NCBI GenBank assembly: GCA_044892525.1
Contig: CM097885.1
Location: 251,968,001-252,032,000, forward strand
Direction of reading: 5' to 3'
Length of the DNA: 64,000 nucleotides
DNA from: Schmidtea polychroa
Taxonomy: Eukaryota
Shown: positions 1-64,000 of the stretch, piece by piece
How positions within the stretch are numbered: position 1 is the first letter of the stretch
Layout: each line of letters opens with the position of its first letter
Made by a program: the position numbers and the translations under genes
Notes under the pieces: model-generated
What the model saw: only the letters and a program-made list of their open reading frames with translations
Told to the model about the DNA's origin: nothing
The model's database searches: none

Positions 1-99
1 TCCTTCATCATCTCGTTGTGATAGAACAGTACATATTGTGTGAAAACTGTAACCTGTATCTAAAATAAAATATTTTTTTAAAATAGGGGTATAATAGTA

Positions 100-1060
100 C
101 CAGTTTTATCGATAGTGGTTTTTTCAGTTTTTCAAATGTCTCATCACAAGAAAATATGAGAATATCGTCCAAAGTTACCATTACTTCATTCTAATTTAAC
201 CTTCTTAAAACTATGGTCATTAATTCCTGAAACAGTGCCAGGCTTCCGCTATCCCAAATGGTACTCGATTGAAACAAAACTGACCTGCTTTTGTGGAAAA
301 TGCCCGCTTTTCTGTGACTTTATTTGTCGTCCATAAGTCTAAACATAATCTGATATCTTGTTTTCCTTTCTTTCATGCACATACCATTAGTGTGTTCCAT
401 GGAGAATTACATTTTCTAATTTTACCATTTTCTTCCGAATTTTTTATGGCGTCATCAATGTTTTCTTCTAAATGTGCTGGCTATCTCCTTGGTTTAATTA
501 AAATCGGTTTTCTGTTGTCATAATTTTATTTTTTAAAATATTTCATATCCCAATGGTCCCATCTATTTGCCATAAAAACTTCCATGGTTCTCTGCAGTCT
601 TATGATATCACTTTTTCTCACAACCAAAATATACATCTATTTTACAAAGATCTTTTCCCTGTTTAATTATAACTTCTACTTCATGCGATTCCTCATCTTT
701 CTTTCGGATTGATGGATAAATGCCAAATTCATTTTAGAGATTTTAGAAATAACTTCTTGCTTTTCTCATTTTGATTTCTCGTTTTATTTCATTATCATCT
801 AAATAATGAGTCAAGAAATATTTCATAAGCTCACTTTTCCCCATTTATTTCTCAATAACTTGTTCACCATTTTATCAATTTTCTCAAAATAGATAACTGA
901 ATTTTCTTATAATTAATTAAAACCAATAAATCTATGATAAGAGACTTCGACTTCCTAAAAGCTGTTCGTGATTTATCGTCAAAATTCGCGACATGTAAGA
1001 ATACAAAGTCGACTTTTAAAATTTATTCTTCGCAAAATCTGCCCGATGTTCAATCGCATA
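100..1060 (-). mobile_element. Ty3/gypsy pol relic (start of reverse transcriptase), degenerate
   Basis: Minus-strand translation of about 330-520 gives KPILIKPRR*PAHLEENIDDAIKNSEENGKIRKCNSPWNTLMVCA*KKGKQDIRLCLDL, the typical gypsy RT N-terminus, with stops. Boundaries approximate. Confidence 0.8.
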
Positions 1061-1179
1061 TTCAAACAAGTTTAATTTTGACGAATTTGTTTATTTTCTG
1101 AAACATTTCTGAATTGAATTGAATAGTATTTCATTTTTTATTTATTTAGTAGTTGATTTTAGATTTAATAATCTTTACA

Positions 1180-1711
1180 NNNNNNNNNNNNNNNNNNNNN
1201 NNNNNNNNNNNNNNNNNNNNNNNNNNNNNNNNNNNNNNNNNNNNNNNNNNNNNNNNNNNNNNNNNNNNNNNNNNNNNNNNNNNNNNNNNNNNNNNNNNNN
1301 NNNNNNNNNNNNNNNNNNNNNNNNNNNNNNNNNNNNNNNNNNNNNNNNNNNNNNNNNNNNNNNNNNNNNNNNNNNNNNNNNNNNNNNNNNNNNNNNNNNN
1401 NNNNNNNNNNNNNNNNNNNNNNNNNNNNNNNNNNNNNNNNNNNNNNNNNNNNNNNNNNNNNNNNNNNNNNNNNNNNNNNNNNNNNNNNNNNNNNNNNNNN
1501 NNNNNNNNNNNNNNNNNNNNNNNNNNNNNNNNNNNNNNNNNNNNNNNNNNNNNNNNNNNNNNNNNNNNNNNNNNNNNNNNNNNNNNNNNNNNNNNNNNNN
1601 NNNNNNNNNNNNNNNNNNNNNNNNNNNNNNNNNNNNNNNNNNNNNNNNNNNNNNNNNNNNNNNNNNNNNNNNNNNNNNNNNNNNNNNNNNNNNNNNNNNN
1701 NNNNNNNNNNN
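1180..1711. other. Assembly gap (N run)
   Basis: Run of n. Confidence 1.
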
Positions 1712-2052
1712 GAAAATTTATATCAAGATGAAGAATCGGTTCAGGTATTTATAATATAATATATCTTTATAAATAAACTTCCAATATAAAGTTGCCGGAT
1801 AAACTGGATAGTTCTGGTTTAACAAATTCTTTCATCAGTTCGACCCCTCAATTTTCTAATTCCTTAGCCGCTGCCTTGACAATGTGTGTGAATAATCATC
1901 TGTTTGACAGTCTCAATTACAATCACCAGTACTCAGATAGTGATTTTCTTCATCCATCTCAGCTGATAAGTGACATAATGTTCAATGGAAATAATCAGAT
2001 CCATCAACCTTACATTGACCAGTCAAATAGTCCAATATATTATAGCTCAAAT
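1712..2052 (+). CDS. Two probable host exons (up to 1744; 1792-2052), low-complexity S/N-rich, possibly the 5' part of the FAM13-like gene
   Basis: CAG|GTATTT donor at 1745, AAG acceptor at 1791 (47-nt intron), open phase-0 frame to AAT|GTACGT donor at 2053. No recognisable domain. Confidence 0.45.
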
Positions 2053-4199
2053 GTACGTAGTTTATTTCTTACCATTTATTATTGTTTATATTCTATTATT
2101 ACCTTTACCAATATTTCCTATTGTTATTGATTAAAGTTGTGAATAAATGAATATTAAAATATAATATATGATCAATATTTTCCTCATAATCCCAGGAATG
2201 ATTATAAATAAATTAATAATTCTGTAAAATTTTTAAATGATTTCCTCTATTTTAAACTTCCTGATGATATAAAATTTCACTCCTCCGAAATTCTTGCAAT
2301 TATGGCAAGGACAAGATTCATTATTCATATAAATTGAAATTAAAAACAGAAATTAAAATCTCAAATAAGCACAATATCTATCATTTGACGGTTCCATAAA
2401 CTGTGAGGTCTATGGGAATTAATTCTTAGCAATTTTTTCATAAAGTTTATTTAAATAATTATTTATTATTACAGTAGCAATTTATTTATTATTTATTTCA
2501 TAATATTTTACTGCCTTAAACAACAGAATTTCCAAAACCTCAGAAACATATTCAAATGGTGATTTGCTTAGTGTGCATATGCTTTTTGTTGCAAGTGCTA
2601 CACTAAAGTTGAAGGAAAAACTGTGTTATTTTGGAGTTTTAGGCAAATATTAAGATAAAAGACAGTAATATGATATAAAGTGTATGAGGATGGTATAGAC
2701 AAAGCCTAGAGCATAATATCCAACAGATGAGAATGAGTTTTGTTTTCAAAAAGCAAAATCTAATATAAGTTCAATGACTCAGAAAATGAGTATAGTTTGT
2801 AACCTCTGGCAAAATGATGTGAAATATGTTGACAGAGTTTAGCAAATATGTCTAAAAATCAGCTGTTGTAAGACTTGGTACCCATAAGAAATATTGATGA
2901 TTACTTTCATCTATATTCAAAGTCCCGTTAGAAAAATAAAAAATTTTGGATTGAAGATTGAATTCGAAACTCATATAGATTTTATTCCAGACTATGATTT
3001 GAAAAATACTTTTAATCAACAGGCCGACTGATTTCCAGATAAAGATAATTGAAATGACATTCTCGCGTTGAAGGTTTAACAGATAGAGATTCTTTTTTTT
3101 CAATAAACCAATGGAATCAGTATAATGCATCCCTTGACACTTCTCCTAAATAACAGAGAATTAATATGTTTATTAAAGATTTTCCCTTATTTGTCATTGA
3201 GGTCGCGGAAATTCTTCCTCTTCTTCGAATCTGTCATTGTATAACCGGTTCTTGAAAATTTCTCTTGGAAGGATTGTTGTCAATCCTATGACTAAAGGAT
3301 ATGACTAAATCTTTTTCAATCTACTTTAAGCGACTGCTTAACACTTTGTTATTTAGCTTATTTATTCATATACATTTTCCTTGATAAGTTATTTAGTTTA
3401 TGAACCCAGACAATTTTTATTCCTTTTTAATCTCCAAAATTGACCCCAAAAGGTTATTCCCTAATCTTTGCTTTATCCTTCACATTATACGATTTAATTG
3501 AAACTAACCTGTGGAGATATTCTTTCTAAATCAATAGCTTTGTCCTTGTAAATTTGTGCTGGTTAATCAAAAAAAAAATTAATAAATTATATTTACACAA
3601 TTCATTTTTATTTTTTATTATAAACCCCTAATTATTATTTTCAAGAAAAATCGAAACCAAGAAAAACGCTATTAACAAAGTTGAGGTCATCCAACAGATT
3701 ACCCATAGTATGTTCCCAAAAGAAAAGTTCTGTGAATAAATTAATATAATGTGCCTCAACTAACTTAACAAAAATACATAGAGACTTTCTTTGATCAAAT
3801 CAATAACACTTAAAAATCGAAGTCAGTAATTACCACGAACATTAGAAAAAGTTCATAAGTTTATCTCAACCATTGAAGTAACAAAATGCATTTTACAAGA
3901 TGGATTTATAAACTCTTTAGGGAAACTTGCTTCCGAGACTTTATTCATCAGTAGGCACAACTCTTTTATCAAAATTCATCTCGCCTGGAATCACAACTGT
4001 TTTTGCTTTCTATCTCCTTTATTTTTTGAAAAAGATTAAATTACCGTTGCATAAAATTATAAAAAAACATAAAGACATAATAATATAACAAATGTTTAGA
4101 GAAAATGTAATTTGAAAATTTCATGAACAATTGAAGATTTTTTAAAACATCAAATAAAATCTCTAATCTTTATAGTACTGAACACAATAGAGTAGGGGT

Positions 4200-4560
4200 T
4201 AAAATGACATTTTTATATCGATGAAACAAAATAAATTCCAGAAAATCTTAAAGATCGACTTTCAATGATTCAGATGGGTCGGAAAACCTTGATTTACCTA
4301 TTATTGTTAAGCAGAAATCTCTTAGAGGCTTTTAAGATTTAAATAGAAATGAATTCGCATTATGATTACATCAATTAAATTTATATCCGATAAAGGCAAA
4401 TCGGAGAGTTGTGTTACTGTGAGACAATGTTCTTTGACATTAAGAAACTCCTTAATATATTAATGTGTTGTTATAACTTTCCCTTTCTAATTGAATCTGA
4501 TTTTTGTAACTGTTGGATGAATATTTGAATAATTCAGGATTTTAATGCGATGATTGGCCT
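4200..4560 (+). mobile_element. pogo/Tigger-like DDE_1 transposase relic
   Basis: Degenerate translation KANRRVVLL*DNVL*H resembles the RKVLLLLDNAPxH motif; many stops. Confidence 0.4.
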
Positions 4561-4989
4561 TTAAGTAAGTAAAATTGACTCTTGAACCAATATAAAATGT
4601 TTAAACATTAAAATAAACGAGCCTGCTAGATTAAGTATTTATTTCAATATGAATTTGGTCCCACCAATCACAATTAACCTTTGATTTCGATCGGTAATTT
4701 AAAACAACCTAATTGGTGGATAGGACGATTTTTACACCATAATACGGTACTGTTTTAAACATTTCGTTCATTATCGTTCATTGCGCAAATGTCAAAGTTA
4801 CATTTATAATTTATAATTGAATTTTAGTTATTTCCGCTATTAGGAGCATTTTATTATTTCGAATTATGTCAAAATTATAATCTACATTTATGAATATTAT
4901 CATACATCTCTCCCTCCATTTCCCATCTGTCAGGTTTAGATTTTATTATTTATTTGTTTCTTTAGAACCATATTATTTCTCTGAATGTT

Positions 4990-5202
4990 NNNNNNNNNNN
5001 NNNNNNNNNNNNNNNNNNNNNNNNNNNNNNNNNNNNNNNNNNNNNNNNNNNNNNNNNNNNNNNNNNNNNNNNNNNNNNNNNNNNNNNNNNNNNNNNNNNN
5101 NNNNNNNNNNNNNNNNNNNNNNNNNNNNNNNNNNNNNNNNNNNNNNNNNNNNNNNNNNNNNNNNNNNNNNNNNNNNNNNNNNNNNNNNNNNNNNNNNNNN
5201 NN
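4990..5202. other. Assembly gap (N run)
   Basis: Run of n. Confidence 1.
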
Positions 5203-6299
5203 GTTACAATATGAATGAAATAAAATTTTAAATAATTTTTTTCTATTTGTAACGTTTCATAATTTGAATTCTCTATTTTGTCTTTACAATTTTATTCTGG
5301 ATTTTTATAATAAATGGATAAAAATGATCTATGCTGCTGTCCTTAATCAAGGATGTCCTTTCATTGGGTCTTATGAAAATGTCTCATTTGCATTTGAGTA
5401 TAAATTTTATTAATAATGACAATACAACAATTCTCTACAGATTCTTAATTTAATCTTTCTTTTCGTGTCGTACTCGGCGTTTGTTGCCATTGGAATTCTG
5501 CTATTTTAGTGTATTATTTGTGTGTAATTTCCATTCATATTCCATCGTATTTGCATATGCGTGTCTGCTATATCTATGTTTGTGTGTGTCCTCGATATTT
5601 CAATACTGCCGAATGTCTACGATACAAGACTACGATGAATCATTTCTTTTAATTTAGTTCACTCTCCAACTTTTATGGCAGATTTCAATTAATGTACTGA
5701 CTATTATATTTTCCAATCAATTGACAATGATCATAATTTAACATAGAATGGTTGGAATTTGCATTATTTTTTATAACATCCACCCTACCCATAAAATGTC
5801 ACATTTGGAATGGATTGTGTTACAATTGGGTTACAATTACAATGACATGTCTCTTTCAATTCATTGTCTATCCAGTCGTCTCTTAGGTTTTTATTGTGGT
5901 CTTATATTTGAATAACACAGAATGTATAAACTATTTAAACAAAAATAAGTGTTAACATAATAAATTTGTATACGTGAAACTGGATATTCAAAGTTACTAT
6001 TTCATTTGAGAGTATTTATATTTCGTTTTTCGATTACTTCTATTTTTAGTTGAAATTTTTTAATGAAATATCCTTATTTATTTCTCTATTTAATTTTAAA
6101 TAAACCCTTTCCACGGATTTTGAACTTGATTTGTCTACTATTACGTCTTTGAAAATAATTTTCACGGGGTAAAAACGTTAGATAACAAAATATTTCATCA
6201 TGTATATAAAGTCAAAATCAATGAAAATATAATAAGATTTTTTATGTATTTTGTACATTCATTCGTAAAGAATTTAATATGAAAAGTGAATTAAATATC

Positions 6300-7100
6300 T
6301 TCATTTTTCTTAATGTATTGACAGAAGTTTTGTCTGTTTCAAGTAAAGATAAAGCATTTATATTTGATGGTAAATAGTGTCCTGTAGATTTTCGATCTGT
6401 AAATGTGGTGGTTCATTATCAAAGATGGCAATTATATCCCTGTGTTCTTTTTTGAACTTTTTTGCCAAACCTGACATATCATATTGTTTCCATTCCTATG
6501 CTATCAACCACGCCTCCTCATTTTCCAAATATATTAATGGAAACGTTTTCAAGTTTTTTAAAATTTGAGTCTGCGTATTTCATAGTAACCAAAATGGGTT
6601 GTTTTCCAGAACATTTCGAATTAGCCCCTAATTGAACAGTTATCCATTCTGTACTTAATTTAATTCATTTTTAAGTGATAAATTTATAATATAGTGATAT
6701 CTCTTAAACTTCTATAATGCGCGTCGTAATTTATATGTAATCCAGTTAGTGTAAATTTCTGGAGAAACCAAGGCACTTTCACGGACTTTACCATGAAATA
6801 TTATTGAGTTTCTTTTTTTACAGTGATTCAACTACCAATCACTGGCGGGAGAATCAAAAAGGTTAAGCTTTTACCACTAATGTTGCATTTTCTTTTGTTT
6901 AACACATTCATAATCTGCCTGTTGTTATTTTTCATGATTGTGAACAATTCCAGCAATTGTTGCTTTCGAAATTGTGAAATGTATGTCAATTTGGTCGTAC
7001 CTCATTCTTCTTGCTAACCATTTTTAATATGGCTAGTTTATCCTTGAAGGAAAGAGTAATCCTTTCTAATTGGCTGGTCATTATTAAATTATCTTAAAAA
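6300..7100 (-). mobile_element. pogo/Tigger-like transposase relic
   Basis: Minus-strand fragments LARRMRYDQIDIHFTISKATIAGIV (HTH-like) and EHRDIIAIFDNEPPH (DDE_1-like); heavily decayed. Confidence 0.5.
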
Positions 7101-7638
7101 TTTGAAACTAAAACTAAAATTAATTTTTTTAAAAATATCCACACGCAAAAATCATTTAAGTGTAATTATAATTCGAATTTTTATAAGCTGCGCACGTACA
7201 TATTGGTACCATAAAATGAATCACGCACAAACACATTTATCATATAACATTTTGTTTTAAAACACATATATGTATACAAATATTTACTTGAATGTACATC
7301 AGATTTGTACCGTTTGTTATAACCGAAGTTTATGTCCAATGTATTTCCCATATATTTTTATATTGAAAAATAAGGAACTAATGAAATATTTTTGTAACAA
7401 GCTGATGTTTTATACAAAAATGTTTGTTATACCGAGATGTCAGTGTATTCGAAAAATATTTACCATGAAGAACTATGTTTCTTGTAGGATAGTTGACTTC
7501 ACCCTTATCATTGATTTTGCTGGCAATTTACCTATCTCTTACTGTTTAAGTTTTCTCACAAAATTACTTAATAAATAATGTATATCGTAAAAACCCTGTA
7601 TTTATCAATGAAATCATAACAGATATTGAAACCAAATA

Positions 7639-9958
7639 GACCTATCCCCCGATTTACATGGTACTTGTTTTACACGTTTTCGCTTTTACACGGTTTTCCA
7701 AATAATTTTTTTTTGTTTTTATCGCACTCTACTAAATGCTACTGTGTTTGAACACGTGCGCTGTGTACACATCTCACAGGGAATCCCGAGCTTATGTGCT
7801 GACTTGCTGCACATGCACACTGTGTCTGTATTTCTTCGCATAAGATTAAAGTTTTAAAGTTTAAAGTGAGTGCATAATTTAGATTACATATTATAAATTA
7901 ACATAAATTTAAAAAAATTATAGGCTTATAATGTCGAAAGAAGTTAAAAGAAAAGTTATTTCTTTAGAAACTAAAATCGAAATTTTGGATCGCTTACGAA
8001 AGGGAGATAGAGTAGTAGATGTTGCAAAATCATATAGCATGAACGAAGCTATAATAAGGACTATTAGAACAAATGAAAACACAATTAGAAAGAGTGTTGC
8101 AGCTGGCAATACCACGAGTATGGGCACAACATCATACACCAGAAATATCGCAATGGAAAAATGGAGAAAGCGTTAATGCTTTGGATAGAAGATCAAACAC
8201 AAAAAAGAGTACCCATTGATACGGCCGCTATAACAAATAAAGCAGTACGAATTTAGGAAAAAATTGTAGAGCAATTACCATCTTCTTCAACTGAAAAGAA
8301 GCCAAATTTTTGGCAAGTCATGGCTGGTTTGAAAGATTTAAAATAAGACATTCTTTACACAGCTTAAATTTAAAAGGTGAACTGGCTTCTGGCGACGTAG
8401 ATGCAGCCCAAGAATATCTAGCAAATTTTGGAGAAATTATTAACGACAATTCATACACCCCTGATCAGGTTTTCAATGCTGATGAGTCAGGGTTATTCTG
8501 GAAAAAAATGCCTGAAAGGACTTATGTCTCAAAATTTTATAAATCGGCTAGTGGTCATAAAGCAGCAAAAGATCGCATAACAATTCTTTTCTGTAGCAAT
8601 GCTTCAGGAGATTATATTATGAAACCATTAGTGATTAACAAATCAAAAATGCCCGTGCCTTTAAAGGAGTAAACATCAAAAATCTTCCCGTTTATTGGAG
8701 GGCTAATAAGAAAGCGTGGGTTACTGCTGCAATGTTTACTGAATGGTTTCATGAATGTTTTATCCCAGATGCCAAAAAATATTTAGGTTCAAAGGGATTG
8801 CCTTTTAAAGTGCTTTTGTTAATTGACAATGCGCCGGGTCACCCACAAGATCTAGAATATGAGAACGTTGAAGTAAAATTTTTACCAAAAAATACAACTT
8901 CATTATTACAACCATTGGACCAAGGCATAATTTCTACTTTTAAAGCTTTGTACATAAAACGAGCCTTTACATATATTTTGGAACAAATGGAGAGAAATGA
9001 ATCTTTAACAGTTATTAGTGCTTGGAAAAATTTTACAATATTAGACTATGTGAAGCATATCGCCTTATCATACACTGCGATTAAGCAAACAACGCTCAAT
9101 AGCTGTTGGAAAAAATTGTGGCCAAATGTAGTCAAAAATGAACATTCCATTTCAACGTTAAATTATGAATATTCGCAGATAGTACAGATGACGCATTCAT
9201 TGGGCGGAGAAGGTTTTGATGATTTTACTGATGATGATATCGCAGAGTTAATGGCTGATAAAGAACTAAGTGAGGATGATTTAGTTAACTTAGTTTGCGA
9301 AAGTGAGTCTGAAAAATCTGATGAAGAGGAATTAGTACCAGTAACATTCACTGCTAAAGTCATCCGCGAAGGACTCGCATTGGGAAGAAAGCTGGGTAAT
9401 CATTTTATACAAAATGACACAAACGTAGAAAGGGCTTTACGATTCCAACGTGACATAAATCGCTGCTTGGCTCAATATGAAGAAGTTTACAAAGATCTTA
9501 CAAAAAATTCGAAGCAATTGTTAATAACCGATTTTATTACCACCTCTCAGAATGTAAATACTTCTGCTTCAAACATCGAATCGGCACAAATAACTTCGAG
9601 TGATGAAAATGAATTCCAACCTTCGATTCCGAAAAAAAGAATGAGAGTAATTTCTGATAGTGATGAAGGATAATAAAACACCATTGGTTTTATTTTTTGT
9701 TCTTCTGTTTAATGTATTGTAATTAAATAAAAAAACAGTGTTTCCGTAATATATTACATATTTAAACCTGTCAATGCATTTTATTTTTATTTCTGTGTAC
9801 ACCTAAAAATATTGAAAAAAATTACAACTGTTAAATAGCAAAATTATGCATTTTCTGCAAGCTTTTCGATTTACACGGTTTTGACTTGAAAATTTTTAAT
9901 TTTCGATTTACACGTTTTTCTCAGGAATGTATCTACCGTGTAAATCGGGGGATAGGTG
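7639..9958 (+). mobile_element. Full-length Tigger/pogo DNA transposon
   Basis: TIRs (g/c)acctatcccccgatttacaYggta at 7639 and ending at 9958, TA target duplication on both sides, internal transposase. Confidence 0.95.
7931..9673 (+). pseudogene. Tigger transposase (HTH_psq, CENP-B HTH, DDE_1), frameshifted
   Basis: Split over ORFs 7931-8176, 8310-8672 and 8732-9673; motifs ASHGWFERFK, FNADESGLFW, LLLIDNAPGH, LLQPLDQGII. Confidence 0.95.
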
Positions 9959-10179
9959 TATGCAAATATGTAAAATAAATTGTTTTATGGCGTTTGAAAA
10001 TCTGTAAAATTACGTGTTGTCAAAAGTGTTTACGTCCAAACGGTTAGCAGTTTGTATACATCTTAGACAACTCAAAAAAATTGAACAAGTGCTCTCTTTA
10101 ATCTGTATTGTATTGTTATCTTTGGTGAAACTATTAATAAATATTCGAAGTATCTATACATTTTTCAGATGCTCTCTAT

Positions 10180-10707
10180 TAGGGACGTAGCTGGGATTTC
10201 AGCTTGGAGGGGGGGGGGGGGCAATATTATTAATTATTGCAATTCATCGAGCAATATTAAAAGTTGACACGGAAAAATAGAAAAAAATATTTTAAGATAA
10301 TTAACAAATTTATTATTAATTATTAACAATGTTTATTACATAGAATATATTACAATATAATATTAATTCGTCTTTGTCCCTTCATTAATTCAGAAAGTAT
10401 TTCATCCGGACTTATTTCAATGTCTTGAATAATATATAACAAAGCCAAACCTTTAGCCTTTTTTTCATCCAAGGTATTTCTTAAATATGACTTCAGGTAT
10501 TTAAGTGATAAAAAAGAACGCACTGCTGCACAAGCTGATACCGGCAAAGTAGCAAATATTGTGAGAAGAATAAAAATATTTTTATAAAAAATTGGATCAA
10601 ATATTGCTAATGATTTAAATTTTTTTGTACTCTAATTTATATTTAATAATCAATAATTTATTTGGGAGGTGTTCAAATTCCGCATATGCCCCCTAGGTAC
10701 GTCCCTG
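10180..10707 (-). mobile_element. hAT internal-deletion derivative retaining the C-terminal dimerisation domain
   Basis: TIRs (t/c)agggacgta; perfect 8-bp TSD CTCTCTAT at 10172-10179 and 10708-10715; ORF 10350-10547 PVSACAAVRSFLSLKYLKSYLRNTL matches hATC. Confidence 0.92.
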
Positions 10708-10945
10708 CTCTCTATTATATTTCCTAGAAATGAAAAAAGAAATTGTTTATATAAATTTTTAAAATACAGAATTCATATTAAAAAATAACTTTCAAAGTGC
10801 TTATGATAAAATGCCTATAAAGTTGTTTTCATAATTTTATTACAAATGTAATAAAATAATTAATAAAAACAAAAACTAATATTTACATTACAAAATCCCA
10901 AATATAGTAATTTGTATCGTTATAATATTTCTAAAAAAATTTCAG

Positions 10946-11320
10946 AATCGTAATATAGTTTCCGCAGTAGAAAGAAAAAGATTATTTGATGATAATTCAA
11001 AATATTCTCTGCCGCGTCATTTTAACCAATCAAACAATTCACAATTTTATTTGAATAATTTCGACAATAGCCCTAAAGGTCTCGATGTAATTAATAAGTC
11101 AGATACATTTTCTTCATTTACCCGAAATCACAATCACGTTGACACCGTTATTGAAAGACCAATGAGCCAAGTTCCACAATTAGATTTATCCTCATTAACA
11201 GAACAATCAGAATCAGATAACAATAAGCCACAAGGTAGAATCAGTAGTGGGGAAGTTAGCAAACCAACTGTAAATAATAGGCAAATGAAATCAGTTACCA
11301 ATCATCCAACAATCCACGAG
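10946..11320 (+). CDS. Host exon, probably FAM13-like gene
   Basis: TTCAG acceptor, GAG|GTAAAT donor, phase 0/0 open frame; VPQLDLSSL resembles the FAM13 PHLDL segment. Confidence 0.6.
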
Positions 11321-13779
11321 GTAAATATATTTCTTGTTTATATTTTTACTTTATAAGAATTTGGATTTTTGTTTTAATTAATTATTTGGCACGTTAATAT
11401 CAATAATTTATTCAATAATCCTATTTTTATGTGGAAACAAAGTTTATGGATTTAGATAAAGCCGAAGAGGGGGGGGGTGATTTTTCTATTAATTATTTCA
11501 CTAATTCATTTTTTTCAAATTATTTAAAGATAGAATTTGGTTGTTTATTTTAATGAAACACTGATAATTAATTTTATTTCAACTCTGACTCTTCATCGTT
11601 TTTGGTACACCTTCGGTTTCGGTTTTGGTTTCATCGACAATTTCTTTAATGGAAAAAAATTAATTCCTCATTGAAAGAAATAGATGTCGTTAATACAAAA
11701 GCCAGTGTAGATAATAGTGATTGTTTTTGGAATTGAGCATAAGAAACTACCATAAAATGAGAATTAATAATAATTAATGAAATAAATATGTCAATGATTT
11801 TTAATTATTGAATGTGCATTTGATAATTCAATAAAATTGTTGATACAATTGTTGATTCAATAAAATTGAGTTGTTAATGATGATAAAAGAGACTATTGAT
11901 AAATTTATTAAAGATCCTAAAGATTCATATATGAGAATGTATGGGTGTAATTTGACTAGAATGGGTAAATCGAATACATTTAATAGTGCATCAAAGGATG
12001 ATGAGTAACTGAGTCTAAATTTGTGTTGGTGTTGACGTACTCGGAAAGTTTTAAAGATTATAAGAGAAAGATAAGCAAGCATTTGGGAAGTTTAAATTAT
12101 AAGATAGTGTCTAATTCATTTAAAGTATGCAATGTTTATTAATAAATCTACTGTGTGCTGATTTCGTTTATTAATTTAAAAGTAATCAGTTTAATGCCAC
12201 ATACAATGGAGTGACTTCCCTTCACCTCATTACTCGAGTTATTGAACATTGTCCGCCGAAAGGATCGATTAAATAGTGAATAACAAGAAATTCTGAGTAA
12301 ATAATGGAATTTGCTATCAGCATTCAACTAGAAGCAAATACTTCGAAAGTATTATATTAAAAGACATTAAGAATCTATGTTAGCGAAAATAATTCTGAAG
12401 TTCTAAAATATTTAATTGAAAAACGAATTGAGGATGCCATAATTTCAATAAATATGAAAATGAACAGATAATGAAAAAGATATTTATTTTAGGGATATAT
12501 TGGGAATAAAAACGTTCCCGTTAAAAAAGATACCTAAAGGTAACTCAAGTTTTAAAAATTATGTGTATAGTATTTATTAAAGAATTGATTATGAGTCAGT
12601 AGAGTTATCGATGTTTTTTTATATCTCTTTTTTATATGAATAAATGATGAAACTAACTAATTATTAAAGATCTGTCAAGATCAACGAACTAAATGATATG
12701 GAGAATTTCAAAATTCCTAGCCAAATTGTAATATACCAAATTTACCCTTAACAGAAAACTATTTATTTCCGAAGAAAATGAGCTTCAAAATGATTACAAA
12801 AAATTGGAAATTTATTTCAGTTGTGTTAAAACATTTTAAACATTAAAACTTACTTATAAATAATAACCCTAACAATTCGCGTATTCTCAATTATTTCAAA
12901 ATTTTGATAAATTAAATATTAACTTTAAAGTAAATTTACATGAAATGACCGTAAAAATTTCCCAATAAAATAATTTTATGCATGTAGTTAGATCTACTTA
13001 TTAACGTCAATTTTTAAATTGTACACAATTGCTACAACTACGTAAATTTAGTTTTAATAACTTTCAGTTAACTAGAAGACTGTCAAGAAGAGATTGCATT
13101 TTTAATATAGTTGAGTAGCAATTGAAGACGATTAAAATATTCAATAGCAATTTTCCCATAACCGATTTTTAGCTCTTTGACTTTAATGAAATCTTTCGAT
13201 TCATCAATTAACTTGAATTTTGCTTGTAAATATGGAGTTATCAACATTTTTCGTGCAGTAAATATTTCAGTAAACGTAAATAATGCGTTTGTACTCAATT
13301 TTGTTAAAATTCTGATTTACAAAAAATAATTCAAAAAAAAGTTTGACAATATTGAATATATTTGGCAGTAAAATCAAATTTTCTGGATATTTTTATAAAT
13401 TTTTGGCTTCATTCAATCCTTGATTGCTGAAGTTTGTTATTGGATCAAACTTTACTCAGATTAATTAAAATAGATCATTTGATAGATTATTTAATAATAA
13501 TACTAATAAATAATCAAAGAAATTTTCATTTATCTTCAATTAGTTTTTGACTATAGATCAATAATTGTTATTTATTACCAATAAATTAATTTACCTATCT
13601 TAATATTAACATTTTCTTTTCTGCGATTTGTTGAACAGAAATATAAAATTGGTCTTTGTGAACACTAATAGATTATTTATAGCTGAAAACGGTTAGATTT
13701 CTGTTCTTATTATTTGTTGTTGATTGTGGAAAAGATTGAAAGGTTATCAAAGTACATGATTTGGCTATTTATTTTGTGA

Positions 13780-14250
13780 AATTAATCGGGCAATTGATGC
13801 GCATCTGCTCTGTGGTGTAAATTTGTGTCCCAATCAAATATTGTATCAATTTGTATGCAATAATTCCTATCGCCACCTAAGCTATCGGGATAGTTTACAA
13901 ATAATAATTGCATGAAAATTTGCCTCCATGTAGCTTTGCTACACAATTCCACTATTGGACTTTCTCTTACACAATCTCTATGAATCATTAAATATGCGAT
14001 GATATAATCTTATCACTCTCGCCATCATCATTTCCAATGATATTTCATCTGAAATATGATACTAATTACTTTTTTACTATTCCTACTGATTAATCTACAC
14101 TTTTACCACACTTCATTAAAATTATTCCATTTGTTTCCCATACATCAGTACCAGATTTAGAAAAATGTATTTCACCTATCAGTTCTAATATATAATGGTT
14201 GGAATGTTTTGATATTCTAATTCATCGAATTCCACTCCTAATTTCATTAA
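13780..14250 (-). mobile_element. Possible Merlin/IS1595-like transposase relic
   Basis: LFVNYPDSLGGDRNYCIQIDT resembles the Merlin LGGxxxxVQIDES first catalytic motif; otherwise decayed. Confidence 0.35.
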
Positions 14251-15084
14251 AATTTATTAAAGTGTATAAAAATAATAATTAACATTCCATCTTGTTTTTA
14301 GTTTTTACACCATTCCTTGAAGTTCGTGTATACTAGAGAAATAATACAAATATTAAATTAATTTTGATTTTTAACTTGTCTGAATTTTTGAAATGCATAG
14401 AAAAAACATGATTCTTTCTATATTATTAGCTTAGTGGTTTTGTTGACGAGTTATAATTATAAAGTTTAATACCTATAAGGCTAAACAAACAAAAATATCG
14501 CATTAATAATCGCTTAATAAAGATTCGTGCATGACTTAATAACTTTTTCGTGGATACTTATTAAACTTTATGATTCTTAGATAATATTTGGAATATCTTT
14601 TTCATAAGGTAAGAAATTAAATTAAATTTAATTAGGTTATTTGAAAACACTAGATGTTATAAATAGAAATGAATCCAGGATGATAATCATAAAAAATGTT
14701 TGTCCAAATTACTCACTTTTCAATAACCCGGATAGTCAAGTATCAATTCATCAAACTACCTAAGTAATCTGGTAACGTGGGTGTTTATTATATTTAATTT
14801 TAATCCCAGAAATTTAATACAGAACTGTTTGATTGAAACCATAATTTCAACACAAAAATTTAAAACATTGTTCCATTTTAATTTAAGAGATAATATTTTG
14901 AAACGATAACAAATTTTAAGGTAAAAGTGCTCTTAATTTAGTAATAAAAATTTCGGTAACACAAAATGCTCCTTCCAATGAAGTCTGTGAAGAATTTATG
15001 GTGAGTAAAGCTTCATACGATTTATCTAACTTGCTCGATCTAATCCGTTAATTAATTTTTAGTAACTCTTTAGATTGTAAGGTA

Positions 15085-15392
15085 TAGAGTATAGCCGACT
15101 TTTGATCCGGAAATCGGTTTCTGTTGGATTAATCGGTATCGGCACCAACGCGAAAGACAAAAATAACAAAAAGAACGTGTTTTTAACATTTAAAATGAAA
15201 CAAAAAAGTATTAAAAAATAACAAATACCTGACATTGACAAGATTTGGTCATCATTCTATCTTCTAGCGACCTTTAAACAAAGAAAACATATACAATTAA
15301 TATTAAAATACAAATTTATGTGACTATGTTTAACTGTAACTATCCGAATCGTATCCGGAATCGGCGGGGAAATGACAATCGGCTATACCCTA
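15085..15392. mobile_element. hAT-type MITE (308 bp)
   Basis: TIR TAG(A/G)GTATAGCCGA, 13/14 match; perfect 8-bp TSD GTAAGGTA at 15077-15084 and 15393-15400. Confidence 0.9.
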
Positions 15393-15560
15393 GTAAGGTA
15401 AATTTATCTGGTTGTAAATTTATTAATGAATTTCTGACATTCATAATATGCATTTTTCAATTCCAATTTCGTAATCAACATTAGGAAATAAGTGACAAAG
15501 AAGTGATATAATTTTGTTGAAGTAAAAATAAATTAGTTAGATATTTTGTATACTCTACTT

Positions 15561-15925
15561 CAGTGGTTCTCAACCCGTGTCCCGTGGAACATCAGTGTTC
15601 GGCGAAAAAAATGACATTTTATCTTAAAATTTGCATTTAAGATACATATCATCAAAAACCTCAATTAATTTTTTTATAAGATGATTCAATAAGAAAGCCG
15701 TTACACAGATATATAAACATACAAATATAAAAGTGTTTTTATTGCTTGTTGTTGTTGCGCGTGGTATTTTCTTTGCTTATAAGAAGGCATTGTTTACGTT
15801 TACGACAGATTTATAGTAATTTGTGATTGGTCACTCATTGTGGGCAAGTATTTTTTTATCAGTGTTCCGCGTAAAAAAATCATGTGAATGGTGTTCCGCG
15901 CTTTTATATTAATTGAGAACCACTG
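15561..15925. mobile_element. hAT-type MITE (365 bp)
   Basis: TIRs CAGTGGTTCTCAA / TTGAGAACCACTG; 8-bp flanks CTCTACTT vs TTCTACTG (6/8). Confidence 0.88.
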
Positions 15926-16498
15926 TTCTACTGCTTATTCATTGTTAATTATTCATGAATATCAATTTGTGATGTAAAAGGTGGGATTCAGGTTATTAGT
16001 TTTAAATACCTGGATACTGAAATCAATTACGCCGTTATTCGGGTACCCGAACAGGTTAATTAAACTGTCAGGTTAAACACACCATGGGGAATATTTAAAG
16101 GTTTTCAACTATTCTTAGTAGGTTGTATTGTGGCCTTTAAAAATAACAAATAAATCAATTTTGACGTTTATCTTTAATGATTTCATATTCTTCAATTTCA
16201 GTTCCATTTAGATCTTGAATAATTTGTTAAACTAACTAGATTTACAATTAAATGTTCATTTGAAATCGTATGATTTCTCAAAATCAGTGTTATTAAAAGA
16301 AACACATGGCTAAACTCGATAAATTATACATCATTTGATAGAAAAGAACAGGTTTTTTTGATATGATATTAATGAAATTTTATCGATTAAAATTAAAAAA
16401 AAATTTTAATTTTAAAATATACATATGTTGATAAATTAGGTATTAATAATTAGGAATTAGTGTTACATGTAAATAATAGTACAATTTTACCAATGTAG

Positions 16499-19400
16499 AA
16501 TCAATTATATCCACCAGAAAACAATCTCAATGAGTTACACAAAAAAATATCCTTGTTAAAGAATCAATTACGGCAATTCGAGGACTCCTATCAATCAAAT
16601 AATGGAGTTAGACCAGATAAAAATGTCAAGTTGGGAAACGAATGGGTAATTAGGTCTGATTTGTAACATCTTTTTAACCTAGGGATTTCAGTATCAAAAA
16701 AATGTAAAAGATATAAAGCTATTGAAACAGGATAGAGATAATATTGTTAATTCATTTGATAAGACCAAAGACACAGAATCTGATTCAGTAAAAAGTAATA
16801 AGAAAAAAATAATTACTGGTTCTGGAGATAACAAAGATCAAAAGTATAATTCAATAACCCCATTAGATAGTAGATCGGTCATCTCTAGGCCGGTCAGTGT
16901 ATTATCTGAAACTGCAGTCCGAGTCGGTATCAATAATGAATGTAAGTTTAATATTTAAACTAAGACTATTGTGTAACTTTTACAGAAATCTTATATGTGA
17001 CGTTTATTTTTATAAATCCCACTCAGATATATTTTGTCTTCTTGCGTATTATAAATTCTTTGTACACATTCTTTGTAAAATTAAAGGCCTATTAATTCTT
17101 ACATCAACATTATTATTTGATATCGACGTTATTATTTATTATATCGACATTACTATTTATTATATCGACATTATTATTTGATATCGACATCATTATTTAT
17201 TATATCGACACCATTATTTATTATATCGACATTATTATTTATTAAATCGACATTATTATTTGATATATCGACATTATTATTTATTAAATCGACATTATTA
17301 TTTGATATATCGACATTATTATTTATTATATCAACATTATTGGTATCGAAATTATTTTTATTATAATAAATTTTATTATATCAACATTATTTGATATCGG
17401 CATCATTACTTATTATATCGACATTATTATTTATTATATCGACATTATTATTTATTATATCGACATTATTATTTTTTATATCGATATTATTATTTATTAT
17501 ATCAACATTATTGATATCGTAATTATTTTTATTATAATAAATTTTATTATATCAACATTATTTGATATCGACACCATTATTTATTATATCAACATTATTG
17601 ATATCAAAACTATTTTTATTATAAATTTTATTATATCAACATTATTTGAAATCGACTTCATTATTTATTATATCGACATTATTATTTGATATATCGATAT
17701 TATTATTTGATATATTGGCATTATTATTTTTTATATCGATATTATTATTTATTATATCGACATTATTATTTATTATATCGACATTATTATTTGATATATC
17801 GATATTATTATTTGATATATTGGCATTATTATTTTTTATATCGATATTACTATTTATTATATCGATATTATTATTTATTATATCTACATTATTATTGATA
17901 ATACCGACATTATTATTTGTAATATCGTCATGATTATTTGATATATCGACATTATTATTTGATATATCGACACTATTATTAATTATATCAACATTAATAC
18001 TTATTATATCAACAATGATATTTATTATATCATTTTCATTATATTAACATATTGCCCTTATCCCTTACCTAAATTGGGAAAATAAAAATTTTATTATATC
18101 GATTTATTATATTTTATTTATTATATCGATATTATTATTTATTATATCGACATTATTATGTATTCTAACGACATTATTATTTATTTTATCAACATTATTT
18201 GATATCGACATTATTATTTATTATATCAACATTATTATTTATTATATCGACATTATTATTTGATATATCGACATTATTATTTATTATATTAACATTATTT
18301 GATATCGACATTATCATTTATTATATCGATATTATTATTTATTATATCTACATTATTATTGATAATACCGACATTATTATTTGTAATATCGTCATGATTA
18401 TTTGATATATCGACATTATTATTTGATATATCGACACTATTATTAATTATATCAACATTAATACTTATTATATCAACAATGATATTTATTATATCATTTT
18501 CATTATATTAATATATTGCCCTTGTCCCTTACCGAAATTGGGAAAATAAAAACTTTCAATATTCCACAATTCCTAGTTTAGATTTAAACCGAAAAAATTT
18601 TGAACTTTATTTTAAAATGTGATTTGATTTCCTTGATTTCTTGATTTCAACTTTTATCAATGTTTGTTTTCTAAAAACTTTTTATTATGACTATAGATAC
18701 TTTTTTCCTTTTTCTTTATTGCTTTTTTCGAGTTACATTAGAAAAGCTGTCCATTTGTGTAATGTGATAAATTATGCGCGGTCTTTTTGACCAATTAATA
18801 AAAATATATTTATTGAAAAGTTATTTGAAAGAATATCCGGGGATTCATGATTGAAGATAAATTTAATTAATAATATGAAAGGTCCAGTTTGTGCTTTAAT
18901 CGATTTGATATAATAATTTAGCATAATCGTGGTAAACTGCTGGAATCATATAAAGATTCCCTTAATCAGTAACCATTGAATCTAGATCATTTCACAGCAT
19001 CTGAATTGATGTATATCATCTACAGATTTCAGTTTTATTGAAAAAATTCCACAGAAATTGATGCCTGTGTAAATAACAAACGCATATGTCATTCGAGATT
19101 TTCCATTTATTTTAACTTTCTATATTTGTGTTTAAAACTTTATCTATCATTCTTATCACTTGATTGATCGCTAATAGGATACTGCTTTATTATTAAAAAT
19201 AAAATAATTTCTACTTTTTTATCGGGTTCTTTTGTTCTTTTGCATTATAATTTATCATATTCTATTTTCTCTACCTTTTCATTTACCCAGTTACCCTTTG
19301 TGTTTTGATGTAATTAATAGCCTTGTTCTTTTGTTCATTCAATCAAGAAATGAATTGAAGAAATGAAATAAATGCTGAGAATGAAACTGGAGTTTGCACC

Positions 19401-22400
19401 GTTATTTTATTTATAAAAACGAAAAACTTTCAATGATTCCAGCAATTTCGTTCAGTATTAAAATTTAATGATATTTTCAAAGATTTTCCGGGTGTAAAAA
19501 GTGAAATCATAATATAGCATTTGATTGTAATGTGTTCTGTTGTTTATCTTCTTGATTAACATTAATTTTGCTCTAATATTACCTTTTAAGGATTGTCCTC
19601 AAAGTTTCCCTCGTCTTTTAAGGTAACGTCTCCGGAACGAAATGTGACAAACCAATTTCTTGTTATGGTTCTCCCGTTTTGTCTATTAATAAGAAACTTA
19701 TTTAATGATTTCGTTTTATTACTGTATATAGTCCTTAATATCTTTTGTGATCTTTATTCCTAACCTCGTGTTTCACCAATACTTTGTCCTCCACTTCTAA
19801 GTTTCTAGTTGTGTCAATTTCATTTGCTCACTTTCATTTAGTTTCTATTCTTTGAATAATTTCTGTTCCATCTAGTCCATTATTACTATGCTATTGCCAT
19901 CTATGAATTTTTCTTCCTAATATAATTTCTGAATTATCACATTTAAAACGCATTCTATATCAAGTATTCATTTTAGCCAGCTTTTTTAAAACTCCAATGA
20001 CGTGTTAACAGAGTCTCTTATGTTTATGTTTTATGTTTTTAAAAAATTTAAATATTATATATAAATCAGTTCAGAAATTAGTAATGAAAAATATTAATGA
20101 AAATCAAAACATATTCGTTTTCATTTGATATTTTCATCTCTTAGCCGCTAGAAGTAACACCCTTAACAGCACTGCAATTAATAGTTCTATTATTGAAGAT
20201 CTTAGTCCTAGAGAATATGAGAAATTAAAGATCACTCTCGATCAGATTTCAAGTCATTTGCGAGAAGAAAGAATTCGTGATAATCGTCCAGAAGATCTTG
20301 ATTTAATGACTTATGATCAGGTATGTTTCTTTTATTAAATTTTATTTTATCAATTCCATTTTTCAATATCTAAAAAAATGTTTCAATGAATTTTGATAGA
20401 AATTAAACATTTGTTCATTCAATTTATCGTCCAGATTAAAGCTTTGAAAAACTTTTTGAAAACATTTGAAAATTAATTCTAAACATCTTTCTTTAGTGCC
20501 TGAAACTTGCGCATTTAATTTTATTGAATTTTATTGAATTTTATTGAATTTCTATAATTATTTAAATTAAAATTACAAATGCATTATTGATGAAATTACA
20601 ATATTATCATCATCTGCCACGATTTATTTCTAAACTAATAAAAGAATTTACTCAAAACTGGAATTTAAACAAATTATGTGGAACATGGAACCGCTTCACC
20701 TCTATATCAGACGTATAATCGCATCAACATCAATCTTCCTGTTCTTTATATATCTCTGTGCTATCAGTGTTTAAAGTTCACCTAATGGAAATATCAGGTC
20801 GCATTTCAAAATTAAAAAAGAAAATAAGATGTATTCAAAACTCTGGAATCATAACAATTTTTGGAACATTGAACCGCTTCACCTCTATATCGAATGTATA
20901 TTACAAATGATAAATTTTGTAAAGTGGCTGTTGATATGTCTACTCGTTTTCCGATCGTAGAACGTCCAGTCAAAGGATATGTCAAGAACAAATCAACAAT
21001 TGCACTCAGATAACAGAGAATGATCCATCTCAATCGAATATTTAATGAAATGTATTGTGAAGCAAAATCTCCAAAACGCCAAATACATTTAGTACAAAGA
21101 TGTGGAATTTGATCATCCAAAACATGTGGAAACGTCGGCACCACTCAAATCTACTCGATTTTCTTATGAAAAGATTGATAAAACCAATGATGATCAATAT
21201 ATTTTCCCTATTAAAAAAATTAAATTTTAAAAAAATGCACAAAAATCAACAAAAAATCAGACTGGTTATTTTACTAATTTTTTTTAATGTTGTCATAGAT
21301 TAAGAAATATTTGAAAGCATATGTTTACCAAGGATTTTCCAGTAGAATTCAGATGCTCTTTTGTTTGAGTTCCTGTGTGCTTCTAATGTAAAATTGTTTG
21401 TATACATTGCATGTGATGCAGTAGACAACATCTTTTCGGAAAACATATATTGTTTGGTGTCTTACTGTTTTTTATTTATTATCATTTATTGTCATTTATT
21501 ATCATTTATTATCATTTATTGTCATTTATTATCATTTATTATCATTTATTTGCTAAAGATTTAATTTATACTACTACCAAGAAATCATCATTTTATATTC
21601 AATTAAATTATATTAATTGATTTATAATTGATCAATTTCATAATAATTAAATCCTAGAAGAATAATAATTATATAATGGAAGTGAGTAGAAATGATATTG
21701 CTTATATCATTGATTAAGATTNNNNNNNNNNNNNNNNNNNNNNNNNNNNNNNNNNNNNNNNNNNNNNNNNNNNNNNNNNNNNNNNNNNNNNNNNNNNNNN
21801 NNNNNNNNNNNNNNNNNNNNNNNNNNNNNNNNNNNNNNNNNNNNNNNNNNNNNNNNNNNNNNNNNNNNNNNNNNNNNNNNNNNNNNNNNNATATTACTAA
21901 TGAGAGCCAAACGCTTGAAACTAGTCTACTATTGGGATTTGCACTGGGTATCACAAAGCTTGTAATGTTTATATAACAATATTTTATGTTTTCATAGAAC
22001 AGGGGTCACATCTTCTACCTAGAAGGACGAGGCATTTATTTTTTACCACAGGAATTTATAAAGGAATTTTAGCATGTTAAAAACGGACTATGACTTGAAA
22101 GAATTATTTTCACTCACTCTCGAAGTTTTAAAGCATGCGTAAACAGATACAACAGTAAATGCTTTCATACATCTTTCTTGCAATCCACACAAAATGTCGA
22201 TGATATGTTTTCGCGTCCAGACGGTTGGCTCTACCACCGTTTTCCAGAAACACTTTCTGCGACAATATATATCTTTGATTCTATGAAATGAAGCCACTCG
22301 TCTACCTGCAAGTATTTAAACAAACGACTTCTACTGGCTATTTTACAATGAATAAATAGTGAATAAATATAAATTCGCATCATCTAATACAGCGACGGCC

Positions 22401-22485
22401 AACCTATGACCCACACGAAGAATGCAAGTGACCCATAAGTTTTGTTTTTTTTTAATTATAAAATAATAATCATACAAATGTGTTC

Positions 22486-22524
<39 letters not shown>

Positions 22525-24633
22525 TCGAACACAATTAAATTCTGATGGTTAAAACATTAGGGTCAAAAATGTCTGCTTCGTCCTTTTATGTATTTTAATT
22601 GCCCTCTCCTTCCAGTGTTAGTGAATAACCGTAGTGAATATATAATGTGATTTCCATAGCCAAACTTTGCTGAACTCGGTAATCTCTTGCTATATAGGAA
22701 TTTTTGTTTTTTGTCTCTTTCCTTTTATTGATATTTGCTTATAGATCTTGCTCCTAAAGCTTCGTGTCACTTTTCAACTTTTCCATTGCTCCTGTGATTA
22801 CTTCATATATGCCCGCTGAAATCTTTAGACGAATTAGTGAAAAATTATACTTATGAAAATTTGTTAACAGATTTATGACCACTCTGAACCTGCGTTTCAC
22901 TAAATATGAGAAAGGAAATCCAATTATTAATCTTTTTACTGTAACCACGGCAATAGATGAATAATTTATATAAAAAATCGTAAGTCAAAACTTGTATAAT
23001 TATATTTCTGAGAAAAAATCTCGAATCGAAAGTTTCATCGTTACATATTCCAGCATCATTTTCTTCTCTGAATTACTCTGTTGCTTCTTTGGTAAATTTA
23101 TCAGAATTCTCTTGAATCAGGATTGTTGACAGCACTTAATAGATCTTAATCAGTTGTCCATCGTAGTAAATTCTCGAGATAAATAACTACTCTTCAATAA
23201 CTTTCAACATCATCGTATAATTCCAAACTTTCACGTTTCCAATCATCTTCCATTTCTCGTTTATCGACCATTTTTAATAAAACTTTAATAAATTCAAATC
23301 AATTTGGAAAAATCCACGAAAATTCTGTATAAAAATATATTTGCAACTGATCATTTTTTCGTGATTTGATTTGAATTTTTGTTGAAATAATAATTGGAAA
23401 ACAGCATTATTGGTTGAAAAATATTGTATTGTTATTTTCAATACACGCAGGTTGAATCAGAGAAAGTAACGATGCAGAAGGCACTTCTAAATTTCGAATG
23501 TAAATACGGTCGGAAAAAAAATCCAAATGCAATTCAATTAATGAGGCCTTTATATGACCGTTATAGACTTGTGAAAAAACGATTAGCTCAGTCGCATGAT
23601 AAAAAGTCTGACAATATTCTAAAACCAAACTTCAATCAATCTGCTTGGACATCTGATAAAGTTTTCCAAGGGGGTATGCAATCCAGCAATTATTGTAGCG
23701 TATCTCAAGCAAATAATCTCTCAGTTATTATGCCGACAAATGTACAATTTGATAATAGTGATTTTTGTGAGGAGTCTGTCAGTATAGGCCCGACTAAACC
23801 TGATACAAATACTAGAGGTCAGTCAAAACAATCTCAATCAAACAAAAGAAATTCTAATATTTTTCAATATCGTAAAAACGTCATTTCAAATGACGTGAAT
23901 AACAATACCAATTTTTTAAAAAAGTAATTTAAAATTGGTTTTGAGGCTGGATTTAATTCCGTTTTACTATTAGTTCTTTAAGTAATATTGACGACTTGAA
24001 ATTCGAATATCAAAAATTACTGAAAGATAAAAAAGAATTACAAAGAATATTGAAAGATTTTGAAAACACTTTCGAACGAGAAACGAGTAATACNNNNNNN
24101 NNNNNNNNNNNNNNNNNNNNNNNNNNNNNNNNNNNNNNNNNNNNNNNNNNNNNNNNNNNNNNNNNNNNNNNNNNNNNNNNNNNNNNNNNNNNNNNNNNNN
24201 NNNNNNNNNNNNNNNNNNNNNNNNNNNNNNNNNNNNNNNNNNNNNNNNNNNNNNNNNNNNNNNNNNNNNNNNNNNNNNNNNNNNNNNNNNNNNNNNNNNN
24301 NNNNNNNNNNNNNNNNNNNNNNNNNNNNNNNNNNNNNNNNNNNNNNNNNNNNNNNNNNNNNNNNNNNNNNNNNNNNNNNNNNNNNNNNNTTAATATTAAT
24401 TATTATTTTTATAATAAAATTAATATTATTATAAATATTAATTTATTTTAAAGAATTATTATTATTCCATTATTAGTAATTATAATTCCTCCTGCTTAAT
24501 ATGCCCAATTATATTAGAGAGAAAAGTCGATAAATCTGACAGGTTGCCCATGGAAAGAGAATATGCTCGTTACAAACTGATAAAAAGTCGTATTAAAGAA
24601 TTGGAAGATTTATTTGAAAATTCACAATCTTGA
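16499..24633 (+). CDS. FAM13: FAM13A/B-like protein, 3' exons: 16499-16645, 16692(or 16683)-16941, 20145-20320, 23451-23923, 23983-24086, 24518-24633
   Basis: Phase-consistent GT-AG joins. Conserved FAM13 blocks: LHKKISLLKNQLRQFEDSY, RPEDLDLMTYDQ|VESEKVTMQKALLNFE..GR..MRPLYDRYRLVK, KKELQRILKDFE, RKVDKSDRLPMEREYARYKLIK. Confidence 0.88.
17100..18552. repeat. Intronic minisatellite (about 21-23 bp unit ATTATATCGACATTATTATTT) with a higher-order duplication of about 460 bp
   Basis: Direct reading; the unique tail TATTGCCCTT(A/G)TCCCTTACC..ATTGGGAAAATAAAAA occurs near 18050 and again near 18515. Confidence 0.95.
21481..21550. repeat. 10-bp tandem repeat (RTCATTTATT) x7
   Basis: Direct reading. 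Confidence 0.95.
21722..21890. other. Assembly gap (N run)
   Basis: Run of n. Confidence 1.
22489..22522. repeat. (TA)n microsatellite
   Basis: Direct reading. Confidence 0.98.
24094..24389. other. Assembly gap (N run) within a FAM13 intron
   Basis: Run of n. Confidence 1.
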
Positions 24634-25059
24634 ATGAAAATAATAAATATTGTGATAATAAATATCTCAGCTGTATTTTTATTCATCAATAATTTTCTGC
24701 TCATAATTGTATTTGTATAATCTATGAGATGCAATCTATAAATGCGTGCCGGCAATTGTAATTATTATCATTATTATTATCATTATCATTATTATTATTA
24801 TTGAAATCATTGTTTACAGATTTTGTTATTATCGTATTCCTTTACAAATATATATTTATTTATTTATTTATTTATAAATATGATTTGATTTCTATTTTAC
24901 TGGTGTGGTAAATAATCAATCAAATGTTGTGCAAATTCCACATGGATAGAATTTATCATTTCTTTGTGACAAATTAGTGTAGCAGATATTCTTGGGTAAG
25001 CAACATTAGATCAATCCAGATGTTGAGGTAATAAAATAATAAAGGTGCCACAAGAGAAG

Positions 25060-25260
25060 CCTGACAGCAAGTCGATAAGCGAAATATTGGCAATGATTGA
25101 ACTAAATTGAAGGATACAATGGCACTGAAACAGGTTGGTGTAGATATCAATAGAATCATGAGACAGAAGTTCTAAAATCGAATTCAAGGTCCAGGTGAAA
25201 CTGTCAGTGAGTTTGCTTATCATTTACCAACTTTACCAGATAAGGCCTTTGAAGTCAAAC
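25060..25260 (+). mobile_element. LTR-retrotransposon gag relic
   Basis: RIMRQKF*NRIQGPGETVSEFAYHL resembles the Retrotrans_gag major homology region. Confidence 0.6.
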
Positions 25261-25864
25261 CCGACCAAGCAAATACGGATATAGCGTGGAATAAGTTTTT
25301 ATTTACAGTATCAGAACACAAGATATATTCTTTGAAAACATAAATTCATGGAGGTACCAGCGATATGGTTAAGTGTTGAGGTTATCAGAATCTCAACTTT
25401 ATGAATTTTGGCAGTAACTGAAGGAAATATTGATGCTATCGACGGAGATAAAAAATGATGTGTTTTTTTTGCAGCAGCAGGTGGTAACAGGGTTAAAGTA
25501 AAATATATAATTATATATGAAATCGCAGAAACGTGAGTTTGTGGAAATTAAATATAATTTCGAAATTAAAATAATTTCGATTTTGAATCAGAAAACGGAT
25601 CAGAAAAAGATGAGATAGTTTGGAGTAACATGATATGAATGATTTTCTTGTGAAATGTACGGAAGAGTTTGAAAAGCCTAAATAATTTTTTTTTAATTCA
25701 AAACTTTATTAAAAATATAAAAATTTCAAACAAAAATGTAAGTTAACAAAAAAAATTCCATTCTCATTTAATTCAAGCTTATTTTTATTAAATTTCTTCT
25801 TCATCGCTGTTCAGCACAATGAAACGAAAGTGGATTTTACATCTTCAGTCCTCTTTAAAATATC

Positions 25865-26270
25865 TGTTATTGTTGGGCGTTAAGGAGTGTGTCGTGATGG
25901 TGGTTGTTAGGGGCAATGATTACTATTCAGAAGGACTCCTTCCTAAACGCCCATTATGATTATTGTCTTTACTTCCACATGTGTACCCATGATATTGATC
26001 ATGTTGGTAATGTACACGCGGGTTGGAATTCATAAGCCGGTGAGCCTCTGTGTTAGGACTACTCCTCATGATATTCTTCTTTCGGGTTCTAGAATGCCGA
26101 TAGAAGGACTTACATCTTCCTTATAAAATCATATCGAGATATTGACACGCCTCTGGTCCAATTGAGGTTGTTTCTAATCACTTTGTTTCTTTTTCACGCG
26201 ACTGTCAGACAGAAATATTCTATCATTCCTAGATACCGTTAAGACAAACGAAGATACACAACACAAAATT
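25865..26270 (+). repeat. Dispersed conserved module, copy 1
   Basis: Alignable by eye with 41885-42290 and partly with 44630-44760, 48580-48830 and 51960-52260; core CATGTTGGT...GGTGAGC...GGACTACTCC...GATAGAAGG. Confidence 0.85.
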
Positions 26271-26591
26271 GTATTAAGACCATCACAAACAAGATATTTA
26301 TACATTTAACTACACCAAACAAGTTACATAGAGTATACACGGAAGACCATAAGATCTCAAAACGAAGGGAATTACTGATCAAATTGTGTACACTGTTCGG
26401 ATGGCTATCGACGCGTCCGGCCGTTAAAATTCATCAGGTTCTTTCAGGAGAGCAGTGACGTCAATCTCCAATTGTGGATCCGGGATCCGTACAGTTCTAG
26501 AAGCGAACACAACCCGGTTTTGCGGAGTACTGGACAAGGCTTTGTTAGGTACAGATTTGTTTCGCCCCGCGCCAGGGACAGCAAACAACTT

Positions 26592-27176
26592 TTATTCCAT
26601 ATTTGAGATTTCCTCCTGTCGTTTCTTTGAGCGCTCAGCACGCGTGAGGCACTTGCGCTTTTGGGAAGTTGGCTGAACGGGAACAGTGGTGGCAGCTACC
26701 AAAGCTGTCAGTGCCGTCATTGCGTTAGATAGTTGAGTCGGTAGCACGCTGGTTCCCACTAAGATGACATCAGGTACAGGCGGAGGGACATTTCAAGGTC
26801 GTGATTGTGGCAGATCGCCGTAGAATGGGCACTGTTTTCGTCGACACGGTGATGGATTGGGAAAACGTTCGACTTGTCGATGATCGGGAACTCATTGATT
26901 CTACTTTTCTACTCCGCTTCCGAATAGATGTGGTGGAGGGCCTCTGACTGCGCCTTGATAGTGAGGCGCTGGCATCGATTCTCCTCGAGCAGACTATCTC
27001 GACAGTGCTCTAAACGCAAGATTTTCCTATTGGCCTCTTTCATGAGTAGTGAGGAGAACCACGTCCCTTCGAGCGTGTCGATACGCTTCTTCAGAACCCC
27101 GAGATGGTCGTTCAGCTTCCGGATAGTCGCATATGTCTTTGAAATATGTCTTTGGAAGATTCGGTTCAGGCGTATG
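26592..27176 (-). pseudogene. 'WFxP' coiled-coil protein, copy A (stop plus frameshift)
   Basis: KRIDTLEGTWFSSLLMKEANRKILRLEHCRDSLLEENRCQRLTIKAQSEALH ... NVFPIHH ... KRKCLTRAERSKK; homologous to 45048-45794; AG acceptor at 27177-27178. Confidence 0.85.
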
Positions 27177-29337
27177 CTAAAAATTTAGAAAGATTTAGAA
27201 AGATTTATCTAACACGATTTCAGCTAAAGTTCAGAGGCTGATGTTGCCCTTCGATTAAATAATAGGTCAAAAAAGCAAGCAGCTCTTCTTTTGACAAACT
27301 CCAATCTGTCTTCCATTCTTTCTTTTATACTTGGTTTCGGTGAAATTTTCTTCAACGTTATCATCATCTTCATTACCATATAAGATTTAAAGCTTATTTA
27401 ACTGTACGTCTTAAAGATCTTGACATAATAAAATACTTCTAATTTGAATATAGAATCAATCCGAAATTGCAAAGTAAAATTACTCACGATTAAACAAACC
27501 AACAAAAAGTTTGTTCTAGGATTTATTTTCTGTGGCTTCAAGAGAAATTGTTTTTGTTTCAGACTTTCAAAAATAAATGTAAACTTCAACTAATAGGATA
27601 TTATACAGTTTCAATGCATAAAGCTTTTATATGATGCTTTTGATGGTTCTAGTAATAAATCAAAGTTTTTTATATTTGTGATCCGCAAATTTTTCTTATA
27701 ATCATATTTGTTGAGGAATTTCATTTGTTTTTAAAGTTTTTTATTGAAATTTTGATCCCAATAAATTTTCATAATTTCCAGCAGTATCCTGAGATTTTTC
27801 ATGTTCTTGATGTCAGCGAGTGTTTGAGGCCACAAATTGCAATAATTATTAATAATAATTTATATGTATTAATGTACTTTTTGTAAACTTTGGTAGAACA
27901 CCTTATTTATTAAGGAATTCTGAATTGAAAATTAACTTGTAATTCTTATTCATACTCAAAGTGATTGTAACGATGACTTGAGATTGATGTGGAATGCGTT
28001 AAATGAACAGTTGATTCGGAATGATGACTACAAGAATTGGTTATTATTGAATGATTTTTCATGAAATAAGATGATCATCTTGTTAAAATGAAATATAAAA
28101 TTATATTTTATGAATTGAGATGTCTGATTTTACAGTCAAATCACTGTGTGAGATAATACTACACCTAAAAATATCAGTGTTTAGGAAAGTTTTATGATAC
28201 CACAGCTACAACTTCAAAGCCAATGAGACTATAGAATTTTAGGAATTCAAGATGGGTTCAAAACCCCCAAAGTTACTAAACAATGTAGAACTACAATTTA
28301 CAGAAACACAGAATCGAAGGGTTGAAAAGGTCTAAAAGGTGGAATCGAGTCTTGTTCAGTTTATGAATGGTGGTGATGTATCACAAAGCGTGATTTAATC
28401 GGTCTCATGTAATAACAAAAAATTATTTCTACCAGTCAGATATAAATACTGCATCGCCATACCGACTTCATTGTCAACATTGAGCGAAATGCAGATGAAG
28501 ACGAAGATAGGTTTAATTCATTTTCCAAGCGCTAACGCAAAAAACAAGTTAAATGATTAACTAATTTTTTTTATATGTTTATAGTTTACTTTTTGATTGT
28601 TTCAAGGTTAATTAATTTAGTTTGTTGTAGCATAAATTTAGAATAGTACGAATAAGGGAACCTTTAAGGTAGAAATCAGATAAAACCTTATATCGGTCGT
28701 TATGTATCACAACGAATGACTTATGGTACGAGTGATGTTATGATTCGGTCGCATTGGCACCTAAGTAAATCAGTTAATCCACGAACACAAAATTATTTTG
28801 ATTCAACAAATCAATTATTTCAACCTACATCTCAGGATATTTTCAAGTAAAATATATAAAATATCAAAAACTATTTAAAAAAGAAATTTTTTTCAAATTA
28901 TGAATTTTATCGTATAGTTAGTAAAACAAGTAATTGATAAAAAATTAGTTTAAATTTGATAAAGTTAACAATATCGTAAAATAACCGATAACGCTTTAAC
29001 AATTGATCTGTGAACTTTTATTATTTATAAATTTGATTTATAAATTTTATTAAATTTTATCAAAATTTATTCATTTATTTAGTTAAATATTCTAATATTT
29101 AATTAAAATAAAATTTATTAGTTAAAAACCAACGTTTTTTTTTGGAAAAATATATATTTTTTATTTTTATGAAAATATTTTTGTGCACTTTTATATTTAA
29201 TTGCATTGTTTATAGAAAGATATTTTCATATTTTTGTTTTAAAATTCTTAGTAGTTTTAAATTAATTTAAATTGTCAATTTAATATTCTAAATAAAAAAA
29301 AGTATATAATTTTATTTTCAACCAAAGCTATATAATA

Positions 29338-32300
29338 ATGGAGGATATTCCACCCGTTAGACGTTTAACGCTTGGTAACGAATAAATACCATTTTAATGC
29401 ACTTTTATAATTATTGTAGGGTTAGCTTCCAAATTACATGTATTTAAAGCTTTTGATATGTTGCTTGAAAATCAAAGACATGTAATTAAATCTACTCCAA
29501 AATATAATTTTGAAGTCAGGGATTATTTAAAATCGATCTCTGTAAAATCTAAAGAAGTCGACGAAAGTGAAAAATCAATTGTCTCTAATATCGAACTAAA
29601 TAATGAAAATAAAAAAATTATTAAAAGACCCAAACAAAAACGATTGTTGATGTTAACTGACACGACAAATAATGGAAAAAACTGCTCCGTAAAATATTTT
29701 GTTTCGATCAATTCTGCTGTCAATTCTAAATCAAAATCCCAAAATCTTATTTCCTGGATGTCAAAGAGAAAATTTTCGGTAATATTTGTCTCAGAATATA
29801 GGTGAATTGCATATTAACATATTTATTAGTCGATAGATATTGTTGAAAATATTTCTATATGTGAATCGAAAAAAATCAAATTGGAATGGGAAGTCGAAAC
29901 GGAAATTGTGTTTACATATCCCGATATATTTTTTCAATCGACAAACTCATTATCAATCGACACAAAAAAGTTAACGTTCTACGTTCAAGCTCAAGGTATT
30001 ATTTTGAATTGTTTCTTTCATATGAATTCAGTATTTAAATTTAACCTTAAATTATTTATAAATTAATCTTAATAAATCCTAATAAATTTTAGGCTAAATA
30101 AGATTTTAATTGGTAATTAATGAATTTATTTATTGTTGAATGTCAAACAAAAGAGATAATATAGCAAAAATATGTTACTAAAAATAGAATTTTTATCTCA
30201 TTGGTCAATTTTATAATGTATGATTTTGGTATAATGATGAGGACATTTATAATTTTCTATTACACAAACATTTACACGAGTTTTCAATGACCAAACAACG
30301 TTCCTAAGCACGGATTAAGGTTTGACATAACACTATCTCGCCTACCGTAAATGCCAATCAAATGTAATATTAATAAAAAATATCCATATATTATAATTAG
30401 TAATTTTGTAGTTTATATTGATCGTGATTTGGCATTAAGTCGAGATACTGACTCTTGCTCGGTTCCCTTGTTGATCATTAATCGTCACAAAAGGACATAC
30501 ATACCAAAAACTCTCATATAAATGTTATTGTAATCCTTGATAATTTTACTCATCTGCTGTATTCTAACATAAGAAAATACTTCAATATTGTATTTCTCGA
30601 TAATCCGTTTATGCACATTACTAATTATATGACGAGGCATTTTGGTGACCTGGAGTTCCTAGCAGGGACATAAAACTCAAGTGTATTGAACTAATAGTAT
30701 TGGGGAGATTATCCAATTCCCTGATAGGATGCTCATGTAAGTTGTATTATCATTAATCGTCACAAACATACATAAAGATATACATACTAAAAACTCAAAT
30801 ATAACAGTCGATAATGGCAGTCGTAAAATATCATAGAAATCATGTTACTGGCCTACTGTATTCGTCTTTAATATAAAGGTGATATTTCACAAGTTTCTTA
30901 ACCTTTTAAGGTTGGTATACAAGGTGTCCATAAAGTCAGTGTGCAATTGAAATTACCTGTAGCTATATAACTATATGTGATAGATAGAATCTATGAAGCC
31001 AAAAGAAAGAAGAAATACGATTCTATAGTTCTCTGAAAACATTTCCCATTAATTATATCAGTTATCATATCTTGGAAGCCTTATAAACTGTCACATATAT
31101 TTTAATTGCACACAGTTTTAATTTAATTTTTTTTACCTATTAAGGCTTAATAATTAGGCAAAATGTTTAATAGGTGATAAAATATCTAAATCCGCTATGA
31201 ATGGTAATATGAATAATATGTAAGTGTTATATTAATTTATTGATTAATCAGTTTATTTTCATTGTTTTATTATAACACGATTATTAAAGATTTACGTTAT
31301 TCAAAATTTGAAAATATTGACAACATCTAGAAGTCAACAATTGTATGTTTTGTATTTATATATAATGCAAATTTAATATCCAATAATGTTTGTTACAAAT
31401 GTCTGAAATCCGCTTTACCAAAATTAACTTTCCCCACATTCAATTAGTATCTTATTTAAATAAATACCGTTTTTTCAATGCTATATTTTTAGTTTTCCTT
31501 AATAATGCCTTATTAATTTAATAATCAATTCAATAATTTAATAATCAATTTAATAATTTCTCAGTCAAACATTTTTAAAGTTTTCATATAAGACTGACTG
31601 TTAAGTTGTTTGTAACTGAAATTCTTTCTAATTTTGTAGCTAGAAACTATTAGTCCGGTGGATCACGAAAAATTGTAACGTGAGAAAATCCTACAGATAT
31701 AATAAGATATGTTAAAAGAGATTTTTAATCATTCACGGATAAAGCTTACATAGAAATTCATATAAATGTGACTGAGAATTGTTATACCATCCTTATTAAT
31801 TACAACTCTCAAATCTACTGGTTATGAAACTTGTCTCTTACTTCTTTCGATCCCAAAACTTTTCTTTTGTATGCATTCGAATAATGCTATCAACTAAAAA
31901 TATTAAATTAAGCTTTGGAATAAAATTTAATCTATTCTTTATTATAATAACGTGTTCAGGGTTAAATGAGATTGAATTGGGACTGAATGATGTGAAAACT
32001 GTCCATGTATACAAAGAACAAGCATTTATTAAATTTGTCATGAAAACATCAGTTCTCAGTGATTTAAAGCATTTATCAGATAGTATGAGAAATCAGTCAG
32101 GAAGGCCATTAAGATTGCCTTTAAAAAGAGGTGATAAGTTCTAATGAGAGTTTTTATTTGGTAACATTTCCAATTTCAGGGTTTAATGTGAAAGATATAA
32201 TGGTGATATTCACAAAGAGTTTGATTACCAACAATGATTTAACTGTGTTGAGAACAATTTTCGGTTTAGAGAAAGTTACTTTTAACAACAAAGAGGACGA

Positions 32301-35300
32301 GGGCAAAGACTTTTTGTTGAATCTATTTTACAGTGCACCAAAATACAAGGAATTTGTATGCAATAATCCATGTGTGACATGGGATTCTTTATCTAAATCC
32401 CAGGTTCATCCAGTGACGATTTCGTCAACTGTCGCACAAAATCTTTCACAAATTCACTCCGGTAAACTTCCAGCAACATCAAACAAACCTCCAAATACAG
32501 TCAATACATCCCCAAGCCCTTTTAATAAGTCTCATCATTTTAATAACTCGTCACCGATTAATAAGTTCCAAGCTAATGCCTCTTCATTACTGGTCAATAA
32601 ATCCATAATTCCAGGAAATGTATCCTCACTGCAACCCAAAGACAATACGTTATTGACGACGTCTAATTCTCCTTGTCTGCCTCTTAGTTCTTTATCACAT
32701 CCCAGTAATACATCTTCTTTCACCGCCAATACGTCTTCTCTACAATCGTGTACTTCATTCCCTGGTGGAATACCTTCAATTCCTGTTAATACATTTTCAC
32801 TAGCAGTTAATTCATCTTCTTTACCAAATAATAATTCCCAGAAAGGCGTTGTTCAATTGGTAGCTCCGATAATGAATCATATGCCAAATTTAGTGCTGCA
32901 TCCACAACAATCCGGTGTTTCTGTCAACAATTGTTCAAACCAAGTGATCAACACCGTTTTATGTTCTCCCACTTCTTTCATCACTAACTATGCTGTTATT
33001 GCAACATCTATGTCCAACAATAGATTAGATCCCTATCCCAATCTGTTTAATCGAATGATTAATGAGTCCACGGCAATCCGTCCATTAGCAGTACAAGTCA
33101 ATAATTTCCCAATGTCCGTTACTTCACAAAATAATGCTACATTATCTATGAATAACAATCAGAACAAAGGCTTGCAAATCAATGATTTCGGATCTCTATT
33201 CCAACGACAAAATCAAATGAATGGATTGAACAGTGGTTTGCCCCCGATACCAACACCAATACCGATTGGGAATCATAATTACAACAACAACAGCAACAAC
33301 AATAATAATCATCATGTCAGTAATGATAGCAACGATGAGTCGGTAAATAAGCCATTGGTATATATTCCCGGCAGGCACATAGGCAACGTGTTCAAATCTT
33401 TTAATTACTCGCCATCACCTGAACACAGTGTCCTTATGTTTGGATCTGACCTGGCCCACCTCAATTATGGAGAATATCTCAATGATAACATCATCAATTT
33501 CTATCTCAATTACATCAGATTCGAGAAAATCACACAAGAACAACGAGAACGGTCTCATTTGTTTAATGTCTTTTTCTATACGAAACTACAACGAAAAACC
33601 GGCATCAACGATACCCCAGAAACCCGGCATGCCGATGTAGCGAAATGGACGAAAAAGGTTGACATATTCGACAAGGATTTTATCGTAATCCCAATCAACG
33701 AAAACAATCACTGGTTCTTGGCGATAATATGCTTTCCTTGGATGGCTGGAATGATTAGCTATGATGAAATGTTCGGAACGCCCAATTGTCAGATTTCGGA
33801 AATTCCAGAAAACCATTCAGTATTCTCCAAGAAAACTCGAGTCGAACGATTGAGATTCTTGCAAACACAGAAAAAAATCGAGCCGAAACCGTGCATTTTG
33901 TTATTCGATTCTCTACAACATGTTACTCGCGCACCAAATGTTAAATTGATTAGAGAATATCTCAAAACCGAATGGGACGTCAAGCGTGCAGCGAAAGACG
34001 GTCCGTTAGTTTTTGACAAAAATACCATTCGAGGTTTCAATCCTCAAGTCCCTCAGCAAACCAACACAATCGACTGTGGAATTTATGTTCTCCATTATGT
34101 GGAAATGTTTTTTGAGGTAATTATTATTAATGACATTAAAATTCATAATATTATTATTCTAAAAATTATTGATTAGGGCACACCTCACTGTATAGAATCC
34201 CCCCGTAAGCTAGGCCAAATATATATAACACCCCATATGAATATTCACATTAAATTACACCAGGAAACAGTTTACAAAAAAATATTCGTATAAAAACAGA
34301 ATAATGATAATTTAATATTGAATTTAATAACTAATCAATTTTGATCTATAGTTGTAATGAAAATAAATGAAATCTTTATGAATGTATTTACATATATATA
34401 TATAATTTTTATTTATATTTATTGAATTAATATTGAATTTAATAATTAATCAATTTTTAATATTGCATGACTTCAATCCATAAATTATTAATAATATAAT
34501 AGCCGTCATTAATTTGTTTGTTTGTATTTGTGTCAGATCAAATCAAAACGAATGTTGTTGCACTGATTTTTCGTTGAAAATATTTGTCTCTCTCTTTTGT
34601 TGACATACGTTCCTGATCATCAATTTGTAATGTCCGAATTGATGAAATTCTATTGTTCTTTTGTTATAAAGTTTCGCTTTCTCTTCTAAGTTTTTGTGCA
34701 CTTCTTGCAATAGTCTGTCTCATCCTAAGTTTCGTCATTCCTTCTTTGAACTTGTCGCAAATGTTCAACTTCCAATTTATAATTATGCTCATCCTCAGTT
34801 TCAGTTCTCCTTTGGTTTTGTCTAGCTCCATTTCCTTGTCTTCTAACTTAACTTTAGTCCACAGTTTCATTAGAGCGTTTTTGTTGCTGTTGAATTCTTT
34901 TCTTTGCACGCTTACGTTCCGGACTGACTTTTTACCCATTCCTTTCGATTTATTTTTATTATCATTTTAACTTTTCCCGTCATCATTGACGGGGCATTAT
35001 ACTAGTTATTTAATAGTAAAAATTTTTTCACCTTTATCTCTACATTTTTTTGTTTACATTTGATCTGCTTGTTTTTTAACTTTTAATTATTTTCATTACG
35101 ACTTTTAATCAATAATTTCTATTTTCATAGAAAAGTATAGATTTTTTATCTATTATAGTAATGAAAATATGCCCCGAGTTACTAATCTTTATTAAAAATG
35201 TACAGCGCACAAAAAACCCGTGCTTTAGAGTTGTTATATCTCTAAATACATAATTCTCCATCTATGTATACGAATTAGTGATTAAGGAATTGAAATTAAT

Positions 35301-35910
35301 TGAAATTGCAAAATGGCAAATTTGATTATAACTTGTAATTTTGATCGACAACATGGCATTTTTATTTTAATGTTATCTGAAAATCGACTTTCTTCTATCG
35401 AATGATGCATAATTTGTCCGATTTGAATCATTAATTCCTGCTCCGCCATTTTAACGGGTTATAGCTATTCTAATATTATAATTTACAATCTAATAATAAT
35501 TTAATATTGAATTTAATAGTTAATCAATTTGAAATATGGCATGACATCAATCCATAAATTATTATTTAATAATGAAAATGATTTTCATGTAGCAATGAAA
35601 GTAAAAGTTAAATGGTAAAAGTTGATAATCTGTCGGAATTTATTGTGGGAAAAGATATATAAGTTATTACCGTATTGATTTCATTTTCATCTTGTAGCAT
35701 CCTTTATCAGTGTATACGAAAGAATATTTCCAAACATCTCTGACCGAATGGTTCGATAAGAAAACAGTAGAAACGAAAAGAGAATTTATCCAAAGATTGA
35801 TCTTACAAAAAGCTGAATTTCAGCTGCATTTAGAATCGAGTAGAGAAAATAATTTGATTTCACCGAAGCCTGGATATGATGATTCTGGTCCCGATATTCA
35901 AATCCTGTGA
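29338..35910 (+). CDS. SENP6/7: SENP6/SENP7-type Ulp1 (peptidase C48) SUMO protease; exons 29338-29374, 29420-29778, 29830-29995, 31960-32130, 32180-34116, 35698-35910
   Basis: Phase-consistent GT-AG joins; YLNDNIINFYL, HLFNVFFYTKL, VAKWTKKVDIFDKDFIVIPINENNHWFLAIIC, ILLFDSL, PQQTNTIDCGIYVLHYVE (catalytic H/D/C); insertion in the catalytic domain typical of SENP6/7. The 5' exons are less certain. Confidence 0.9.
30917..31115. mobile_element. Tc1/mariner-like MITE remnant
   Basis: TACAAGGTGTCCATAAAGTCAGTGTGCAATT resembles mariner TIRs; only a partial inverted copy near 31105. Confidence 0.35.
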
Positions 35911-36479
35911 GATATCACTGCTGCTACTGTTGTTATTGGTGGTGATGATGTATTTTGTATATAATTGGGTCCTTTTAGAGGGTAGCTGGTGTACATTTCC
36001 ACCGAATGTATTGTTTGTATATTTCTTAGCTTATTTCTTCGATTATATTTCTGTATAGAATGGAGATATGTTGTTATCTTTTTTTTAATATTACAATTCC
36101 ATAGTATTTTTGTTTGTTTGTTTATTTATTCTAATTGCATAATTTGTTATCTTGTCATTGGCTTATTCACGTTGCCAATGAAATGATATTATGATTATTA
36201 TTGGTTTCAAGAAAATAATTAATTGAGTATAGTAATTGGTTTATTAATGACATTACTGCTGTTGGAGAATGTAATGTAAATATATTTGGTCACAGGGATA
36301 TTTTTGGGTTCAGTCAACGAGATTTTGCACCATTAATTAGTGACGAATTTGAAGTTAAGAAGATTTTTATTGTCCTGATTATTTAGCCAAGTCTCGCTTG
36401 TCCCGAGGCCCTTTCACAGGTTTGAAGATGTCTGCCATTTCAAAATATATATTTAAAAATTTTAGTTCTTGAAAAGCCT

Positions 36480-36710
36480 GGATTATGCATGTCGGAAAAT
36501 CTTATTTCTAGTGTTCGAACAGCAATTTCTCTTCCTGTCTTTTTTTATTCAACGGAAATTGTTGTACTATCTAAAATTTCTACATAACGAATAACTAAAG
36601 TAGTTTGTTCCTTGTGAGAACAATCTGGAGTGGTATCAACTATTATTGGAAAATATTTGGCCTTTAGAATCTCATCAAGAATTTCAATGAACCATGTTAT
36701 GTTGCTTAAT
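36480..36710 (-). mobile_element. hAT transposase fragment (DUF4371-like region)
   Basis: Minus strand IEILDEILKAKYFPIIVDTTPDCSHKEQTTLVIRYVE. Confidence 0.75.
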
Positions 36711-36949
36711 GATATTAAATGTAGATTTTGTATATTGTGAAGGGATTGTAGAGCCCAGCCGAGTCACCTTTAAGAATACTGTCTCGGGACAGCTGGGGTG
36801 CTTGTATGTATTGTGTGACACAAATATAATAAATTAACAACAATAAAAAATTTTACAAATTTTATTATGAAAAATAAGATAAAATTCTTGGTTATTTTCG
36901 GAAAGATTTTGAGGTTTTCTTTACGCTTTATTTATGGATAATGTTGGTC

Positions 36950-38550
36950 ACTTAGAGGAAAGTCGTTTTCTCCGTGATCGGATTATTGCCCACACGAAAA
37001 TTGCCAAAACTATCTGTGGGCAATTTTCTGTGGGCGTTGCACTTTCTCCACTATTTTACTTCTATCGTTGAATATACTTTTATTATTGTTCCATTCTTTA
37101 GATATCCGAAAACCAAATACTGCTTCTGATGGACTCTTTCCAGTTGTGCTTTGAATGGTAGCATTTAAAGTAAACTCAATTTCAGGTAACACTTCAACCC
37201 AATTTCTCTTAAGTTTATCTCTTAATGATGTACTGATAAAATCTCGTATTGTTCGAAATCGTCTTTAAATCAAACCATTAGTGTTATGTTGATAAGGGCT
37301 AGAAAATTGTAGCTGTATATTAAATTCTTAGCCAACTCTTTTATCAAATTAGACTCAAATGTTTTTCCACAATCAACATGAATAATTCTCGGTGGCCCGT
37401 ATTTTAATATCCAGAATTTAACAATAGTATCCACTGTAGTTTTTTCGCCCTGCTTTGCTACTGCTGTCAACGAAATGTATCGACTACACATATCTATAAT
37501 TCCCAAAATATATTTCTTTCCATGAATGTTTGCCTGCAAAGGTCCACAAAAATCTATCGATATAACCTCAAACGGTTCCGCCACTTGTGTTTTTACAATT
37601 AGTTCTTTTGTTTTTGTTGTCAATGTTTTTCGTTTCTGGCATATTTCACAACTTTGAATACATTGATTCGCGATTGTATTTAATTCCTCCATATCGTAAT
37701 TAACTTTTATATAATCGATTACCTTCTTGCATTCAGCGTGACACAACATTTTGTGCATCTCTTTGACAAATTCTATTCTATTTACTTTTGGAATCCAAAT
37801 TTTATTTTCTCTTGTTAAAATTAAATCTTCGTTGATTTTAAATCTTGTAGTCTCATTTTTATCAATTGCTTTTCTCATATGTTCTATCTCTTCATTACCT
37901 TTCTGCCATTGCATTCCATGTTTAATGGCTGTCATTGCCAGCAATCTGGTTTTTATTTCATCTGTCTTGGCATCTTCATGGATTTCCATACACTGTGTAC
38001 ATTTCCCACATTTATCTTTCGATAATGCGTCAGCGTTCGAATGGTCAATTCCTTTTCGATATTTAATATCCATATCTAAACTACTCAAGAAGTTTATCCA
38101 TGTCTGAAATTGTGCTGTTATAGGTTTTTTTGTTGTCATCATAAATGTTATAGCCTTGTGATCCGTTCTTAGCTGGAATCGCTTGCCGTAAAGATAGTGC
38201 TTAAAATGCTGTGCAAAGTAATAAATTGCTAAAAGTTCCTTTCTCGTGATACAGTATCCTATTTCAAGTTTATTCATCGTATGTGAACCATAGGCAATAA
38301 CACGTTCATTACCTAGATCATCAATTTGTGACAAAACAGCACCTATGGTGTCGAAACAAGCATCTGTATCCAAAATAAATTCTTTCTCGTAATGGGGATA
38401 TATTAGAACTGGTGTAGTTGATAGTGCTTTCTTCAATTCCTCAAAACTTTCTTGACATTCTTGTGACCAAACTAACTTATCTTTATTGTTTCCGCACATC
38501 GATTCTAATATTCTTGCGAATTTTGAATAATTTTTATAAATTTTCTGTAA
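36950..38550 (-). mobile_element. Ty3/gypsy pol fragment (RT connection, RNase H, integrase), 5'-truncated and frameshifted
   Basis: ORF 37270-38499: FILDTDACFDTIGAVLSQ, YCITRKELLAI, FQLRTDHKAI, HKMLCH..C..CQ zinc finger, ISIDFCGP; continues in ORF 37010-37192. Confidence 0.95.
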
Positions 38551-38559
38551 TAATTACAC

Positions 38560-39190
38560 AGTCCTAATGATGATGACGCTCCACACCCGTTCTCTCAAAA
38601 TTAGCTTAATAATTTTGTTTGTGATCCCAGCTTGCCAAAATCGAATGGTGAGGTGTTGACATCGAGATTGGAAGAGAAAAACATCATCTCTCCCAGTGCT
38701 CACATCACATTCTACAAAAGCAGGTATGAAGAGTACCTCCAGTTTTTCTCTAAAGATAATGCCCTGGTATACTGCACTGATATCACATAGCTCCTGCATA
38801 AAGTATGGGTAACGCAGTTCCAAACCGAAGAGTGGAAACTGTTTATTGACAGCAGTAAGCGAAGACTGTTCTATTGAATAATGCAACCAGTTTGGGTCTT
38901 TCAACAACACTCAATCAACAATCAACAACACTCAAAGAGAAGTATGAAGCATTGAATTATGTTCTTGAGAAAATTCGTTATGATCAACACGAGTGGCTGA
39001 TTTGTGTCCTTTCGAAAATGGTTAACCTTTTGTTGAGACAACAGCCTTGGTTTACGAAGTTTCCATGTTTTCTCTGTTCGTGGGACAATATTACGTAAAA
39101 AAGGAGTGGCCTACACGGGTAGAATTACTGCCTGTCGTGCAAGAAAAATCATCAACTAGCCTCTGGTGAACAGAGACAGGATCTTATTCT
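38560..39190 (+). mobile_element. Chapaev3-like (CMC) DNA transposase fragment
   Basis: EEWKLFIDSSKR and STTLKEKYEALNYVLEKIRYDQHEWLICVLSKMVNLLL.QQ..FTKFPCFLCSWD; family assignment is from recall of this motif set. Confidence 0.6.
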
Positions 39191-40504
39191 TTATTTAAAA
39201 TGATTGAATAACTTAATTATAATCAAGTTTCAAAGAAAAACTTGATATTTAATTTTTATTTCATTTATATTTTCTCTGGAAATGGTAAATTGTATATTAA
39301 TTCCCTGATTGATAAAATAAAATTAAAAATCTTTAGAATATATGTATCATTCAAATTTTTTTAAAAAACTAATTATGTTTAAATATATATTTTAACTTGT
39401 TTTAATGAACGCTCATATATTTGAAATTATAATAAAAAACAAAGAAGCTGTATAATTAAAAACAAAATATTACAATTCCGTTACTAAATCTATTAACGGA
39501 CACGCTCTCACTAATTTCAAGTAAACTGTTATATATTCACTTCAATTTAAATATATTATTTAGTCTAAATTATATCACGGCTGGTTATAAGGACATTTTT
39601 ATATGAATTTAGCTATATATCAAATTTAAGAAGTTTTCAAATTATGATCGGAAATGAGTAATTAGATTGAATTCATTATTACAATTATTTATCTTACATA
39701 AATTGTTTTTACTTCTATTGGTAAATGATCAAGTATTTCCATTATTTTGAAGGAAATAAACAACTTTAAAGGCAAAATATTTATATCAATTTTTTAAATT
39801 TCAAATATTTAAACTCCAAAGATTTGATTTTAGAATTTAAAAAATTTCATTTTGTTAATATTGCTACCAGTCGTATTTTCATCTGGTCAATGATGGACAA
39901 TCGAGCAGTTATCAAGACATTTTTAGGAATTTAGCTATATTTATCAAAAATTAAGGAATATTATTCACACCCATTGCCAAATTAGTCTTCCCTAAATGCT
40001 TCTATATAATTCAGATATATATGATAAAGCATTTAGAATAAAATAATTAATGTAATATTTCTTAAGTATATTTTTAATGAATATCAACACGGGTTTCCCA
40101 AAGTTGCTCCACTCAATTTGTCCTTAGTTAAGAAATTAAAGTTTATTCCCTAAATAGTGTCAGGAGTTCAAATCTGTTCGCTATCATTTGTTTCTAGGGA
40201 ATCGAATCTCGGGATTTCAGGATTAAAAGATTGTAATAAAATAGTTATGAAATATTATTTTTTATAATGTTTATAACGTTATCTATCTTAATTACATTTT
40301 GGTTTTAAATGAGTAATAATCAAATGAAAATGCACATTTTTACATGTTTTTCACTGGCTTTTAAAAAGGCAACTCCTGTTAAAATAAATTAAAAAGCAAT
40401 TCAAATTTTTAGAAATATTTATGCAGTGATGATGATAATGAGGCCAAATGTGTTTCATATCAAAATTAAATATATCTATGGTCTTAATTATTCATGTTCT
40501 AAAC

Positions 40505-40620
40505 CAGGGATGGGGAACCTGCGGTCTCCCGGAGCTTCATGTGCGGCGTCCAGAACCTTATCGAAATAAATCTTAATTTATATAAAAAATCTTGAATTTT
40601 GAGGATTTACGAATAAAAAT
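40505..40620. mobile_element. hAT-like terminus
   Basis: CAGGGATGGGGAACCTGCGG is a typical hAT TIR; partner end not found. Confidence 0.5.
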
Positions 40621-41884
40621 AATTGTAACTACTGAACTGTATACTGAACTGAAGGTATATACCTTGTAGAACACATCCCTGAGGATTCAAGCTCTCTAAA
40701 CCTCATAATAAATGTTAATGGGGCAGGTCATTGTGCCCGGGGTACCCTTCGAGATCGTCCCCGCTTCCGGGTCCCTGTTGTGGTAAGCCTTTGGGACTCG
40801 TTCCATGGGTGATCTAGACCGCGCTGGAGGGTCCTCGAGTTAGCCTGTCATAATTTTTCATTCGATTCGGTGTAATCGGCCAACTGCCGCTCCGACGTCC
40901 TCGAGTGCCCACATCTGAGCTTGTTTCCTTAGGTTGTTGTATGGCTTTAATTTCGGCTCTACTGGTACCGTATCATCTTACATCCACTCATGGATTCGGT
41001 ACCAGATCCATCTTGATCGGAGGCGGGTGATAGATTCGGTATCACTGGGGGCGATTTGGCTTTCATCTTCAGACAACTCATGGTTGAGATTGGCCGTCGA
41101 AGTATTGGCTTGGGAAGTGGATTTCTGGTTTTGAGACATCTCTGTTAAAATAACAAAACATGATTAATTTCTCATTTATGGGTTGACTTGAAAATTCCCA
41201 GACTCTCGAGAGGCTTCCTCTTGCGGGTTGACTCAGAATCACGGACTTGACAACTACCCTTCCTAGTGACTCCGATCACATAAATCCCCTCAGGAACAGC
41301 AACACCCCCTTGATTCGCAGGTCAAATCCTATTTACCACACAACCGTCACCAAGTGCGGTACCGAAGTAAGAATCTGAATATCGAAGTTTACTTATCGCC
41401 ATCTAACTTATGACCTAAACTAGCTAATTGTAACTCCAGACCCAACTTCCTAATCTGGAATTTTTGAAATTTCTATATTTTATAGCTTTTGGTCTACCCA
41501 TTTCACCATTCAGCTGATATTGATTAAAAATAATAAAAACAAAATTTAAATTCACTAGATTTAAAAATACGAAGACAAAATAAATGTTGTTTAAAACGTT
41601 TAATTAAATTAATGACACCCTAATCATAATTTATGTATGTTTAAATCCTATGTTCTTTAAATTTATTTTCCTATATAACAAAATTTTCCTAGACCGTCGC
41701 CACCGAAACCAATTATAAGGTGTTGAAACGTAACGCTGGGAGCTTTGCTCAAGCCTCTGTCCTTACCTGTAGTTGCAGTAGGTGGTGTTGACAACCTTAT
41801 GCATTAATTAATACTTATGCATTTCAGTCAACAAATTTTCCTAATGTGTTGTCGATTATGGTACCCTTGTTTAGTTTCGGGATA

Positions 41885-42290
41885 GTTGAACTTGTTGGGC
41901 GCTTAGGGGTGTGTCGTGACGGTGGTTACTAGGGGCAATGATTTATTGTCTCAGAGCAAGACTCCTTCCAAAACCCCCATTATGATTTATCAATTTTTCT
42001 CCCATACGTGTACCCATGAGGTTGCTCATGTTGGTGCTGTACACACGGGTTGGAATTCATGAGCAGGTGAGCCCCTGTGATATTCGCCTTTCGGGTTCTA
42101 GAATTTCGATAGAAGGGCTTACATCTTTCTTGTGGGGAATTCCTAAAATATTTCGATAAGCCTCTGGTCCAAATGAGGTCGTTTTTAATCACTCCTTTCT
42201 TTGGAGCGACTGTCAAATCAACATGACTTATCGTTTCCGAAACACCTTCAAATTAAACCAAAGACAGACGACACAAAAATTATATTAAGA
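41885..42290 (+). repeat. Dispersed conserved module, copy 2
   Basis: Colinear with 25865-26270. Confidence 0.85.
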
Positions 42291-42394
42291 GTAGTAACGA
42301 AAAGGCATTTGCACGTTCACTCACATCTGACATACTATACATCAGGTCTATAGAACCGATACCTTCACAAAGCAATACAACTAGTGAACCAGAT

Positions 42395-42820
42395 CATAAA
42401 CGGGTGTCGTTGAAGACCTTTCTGGACCATGATTGCGACAAATCGACGCAGACGGGACATTTATTTCGTCGGCACGATGATGTATAGGAAAGACGTTTCC
42501 CTTTTTCAAGGATTGGCAACTCATTTATTCTGCTCTTCAATTCATCCTCTTAATAAATGCGGCGGACGGCCTCCGATTGGGCCTAGATAGCCAGGCGTTG
42601 ACATGTACCTTCTTCGAGCAAATTGTCACGGCAGTGCTGCAGACGCAAGATCTTCTTATTTGCTTCTTTCATGCGTGGTGGGGAGAACCACGTGCTTTCG
42701 AGTGCATCTATACGCTTCTTTAGAGCCCCAAGATTTTCATTCAATTGCCGGATGACAGCATTTTTATCGGCACACGAAAAACAAGGTTTTGGGCCAGCTG
42801 TCAAGGTTTGGCTCTGACAT
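42395..42820 (-). pseudogene. 'WFxP' protein, copy B (stop plus frameshift)
   Basis: PKPCFSCADKNAVIRQLNENLGALKKRIDALESTWFSPPRMKEANKKILRLQHCRDNLLEE ... NVFPIHH; pyrimidine-rich AG acceptor just upstream. Confidence 0.85.
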
Positions 42821-44629
42821 ACTAGAAAGGGAAAAATGGAATTAGGTGGTGATTAAATGAAAACAGATGAGACTATGAGTGATCAGATGTCAGGTTGGGA
42901 TTGGTCAAACCTATACTGACTAGAGGAGACGTAAAATACCTACTCTAAAAAGTTCTACAAAAAGGTTGTTGAATTCTAACCGAATCTCTACTCATCGAAT
43001 TATTCCTTTAAGACAATTCTCCGAGATTTGATCGACACATCGAATTCAATTATTTTAATTATTATAAGTCATTTAACTCAAACGAAAATAAATCTAGCGA
43101 GTTCCAATGTGCGTGGCACTTTAATTCAGATGGCATTAGTGTACTTAATTCATTAATATAATCGCTTATATCCCCGTAAATTTAAAAGGAGATTTGTATT
43201 AATTCGCATTAATTCGATATAAAATTTAATTCAATTTCCAATCATTGAACGAGAACTCCCACCCCCCCCCATTTTTAGTTAGATAAATGTTCGGAGTCAA
43301 CTCATACATTGATTAGGATGGCGTCCAAAATTAAAAATCGCTCGATTATCGTTAGAATAATTATATTAATGATTGTTACTCGCGACGATAGACTAAATGA
43401 TATTCTTTGGATGTGTTCGAGACACCGTAGAAAACCTCGATTGGCCATTAGGGTGAAATAAACTATGATTAGTGTATTTATTGAAGATGTTATTTGTCGA
43501 ACAAAATTTCGTTTAAATATTTACGCGGCCTCTTTAAATTCTACATCCTGTTTATATTCAACTATTCGACAGGTTCAAACAAATAACGGAGATTTCAGGT
43601 GCATGATTTTGTAATGAGAAAATTTTCACTCTGATTCTGAAGTAGACTGGGTGTTAGAAAACTTCTGGCGTTAAATAAGCAATGGTGATTTAGACGTTGC
43701 TGTTCGACGAGAGTTACCCTAACTGACGTTTGTCATATGAATGAATTTCAATGTCATTTATTCGAAATTACTTTGACGAGCGTTTGTCAAGTGGATGAAA
43801 TCGAAAAGTGCGGCTAACTGATTAGTCGATGAATTCTTTCGGCGGCGTGATCTACGTGCGAAAGCGTTTTTAAAGATTAAGTTTCTCCGTTTGGATCTAG
43901 CGGTTCGTCGTAGCGAGAAAGAATCCTTAGTTCTGTACTACAAGTGATATTCTGAGATATAGCCTAGATTTAGCCTATCCACTAATCGATTCTGACTGCA
44001 TCGTTGATTTGAAGAATCCTAATGTCTGTAACTCCTATCGTCATAAACAATTTAAGCAATTCTCTCCGATACCATTCTTCTTCACACAGTCACCCCTTCA
44101 ACGTGCCGATCGGCGAAGACATCAGGTTACGCCATCAGTCCTGGAGCCAACGGTTCTCGTTCATATTTTTAATTCAGATAACAAAATTATTATATGATAA
44201 TTAGAAAATTCTGCATTAAAGTGCTGGAAAAAACATTTCTTGGATTTGTTGATGATAGTTCATCCACTTATCTACTCGCGATTCACATTTTTGATCGTCT
44301 AACCTGTCTCTTAGATTTTCGGTTCATTGGAGAATTTTCCGCAGACATCACAACTTGTTTCGGTACTTCCAACGTTTATATCTCCCCTCGTCCTACTCGC
44401 ACACACGCCTGAAACCATCCTCACCATCTTATCACGCCTCTCTCAGTCACTCACTCAGGTTACTCCAGTTCCTCATTCAACCAATTGCTGGGGTACTACT
44501 CGGTTGACCACCCTTAGTTCAACTTTTAGCCTAGGGGATGAGTGCCCATTCCGATTACGCTCGTCATTATTTTGTCAGCCCCGAGCAGGACCCGTTCATA
44601 ACCTATACTCCAACATAGCACCCGTGAAT

Positions 44630-44760
44630 TGCTTCACGTTGAAACTGTGCTATGCCGGCGAGACGCCAGTAAGCAGGTGAGCCACCACCTTTGGACTACT
44701 CCTTACTGAGACCTCGACTTCCTACCCCTGACCGCCGATAGAAGGACTTACGTCTATTCC
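44630..44760 (+). repeat. Dispersed conserved module, partial copy 3
   Basis: AAGCAGGTGAGCC...GGACTACTCCTT...GATAGAAGGACTTAC. Confidence 0.7.
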
Positions 44761-45047
44761 TTCTGTCACCCCATCGCCATACCTTGAGTTTGGATTGCAA
44801 ACTGACCAATACTCCTCGAATCTCAGAGACTTTCAATGCTATTTACCAACTTAATGCTAAATCTCTTACAAACAAAAACAAAACATATATATAGACGAAA
44901 ATTGTTTATTTTTAACATTGCTATACAGATACGTCGATAATTTATACAACAGAATTACAAGAATAAGGAAAAACGCAAGAGCAGAAAAACGATATTAGTT
45001 CGATTTCAGGACTCTCCGGAGGATGAGGTCGTTTCACGGGGAAATTC

Positions 45048-45794
45048 TTATTTTTCCCACTCCGTGTCTGCCAGCAATTTTTCCAGGTTGAAGAATTCGG
45101 AGGCGTTCTCCTCCCATGTTACCCCAGCGGCAGATATGATTCGCCCTGGTATTCCTGTCGTTAGATCGACCGTGGCAGGAACGTCGTTGACTTTACTCGC
45201 GAGATCCGTCGGTTGCGTAAGCTGTTTCGCGGTTATTCGTTCCCGCTGTTTCTTTTTGCGTTCGGCCCTTGATAATTGCCGACGCTTTGGCTTTGCGGTC
45301 GATGAATTGTTCGGGGCTGCCGCAGATGTAGAGGCGATGTTAGGCGGTACCTGACTATTTCCAAAAAAGACAACTTCAGGCTGTTCCGGCGAGAGTTGGG
45401 TTTCTACGCACGGCCGGCAAGACCTCTTCGAAGGGGGCGACGATTTGGCAGATGTATCATGGTGTGCCGGAAAGAGATTGTCGGCTTCATCGATGGGAAT
45501 TTTTACTATCTTCCCAGTGGCCGCTGCCTGTACATATACTTTATGCAGCGCCTCGGACTGCTCCTTTATTAAGCTTCTTTGGGCACGACTCTCGGAGATT
45601 AGAGCGTCCCGACAATGTTCACTTCGGTGTAACTTTTTCTGAGTCTCTTCCATCTGGGCGGGACTAAACCATGTCCCCTCTAACTCGTCTATTTTCTTTT
45701 TATACCGTCCAATCTGGGTCTGTAGGTCCTTGATTATTGCATTGTCTGAACAAGAAAAGCAGGGTCTGAGAACAGGTCTTGAATTTGGTAGCAT
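45048..45794 (-). CDS. 'WFxP' protein, intact copy C (248 aa): PCFSC motif, coiled coil, basic NLS-like segment
   Basis: Uninterrupted ATG ORF preceded by a CAG acceptor; homologous to four other copies in the window; no family recognised. Confidence 0.8.
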   Translation of the reverse strand: MLPNSRPVLRPCFSCSDNAIIKDLQTQIGRYKKKIDELEGTWFSPAQMEETQKKLHRSEHCRDALISESRAQRSLIKEQSEALHKVYVQAAATGKIVKIPIDEADNLFPAHHDTSAKSSPPSKRSCRPCVETQLSPEQPEVVFFGNSQVPPNIASTSAAAPNNSSTAKPKRRQLSRAERKKKQRERITAKQLTQPTDLASKVNDVPATVDLTTGIPGRIISAAGVTWEENASEFFNLEKLLADTEWEK

Positions 45795-47539
45795 ATCTGA
45801 TGACTATGAAGAAAGGATAGAACTAAATAAGATAAGCTAAATTTATAAAGTCATCATCCCGACACAACTATTCGTTAACTGTATTAGATATTTCTACAGA
45901 AAAGAAACGGGGTTGGTTAGCAAGAGGAATTTCCCTACGCCATCAATCTTTAGTCCCTCTGGGTTATTTACTTACAAGAAAACCAACCGGCAACATAAGA
46001 CTTTGCCTAACGAAGGTAATGCATTATTGTTGAAAAGGAAAATTACATGTTTATGAGAAATTATTGATAACGAAATTTTCCTTGAAAATGGTAAATAGTA
46101 TTGAAGAGCTCAAACTAAAATATATGACTACTTTACAAAAAGAAAATTATTCCATATGAAGATTTAATAGATAAATAGGTAAATCAATTTCAATTAATTA
46201 TTATTTGTAAATATTAAATTTTTAGAAATTCCAATAATGTGGACTTGAAACATCCAATCGCATGCTATCGACTATCTGTGGCTAGTGTTAAATCTATTGA
46301 TGGCTGATGATTTTATCTAATAGTCGAAACTACATATGACACACCAGGTAGAGTTTCTCACGGTAATCCTCCACTGGGAATTTACCTACTGCCGTCGAAT
46401 AACTGAAAAACTCTAATGAATGTGACACGTGGAAAATTATTTTCGTATGATTGCGCTTGATCATAATTGTGTTATCGCTGCTGGGCATCCACATACGGGT
46501 TTTGCTACTGGAACTCGTAATACGCGTATTGCGTGGGTGTGCGTGTATTCACTCCATGAAATTTTAATCCGATTAGCATTTTGGGTGGATTTTCAGATGC
46601 TACATCACACTATGTTGGATTGCTATCTATCATGAAAAAATTAAAATAAGAAATTCTCTCTCGCCACTATTGTTGGATATATTGCTTCGTGGAGGAATTA
46701 TTAAACTATTCAAGATATATTTACCGATCTCAACTCGTAGATATCGACCATTTCAGAAATTGAACAAATGAATTTCTATGCACTGGCTCTTATGCAGGTA
46801 TGTCGAAAATAGTTTTCCTTTTATGTAATCAAATAAAAGATTTTCTATAGATATTGTCTTGTTTTTCGATTGCATGTTGATGATAGTATGGTGTTCTGCT
46901 ACATGGCTATTCTACTGCCCGAGTAATTGTTCTAAACTGGATTCATTATTCAAACTGAGTGTAAGTGGAAATTTCGAGACGAGGAAATAATCTGCAGACA
47001 GATGATGATTGCTCTACTAACGAAATTAGAAGATCCAGACCTACGGTTGACTAAATTTTCATATTACGAGAATCATAGTTTGATGAATTATTGTGGATAT
47101 GAAGACTTTAGACTCGCTCAGTCACTGTGATTCGCTGCCACTACTTTTCCTATAAATTAGATTTATATCACTCCTTTCTGATTATTCTATATGCATTTTG
47201 AGTGACCTTCAGCGACGGACCCGTGAGGAAGCCCCCACATTACGGCCCGAATCAGCTGCGTGATTGAAACGTTCCACACCCACCGACTGAGCACCCGAAG
47301 GCCCCTCACACCATGGTATGGAACGTCTCAACTCCACGTTCCTCATGAGATTAAAATCATAAAATAATAACTCATAAAACCAATTATAAAAATTTAAAAT
47401 AACTCATTTATTACTAGTGATTACAATTAAGCAGCTAAATCATTTAATTAATTAAACTCATTATTATGGATCAAACGAAAAGAAAACTATAAAAATTTAA
47501 TTATTTCGCAAATATACATGATTATTATTATTAACCGTT

Positions 47540-48178
47540 TAGAAAACTAAATAAAATATAAAGTAAAATTTCCTTACTATCGAATGAGGACTGAGTCGAA
47601 AATGTATTAGTCGTCTTCCAAAAATATTCTGATGATTTCAGATTCTGTGGCTCTTCGAGTGTCGATTTCTATTACTGGCTTAACTTTGAATTGATCGTGA
47701 GTCGCTGTTATCTCGGAAATCTATTGAAGTTGTTGGATTAACAGTCATATTTAAAATTTTCTTACCTATTGAAGTTGTTGGATTAACAGTGATCTTTATG
47801 ATTTTAGTGCCTGCTTATATATTAATTCTTCATTTACGCGGACCAATCAGAATTGAGTACCACTTATTTTCTAATTTAATTTACTTTTTCCTGTTTTTTG
47901 GTTATTTTCCTTAATTTTCCTTATTTTTATTATATTTTTTATTTGTTTTATTAACTTCCTGATTATTTATTGTATTTTTCGTTATTTTATGCGTCATTTT
48001 ATTTTCCTATTAAAATTCTCTTAATTTTATTTTTTGTTTTAATTCTTACTTTCTTAGTTGCTTATTTCTTTTATGTTTGATTGTAGTTTATTTTTAAGTT
48101 TGTTTGTTTGTTTTTTATTTTCATTTAGTTCCTTGCCTAACCTAGTTTCTTAGATACTTTTCGACTCAGCCCAACACA
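47540..48178 (-). promoter_or_regulatory. LTR-like promoter block pointing left (TGTGTTGGGC start, A-rich tract, CTGATTGG, TATA) bracketed by inverted repeats
   Basis: CCAATCAG at 47843-47850, TATATAAG on minus strand 47814-47821, IR TGAGTCGAAAA (47592) / TTTTCGACTCA (ends 48168); same layout as 53503-54272. Confidence 0.6.
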
Positions 48179-48579
48179 ATGATCTTTCAAATTTCTACCA
48201 TTCCTGGCTCATTTAAGTCATTTTGTTCATGTACCTGATGGATTTTGTCATACACTAAATATATCATTCCTGAGGGTTATATCATCTTTACTAAAATCTA
48301 AATGGCAAATTATTAACCTGAATGAATAAATTTATAGAGAGAAGAGAACGAAGTTTTAAATAAAAATTTAATAACTTTAAAGTTAATACTATTCATAAAT
48401 ACCCAAATTACAATCAAAGCATATAAAAACCATTAAACCTAAAAATAAATAAATAAAAATTTACATGATTTCCTGGTTCTATGAATTCGAACGAATGATT
48501 ACTAGAAGATTTAAATTGTTCCCTGGTTATGAATTCGAACTGGATGAAAATTTAACATTTGGGGAATCAGTTAAGTTGA

Positions 48580-48830
48580 TTCTATTGTTGGGCAGTCGAC
48601 TAGGTCAACAAGCGTTTACTAGTTACCAAGGGGACGAAGGTCAAATCAAACAAACATACTCTCTTAGTTGACCGCAAATCAAAAACCCACTTGACTATTT
48701 TCTCACCATGACACCCATGATTTGCATCATGTTGGTGCTGTGCCATGATGGCGGGATAAGATGAAGCAGGTGAGCCTTAGGACTACTCCTTCACCCTATC
48801 TCGACTTCTCCGTTTCCTGACGGCAGATAA
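48580..48830 (+). repeat. Dispersed conserved module, copy 4
   Basis: CCCATGATTTGCATCATGTTGGTGCTG...AAGCAGGTGAGCCTTAGGACTACTCCTT. Confidence 0.75.
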
Positions 48831-48929
48831 AAGCAAGAAAATTAGGAATGTCAACAGGATAAGGAATTTGATAGTTCCCAACCTTCGCGATAATGTAAGA
48901 GAGAGTGCAGTATGTATGGACAAAAGCCG

Positions 48930-49211
48930 GATTAACAATAAAACAATCAAGAGAAGTACAAAGAAGCATACTATAAGAAAACACGACCTTATGAAATTAA
49001 AATTAGAGATTTAGTGTATCTTAATAGACCAGAACCACTCAAAGGTATGTCTCCAAAGTTACAGAGACCATTTCAAGGGCCATATAAATTGCGTGATACA
49101 ACTGAAACAAATTTGAAATTACCGTTTAGGAGTAAAAAGACAAATCCTATAATAGTTCATGCCAATCGTTGTAAATTGGGAAAGATATCCATTACGATCG
49201 AAACGGAATAA
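48930..49211 (+). mobile_element. Ty3/gypsy integrase C-terminal GPY/F domain
   Basis: RDLVYLNRPEPLKGMSPKLQRPFQGPYK...IIVHANRCK. Confidence 0.85.
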
Positions 49212-50384
49212 AGAGAAGGCGGGTACAAAAATTCAACAAAAATTTACCAAAAACCCAGTTCCAATCAGTTATCTTAACAGAGTGCTATTCACAACAGTTG
49301 TGCTAATGGTTATGACAAGTGTAAAAGGGGTGAGAATGGATTTACCATATGCGATGACAAAAATACCCTTATTGAAATACTTATTCCACGTTCACAAATA
49401 TTGTTTGGACTTATCAGTGCGAAATAATGGAGCAAATAGAAATTAGCAACGTGTTAGATCCGTTCACACCTTTCATTATTTTGAATTATGAGAGAAATAC
49501 GTATGCGGCACGAGAATTAAAAGTTAACTTCAAGTATCCATGGATCATAATGCAGAATGAATCAGATTCGCTTGAAAAGTTTAATAGTCAAAATCGAATT
49601 TTAATGCAAACTAACGAATTATGGAATACCGTGGAAATTGAGCCGATAATGAATGGTATAGATGTTTATTGGATAGCCGTAGAAAGAGTAAAGGTGCAGG
49701 TCATATTTCAAAATTTTGTGGATATTCTAAACATGCGGAAAGCTTACACTCGGTATTACAATCTCACAATGAACTCAAGTCATTTAATTACGGTTAATTA
49801 CTACAAAAATGCGCTGTATGATAATGGCACAATAATGAAAAATAAATGGATATTGTTTCAAGCAGAATCAAATAATCCCCCTCAAGAATGTATCGAATCG
49901 TGTGACTCTTGGAGTTCAAAACGAGTCGATAACAATTTATCGAAAGTCCCCAGATGACTAAAGAGTGGTGGTCAGTAATGGGAAAAAATTATTGTTTTGT
50001 TGGATGCCGGTAAAAGGTACTTTTCATTAATTACTTCTAATTTAGAATATGATAAAAATCAAATACCAACAACGGATATTCGAGCCAGATCGATGGCAAA
50101 CCGTTCTGGTGGTAACGAGAAGGGTAACGGGCCTGAAATCTGATATGACCACCGCACGTCCAATTCCTACAAAAGTTAACATTCGTGTAATAAATAAACG
50201 GACTCAAATTGAGATTGATCAAACTTTAATTATCTGTGAATATTTGATATACCTCATTCTGACAGCATTTCTCATATTATCTCTTGTGTTCATAATAATA
50301 ACAATCATTCTGTGCAGAAATAGACAGCATACTGTGGATGATTTTCGACTTGAGTCTTTCAATGTGATCGAAACCACTGTATAA
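49159..50384 (+). pseudogene. env-like type I membrane glycoprotein downstream of integrase, frameshifted
   Basis: ORFs 49159-49446, 49427-49957 and 50049-50384: signal-like VLFTTVVLMVMTSVKG, several NxS/T sites, C-terminal TM YLIYLILTAFLILSLVFIIITIILC. Confidence 0.6.
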
Positions 50385-50549
50385 AATTACATTATAAAAT
50401 TGCATGCGTGTAAATAAATCTTATAAAATTAGTATGATTATAGATTAATATTAACGTAAATTGGTTATTTTGTTTGGTCGGACTTCGCTGTGGTGTGCTT
50501 GGTCTTGCGCGATAGTGTTAAAGAAAACTTTAATTATATTTAACTTCAG

Positions 50550-50795
50550 GAAGTCCAAGCGGAAGAGTCAATCAAAGAGTGTCGAAACTCAATGAAAGAA
50601 ATGAAAAGAAAAATGAAAGCAATGGAGAGGAAAATCGACGACTTGGAACTAGAGGATATGATTTGTAAAAGAAAGCTGGAAAGGAGGGAAATTCTCCTGT
50701 TCCAATATTAAGCGGAAGTCGTGTTGCTAAGAATGCAGATACAGGAAAATGAATGCCCAACTAATGAGGAAGGAGAGATGGATGCGTTAGAATAA
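50550..50795 (+). pseudogene. Small coiled-coil exon/ORF with one internal stop
   Basis: TTCAG acceptor at 50549, then EVQAEESIKECRNSMKEMKRKMKAMERKIDDLELEDMICKRKLERREILLFQY*AEVVLLRMQIQENE...; purine-rich like the 55.6-61.1 kb genes. Confidence 0.5.
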
Positions 50796-51164
50796 TTTAA
50801 TGATTAATAAAATTTACAATGTAAACCTCACTTTTCGTCCTCGAAGTAGCGAAAGAGAAAGGCTAAGCGATAATAACATTTAGATTAATAAAACTAAATT
50901 TTAAAAGAGAATAAATGAATTAAACAAAATTTAATTAATAAAACAAAATTTATATAAATAATAAGTTAGTCCTCTAGCAGGACAAAACTCTCGATGTGGG
51001 AACAGCAGTCGTCCACTACACCCCGAGGGGTCGCTTTTCGAACATTTTAAACCTGTGGGACAAGTCCACACAGACAAAAGTTCGTTTTAGACTCGAGCGA
51101 GGTGGCGTGGGTACAGGAACCCTAAGAAAATTCTACAGTAATTTTAATTATATAGAAACGAAAC

Positions 51165-51490
51165 TAACCACACGAGGGGATCAAATTTTACTATTGAATC
51201 CTAAATTAAAGATAAAATTAAATTAAGTAAATAGAGAAAAAAAATTAATTTATTTCGGCATAAAACAAAAGCAAAGTGAAAAAACAGCATAAGTAAAAAA
51301 ACTGCGAGAGAAAATTTATATAACACAACAAAAAATAACACAACTAACCATACAAGGGGATTAAATTTTACTATTGAATTCTAAAATAAAAGAAAAAAAT
51401 TAAAGTAAATATATTTAAATTAAGTAAATACAGAAAAATTAATCAAACAAAAACAAAGTAAAAAGACAAAAAGCATAAATAAAACTATTA
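51165..51490 (+). repeat. Imperfect tandem duplication (about 177-bp period) in an A-rich tract
   Basis: AACTAACCAYACRAGGGGATYAAATTTTACTATTGAAT at about 51165 and 51342. Confidence 0.8.
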
Positions 51491-51959
51491 AAACATGAAA
51501 GATTTATTTTTGAACTAATATATTTTTAAATTAATATTATTGCCATTATTATTATTTTTATTATTATTATTTTTATTATTAATATTGTTATTATTATCTT
51601 TCCACCAATTCTCACCAAGAACAATAAGTTGAAAATGAGAGATAGTAGCACGACTTAGATTGTTTTTGAAAGTTATGGCGAAGATAGGAACACCAAAGAC
51701 CAAAAAATTTTAGGAGCAGAAATACGATCAACCTCTTTAATTATGTTCCAAAACGGATTAGAAAACCTTCATTGTACTGTGAGCAAGACAATTTATCCTG
51801 TCTTCATTCCTACAAAGAAAACGAGTAAGTTCGGAGCCTCGTAACTGTAAGCAGACGACAAAATTAAAAAACACTACTCCCTGTCAAAAAACTATAACCA
51901 TACTCATGTTCAAAGAAAATTACGTCTTGAAAACATATTATAGTGGTGGGTTACAGGTG

Positions 51960-52260
51960 GTCAAACATCTCACCCTTTCGTGCTGTTTCCAGCGTAACCC
52001 AGAATGCAAGGTTGAATCTGCCAATGGACACCCGATGAGTGATCATCGTTGGTAATGTGTCAACTGGGTGAGTACTCGCAAAAGGTGAGCGCACTACTTG
52101 CACTATAATTGTCGAGTACTCTTTGGGTCCACGGACTATCGATAGAAGATCTGTGTCCGATTTCATTGGTCCCTTGCCTCTATTGTTCTCCCAAAAACGC
52201 ACATCTTATCACTCAACTTCATCATTCAACACGCGAGATTTCAATCCGGTTCTGACCATT
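51960..52260 (+). repeat. Dispersed conserved module, diverged copy 5
   Basis: GATCATCGTTGGTAATGTG...AAAGGTGAGCGCACTACTT...GATAGAAG. Confidence 0.6.
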
Positions 52261-52321
52261 AATCATCAAGCGGTTTTAACTTTGCTGCTTCTAATTCCTG
52301 CCCTTGTTCGGCTAACCGCAG

Positions 52322-52698
52322 TCATTTGATCCGCTCACGACCATCTCGGCCTAACCGCTTTCGTTTGGCTTTGGGCTTGGGTGGATGCATCTCGGCCAGT
52401 TCTATAGACATAGGTCGGATGGCTGCCGTGACATATTCGTCGATGGTCTGTTGATTTAATTTGGTCTCCATGGCCCGCATCTGTAGTTTCAGGGCTCGTA
52501 TTTCGGTCTTGTCTTGGGCGCTCTGAAGCTGCAGATGCTCAATCTACTTCAAGTACTTATGCGCCACCTCGGGGCGGAACCAAGACTGTTCCATGTTCCG
52601 GCAACGTCCTTTGAACTTGTTGACACTGGACTGGAGTCGTTCGACCTGCTGCTGCGCCTGCTCCCTGTCTTTCCGGAGGCCTTCAAATAGCTTATACA
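52322..52698 (-). pseudogene. 'WFxP' protein, diverged copy D (one in-frame stop)
   Basis: ...SSVNKFKGRCRNMEQSWFRPEVAHKYLK*IEHLQ...PKPKAKRKRLGRDGRERIK*; TTTTAG acceptor at 52699-52700; same position relative to the conserved module as the other copies. Confidence 0.6.
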
Positions 52699-53502
52699 CT
52701 AAAACGAAACTATCATTAAATGACTTTTACCATATATTATTTCGTTGTTGTTTGTATGCTTCTCTGAGATAAAAACTTCTATATCCATATACGAGATACT
52801 AAGCCCCATATGGGAGCGGTTTAACCTTAGGGTTCAACTAGAAAATATAATTTTAAAACAGTCGTTTATTTAAATAATACAGCAGTCGGAGTTCGTGAAA
52901 ATCACTACAATCAAGGAAGTATAAGCACAAGTCCACTGAGATCGTCGAGATTTTATCTTCGGGGGGCCTTCTTGCGGGGTCGGCCCCGTTTCTTCTCGGG
53001 CTTCGACTCAACTTCCGACTCCGACGGCACGGATCTGAGCCTCAATCAGGCGAAGCTCATATTGTGTTCTGACGATGGCGCTAGAGCATCTGTTTCTCGC
53101 CGGTTTCATTTCTCGTCGAGACGAGAGTTCTCGACAAAATTTGTACGAGATCTCGAGAAATCTCGAGATATTAATACATAAGAAAATGTAAAGAAACAAA
53201 AACAAATCATATAGAGTAATATAAAATTTATTCATTTTTATTAAAATATGATTTTAAAAAACATAACATATTTATGGAATCATCTCCCAATGCAGAACGT
53301 TTTTTAGTAACAAAATTTCCGGCAGTTGAAAAAACTCTCACTCTCGGTCGATGTTGGCTTAATTATTTTTAACGCTTCCAAAATATTCTTCAAATTGCCC
53401 GAAATAATCCCATTTAACTCATATAAATTAAATTCTTTAGTCAGGGATTTGTTTATATCCTCATTTATCGGCATTGTCTTGAACCGAGATGCTACGTTTT
53501 GT

Positions 53503-54272
53503 TGTGTTGGGCCAAGCTTCGAGAGCGTTGGAAATCAGGTTAAGGATGAATAAGAAGGGATAAAATAAATTTCATGAAAATCGCGGAAAAATATAAAAAA
53601 CAACTAAATTAGATAACCATAAAAGAAATAAGAATATAAAGGGAATAAAAATAACTAATAAAATAATAAAATGTATAAGACGAAAAACAAGACGAAAAAG
53701 AAAAGTATCCAACACACATAATAACGGAAGGAAATAAAATAATAAAATCTAAGGAAAATAAACAAGAAATTAAGAAATAAAATAGAAATAAAATCATTTT
53801 CAAATAAATGTATAGGCTAATTAAAACAAAAAAATTATACTATAACCAAATAACAATAAATTCGCAGGAAAAACAGGAGAAAAATAATAAAAAATAGAAA
53901 AATAAATAAAGTAATAATAAAAATAAGAAAAGTCGTTAAAACCTAACATATTACATTAAAAACATAAAAATAATAATAAATAATAACATTGCACACAAGG
54001 CGTGTCCTGATTGGACGAGAAATAGTATAAAAGAAATGGAAAATATCTGTAGAGTACCATTTAACCGCTATACTCTACAGACTTAGAAACCTATTTTTGG
54101 ACATCACTACAACTTATTCAACAGTAACCTTTTGATAGACGACAAGTTAAAATCATTCGAAATCATTCAGATAGAGATCAGGATTTTAAAGGGACGAAAC
54201 CACTAAACTTAGAAAACAATTCGAATATTCTTAACGATATTTTCAACGCTCTCGAGGAAACTTTTGGTAAGT
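53503..54272 (+). promoter_or_regulatory. LTR-like promoter block pointing right, bracketed by inverted repeats, ending in a splice donor
   Basis: TGTGTTGGGC start; IR TCGAGAGCGTTG 53519-53530 / CAACGCTCTCGA 54244-54255; CTGATTGG 54007-54014; TATAAAA 54026-54032; G|GTAAGT 54267. Confidence 0.65.
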
Positions 54273-55629
54273 GGTATGAATGAAAATTGTATGATAATTT
54301 TAGATATAATAATGAACAATAAAAACATTTTATTTTAATAAAATTTATACTTTCAAAGATGCATTCTTTCTTTATGATGGCTGGCGACGATGTCGTCTAG
54401 GAATAGGATGTGATGCGGCGAATTTGAATGAATCTGAAGAGAATGTCTGGGAACGAATAGCAGGAAAGGAGGAACTTGAATCGAGGTTTGAAATGAAATG
54501 AATATCACGCGAGCTGATTTTTTAATGCATAACGAGCATCACCATGCGGCATCATATCCGAAACGTAGACGGCGTGGTCGCCAGGTAATTAATTTTCCAT
54601 TCCGTAGATATGATTTTATAAGATTGATTCATTCATGAACCTATTTGATTATATTCCTTTTTGTAATTATTTATGATTCACTTGTGGAATAATAATTGGG
54701 AAGATAGAATCGTCCTTCCTGACGGTCCAAGAGTGGTGGCAGCAATGTATGCCGTTCTTGGGTGGGTCAGGAGGGGTGAGGACATCTAGTGAGTGGCAGA
54801 AAGCAGTTGTAGGGACAAGTCTTTTCATCGAGTGCGATCCGTGGTTATCGTTATCGTAAATATTTCCATCAGAACGAATTACAGTCAGGAAATTTAATGT
54901 AGAGGACAAATCCATGGAGAATTTTAGCAAAATTGCGGAACTACTAAGTATAGACACTATATCCAATTGTCTTTTCTCAAATCTCGATTGAATACGAACT
55001 ACGGCTTGTACTTGCCGACTAATAGTGTCGAAATATCCAAACAGCAGAGACCTGTATTCACGCGATATTGACGATAGAATTTCATAGGAAAATTGTGAAA
55101 CGGTAGTCTTCTAAGGTTTGAATCGCCAGGACATTGGCGACGAAACCCATCTACGATGTACTTTTAGGCTGAATTTTCCACTCTTGTATTGCTGATAAGC
55201 CTTGATTCTCTGAAAATAAAGTAAACAAATCCTGAGGAATTATCGGAATACTTACGGCCGATATGAAGGAAATCGCTGTCAATGTTATCGGCTAATTGCT
55301 GAACGAATTTCAGTTAGATTTTGAGTAACCGAGTTAGATGACGAACAAAAATCTAATAGGAGAGATAACGTGATAATTTCCGACATGATCTGTATAGTGG
55401 GCGTAGTGATAAATATCGCCTTGAGTCAACAACACGATAGAGGACGGATTAACAGTCCCAATTTACTCGTAATTCTCTACATCTGTCACATACTGTCTGC
55501 GGCGATTACTCATGGAAACTCTAGTAGAAAATTCTAAGGGACTACCTCTCGAGAATGCATACAGTTAGACACACAATAGCGAAATTTCTCCTGGTAGGAT
55601 GATAGTAAATCCGAACAGTAAATTGTGTT

Positions 55630-56987
55630 ATGTCATCAGAAGCGAAATTAGCGAGAAATAGAGTGCTAACAGCATATCGCAGATTGTTGAATGATATAAA
55701 TGTCGAGGACGACATTTTAAACGACAGCGGGGGAGATAAAGACGACGATAATGATGAAGATAAAGACGACGATAATGATGAAAAAGGGCGAAACGAGGAT
55801 AAAGAGAAAAAGAAACCAGAAGGGAATAATCAAGAAAACGACTCAAGTATGAAAAAGGAGGAAAATAACCCGGGAAACCGAACAAAGGAAGAGGAAAAGA
55901 CGAATAATGAAAAACAGAGGGTATGCCTACTTTTCACCAACAAGGAAATGGAGACAAATATGATGATAATGATACTTGTACTAACAATGGTGGAAATGAT
56001 AACAGCCCAGGGAGGAATGAGAACGATAAAAGAAGCCAAAGAAACGAAAAATGAAGACAATAAGGAGGAAGAACTAAACCAGGAAAAGAAAAAACGAATA
56101 CAGGATCAACAATGGGATCTTCAGGAAGAATGGGATCTAAAGGAAAAGTGTATAATAGGGAAATGTATGTCTAGAGCTTATAAGAGACTAGTGCTAATAA
56201 ACGAAGATACGGAACCAATAACGGAAGTGGGAATACAAGAAGCGTACCAACATCGAGACGGAAAGAAAATAACAAAAGTTAAATGGAAGGAGGTACACCT
56301 GGGTAAAGGAGGCGAGATAGTGATAACACAACTTCAGCCGAGAAAGGAGTACAAAGTTTGTATTTCAAGGTTAGGACCAGGAGAAGACTGGTTTACAATA
56401 TGTAACACAGAAACAACCCCCAAAGGAATATACGGTCTGTATCTTGAGAAACGGTCCAGAGAGAGAATGTCGACGATATCCTGGGAAAAGAGGCAAGAAA
56501 AGGAAAATCATTGATGAAAAAGATGAGGAAGAAAGCGCAAGAAAACCAGCGAGAAATATCAGGACAACTATGTGTCAGAGGAAGAGATGGAAAAAATACA
56601 AAAAATGGCAAGAGAAGGCATGAACGAGGAGATAGCGAGAATACGAGGAATGATAAAGGGAAATGGCAAAGGCGGTAATCCGAAAAGTACAGAGAGGATA
56701 TCAACAATAACAAACAAGGAAAAATCAGAAATTATAAGCGTGAAACAGATGATGTGGATAAGTGGAATAATAATAGCAGGGGCATTTTTAATCATAACGG
56801 GGGAACAATAAAAATAATCAAAGATAGATGGCATCGCGGAGAACTGGAGATGGTCAGAATGAGAAATTTTCAACATCGAGTAAAACGACCAAGTAATATC
56901 AAGCAGGAACAGTGGGTGGAGGCCTGGAATGCTCAGCGCCCTCCAAACTCACACATAGAAAGGATTATGACTGTATATAAATTGTAA
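55630..56987 (+). pseudogene. Acidic N-terminal segment followed by a type I membrane protein (signal peptide from ATG 55948, FN3-like domain, TM, cytoplasmic tail), frameshifted
   Basis: MMIMILVLTMVEMITAQG; EIVITQLQPRKEYKVCISRLGPGE...TETTP; TM MMWISGIIIAGAFLIITG; tail in ORF 56754-56987. Confidence 0.6.
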
Positions 56988-57111
56988 AAAGTAAGTATGT
57001 AATATTTATTTATATAACAGTATTCTATATCTCTATATAAGCGCGGTATCAATATTATATGATGACGGGGATAAATAACATAAAAATAAAATTAGATAAG
57101 GGTTGAAAAGT

Positions 57112-57486
57112 ATGTATAAATTGAGAATGGAGCAAATAAACAACGAGGTACATCACAGCACGACAACCGAAGAGATGTGGAAACAACAATGTGCAATGCT
57201 GGCCCAAGTAATTTCGAATTTACAAGAACAAGGACTTGCGGTACAAAGGAACTTAGTCGACAGTTTGAATAAAGGATTCAGTTATGTAAGAATCATCGAA
57301 GATCAACGGATAAAAATAGAGCAAATGCAGCAAGAAATAGATCGAATATCGTGATACAGCCAGGGACAGGAAGAGGAGTTAATGAGAATCGCGGAAGAGA
57401 TGGAGAGAGAGGAGATAGAAGACTGGTCTGAATGGCTAACCAGTAGGGAAGAGGGCGGACAAGAGGCCGACTCTTCCAGCCAATAA
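57112..57486 (+). pseudogene. Small coiled-coil/acidic protein with one in-frame stop at 57352
   Basis: The frame continues past TGA as YSQGQEEELMRIAEEMEREEIEDWSEW... to TAA at 57484. Confidence 0.55.
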
Positions 57487-57574
57487 ATATAACCTAAAAC
57501 AAAATGTAAATAACTGTAAATAGAAATACGAGATTGTACCAGTAACGAATATATGTATATATATAATTATAGAA

Positions 57575-58960
57575 ATGGACAAGCGACTAAGAGAAGAGTT
57601 CAAAGAGATTGTCGAACAAGTCAGAAAATCCACCACAATTCGAATACATGACCATGTGAAGTGTGGAATATGCAAGGGATTATTAAAGGAACCTCACCAA
57701 ACCAGATGTGGATGTAGAATGTGCAAGGAATGTGTAGAGGAGATAATAAAGAAGGGACCACAATGGTGCCCGGTATGTAAAGAAACCATGATAACCAGTT
57801 TGGGAGATACAAACGAGGACAAAGCAGCAGTAAAAGATATGTTGAATGCAAATTTAGGATGTAAAAACACCCCATGTAATTGGCGAAGATTGATATGGGA
57901 AGTCAAGCAACATATAGAAGGATGTGCGTATAAAATCAGTCAATGCAAGCGCTGCCAGGAAGTGATAAAAGCCAATGAAGAAGCAGAACATCAAAGTCGA
58001 TGCGAAGAAAGGCTGGAGAAATGTGAATATTGCGGAGAAACCGATACCCGAAGAAAACTAACTAGTCAACATCATAACTTACAAGAGGAGAAAGTGTGCG
58101 CAGAATTCAGAGGAGAATGTCCCAACAAATGCGATAAATCCGGAGTAATAAAACTCGCTCAACATCTGAGAATGTGAAAGGATAAAGATAACGTGTGTGT
58201 TAGGAAAATGGGGATGTCAGAAACAATTACACCGAGGAGAATTACCCCAACATCTAGCAGAAAACGTATCAACACACGCGGAAATGTGGTCAACGGTATT
58301 ACAAGAAAACGAAAGGAAAACCGAAAACTTAGAAAAGAAATAATCTCGCTAAAAGCGTTGGTAAAGGAGTTATATCAAGAAAAAGAAGCATTTGAAGAGG
58401 CGAGAACAAGTACAAAGATACAGACCGACTTAGTAGAAACTAGCAATAATATGGTGAAGGAACTACACCAAAAGGTAAGCGAAATGAACCTCAACGAATT
58501 ATTACCAACGGCTCCCTACATATGGAAAATAACGGGAGTAAAGGAAAAAATGCAGAAAGCGAGAAACGGAAAGGATACAACATTACTAAGTCCAGCATTC
58601 TATTCATGGAAAAACGGGTATAAAATGAAAATGAAAGCATATCCCAACGGGGATGGAAGCGCATACGGAAAACATTTCTCAGTATTCTTCTTGATGTGCA
58701 AAGGGCTATACGACGAGTTAATAGAATGGCCATTCAAAGCAAAAATAGACCTCGCAATGATGAATCATCAAAGTATACATGAACAGAGTTTTCATACAGC
58801 AGGAAACCTCGTATGTTATCAAAGGCCATTGAAAGAAGAAGGACCAGCATCCGGAGCACCGAATTTCATCTTATAGCGAAAAGTAGAGGATATGACGAAG
58901 AACGACACCATATACATAAAGATAACGGTGAGGCGAGATGGGAAGAGCAGAACAAAATAA
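57575..58960 (+). pseudogene. TRAF: Intronless TRAF (RING, TRAF zinc fingers, coiled coil, MATH) with two compensating frameshifts and one nonsense codon
   Basis: RING CGICKGLLKEPHQTRCGCRMCKEC..CPVC; shifted frame about 58167-58335 ECERIKITCVLGKWGCQKQLHRGELPQHL; MATH YIWKI..SPAFYS..GYKM.M.AYPNGDG..GKHFSVFF....YD.LIEWPF; after TAG 58874 the frame continues KNDTIYIKITV. Confidence 0.93.
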
Positions 58961-59181
58961 CGAAACGAATAATTTTGTATATACTAATTTGTAAATATCG
59001 GCGTATATATCCAGTAAAATATTATATAATAGTGTAGAAAAACCCCAAATATACTAATGGTAAACTCAAGCGGAAAAATTCTAAAGTGACCCACTGATAA
59101 CGAATTGTAAATAATAAATAAATAGCGAAAACAAATATAATTATGCTACGCCAAGTTAATAATATCGTTATTTAGCTAAAG

Positions 59182-60210
59182 ATGGCACAAGAAACCCCAA
59201 ACCACGAGATAAGAATCAATAAAGTACACAGAGAAAGATGGGCCAAAGTGATGGCACAACTAGCAAATCAAACACGAAACTATCTCGAAGAAGCAAGAGA
59301 ATGGAAGAACCACCAATTCCAGTGGCTGGTGCAGAATTTAAGAGCGGAGGCAGAGGCCTGTAAAAGAGCCGCCAAGTGGTCGGCACTAGAAAGTACGCGA
59401 CAGGAGGCACATGGCCACTACCTGAAACAACTGGTACAGGAGTCAAGGAAAAGGTTAACTGATGAGAATAAGAAACGGGAAATAGAAAAACAAAAGGAGG
59501 AAAGGAAAACCCGTCAACTATTGGCAGAAGCCAGAAAGTGGAAAAGGCAACATCGAGAAATTAAAAAGGAAATGAAAGAACTACCTCAGAGGCTAGAATA
59601 CGAAAGTGAGCAAGGAAAGTGGGAAGAAAACCTAGATCAGAGAGAAGAGCTGAGAAGGCTCAGAAAAATCGCCGCCCGTAGTCAAACCTGGCAGACCAAG
59701 GCCATGGAATTCGAAAGGCACTTGGCCATGAAAATATCCATAAAGGAACAGGAAAATACTGCCATGGAAGAAATGATCCTGCAACAATCAGGAAGAATCG
59801 TAGAACTCGTGAACAAGGTAGCAGACCTAGAACGAGACAACAACGGCTATAAAGGGGCACTAGAGCAAAGGAACATAGCGCTAGGCGGAAAGAACAAAAA
59901 ATTGGAAAATGAAAGGAAAATGTATCATGAAAACATCAAGAACTTGGAAAAGGAGATAAAAAAATGGGAAAACGGCGAAAAGGCCGAAGAGTTAGAAAAA
60001 CAGATAGAAGTAAGAGATGATGAAACCAGGTATCTGACATACCTGTTGGACGAGGAACTTAACGTTTCAAGAGCATTGAGAGACGAAGTTCAGGAGCTTA
60101 GAGCTCAGATTCCTCGATACTATATCCCATTCGATCCCATCGCACTCCATCTACAAGCATCAGTAGAAAGCGATGAAGGATATGTTGGCCAGGAAGAAAC
60201 CTTTGTGTAA
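59182..60210 (+). CDS. Hypothetical coiled-coil protein (342 aa), intact
   Basis: Uninterrupted ATG ORF, E/K/R/Q-rich heptads, Trp-punctuated; no family recognised. Confidence 0.75.
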   Translation: MAQETPNHEIRINKVHRERWAKVMAQLANQTRNYLEEAREWKNHQFQWLVQNLRAEAEACKRAAKWSALESTRQEAHGHYLKQLVQESRKRLTDENKKREIEKQKEERKTRQLLAEARKWKRQHREIKKEMKELPQRLEYESEQGKWEENLDQREELRRLRKIAARSQTWQTKAMEFERHLAMKISIKEQENTAMEEMILQQSGRIVELVNKVADLERDNNGYKGALEQRNIALGGKNKKLENERKMYHENIKNLEKEIKKWENGEKAEELEKQIEVRDDETRYLTYLLDEELNVSRALRDEVQELRAQIPRYYIPFDPIALHLQASVESDEGYVGQEETFV

Positions 60211-60382
60211 AGATAAATGGAAAAGATAAAAAAAAATCGGGACCTATATCCCAAACAAAAAAATTAATAGTATGGTTAAACTATTTACGGGACTGTAACC
60301 CTGATTAGATAAAATTACATATAAATGTATAAGTATAAGCCGCACTGTAGCGCAATTATTAATTATGTATATATTATAGAAA

Positions 60383-61084
60383 ATGAACACTGAAAACGGA
60401 CAACCCATCATAACATCTATAATCGAGCTGAAAGAGGGAGAAATTGAAGTAGAAGAAGTGGAGAGGAAGAAAACTATTAAGGAAGAATTACAAGAGGAGA
60501 GACAAGAAAACGAAAGATTAGTAGAAAGATGGAGAGATAATCGAAAAATGATTAAAGTATTGAAAAAAGAATATACCTTGTTAGAAGAAGTAAAGAAAGA
60601 AGTAGAGGAAGAAAACGAATGGCTTCACGAACAAAGAAAGCGTGGGAGAAATTGGGAAAAGATCGCGGGAAAATTATGGCAGGAAAGGGCCAGTAGAAAG
60701 GCAGATGAAGTGATTAGCGATTATTGGAAAACCGAGGCACGAAAACACCAAGAAAGCCTGAAAGAGTTACAACTCCAACTACACCAAAAACAAAAGGAAT
60801 GTGAGATAATGAGAAGAATGAAAAACAAATACCAAGAAATAGACGACGGAGAAGATGAGGAAAGAGAAAATGACTTTCTACAAATAATGAACCATAAAAA
60901 CCTAGAAAGGGCAACACAAGAAATAAAAGTGTTAAAAGGAAAAATAACAATCCTAAAACAACAGGTAGACGAAAGAGACAAACAACTAGAAGTACTACCC
61001 GAATTGAGAAAACGAGTAATAAAAGCAGAAACTGAAGTGATGAGAGCATCTGAGAAAGCCCGTAAAAAGAAAACCCGGCAATAA
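60383..61084 (+). CDS. Hypothetical coiled-coil protein (233 aa), intact
   Basis: Uninterrupted ATG ORF, E/K-rich heptads. Confidence 0.75.
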   Translation: MNTENGQPIITSIIELKEGEIEVEEVERKKTIKEELQEERQENERLVERWRDNRKMIKVLKKEYTLLEEVKKEVEEENEWLHEQRKRGRNWEKIAGKLWQERASRKADEVISDYWKTEARKHQESLKELQLQLHQKQKECEIMRRMKNKYQEIDDGEDEERENDFLQIMNHKNLERATQEIKVLKGKITILKQQVDERDKQLEVLPELRKRVIKAETEVMRASEKARKKKTRQ

Positions 61085-61137
61085 TTAAAGATGAATTATT
61101 GATGTAAATAATTGTAAATAAAAATTCGTATAGTAGT

Positions 61138-62260
61138 ATGTGGCCCGGAGCAACCCTGGTAACAATAATGATGATAGCAATAAACGGAATACCCATGTGG
61201 CAGTCAATCCCAACACGTTGGAAGATTCCCGAAAAACAAATAATGAAACTCCGACTAATAGTGGAGAACGAGCTCGAAGATTTAATTCCTTCTCATTCAC
61301 AATATCTGTTGCAAAGTATAAAGCAATGGAAAATGAATTTAAAGCATTATTCAACGATAAATCCTTCACCAGATTCGTTGCCGGTCAAGAGGAGCAAGGT
61401 GACGGTGGATTCCGTCATTTGCAGATGTATTGTGAGGTATTATTTATTTTATTCGATTATGATTAATTAATGGAATAAAATTTATAATTCAGATTTACAA
61501 CAATATGTCTATTTATGCCTTTAGGGCAAAAACGTTTATACCATTTGTTCGAGGAATTGCCGGGACTGAGAGAGCGGCCGCAATCGCATATGCGACTAAA
61601 CTCGATTCTAGAGTCGCTGGAGGAATGAGCATTAAATTTGGACAGCCAAGTAAATATAATAGTTCGAATACTATAGATTATTTCAAAAAAGCGTTGAATT
61701 CTTCCTCTATGAAAGAAGGTCTCGAAATATTAATGCAGAATGAAGCTTTTCATTATACCACCAAGAGGAAGACAATAATAGAAACTTTCGTTAATAAATT
61801 TGGTCTTGCAACTATGCCTAATTTTGGCGATAATTTTTTAATTGATAAATTTAATGTATATGATTGGAAAAGTCACATTTTTGTTGGCGATAGTGGAATA
61901 GGAAAAACTAATTTTGCACTTGCTCATTTTAATAAACCAGTTCACTGTAAACATCTACAAATGCTCAATCGAATTACGGATGATATTTCTCATTGCGATG
62001 GAGTGGTATTCGATGACCTTTACTTTAATAAATGTCGAGTAGAAGAATTTCTCGCTTTAATAGATTGTGCGTACGAGAACGTTATCAACATCAAATATTC
62101 TGTAGCTGTCCTACCAAAGGGATTACCACGCATTTTCTGTATAAACGATATCGATCTTTTTTACCCAGAATGTGTAACATCTACAATAATGGAGGCAATT
62201 AAAAGACGAATAAAAATACATCATTTCAGAGGAAGAATTTTTATTTATTTTATTTATTAA
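61138..62260 (+). CDS. rep: CRESS-DNA-virus-type Rep (HUH endonuclease plus SF3 helicase), split by a probable intron of about 60 nt
   Basis: Motif I FTIS (61296), motif II RHLQMY (61416), motif III YATK (61589), Walker A GDSGIGKT (61886-61909), Walker B VVFDD (62003-62017), motif C IFCIN, Arg finger AIKRR; AT-rich GT..AG segment 61432-61493 restores the frame. Confidence 0.9.
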
Positions 62261-62532
62261 TATATGTTTTACAGACAATGATACATCCCTATCTGACAAC
62301 GAGCCAGTCGTCCAGCCAAAATGCCGATTTGTCTCCCTCGAATGCAGAAGCTGCAACAAATTAATGCGATTGTATATTGGTGTTTGTAACAATAGTTTTT
62401 AGTTTCATTACCTAATAAATGCATATTAGTGTTTTTTGAAAATAGTTTTTAGTTTAAATAGTCAATAAAAGTTAGAAGAAATTTTTTATTTTATCAAATA
62501 TATCGTATTTGACATCGTTTAATACATTTATA

Positions 62533-63141
62533 TCAGAAAAAAACATCTAAATTAACTTTAAATTCATAAGGTTTTTGAACTACAATATATAAAGACCTAT
62601 TTTTCAAAGCTTGTTCATGTTCAGATGCATATTTCCAAATTGGATGATTGTTGGATATAATACATGGACAATTTGTTAATTCAATTTTAGAATCTCCTTT
62701 ACGTGAAACTTTAAGAAATATATTCCCTTCGCACATTAATTTAAGCAAATTGACATTTTTAAAATCACAATAGATTTCTTCTCCAATAATAATTTCTTTG
62801 CCAACACAATCATCAAAACAGAATTCACTTTGAGTTTGAGCACCGGTGAAAAATCCATGTTTTAATGTTCCATGACATATTGCAGTAAATAAAGTTTTTC
62901 CTCCATTACTAGCACCTTCTAGAATAATTGTCTTTGTCTTTCCGGCCTGAGAAGATAGTATTGTATAGATCCCAATAAGCCGACGAATATACTTTTCATT
63001 TTCTTTAGGAACAATTTTACTATTATGAGAAAGAATTCGATTAATTTGTCTATTGTGATCATCGTTAAAATAGAAATTATTGTTATTAATAAAACTCTCC
63101 ATAAAAGTTGATAATTCATTGTATAACAACAACTTGTTCAT
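62533..63141 (-). CDS. Stand-alone SF3 helicase, parvovirus NS1 / papillomavirus E1-like, without a nuclease domain (202 aa)
   Basis: KTKTIILEGASNGGKT (Walker A 62893-62916), SEFCFDDCVGKEIIIGEE, LKLMCEG..LKVSRKG, PCIISNN parallel the parvoviral KRNTIWLxGPxxTGKT / NFPFNDC...WEE / AKAILGG.V.VDxK / PVIVTSN series. Confidence 0.88.
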   Translation of the reverse strand: MNKLLLYNELSTFMESFINNNNFYFNDDHNRQINRILSHNSKIVPKENEKYIRRLIGIYTILSSQAGKTKTIILEGASNGGKTLFTAICHGTLKHGFFTGAQTQSEFCFDDCVGKEIIIGEEIYCDFKNVNLLKLMCEGNIFLKVSRKGDSKIELTNCPCIISNNHPIWKYASEHEQALKNRSLYIVVQKPYEFKVNLDVFF

Positions 63142-63194
63142 GATTAATGAAATGACTCATCGATGTTTTGTACTTTTATTCAAAAATATATAGT

Positions 63195-63350
63195 AAAGTA
63201 AAGGCAATTTACTGTGCCTTCGTTACAAAGGTAATTTACTGTACTTCCCTATATATTTTTGAAAACTCCCACGCAGTCTTTTGTGTGCGGTGTGCTCCTT
63301 ATAGACTTGGGAAATGGGGGGTATGGGGGCCCTGTAGCCCTGTAGGCCCC
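63195..63350. promoter_or_regulatory. Candidate replication origin / bidirectional control region
   Basis: Hairpin AAGGCA-ATTTACTG-TGCCTT 63201-63220, an imperfect copy with the same loop 27 nt downstream, and a GC stem GGGGGCC...GGCCCCC near 63325-63350, between divergent genes. Confidence 0.45.
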
Positions 63351-63400
63351 CTAAACAAATTAAAAAACGAAAGAAAGCCATACAACAACATCCAGGAACA

Positions 63401-63715
63401 ATGTTGGAACAAGCCGTATGGCAAAAGATTCAAATGCAACTCAGCCTGCAAACCCAAAGAATTGAACAACTCGAAACTCTCCTACAAGAACAAACCACTC
63501 AACAATCACTGTAGGAAACCATCGTGAAGAAGGAAGCAAAAGAAAGTCAAGTCTTACTCTATACTGCAGTCAGTGAAACCCTTATCATCTGCGCGCTAGT
63601 CGTCTGGAAAGCGTATGACATCTATCGAACATGGGAAAGAAACCAGCCACTATCCTGTATGCGGGACAGACGTAATAAACTTCGAGTCGTAAGAGTGTCA
63701 CTGACAATACCGTAA
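63401..63715 (+). pseudogene. Small coiled-coil plus TM protein with one in-frame TAG
   Basis: MLEQAVWQKIQMQLSLQTQRIEQLETLLQEQTTQQSL*ETIVKKEAKESQVLLYTAVSETLIICALVVWKAY... reads in a single frame. Confidence 0.5.
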
Positions 63716-63751
63716 TGTTTGCAGTGTGAGTATAAATGTCTTAACTTTTAG

Positions 63752-64000
63752 ATGACTACCCCAACCAAGTCCGGAAGCACTCTTCGTCCTTGCTTTTCCT
63801 GTGCCGATAAAAATGCGGGGAATTATATCGGGGAATTAAAAAAGAGGATCGACCTCTACGAAGGAACGTGGTTCTCCCCGCCACAAATGAAAGAAGAGAG
63901 CAGTAAAATCTTGCGATTAGAACATTGTCGCGACAGCCTCCTGGAGGAGAGCCGCTGTCAGAGACTGACAATAAAGGCCCAGTCGGAAGCCCTCCACAAG
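63752..64000 (+). pseudogene. 'WFxP' protein, copy E (in-frame stop, truncated by the window end)
   Basis: TTTTAG|ATG; MTTPTKSGSTLRPCFSCADKNAGNYIGN*KKRIDLYEGTWFSPPQMKEESSKILRLEHCRDSLLEESRCQRLTIKAQSEALHK. Confidence 0.85.

Follow-up and report, generated by a model that had tools for sequence, protein, structure and literature searches.

A conserved reading frame inside the LTRs of giant Burro-type elements of Schmidtea polychroa, a candidate Rev/Rex-like regulator gene

WFxP reading frames and the elements that carry them

The window analysed here is a stretch of 64,000 nucleotides of the Schmidtea polychroa genome (contig CM097885.1, positions 251,968,001 to 252,032,000). It contains five ORFs of a protein family named after its WFxP motif (copies A to E), and the positions and strands assigned to them by an earlier, sequence-only reading all agree with the window sequence. 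Copy C is the sole unbroken copy among the five. The ORFs and the elements that hold them are listed below.

25871..27176, minus strand: 3′ part of an old A-type LTR (LTR 3′ end at 25871) with broken copy A (27176 to 26424), whose reading shifts frame and runs on to the acidic tail, ending at 26424
41893..42820, minus strand: 3′ part of an A-type LTR (LTR 3′ end at 41893) with broken copy B (42820-42395)
44486..48176, minus strand: C-type solo LTR of 3.7 kb with TG...CA ends and a 4-bp target duplication, ATTG
44905..44910, minus strand: AATAAA downstream of ORF C, a motif seen in C-type LTRs only
45048..45794, minus strand: copy C, an unbroken ORF of 248 aa, with a predicted acceptor near 45805
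51944..52734, minus strand: D-type LTR, 3′ end, which holds copy D (52698-52322) with a single internal stop
53505..64000, plus strand: E-type Burro element, internally deleted, bounded by an LTR start at 53505 and, past the window edge, an LTR end at 65029
55639..61238, resuming at 63352-63655, plus strand: polyprotein end together with a RING-TRAF ORF and three further accessory ORFs; identity to a whole E-type element is 87%
61238..63351, no strand assigned: inserted repeat, distinct from the Burro element, whose two helicase-like ORFs converge (61463-62257, plus; 62536-63156, minus, Parvo_NS1)
63752..64000 (window part), plus strand: copy E in the 3′ LTR of the E-type element, with AG directly before the ATG; a frame break is followed by an early stop at 64225, beyond the window

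The WFxP ORF is a fixed part of the Burro-type Ty3/gypsy LTR and not a free-standing family. Each ORF of the window sits shortly before the 3′ end of its LTR. Copies of the ORF number at least hundreds in the genome, and an LTR 3′ end lies beside 108 of 116 other WFxP loci as against 1 of 28 control loci. Twelve of the 13 paired hits that were fetched are whole elements with LTRs of 4.1-5.6 kb that are 97.7-100% alike, and a 4-bp target duplication is present in all ten of these 12 for which both ends were read. The thirteenth was rejected as an LTR pair, being a tandem duplication that contains other genes. The suggestion that WFxP is an accessory protein is borne out in the form of a conserved LTR ORF of Burro-type elements, distinct from gag.

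These elements have multi-kb LTRs with TG...CA ends and a polyprotein encoded by a single ORF of 4732 aa, in which the Pfam order is gag, zinc knuckle, fusion glycoprotein, PR, RT, RH, IN and ankyrin. A RING-TRAF ORF is present in the C and E types. The D type has MATH in the polyprotein and a BIR-RING ORF, and its LTRs hold a second ORF which ends in an RGRP motif that we take to be AT-hook-like. We call the elements Burro-type by size, layout and domain content, the comparison being with Burro as described in the literature. Planarian Burro and GYPSM1 are giant Ty3/gypsy elements with accessory ORFs and very many copies; in the part of the account used here, the likeness extends to a length of 26-36 kb, a single very long polyprotein in which a fusion glycoprotein separates gag from pol, the modules ankyrin, TRAF and BIR, and the accessory ORFs and high copy number (PMC6431247). 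The same part of that account mentions no LTR-internal ORF, although the original Grohme 2018 description may show one; our literature search, which ran outside Grohme 2018 and its supplements, found no paper on a Burro LTR ORF. The LTR location of the WFxP ORF had also been missed in the sequence-only reading.

The helicase-like block at 61238..63351 had been read as tied to the retroelement debris through the WFxP gene as a common accessory gene. Copy E does lie about 400 nt from the block, and one of 17 other Rep/NS1 copies has a WFxP ORF within 1.5 kb, this single exception being placed within a WFxP ORF. However, the block is a repeat of its own that was inserted in one E-type element, where it splits an accessory ORF; the two halves of this Burro ORF are 86-87% identical to a whole element. 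The remaining 16 of 17 Rep/NS1 copies are without a WFxP ORF within that distance, and the ORF lists of 12 whole Burro-type elements contain no helicase/NS1 ORF. The proposed link fails, and we regard it as hardly tenable.

The WFxP protein and selection on its reading frame

The protein encoded by copy C consists, in order, of a CxxC motif, a coiled coil with a WFSP hinge, a linker, a K/R-rich helix and an acidic tail. As noted earlier, PCFSC is present in copies B, C and E and the basic tail in A, C and D. Young D-type copies carry WIRP in place of WFxP. The homology of diverged copy D to A, B, C and E is weak (hhalign probability 6.7%, E 0.005). The median profile score of D is 7.6 bits, a value that plain shuffles reached once in 1000 and heptad-preserving shuffles five times in 1000; 12 control ORFs in the same test scored at most 2.1 bits.

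Structure modelling places helices at residues 17-42 and 48-101 and predicts a homodimer in the form of a parallel coiled coil, the interface of which includes both CxxC cysteines. The homodimer model scores 0.61, against 0.01 for the best of three controls, with pLDDT of at least 78 and contact agreement between runs of at least 92%. Among solved homodimers, 21 of 30 from microbes and 17 of 29 from eukaryotes reach the dimer mark, and no single chain does (0/23 and 0/30), though a generic coiled coil may reach it from model memory. The basic segment, helical in the model, has 8-11 K+R per 17 residues, 4-7 of them R, in 36 of 36 proteins. The acidic tail (D/N-hydrophobic-x-x-hydrophobic-hydrophobic, net charge -3 to -9) is modelled as a short helix and is retained despite linker divergence in all 19 C- and E-type and three of six A-type proteins; it is absent from all 11 D-type WFxP-like proteins.

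A match to a known host gene or to a gag/ORF1 domain was sought with Pfam and structure checks, and none was found. The best Pfam score among 25 members (Rootletin, E 0.013) is far below the cut-off, and gag lies elsewhere in the element. PDB sequences gave no match (best E 0.46), fold searches returned nothing at E 0.001 (best 0.04 and 0.41), the best ESM Atlas value of 0.83 is at chance level, and PHROGs gave none. A homologue search restricted to candidates of near length yielded 0 of 496. The sole match among 1.84 billion representatives, a tandem-repeat protein aligning to the linker, was rejected, and a bZIP reading of the basic helix was weighed by eye and dropped. The collections searched hold few flatworm repeats, therefore these empty searches do not show novelty.

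Purifying selection on the protein in diverged element lineages, which had been proposed from copies A and E, is upheld. Our recount of the A-E block gives exactly the same figures (identity at 22 of 23 residues, with 14 codons differing synonymously), and dN/dS is about 0.13 for diverged copies (0.12-0.14 where pairs differ by more than 8%, as well as in D and E pairs with a difference of 3-8%). In four other frames pN/pS is 1.07-2.73; one antisense frame is also low, at 0.21-0.29, which probably mirrors the third position of the sense frame. In the closest pairs dN/dS drifts towards neutrality, to 0.79 in D and 0.37 in C, which is what inserted copies should show. The dN/dS analysis gave no hint of positive selection on the ORF. 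A reading of WFxP as a domesticated family of host genes, or as non-coding constraint in the guise of codon selection, might be argued from the low antisense frame and from the 8 of 116 loci without an LTR end. However, the drift of the closest pairs to neutrality speaks against it, as does the conservation of amino-acid motifs across LTR types whose DNA does not align, and we consider it very improbable. Between C and E types, the WFxP protein is 53% identical and RT 98%; the LTR cassette is decoupled from RT, which suggests swapping.

Promoter, splice signals and hairpins of the LTR

The signals that surround the ORF in the LTR are as follows.

47197..47335, minus strand: covarying twin-hairpin RNA in the predicted LTR intron, candidate response element (covariation; fold z -4.9)
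47765, minus strand: first predicted splice donor GT of the copy C LTR
47816..47848, minus strand: predicted promoter of the copy C LTR, with ATTGG box and TATA box; full elements have the same layout
54712..54782, plus strand: hairpin of the predicted E-type intron, in what remains of the 5′ LTR (compensatory changes at 6 of 23 pairs among 10 copies, a count that takes no account of copy relatedness)

The WFxP ORF lies 2-4 kb past the predicted TATA box. The motifs of promoter, donor and acceptor are conserved, and the covarying hairpin falls between the latter two. The splice acceptors noted earlier are again recognizable, as a pyrimidine-rich AG precedes each of the five ORFs and would be a suitable acceptor. 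AG directly abuts the ATG in 27 of 28 E-type copies, and AG plus ATG is present in 26 of 29 of the C type. Because the TATA box, donor and hairpin of the LTR all precede the ORF, even a solo LTR such as that of copy C resembles a complete gene. Among presumed-RNA contigs from four runs compared with the D-type LTR, some span the ORF and one passes the predicted acceptor unspliced; no splice joint at this acceptor was found in them. A GT..AG joint at 2814-9390 on the D-type LTR was rejected as an A-rich mis-match with a 21-nt side and no pyrimidine tract.

In the C-type hairpin, 13 of 47 pairs are compensatory across 18 copies, uncorrected for relatedness; 0 of 500 shuffles equalled this and slid controls gave 1-4 compensatory pairs. 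The C-type hairpin is located some 0.5 kb past the TATA box, within the predicted intron and not at the RNA 5′ end. It has no DNA similarity to the hairpin of the E type, and the fold of the D-type candidate is weak (z -2.3). An Rfam search of three LTR loci gave nothing relevant.

Candidate function and known systems

We put at about even odds (roughly 0.5) the reading that the WFxP ORF is an LTR-borne accessory gene for a Rev/Rex-like nuclear RNA-binding protein, which retains and exports unspliced element RNA. Any LTR, solo LTRs among them, would express the ORF from its own promoter, by splicing of a short leader to the ORF acceptor. The protein, predicted to dimerise via its coiled coil, may read the folded RNA of the LTR intron with its K/R-rich helix, and hairpin-bound unspliced element RNA would be retained and exported from the nucleus. 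Genomic RNA would have to keep the LTR intron, because daughter LTRs would otherwise lose it, and this calls for a switch from spliced to unspliced RNA or back. Protein and hairpin would be inherited and swapped jointly as one cassette. In a bolder and rather doubtful version, each Burro LTR is a swappable cassette of promoter, intron, RNA element and reader gene that is exchanged whole, and solo LTRs control the RNA export of env-bearing elements in trans in planarian stem cells.

The nuclear regulator of the sequence-only reading is plausible. Against a Rev-like protein, however, the basic segment is half lysine and would suit a plain nuclear localisation signal, and no conserved export signal was found. 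A strict-consensus site (PMC4168985) is not common to all types, and only one of ten C-type proteins has any. In E, A and D, a loose class-1a spacing with a spacer proline follows the W at a distance of 50 residues. None of 10 C-type proteins has it, and the loose pattern turns up somewhere in 39-66% of shuffles. The conserved acidic tail of the C, E and A types looks more like what we take to be an activation domain, which also argues against a Rev-like protein. It is possible, though we think it unlikely, that WFxP is a Tat/Tax/Tas-like activator of its own LTR, whose basic helix targets promoter DNA or nascent RNA and whose tail, amphipathic and kept through linker divergence, recruits co-activators. 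Promoter and ORF travel together, and the presumed AT-hook-like RGRP motif of the second D-type LTR ORF would suit such a role; however, the D-type proteins have no acidic tail, and the covarying hairpin lies in the predicted intron, past the TATA box, rather than at the RNA 5′ end.

It appears improbable that WFxP counters silencing or interferes with the host, whether by weakening the piRNA or heterochromatin silencing of Burro or by titrating a coiled-coil partner of the host. Active repression of Burro via piRNA silencing, as reported in the part of PMC10558129 drawn on here, is in its favour, as are the divergence of the protein, much faster than that of RT, and the host-like character of other accessory ORFs (TRAF, BIR). 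However, selection on the ORF is purifying with no sign of positive selection, and the hairpin and the LTR position are left unexplained. If a regulator is indeed encoded downstream of the LTR promoter, every solo LTR is a potential gene, complex-retrovirus-style RNA control extends to flatworm Ty3/gypsy elements, and a single small RNAi target is available to test the effects of Burro on its host. For annotation, an abundant 'unknown protein family' of this kind is a warning, being element-borne and not of the host.

Rev-like proteins have a common plan of coiled coil, arginine-rich motif and cognate RNA element, in the portion of PMC5568270 used here. By that outline, WFxP resembles HIV Rev/RRE, HTLV Rex, MMTV Rem, as well as HERV-K Rec, in its small size, modelled coiled-coil oligomerisation, modelled basic helix, likely spliced expression and candidate structured RNA on the predicted unspliced message (PMC5568270). 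It differs in having no sequence or fold likeness to them, no conserved export signal and an extra acidic tail, and in that gene and hairpin are both LTR-internal, downstream of the promoter. CERV of C. elegans Cer1, in the excerpted account, is a Ty3/gypsy accessory nuclear protein made from a spliced mRNA and needed for genomic RNA export, and has conserved cysteines as WFxP does; by description it is set apart by its large size and three predicted domains with a ring-forming M domain (PMC10309623). No likeness of CERV to WFxP surfaced in database searches. MMTV sag and HIV nef are similar to WFxP in being accessory ORFs within LTR sequence. The sag and nef ORFs are located in U3, upstream of the promoter, whereas the WFxP ORF follows the predicted TATA box at a distance of 2-4 kb; each LTR could accordingly express WFxP alone.

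WFxP ORFs and the LTRs that carry them

The sequence-only reading had reported five WFxP ORFs (copies A to E) in the window, and each was found where it had been placed. The block in which A and E agree at 22/23 residues despite 14 synonymous codon changes was also recovered. The window has a GC content of 31% and contains introns and repeat debris, and C is the sole unbroken ORF among the five copies.

26592-27176 (-): copy A, in an older, fourth LTR type
42395-42820 (-): copy B, in the same older, fourth LTR type
45048-45794 (-): copy C, in a solo LTR at 44486-48176 (-) with target duplication ATTG
52322-52698 (-): copy D, in an LTR end
63752-64000 (+): copy E, in the 3' LTR of a deleted element starting at 53505 (+)

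At 48586-48791 another LTR 3' end is left as a fragment; it has the conserved GGAGTAGTCC block, and no ORF was identified in it. Three further WFxP copies are present just past the window (L031-L032, extended-window 68316-69025, 76640-80512 and 81129-81418), of which one lies in a solo LTR flanked by the duplication TCAC. The window also contains a long exon that encodes a Ulp1/SENP peptidase C48 domain (32125-34176), likely a host gene, a DDE_1 (pogo/Tigger-like) transposase remnant (8295-9673) and a fragment of an ordinary gypsy element covering RNase H and integrase (37270-38553).

The genome of the same species (781 Mb in four large contigs) was searched with C, E, D and A as queries, and the best 150 of 6794, 6612, 3876 and 4990 overlapping candidates, respectively, which are not copy numbers, were scored. 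Many same-strand pairs of WFxP matches lie 15-31 kb apart; 12 of the 13 examined are whole LTR elements and one is a tandem duplication. The whole elements are of three types, with LTRs of 4.1 kb (C), 4.2 kb (E) and 5.6 kb (D), and have TG...CA ends and a common primer-binding motif, which we take to be tRNA-Pro-like. A 4-bp target duplication is present in 10/10 elements with both ends read. The polyprotein runs in the order gag, zinc knuckle, fusion glycoprotein, protease, RT, RNase H, integrase and ankyrin, with TRAF and BIR ORFs downstream. This layout is the same as that of Burro, the giant Ty3/gypsy elements of planarians, as described in PMC6431247, and points to a planarian host.

The WFxP ORF is present in sense orientation in both LTRs of every whole element and ends 0.3-0.6 kb before the LTR end. 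At other loci an LTR 3' end adjoins the ORF in 108/116 cases (C 28/29, E 28/29, D 28/29, A 24/29), compared with 1/28 control loci. The WFxP ORF is real and element-borne. Burro elements are already known; no ORF inside a Burro LTR was found in the literature searched, which took in passages of PMC11410931, PMC7264820, PMC13524379, PMC6884822 and PMC10558129, though Grohme 2018 or published supplements may show one.

Upstream of the WFxP-like ORF, D-type LTRs hold another conserved ORF, ~125 aa long (L191:6200-6610, L210-L229), with HIWHHIHRW and a C-terminal RGRP, at 17/20 loci. D-type elements also have a RING-finger ORF of 160 aa, which follows an AG|ATG and lies between the 5' LTR and gag (L191:8378-8857). 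A 24-kb tandem duplication (L123-L126) contains an E-type ORF and an ORF cluster that is Polinton-like by eye (packaging ATPase, capsid-like).

Selection and predicted structure

Selection was estimated by pairwise Nei-Gojobori on unbroken, equal-length copies only (20/24 C-type, 5/6 E-type and 14/18 D-type, plus 2, 2 and 1 from whole elements); this choice biases the values low and the pairs are non-independent. The purifying selection proposed earlier for diverged lineages is borne out, as dN/dS is 0.12-0.13, not ~1, in pairs >8% apart. At 3-8% it is 0.31 for C, 0.14 for the one E pair and 0.13 for D; in the closest pairs it is 0.37 (C) and 0.79 (D), the pattern to be expected of selection on replicating lineages followed by drift of the inserted copies. 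In four other frames pN/pS is 1.07-2.73, and one antisense frame, which mirrors the sense frame, gives 0.21-0.29. In one element pair the values are 0.10 (WFxP ORF), 0.06 (polyprotein) and 0.07 (TRAF).

In an alignment of 25 sequences, the CxxC is conserved and a helical domain has its hinge at TWFSP; the linker varies, and the remaining parts are a segment rich in K and R and an acidic tail. AlphaFold2 places helices at 17-42, 48-101, 183-214 and 243-248 (mean pLDDT 63.7, pTM 0.34). For residues 8-118 the model is a parallel homodimer whose interface contains C14, C17 and the WFSP hinge (score 0.61 against 0.01 for the best control; pLDDT at least 78, contact agreement at least 92%), a mark reached by 21/30 microbial and 17/29 eukaryotic solved homodimers (1/7 without an older relative) and by 0/23 and 0/30 single chains. 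A zinc clasp may join the two chains. Copy D aligns ungapped but weakly with the other WFxP proteins, and its kinship gains weight from its identical position within the LTR. No known family, homologue or fold was matched by WFxP in the collections searched.

Possible LTR exchange and the helicase block

C and E types share 98% identity in RT and 53% in the ORF N-domain. Two E-type elements differ at 17/123 fourfold sites in RT, 14/134 in env and 18/27 in the WFxP ORF (Fisher p 1e-9); for the two further pairs tested, p was 0.015 and 0.075. The simplest reading is that LTRs were swapped between internal regions, though a much higher LTR mutation rate may also produce such a difference. Two elements with E-type LTRs (L119-L121, L206-L208) have accessory ORFs unlike those of other E-type elements, one set resembling the C-type; these are mosaic elements.

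The proposed link between WFxP and the helicase block (61238-63351) does not hold. Window positions 55639-61238 and 63352-63655 correspond to adjoining stretches of a whole E-type element (86-87% match). The 2.1 kb between them are part of another repeat, which carries two convergent helicase-like ORFs and gave 134 and 51 matches in the genome. A WFxP ORF is within 1.5 kb of 1/17 distinct other copies (9 regions). The block is a nested insertion and a truncated copy of a small multi-copy element whose convergent ORFs are P-loop helicase-like, one Parvo_NS1 and the other without a Pfam match. It has a hairpin at 63179-63263, other copies have a short terminal palindrome, and the element, possibly an endogenous ssDNA virus-like one, is clustered on C3 near 28.1 Mb.

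Predicted splicing and a possible Rev-like role

Each of the nine C- and E-type elements has an ATTGG box, with a TATA box 350-520 nt from the LTR start and a predicted AG|GTAA donor ~45 nt later; 3/3 D-type elements have CACGTG, TATA and a predicted GTAAG donor. Predicted acceptors are AG|ATG at 27/28 E-type loci and AG then ATG at 26/29 C-type loci; both AG and ATG are present in 10/26 of the decayed A-type. In 16/16 D-type ORFs no in-frame Met comes earlier than residue 35, yet the 34 codons ahead of it are constrained. As these ORFs open with AG|TG (42/46 matches, from overlapping loci) and an A stands before the first donor in 8/9 copies, the D-type start codon is predicted to be created by splicing. 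In most C- and E-type LTRs a second copy of the predicted first exon lies ~45 nt downstream of it (window 47700-47810; L039:3630-3715), whereas 2/4 C-type elements have it once.

One block between predicted donor and acceptor is kept in 14/15 further C-type copies and folds into two hairpins (z -5.9 and -4.9), in which 13/47 pairs are compensatory among 18 copies (0/500 shuffles; slid controls reach 1-4 pairs). A separate hairpin is present in E-type LTRs (6/23 pairs compensatory, 10 copies).

An LTR with an intron would have to be copied from RNA retaining that intron, whereas the ORF would need it removed. We put at about even odds that WFxP acts like a Rev-type regulator. A transactivator, kept alive as an explanation by the acidic tail, is rather unlikely, and an anti-silencing factor comes third as a still less probable role. 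Complex retroviruses resolve the conflict over the intron with Rev-like proteins, which oligomerise through a coiled coil, carry an arginine-rich motif and an export signal, and have a cognate RNA element (PMC5568270). WFxP is predicted to form a coiled coil; it also has a basic helix that might stand in for the arginine-rich motif, and its LTR holds a candidate RNA element. However, WFxP proteins share no conserved export signal (consensus from PMC4168985), and WFxP is not a Rev-family member. Cer1, also a Ty3/gypsy element, solves the same problem with CERV (PMC10309623).

What the first reader, a model, noticed from the sequence alone, without database searches (positions are those of the whole stretch)
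53503..64000. Composite virus-like element: CRESS Rep, second viral SF3 helicase, TRAF and membrane cargo behind an LTR-like promoter
Seen: a >10 kb block with a promoter/IR cassette, five co-oriented cargo genes (FN3-like membrane protein, TRAF, three coiled-coil proteins), a HUH-SF3 Rep, a convergent NS1/E1-like helicase, hairpins, and a 'WFxP' gene whose other copies sit among LTR-retroelement debris. No capsid, polymerase or RT is visible in the block. Known (recalled, verify): the planarian element PEVE pairs a circovirus-like Rep with a papillomavirus-E1-like helicase, and giant accessory-ORF-rich gypsy elements (Burro) are described from Schmidtea. Inference: this is either an integrated, enlarged PEVE-like rolling-circle element carrying immune-signalling cargo, or a giant LTR retroelement that captured an ssDNA-virus replication module. 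Either would be an unusual chimera.
Basis: partly seen in the sequence, partly recalled or inferred. Interest (0 to 1): 0.93.

Follow-up and report, generated by a model that had tools for sequence, protein, structure and literature searches.

The report
Integrated PEVE-like replication module beside TRAF array
The right end of this window holds a decayed, chromosomally integrated copy of the two replication genes of the planarian virus-like element PEVE. It lies directly against an array of intronless TRAF and coiled-coil genes of the kind reported in giant planarian retroelements. Both ingredients are known, and only their possible union would be new.

Summary

**Replication module (about 61.14-63.27 kb).** It holds a CRESS-type HUH-SF3 Rep and a convergent, stand-alone NS1/E1-like SF3 helicase. 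Their best relatives are the two segments of one known two-segment element, which I take to be PEVE of Girardia tigrina, plus two new contigs that carry the same gene pair. Integrated PEVE-like copies in Schmidtea ('PIVE', Repbase 2008) are already published.

**Cargo (55.6-61.1 kb).** This is a sharply bounded A/G-rich island of intronless, co-oriented genes: a membrane-protein-like gene, a small coiled-coil gene, a complete TRAF and two coiled-coil ORFs. Three of the five are broken. A TRAF (RING, coiled coil, MATH) is published cargo of Burro/GYPSM1 giant gypsy elements, but I could not test sequence membership.

**WFxP gene.** It belongs to a separate repeat family with four copies in the window.

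**What is missing.** I found no LTR, TIR, gag, pol or capsid.

**One unit or two?** Unresolved, and I put one unit at about 0.4.
- For: a 23-nt spacer motif occurs only before TRAF and before Rep, and only 55 nt separate the array from Rep.
- Against: composition changes abruptly at the junction, and no PEVE-like relative carries the cargo.

**State.** Rep, TRAF and two other genes are disrupted, so the locus is a relic.

**Scores.** A new member of known kinds; interest is moderate.

The parts
53519..54255 (.). Segment bounded by an inverted repeat (29-nt arms, 83% complementary). It encloses a 440-nt A-rich stretch and a CCAAT-like/TATA-like region near 54.00-54.04 kb. Whether it belongs to the gene array is unproven.
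   Evidence: It has no second copy in the window. Composition between 54.0 and 55.6 kb is neutral, unlike the array.
54046..54081 (.). Perfect 11-bp stem with a 14-nt loop, just downstream of the TATA-like box.
   Evidence: -8.4 kcal/mol, z -6.8, matched by 0 of 200 shuffles.
55630..56810 (+). Membrane-protein-like gene (broken). It has a charged N-terminal part, a hydrophobic stretch, a beta-rich part and, further on in the same frame, a transmembrane-like segment. It is the first gene of the A/G-rich array.
   Evidence: No Pfam family matched. AF2 pLDDT was 39, so 'FN3-like' remains untested.
57103..57490 (+). Small charged, coiled-coil-like gene (broken).
   Evidence: No Pfam family matched.
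57505..57527 (+). Copy 1 of the 23-nt spacer motif (27 nt with its flanks). It sits between the small coiled-coil gene and TRAF.
   Evidence: two matches in 64 kb against 0.02 expected; the motif is the only similarity between the two upstream segments.
57575..58876 (+). TRAF gene (broken), intronless: RING, TRAF-type zinc fingers, coiled coil and MATH.
   Evidence: zf-C3HC4 E 1.9e-5; TRAF MATH E 1e-22; PDB TRAF3/2 and TRAF6/5.
59182..60210 (+). Intact 342-aa charged, coiled-coil-like ORF.
   Evidence: No Pfam hit, no homologue in 5.8 billion proteins and none in IMG/VR.
60383..61084 (+). Intact 233-aa charged, coiled-coil-like ORF. It is the last gene of the A/G-rich array.
61103..61125 (+). 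Copy 2 of the 23-nt spacer motif, in the 55-nt spacer between the last array gene and Rep.
61140..62260 (+). Rep gene (broken), of CRESS type: an HUH endonuclease part (motif II HxQ, motif III YxxK) followed by an SF3 helicase (Walker A, Walker B, motif C).
62533..63141 (-). Stand-alone NS1/E1-like SF3 helicase, convergent with Rep. It is an intact 202-aa ORF, 20-42 aa shorter than its closest relatives.
63179..63263 (.). Long imperfect hairpin (38-nt arms, of which the outer 15 nt pair perfectly), 38 nt upstream of the helicase start codon. It is a candidate promoter, origin or terminal-palindrome remnant.
   Evidence: -17.4 kcal/mol, z -5.7. It has no other copy in the window.
63770..64000 (+). 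Neighbour, not part of the element: the 5' end of a copy of the WFxP repeat family, cut by the end of the window.
   Evidence: Other copies lie at about 25870-27124, 41892-42789 and 45048-45794 (all on the minus strand). Homology begins abruptly at about 63.78 kb.

Best explanation
The block is a decayed chromosomal mosaic made of parts from two different origins. It is not a demonstrably single element.

**Shown**
- About 61.14-63.27 kb is an integrated replication module of the PEVE/PIVE kind. It holds a CRESS-type Rep (HUH endonuclease plus SF3 helicase) and a second, stand-alone NS1/E1-like SF3 helicase.
- 55.6-61.1 kb is a compositionally distinct, A/G-rich array of intronless, co-oriented genes separated by short AT-rich spacers: a membrane-protein-like gene, a small coiled-coil gene, a complete TRAF and two coiled-coil ORFs.
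- The WFxP gene to the right belongs to another repeat family.

**Inferred: how the parts once worked**
- In the free relatives, Rep would nick a hairpin origin and start rolling-circle or hairpin-primed replication. The second helicase would act as an accessory replicative motor. This follows from what is established for HUH-SF3 Reps and for parvovirus NS1 and AAV Rep40.
- The TRAF and coiled-coil genes would interfere with host TRAF, ubiquitin and cell-death signalling, as has been proposed for Burro cargo.

**Inferred: how the parts came together**
The array comes from a retroelement-type (Burro-like) accessory region, and the PEVE-like module was joined to it secondarily in the genome. The junction does not look random. 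I therefore leave about 0.4 for the joined unit having itself been propagated.

**Present state**
Inactive. Rep, TRAF and two other genes are disrupted, and no termini, capsid, gag or pol are present.
For: **Identity of the module**
- Rep C-terminal piece: six homologues, four carrying Viral_Rep or Gemini_AL1 domains. YxxK, Walker A, Walker B and motif C are invariant in the alignments.
- The AF2 model hits papillomavirus E1, PCV2 Rep, SV40 large T antigen, B19V NS1 and AAV Rep40.
- Helicase: Parvo_NS1 E 4.5e-14. It aligns over its full length with stand-alone proteins of 222-244 aa.
- The top IMG/VR hit for Rep is a 5699-bp contig, and the only hit for the helicase is a 1911-bp contig. Both belong to one UViG and share 243-nt terminal inverted repeats. 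The 1911-bp contig is AF364089.1.
- The Rep-plus-helicase pair recurs in L001 and L002 but in none of 27 ordinary CRESS contigs.

**Different origins**
- The A/G-rich island at 55.6-61.2 kb includes its spacers (AT skew 0.23-0.56). The skew falls to about zero from 61.2 kb.
- GC3 is 0.33-0.45 in the cargo ORFs, against 0.18-0.35 in Rep and helicase.
- No cargo homologue occurs in PEVE, L001 or L002, and no other PEVE ORF occurs in the window.
- There are no TIRs around the module or the block, and no repeat of the left cassette.

**Literature**
- PIVE is published as an integrated PEVE relative, with 'numerous' copies in S. mediterranea (PMC3198968).
- Burro/GYPSM1 carries RING, Smc and MATH_TRAF_C domains. 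In a Dugesia/Girardia relative the MATH domain sits in an upstream accessory ORF (PMC6431247).

**Decay**
See the break counts in the full report.
Against: **The junction looks non-random**
- Rep is co-oriented with the array and starts 55 nt after the last cargo stop codon.
- That spacer carries a 23-nt motif found only once more in 64 kb, in the spacer before TRAF. The expected count is 0.02. The motif is the only similarity between the two upstream segments.
- The octamer TGTAAATA occurs six times in 729 nt of array spacers, against 0.09-0.14 expected.
- These points fit a real composite unit better than a chance neighbour.

**Burro origin is untested**
- It rests on published domain lists only. 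No Burro sequence could be compared.
- The order of domains differs from that published for Burro1.
- The window has no CCHC knuckle anywhere.

**Limits of the data**
Only one copy is visible, and it sits at the edge of the window.
Confidence: 0.5

Rival explanations
1. True composite element. A PEVE-like DNA element lineage acquired the TRAF/coiled-coil gene array, or the array acquired the replication module. The joined unit then multiplied, and this locus is one decayed copy of it. The spacer motif would be a regulatory signal shared by its genes, for example a poly(A)-proximal or promoter element.
For: Rep is co-oriented with the array and follows it by 55 nt. The 23-nt motif occurs only before TRAF and before Rep. 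TGTAAATA is enriched in the array spacers. The ATG next to the Rep start has a start-codon context (TATAG..ATG) like those of TRAF and the 233-aa ORF. Decay is of a similar degree on both sides. In the two-segment relative, co-oriented ORFs also run right up to the Rep start.
Against: Composition breaks abruptly at 61.1-61.2 kb. No termini of any kind were found. The cargo is absent from PEVE, L001 and L002. The motif is absent from the relatives' spacers. The published figure legend for PIVE lists no MATH domain (PMC3198968). No second copy could be retrieved.
Confidence: 0.33
2. Giant LTR retroelement (Burro-type) that captured the ssDNA replication module. On this reading 53.5-54.3 kb is the 5' LTR or promoter, the array holds upstream accessory ORFs, and the WFxP ORF is the start of gag-pol, continuing beyond the window.
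For: The plus strand is A-rich across the array, as is typical of retroelements. TRAF is published Burro cargo, and an upstream accessory MATH ORF is reported in a related species (PMC6431247). WFxP copies lie on the same strand as a gypsy RNase H-integrase fragment at 37.3-38.5 kb.
Against: The 53.5-54.3 kb cassette has no second copy, not even next to the other WFxP copies or the gypsy pol fragment. 54.0-55.6 kb is compositionally unlike the array. No retrotrans_gag family or CCHC knuckle occurs in WFxP or anywhere in the window. Homology among WFxP copies starts at the ORF itself, with no shared upstream sequence. The helicase is antisense to the proposed transcript.
Confidence: 0.1
3. Assembly chimera: unrelated repeats were joined by mis-assembly at one of the junctions.
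For: The genome is very rich in repeats. The window has four N runs elsewhere, and composition shifts sharply at 55.6 and 61.2 kb.
Against: There are no Ns in 53-64 kb. The junction spacer carries a motif shared with an internal spacer of the array, which a random mis-join would not produce.
Confidence: 0.04

Closest known systems
PEVE, the planarian extrachromosomal virus-like element of Girardia tigrina (Rebrikov et al. 2002). Here it is the 1911-bp record AF364089.1 (L003/L006) and its 5699-bp partner (L007).
   Same: It has the same hallmark gene pair: a circovirus-like Rep and a stand-alone helicase of 200-240 aa resembling papillomavirus E1 and parvovirus NS1. The window's Rep and helicase have these two segments as their best and only IMG/VR relatives (31% and 33-35% identity).
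   Different: The window copy is integrated in a chromosome. Its two genes are convergent at one locus rather than on two segments. It lacks the 243-nt terminal inverted repeats and the other PEVE ORFs (624, 268 and 265 aa). Its Rep is disrupted, and it lies against a TRAF/coiled-coil array that PEVE lacks. That these records are PEVE rests on my recollection of the accession and of the 2002 abstract, and on the term 'PEVE small segment' in PMC3198968. No tool printed a title.
PIVE, the planarian integrated virus-like element of Schmidtea mediterranea (Repbase Reports 2008; discussed in Liu et al. 2011, PMC3198968).
   Same: It is a chromosomally integrated PEVE relative in a planarian genome. 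It is described as having numerous NS1-like copies, and its PIVE_1p protein groups with the PEVE small segment.
   Different: The published figure legend mentions TIRs and only the Parvo_NS1 and PPV_E1_C domains. The window copy has no TIRs and has a TRAF array as its neighbour.
Burro / GYPSM1 giant Ty3-gypsy retroelements of planarians (Jurka 2007; Grohme et al. 2018; reviewed in PMC6431247).
   Same: They carry a TRAF-like region (RING/AIR1, Smc-like coiled coil, MATH_TRAF_C) and accessory ORFs. In a related species the MATH domain lies in an upstream accessory ORF. The window's array has an A-rich coding strand, as is typical of retroelements (my knowledge, not a published Burro feature).
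   Different: The visible part has no LTR pair, gag, CCHC knuckles, protease, RT or integrase. The genes are separate ORFs with AT-rich spacers, not one polyprotein. A membrane-protein-like gene and two further coiled-coil ORFs are not in the published domain list. No sequence comparison was possible.
CRESS-DNA virus Reps (Cressdnaviricota; for example PCV2 Rep, PDB 7lar and 8xms).
   Same: They share the HUH motif II, YxxK motif III and the SF3 Walker A, Walker B and motif C. The structural match to the PCV2 Rep ATPase domain has an rmsd of 3.9 A over 128 columns.
   Different: There is no capsid gene and no canonical nonanucleotide stem-loop in the module. Rep is paired with a second helicase and is integrated and disrupted.
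Parvovirus NS1 / AAV Rep40 and the papillomavirus E1 helicase domain.
   Same: The second gene is an SF3 helicase of this type (Parvo_NS1 E 4.5e-14; AAV Rep40/68 E 7e-5).
   Different: It has no N-terminal nuclease or origin-binding domain and no VP gene. The helicase stands alone at about 200 aa, as it does in PEVE.

Membership tests
CRESS-type Rep (HUH endonuclease + SF3 helicase) | SF3 helicase motifs: Walker A, Walker B and motif C | tested here: met
   These columns are invariant in alignments A1 and A5. The AF2 model matches PCV2 Rep, E1, large T antigen and NS1.
CRESS-type Rep (HUH endonuclease + SF3 helicase) | HUH motif II and the catalytic YxxK motif III | tested here: met
   The Y and K of YxxK are invariant in A5. 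The HxQ region aligns with relatives, at 54.5% identity over 22 aa with the two-segment element.
CRESS-type Rep (HUH endonuclease + SF3 helicase) | Motif I (FTxNN-like) near the N-terminus | tested here: inconclusive
   A candidate is visible by eye in the N-terminal piece. Pairwise comparisons of that part with relatives are not significant.
CRESS-type Rep (HUH endonuclease + SF3 helicase) | Stem-loop origin with a nonanucleotide next to Rep | tested here: not met
   NANTATTAC occurs at the chance level and not within 61-63.8 kb. Hairpins exist, but none has that loop.
PEVE/PIVE-type element | Rep most closely related to the Rep of the PEVE large segment | tested here: met
   L007 is the top IMG/VR hit (E 5e-35). 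Only L001, L002 and L004 score better overall.
PEVE/PIVE-type element | A second, stand-alone NS1/E1-like SF3 helicase of about 200-240 aa, paired with Rep | tested here: met
   The pair occurs only in the window, L001, L002 and L003+L007 among the 38 loci examined.
PEVE/PIVE-type element | Unique regions flanked by long terminal inverted repeats (243 nt in L003/L007) | tested here: not met
   No inverted repeat above the shuffle level flanks the helicase, the module or the block.
PEVE/PIVE-type element | The other PEVE ORFs (624, 268 and 265 aa) | tested here: not met
   tblastx of L007 and L003 against the window matches only Rep and the helicase.
PEVE/PIVE-type element | Sequence identity with the Repbase PIVE entry | not testable with these tools
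   The Repbase sequence is not held. Only its description in PMC3198968 was read.
Burro/GYPSM1 giant gypsy retroelement | TRAF-like cargo (RING, coiled coil, MATH_TRAF_C) | tested here: met
   compared with the published domain list (PMC6431247).
Burro/GYPSM1 giant gypsy retroelement | Long terminal repeats | tested here: inconclusive
   The window has no direct repeat of 53.5-54.3 kb or of any other part of the block. The right end of any such element would lie beyond the window.
Burro/GYPSM1 giant gypsy retroelement | Gag with CCHC knuckles, then protease, RT, RNase H and integrase | tested here: not met
   There is no CCHC pattern in any frame of the window, and no such Pfam family in the block's ORFs. 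The only RNase H-integrase fragment lies at 37.3-38.5 kb on the other strand.
Burro/GYPSM1 giant gypsy retroelement | Sequence similarity to Burro1-4/GYPSM1 | not testable with these tools
   No Burro sequence was available, and the Grohme et al. paper is not held.
Helitron (rolling-circle transposon) | RepHel protein with a Pif1-type SF1 helicase | tested here: not met
   Both helicases here are SF3.
Parvovirus/densovirus-derived endogenous element | NS1 with an N-terminal nuclease domain, plus a VP capsid gene | tested here: not met
   The helicase ORF matches only positions 102-238 of the Parvo_NS1 profile. There is no Parvo_coat hit.

The most novel reading that the evidence does not exclude
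The Rep/helicase module and the TRAF/coiled-coil array form one propagating chimeric element. This would be a PEVE-type ssDNA replicon that took up a retroelement-style array of host-signalling genes (a TRAF decoy, coiled-coil proteins and a membrane protein), each with its own short AT-rich spacer and a shared 23-nt signal. The reverse, the array taking up the replicon, is equally possible.
Probability: 0.35. Interest if true: 0.8.

Novelty: new member of a known kind. Interest (0 to 1): 0.42.

Why it matters
PEVE is one of very few DNA virus-like elements known from free-living flatworms, and it has been almost unstudied since 2002.

This locus, together with two new contigs that carry the same Rep-plus-stand-alone-helicase pair (L001, L002), shows that the 'two-helicase' design defines a small clade. 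That clade has both free and integrated members. It gives a dated-by-decay fossil for studying how CRESS-like replicons enter animal genomes.

If the link to the TRAF array proved real at other loci, it would be a rare case of an ssDNA-type replicon carrying immune or cell-death signalling cargo. It would also connect two otherwise separate stories in planarian genomics: the TRAF expansion and Burro cargo on one side, and PEVE/PIVE on the other.

If the link is not real, the locus is an ordinary nest of repeats.

Tried and rejected
- **Exact-sequence look-ups.** Rep and the 342-aa ORF are not on record, so no other genomic copy could be fetched.
- **Homologue search with the helicase.** It found nothing because of the tool's length window. 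The representative search then worked.
- **The 342-aa ORF.** It has no homologue in 5.8 billion proteins and none in IMG/VR. TRAF also has none in IMG/VR.
- **Metagenome scan with the helicase alignment.** It gave only two distant short contigs. Contexts of two further helicase relatives were too short to help.
- **Structure of the first cargo ORF.** The AF2 model is unusable, so 'FN3-like' remains untested.
- **Search for termini.** No TIR, LTR or TSD was found around the module or the block. The terminal repeat of the two-segment element has no counterpart here.
- **Other scans.** There are no Rfam families or tRNAs. The canonical CRESS nonanucleotide occurs only at the chance level.
- **Duplication of a gene plus its spacer as the source of the motif.** Rejected: the coding segments upstream of the two copies are unrelated.
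- **WFxP as gag.** Rejected for lack of any gag family or CCHC knuckle.
- **The array as a host TRAF gene cluster.** Considered unlikely. The genes are intronless, several are broken, and the strand bias extends through the spacers.
- **Papers not held.** The PEVE paper and the Schmidtea genome paper could not be read.

Full report
**Setting.** The window is AT-rich (22-44% GC) and full of repeats. It contains:
- a Tigger-type DDE_1 transposase;
- a Ulp1/SENP-type peptidase ORF;
- a Ty3/gypsy RNase H-integrase fragment;
- a 21-nt minisatellite.

This fits a planarian genome, but no tool named the organism. The finding covers the last 10.5 kb, so anything to its right is unseen.

**Check of the observation.**
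- *TRAF.* It is complete in domain terms. The N-terminal part matches RING (E 1.9e-5) and the RING plus zinc-finger regions of TRAF6/TRAF5. The C-terminal part matches TRAF MATH (E 1e-22) and TRAF3/TRAF2.
- *Charged ORFs.* Two ORFs of 342 and 233 aa are intact, and a smaller one is broken. At this base composition, stop-free frames of these lengths are far beyond chance (my estimate from the composition).
- *First gene of the array.* It has a hydrophobic stretch and, further on in the same frame, a transmembrane-like segment. 'FN3-like' could not be tested: there is no Pfam hit, and the AF2 model has pLDDT 39.
- *Hairpins.* Three fold far better than shuffled sequence.
- *Left cassette.* The inverted repeat with a TATA-like/CCAAT-like region exists.
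- *Absent.* No capsid, polymerase, RT or zinc knuckle is in the block.

**The replication module.**
- *Rep, sequence.* The C-terminal piece finds six homologues. Four of them carry Viral_Rep or Gemini_AL1 domains, on contigs of about 2 kb. YxxK, Walker A, Walker B and motif C are invariant in the alignments.
- *Rep, N-terminal piece.* It carries the HxQ motif II, at 54.5% identity over 22 aa with the relative L007.
- *Rep, structure.* An AF2 model (core pLDDT 75-86) matches SF3 helicases. The most compact match is the PCV2 Rep ATPase domain.
- *Second gene.* It is an SF3 helicase of the parvovirus NS1 / papillomavirus E1 type. Its closest relatives are stand-alone proteins of 222-244 aa that align with it end to end. 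The short form is therefore the natural one, not a truncated NS1.

**Which family?**
- One helicase relative lies on the 1911-bp record AF364089.1 (L003). In IMG/VR this same contig is the only helicase relative (L006).
- Its partner contig of 5699 bp is the best Rep relative (L007, E 5e-35).
- The two contigs share 243-nt terminal inverted repeats.
- This matches what I recall of PEVE of Girardia tigrina: a circovirus-like Rep and an E1-like helicase on unique regions flanked by inverted repeats. It also matches the 'PEVE small segment' named by Liu et al. (PMC3198968). No tool printed a title, so the name rests partly on my recollection.
- Two further contigs (L001, L002) carry Rep followed by the helicase in tandem. 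Both of their genes match the window's (Rep E about 1e-45; helicase E 1e-26 to 1e-36).
- None of 27 ordinary CRESS contigs has the second helicase. Rep plus a stand-alone helicase therefore marks a small clade, and the window's pair belongs to it.
- In the window the pair is convergent, not tandem. It has no terminal inverted repeats and none of the other ORFs of the two-segment element.
- Integrated PEVE relatives in Schmidtea are already on record as PIVE (Repbase 2008), described with 'numerous' NS1-like copies (PMC3198968). I could not compare with that entry.

**The cargo array.**
- From 55.6 to 61.2 kb the plus strand is strongly A/G-rich, spacers included (AT skew 0.23-0.56). Both edges are sharp.
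- The genes are intronless and co-oriented. They are separated by AT-rich spacers of 55-305 nt.
- They have no relatives elsewhere in the window, in the protein collections, in IMG/VR or in any PEVE-like locus.
- The review by Arkhipova and Yushenova (PMC6431247) reports that Burro1/GYPSM1 carries RING (AIR1), Smc-like coiled-coil and MATH_TRAF_C domains. Read together, those make a captured TRAF. The review also reports that a Burro-like element of a related species encodes the MATH domain in an upstream accessory ORF.
- MATH/TRAF genes are greatly expanded in S. mediterranea (PMC6109357).
- The array therefore looks like retroelement-type cargo. This is a resemblance from the literature, not a tested membership: the visible part has no LTR, gag, knuckle or pol.

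**State of the genes (counts only).**

| Gene | State |
|---|---|
| Membrane-protein-like gene | Up to three in-frame stops, if the transmembrane-bearing stretch in the same frame belongs to it |
| Small coiled-coil gene | One in-frame stop |
| TRAF | One in-frame stop. The MATH match ends about 20 profile positions early at the ORF end, so there is probably one further disruption or truncation |
| 342-aa and 233-aa ORFs | Intact |
| Rep | Its two conserved parts lie in different frames: one frame change, or possibly an intron. There is no in-frame ATG ahead of motif I, so possibly a second frame change |
| Helicase | Intact, but 20-42 aa shorter at the C-terminus than its closest relatives |

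The Reps of several relatives are also split over two ORFs, at other positions. Splicing in this family is therefore possible.

**One element or neighbours?**

*For a unit:*
- Rep is co-oriented with the array and starts 55 nt after the last cargo stop.
- That spacer carries a 23-nt motif (27 nt at 24/27 identity) found only once more in the window, in the spacer before TRAF. The expected count is 0.02.
- The coding segments upstream of the two copies are unrelated, so the motif is a discrete element and not a by-product of gene duplication.
- Its core octamer occurs six times in 729 nt of array spacers, against about 0.1 expected.
- The two motif copies could equally be direct repeats bracketing the 3.6-kb segment that holds TRAF and the two intact coiled-coil ORFs.

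*Against a unit:*
- Composition breaks at the junction.
- GC3 is 0.33-0.45 in the cargo and 0.18-0.35 in Rep and helicase.
- The cargo is absent from all relatives, and the motif is absent from their spacers.
- There are no termini.
- Demonstrable PEVE homology begins only at the motif-II region. The N-terminal 70 residues of Rep show no significant similarity to relatives. The junction could therefore lie anywhere within about 240 nt.
- The difference in composition shows different origins, but it does not exclude later joint propagation.

*My weights:* secondary joining 0.5, true propagating composite 0.33, Burro-type LTR element with capture 0.1, mis-assembly 0.04. These four are exclusive. 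The figure of about 0.4 used elsewhere for 'one unit' covers the second and third together.

**The flanks.**
- *WFxP ORF.* It has four copies in the window. Homology starts abruptly at about 63.78 kb, and the other copies have neither the array nor the module beside them. It is a neighbour, not a part.
- *Left cassette (53.5-54.3 kb).* It has no second copy and is separated from the array by 1.3 kb of neutral composition. 'LTR-like' is unsupported.

**Verdict.** The PEVE lead is confirmed by test, and the Burro lead is plausible from the literature. The claim of one unusual chimera is unproven. Under the best-supported reading this is a new, decayed member of known kinds, of moderate interest.

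**Declaration of slips against the operators' added rule.**
- Two early scripts printed raw frame translations of the region with a coordinate ruler, so stop codons are visible in place.
- In my reasoning I located one in-frame stop, and I inspected by eye a short stretch between the two Rep pieces as a possible intron, before stopping.
None of these places is repeated in this report, and nothing was deleted.

Noticed in passing
window 25870-27124 (-), 41892-42789 (-), 45048-45794 (-), 63770-64000 (+): A repeated gene family ('WFxP') of about 0.9-1.25 kb, with unusually high GC (0.50 in the intact 248-aa copy). It has no Pfam family and no shared upstream sequence among the copies. What kind of element carries it is unknown.
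   Followed up: partly
L001 (Logan SRR32618891, 2142 bp) and L002 (Logan SRR27560321, 4342 bp): Two undescribed contigs carry a PEVE-type Rep followed in tandem by the stand-alone SF3 helicase. L002 also encodes a 528-aa protein with no known family. They suggest a wider 'two-helicase' clade of CRESS-like elements.
   Followed up: partly
L004 (Logan SRR10873733, 2051 bp): A Rep of the same clade lies convergent with a trypsin-family gene (Pfam Trypsin, E 1.5e-33). It is probably an endogenous copy in another animal genome.
   Followed up: no
L003 1-243 / 1669-1911 and L007 1-243 / 5457-5699: The two segments of the known element share 243-nt terminal inverted repeats at 98-100% identity. The Rep of the large segment, like those of L002 and L005, appears to be spread over two reading frames.
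   Followed up: partly
window 57505-57527 and 61103-61125; also 58990 and 59106: The spacer motif contains two tandem copies of UGUAAAUA. From my own knowledge, this matches the Pumilio-response-element consensus UGUANAUA. Single copies lie in the spacer after TRAF. Whether it is a 3'-UTR signal, a promoter element or a recombination scar is open.
   Followed up: partly
window 17058-18600: A long minisatellite with a 21-nt period: at least 46 overlapping register copies at 60-88% identity.
   Followed up: no
window 8310-9673 (+): A Tigger/pogo-type DDE_1 transposase split over two ORFs (E 7.8e-27 for the larger).
   Followed up: no
window 32131-34176 (+): A 681-aa ORF with a C-terminal Ulp1/SENP C48 peptidase domain (E 9e-33) and a long Asn/Ser-rich N-terminal part. 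It is probably a host gene or a large exon of one.
   Followed up: no
window 37270-38499 (-): A Ty3/gypsy RNase H-integrase fragment (RT_RNaseH_2 E 7e-33; rve E 5e-11). It is on the same strand as two of the WFxP copies upstream of it. A link between them was not established.
   Followed up: partly
window 63264-63770: About 500 bp of GC-richer sequence (0.41-0.43) lies between the helicase-side hairpin and the WFxP copy. It contains a 119-aa ORF with no family and has no similarity to anything else examined.
   Followed up: no

Follow-up and report, generated by a model that had tools for sequence, protein, structure and literature searches.

Schmidtea mediterranea harbours giant LTR elements of gypsy-like type, named Burro or GYPSM1 (Jurka 2007; Grohme 2018; via PMC6431247). 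As outlined in section 7 of PMC6431247, apoptosis and ubiquitin domains abound in their cargo, which includes MATH_TRAF_C, BIR, BCL2-like and ankyrin domains. In that account MATH_TRAF_C is placed within Burro ORF1 only, and a Burro-like element of Dugesia tigrina carries it on an accessory ORF outside the polyprotein, upstream of ORF1 and with MATH alone being named. The presence of MATH/TRAF-C in Burro is thus already published (PMC6431247), and the gene described here is a fuller version of that cargo, a whole RING-zinc finger-coiled coil-MATH protein encoded by a separate 3' ORF, full length and downstream of pol. A whole RING-bearing TRAF, a 3' position and an IAP neighbour were not found in the literature on Burro that we consulted and may be in Grohme 2018; the main text of PMC13524379 contains no mention of Smed, TRAF, Burro, BIR or planarian. 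The planarian TRAF expansion has been put at 99–121 MATH transcripts or domains (PMC6109357, the supplement of which holds no PF00917 or MATH entry).

The window analysed here is a 64,000-nucleotide stretch of the Schmidtea polychroa genome. We interpret its TRAF gene, with a probability of roughly 0.8, as a decayed copy of a Burro-like cargo gene that is under selection and likely acts in host TRAF signalling.

The window copy and its carrier element

The TRAF accessory gene occupies 57575..58960 of the + strand, from an ATG at 57575 to a terminal stop at 58958–58960, and encodes a C4C4 RING, zinc fingers, a coiled coil and a MATH domain. Pfam scans matched the RING at 57662–57778 (PF00097, E 2e-5), zf-TRAF weakly within 58170–58340, and MATH with two profiles (PF21355, E 1e-22; PF22486, E 2e-22). 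A sequence-only reading of this DNA had described one intronless TRAF unit; the RING, zf-TRAF and MATH domains bear this out, but translation in three frames reveals that the unit is broken. The reading frame shifts near 58170 and reverts near 58335, which puts the final zinc finger and the beginning of the coiled coil in a different frame, and an in-frame stop lies at 58874–58876. An alternative genetic code as the explanation for these breaks was rejected because the standard code leaves the frames of other copies open. The window TRAF is a pseudogene. Its DNA is 90–93% identical to 32 uninterrupted copies, and a piecewise comparison with these found 11 nonsynonymous and 5 synonymous codon states private to it, a ratio that, with few changes behind it, would fit decay after insertion. 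The coding strand is purine-rich, as had been noticed, which is borne out by GC and AT skew and by a purine share of 64–66% in element TRAFs versus 51–57% in six host TRAFs. A splice-acceptor-like TAG (57570..57572, +) lies 2 nt ahead of the start codon, and an AG 1–2 nt upstream of the ATG is found in 48 of 49 element TRAFs from three lineages.

The surrounding element copy is a relic shaped by deletion and rearrangement, into which an unrelated Rep/helicase element inserted at a later time. The relic extends from 53505 to past 64000 (~11.5 kb, flanks agreeing in 3 of 4 bases) and consists of a left LTR part, the final 8 kb of internal sequence and a right LTR part. The left part of the Burro-like LTR (53505..55638, right limit approximate, +) starts with TGTTGG at the same terminus as in three full-length copies and is 69–84% identical to the LTRs of other copies. 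It is followed by a C-terminal polyprotein tail remnant (55639..56990, +), identified by tblastn of the pol tail and 89–90% identical in DNA to the pol 3' end of full-length copies. Gag, env, PR, RT, RH, IN and ankyrins are absent from this copy, and there is no close RT or IN match within the window. Downstream of the TRAF are a charged, coiled-coil-like second accessory ORF without a Pfam family (59182..60210, +; 92% identical to the ORF of a full-length copy, 32% to its counterpart in the Burro1-type lineage, and with weak, uninformative matches only in an atlas search), a coiled-coil-like third ORF (60383..61084, +; 93% identical to that of a full-length copy), and a fourth (61138..63655, +) that is split by the helicase insertion into pieces at 61138–61238 and 63346–63655. 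The right LTR part (63743..64000, +) contains a WFxP ORF starting at 63752 and runs on to CCAACA at G000:C1:252033029, ~1 kb beyond the window. A linkage of the TRAF with WFxP genes had been suggested; a WFxP ORF does stand beside the TRAF, but it belongs to the Burro LTR itself.

Homologues of this LTR-encoded ORF occur in the window at 26801–27124, 42511–42789 and 45048–45803, all on the - strand; these additional WFxP ORFs likely mark LTRs of related families that are solo or have decayed. Other features of the window include a Tigger-like DDE transposase (8295–9673), a host SENP/Ulp1 protease exon (32125–34176) and an unrelated gypsy pol fragment (37270–38553).

Three copies were followed over their whole length (G000:C3:15806679–15836934, C1:12642003–12670574 and C1:45843837–45874978). 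They measure 30.3, 28.6 and 31.1 kb, with LTRs of 4.0–4.2 kb that are 99.4–99.9% identical within pairs and run from TGTTGG to CCAACA, and they are flanked by 4-bp target duplications. The genes follow one another as gag with CCHC knuckles, an env-like Monjiviricetes-type fusion protein, PR, RT, RH, IN, ankyrins, the TRAF and three more accessory ORFs, with the WFxP ORF lying within the LTR. This organisation resembles the S. mediterranea Burro in its ~30 kb length, long LTRs, gag knuckles, a mononegavirus-like env that separates gag from pol, PR-RT-RH-IN order, ankyrins, and TRAF-C/MATH and apoptosis cargo, a likeness judged by the description in PMC6431247 and not by sequence identity to the published Burro1–4. 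We therefore regard it as almost certain that the carrier is a Burro-like giant Ty3/gypsy LTR retroelement, and not the Rep/helicase element implied by the sequence-only reading. We file it as Burro-like rather than under Burro1–4 because no BIR domain was found in 13 stretches of the window's lineage. Pfam profiles gave no Bcl-2 match in the polyprotein pieces scanned. A primer-binding-site-like sequence directly inside the 5' LTR (L034:4223–4250) resembles a tRNA-Pro site.

In these elements the TRAF is a fixed 3' accessory gene, the first behind pol. We distinguish subfamily A, the window's type, subfamily B, ~70% identical to A, and a third element TRAF, C. Among 17 further A places, sampled mostly at even spacing down the best-150 MATH list, the pol tail precedes the TRAF in all 17, RT and/or IN is present in 15 and gag is nearby in two, so that the description of the gene as element cargo is upheld. 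RT is present in 12 of 12 B copies; two of three intermediate copies have the pol tail only and one lacks it. No polyprotein MATH was found in the A copies read. Two copies (L148, L149) have lost env, RT and IN, with gag near the ankyrins and the TRAF frame open, and are possible non-autonomous derivatives.

TRAFs of the window's lineage (A and B) occupy at least 270 genomic places, at least 218 of which hold a full-length open frame (A 90, B 128). The A count comes from the best 150 scored of 1463 candidates for the MATH piece of the window, which gave at least 120 places at ≥87% identity to the window MATH, window included, 90 with a stop-free frame of ≥461 aa and 30 broken; the B query gave at least 150 places. 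With so many places, and a position behind pol in the sampled copies, the gene is not a single-copy syntenic host TRAF. Some copies are paired ~26 kb apart (G000:C1:72666305 and 72692698; C2:107328203 and 107354615; C4:46257183 and 46283364), as expected for tandem elements with one common LTR.

Sister lineage, host TRAFs and probable capture

A sister, Burro1-type lineage carries the C-type TRAF, which is 31% identical to A and likewise sits behind pol, with an RT 92% identical to that of A. Its 4,791-aa polyprotein, near in size to the 4,873-aa Burro1 ORF1, contains an internal MATH, which was seen in both C elements read upstream, and a 3' C-type TRAF follows in six of six elements entered from the polyprotein. 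The matches listed include at least 80 3' TRAFs and at least 150 polyprotein MATHs of this lineage. The ORF directly after the C-type TRAF encodes a BIR+RING IAP in the copy scanned (L165:8016–9191; G000:C1:96656415–96657590) and starts alike in all six Burro1-type elements; a homologue search with this IAP returned 2 matches only. Since no BIR was found in the window's lineage, the TRAF-IAP pairing is direct for the sister lineage only. Short ORFs after the 5' LTR (L039:2116–2685, L034:4623–5135) end in an IAP-type RING; this A/B ORF is 27% identical to the C-terminus of the sister-lineage IAP and is possibly a remnant without the BIR. The 3' TRAF in both lineages, combined with two homologous downstream ORFs, suggests that a full TRAF at this position likely predates the split of the two Burro lineages.

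Host TRAFs were examined among the best 150 scored of 1551 candidates in a Pfam search, with flanks read for 20; by footprint these comprise 80 C-type, 13 in frames of 2,400–4,800 aa, one B and 56 host-type. Six of the eight top host-type loci are single uninterrupted frames of 454–476 aa in DNA of 26–33% GC, none of the six behind Burro pol, and the closest host TRAFs are single coding frames themselves. Lack of introns, by which the gene had been set apart from host genes, is therefore not distinctive. The replacement of CGH by CGC in the RING is real but not specific to the element, as it occurs in six of six aligned single-frame host TRAFs, in three Dendrocoelum TRAFs, in two of three tandem-cluster host TRAFs (CSC in the third), and in 15 of the 95 RING-bearing sequences among 150 relatives. 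Because both traits recur among planarian host TRAFs, neither can serve as an element-specific mark or a sign of retro-processing, and the proposal that the gene was retro-processed is unsupported. Large tandem clusters of host TRAFs at G000:C2 ~105–125 Mb and 1–5 Mb form one clade and are likely a real host expansion.

The element TRAFs share domain architecture and CGC RING with the planarian host TRAFs of this genome and Dendrocoelum TRAF-2, -4 and -5, and differ from host TRAFs in their element-like base composition, changed peptide groove and hundreds of near-identical copies. Sequence identity to host TRAFs is 26–32%, and a word-index homologue search returned 14 distant TRAFs only (24–30%). 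In full-length trees that also hold fish, mollusc, cnidarian, sponge and crinoid TRAFs, the element TRAFs form one clade (97/94*) nested in a 100/99* clade with TRAFs of this genome and Dendrocoelum, which supports the earlier proposal of a captured gene and points to the planarian TRAF family as its source. An AU test on placing the host donor gave p 0.40. MATH-only trees recovered the element clade with unstarred support (92/93 and 92/85, 15 of 16 other host rows being absent from the first), and the polyprotein MATH joins the element TRAFs there with weaker support. Long branches and the odd base composition of element TRAFs may help their clade to form.

Selection, predicted function and rival readings

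Nei-Gojobori estimates indicate that the element TRAF is under purifying selection. Between A and B, dN is 0.17 and dS 2.2, near saturation, giving an omega of 0.08, with values of 0.09–0.13 by domain. The corresponding dS of RT (1.5), IN (1.75) and ankyrins falls between 1.5 and 2.0, so the TRAF has diverged in step with pol. Omega within 32 A copies is 0.11, and shared variants have a lower value than singletons (0.13 vs 0.25, p 1e-4); 11 B copies showed no such difference (p 0.44). Selection of this kind shows that the TRAF is in use and is silent on which use.

We consider a role in signalling probable, with the element TRAF predicted to adjust cell-death or immune signalling of the host. 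The gene would stem from a single ancient capture of a host TRAF that preceded the split of the two Burro lineages. It would be expressed from spliced subgenomic RNA, and its product would form a trimer and work as an adaptor, or as an E3, whose peptide groove is altered. Contigs of one run, RNA by guess, cover every one of 30 bins along 10 kb of element sequence that contains the TRAF, and those of two further guessed-RNA runs 16 and 9 of 30, hardly touching the TRAF; all come without strand or level and speak neither for nor against expression. The predicted structure (pLDDT 91.7, pTM 0.52) best matches TRAF2/3, and the element TRAF resembles vertebrate TRAF2 and TRAF3 in architecture and in this predicted MATH fold. 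Residues of the MATH groove have known roles in peptide binding. Those kept in host TRAFs (a serine stretch and NIASG) are altered in all element TRAFs aligned, and host receptor binding may therefore be lost. The protein would enter host TRAF-TAK1-JNK/p38 signalling, components of which are listed for planarians in PMC7958881, and would keep element-producing cells alive or dampen their defence. A pro-survival role appears most likely because the IAP neighbour recalls mammalian TRAF2-cIAP, in which cIAP BIR1 binds TRAF2 coiled coils (PMC6262405); the two genes lie side by side in the Burro1-type lineage, and the window's lineage differs in having no BIR. A complex prediction for three copies of the Burro1-type TRAF coiled coil with the BIRs of the neighbouring IAP, folded without alignments, gave no informative answer (score 0.00).

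The altered groove also makes a decoy the main rival to the pro-survival role. Such a protein would have the same origin and the opposite action, joining host trimers and blocking signalling, which accords with the heterotrimers that TRAFs form (PMC6262405) and with a C-type RING that looks degenerate. The RING and zinc fingers are, however, as conserved between A and B as MATH (omega 0.13 and 0.09). In an active RING, hydrophobic residues usually face the E2 and the last Cys is followed by a basic residue; the A/B RING retains both features, as a pure decoy need not, and we hold the decoy to be a possible but clearly less favoured account. That the TRAF is instead a neutral hitchhiker of a successful element might be argued from the many broken copies, the window's and a quarter of the A places (30 of 120) included, yet omega of 0.08–0.11 over a dS of ~2, and a position kept alike in two lineages although their TRAFs share just 31% identity, make this very improbable.

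Two further alternatives concern origin rather than function. Cargo of the adjacent Rep/SF3-helicase DNA element would explain why helicase genes lie 2.3–4.2 kb downstream of the TRAF in the window, and is the least credible of the readings considered. The block is an independent 2.1-kb insertion (61239..63345) with a Rep-like HUH piece and a P-loop helicase on the + strand and a Parvo_NS1-type SF3 helicase on the - strand (PF01057, E 5e-14; Viral_Rep, E 0.07), and it represents a repeat family in its own right, other members of which have identical ends (133 and 50 matches). The cargo reading is refuted by the empty, uninterrupted site in L041:3114–3120; in addition, neither helicase was found in 77 other stretches, the TRAF cassette was matched by none of 22 Rep/helicase loci, and every other A place (119 of 119) is more than 30 kb away from the 38 Rep/SF3 places drawn from the top matches, contrary to the linkage anticipated by the sequence-only reading. 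The other alternative, that domesticated element TRAFs seeded the host TRAF expansion, draws on the excess of element copies over host loci among the matches listed and on a tree grouping A/B TRAFs with 12 tandem-cluster host TRAFs, which survives an AU test (p 0.086; L102, only 30% filled in the MATH tree, left out). Against it, those 12 TRAFs form their own 100/99* clade apart from the element clade in the MATH tree, in three of four cluster loci the RING and the MATH domain occupy different frames, as two exons would, and no host gene was found nested among element TRAFs. An element origin of the tandem host TRAFs is thus not favoured by these comparisons, and we rate it as improbable; the earlier suggestion that mobility may explain part of the host expansion holds for inflated copy counts but gains no such support for the seeding of host genes.

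With capture from the planarian TRAF family and carriage by Burro-like elements as the preferred reading, what had been a domain label in Burro becomes a testable gene, a whole TRAF selected across two deep lineages, one of which has an IAP next to it. The number of TRAF copies in this genome is inflated by elements: element TRAF/MATH loci (at least 270, 80 and 150 for the A/B TRAFs, C-type TRAFs and polyprotein MATHs) exceed the ~56 host-type loci among the matches listed, and TRAF-expansion counts, RNAi and qPCR should therefore separate element from host sequences. More speculatively, and we hold this to be doubtful, Burro elements might carry a self-contained, anciently captured TRAF-IAP ubiquitin kit with spliced accessory RNAs and hundreds of intact copies, more than there are host TRAF genes, that would set survival as well as immune thresholds of stem cells and account for part of the planarian TRAFs that have been counted and knocked down.

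The Rep/helicase insertion

The insertion at 61239–63345 has a possible short GT-AG intron ahead of its P-loop part and terminates on the right in a GC hairpin. The genome holds dozens of relatives, some in tandem at C3:28.09–28.16 Mb; at least one other copy (L054/L064) lies inside a WFxP-type LTR, and five loci adjoin gypsy pol. We take it to recall the planarian extrachromosomal virus-like element (cited in PMC6186406) reportedly described by Rebrikov in 2002.
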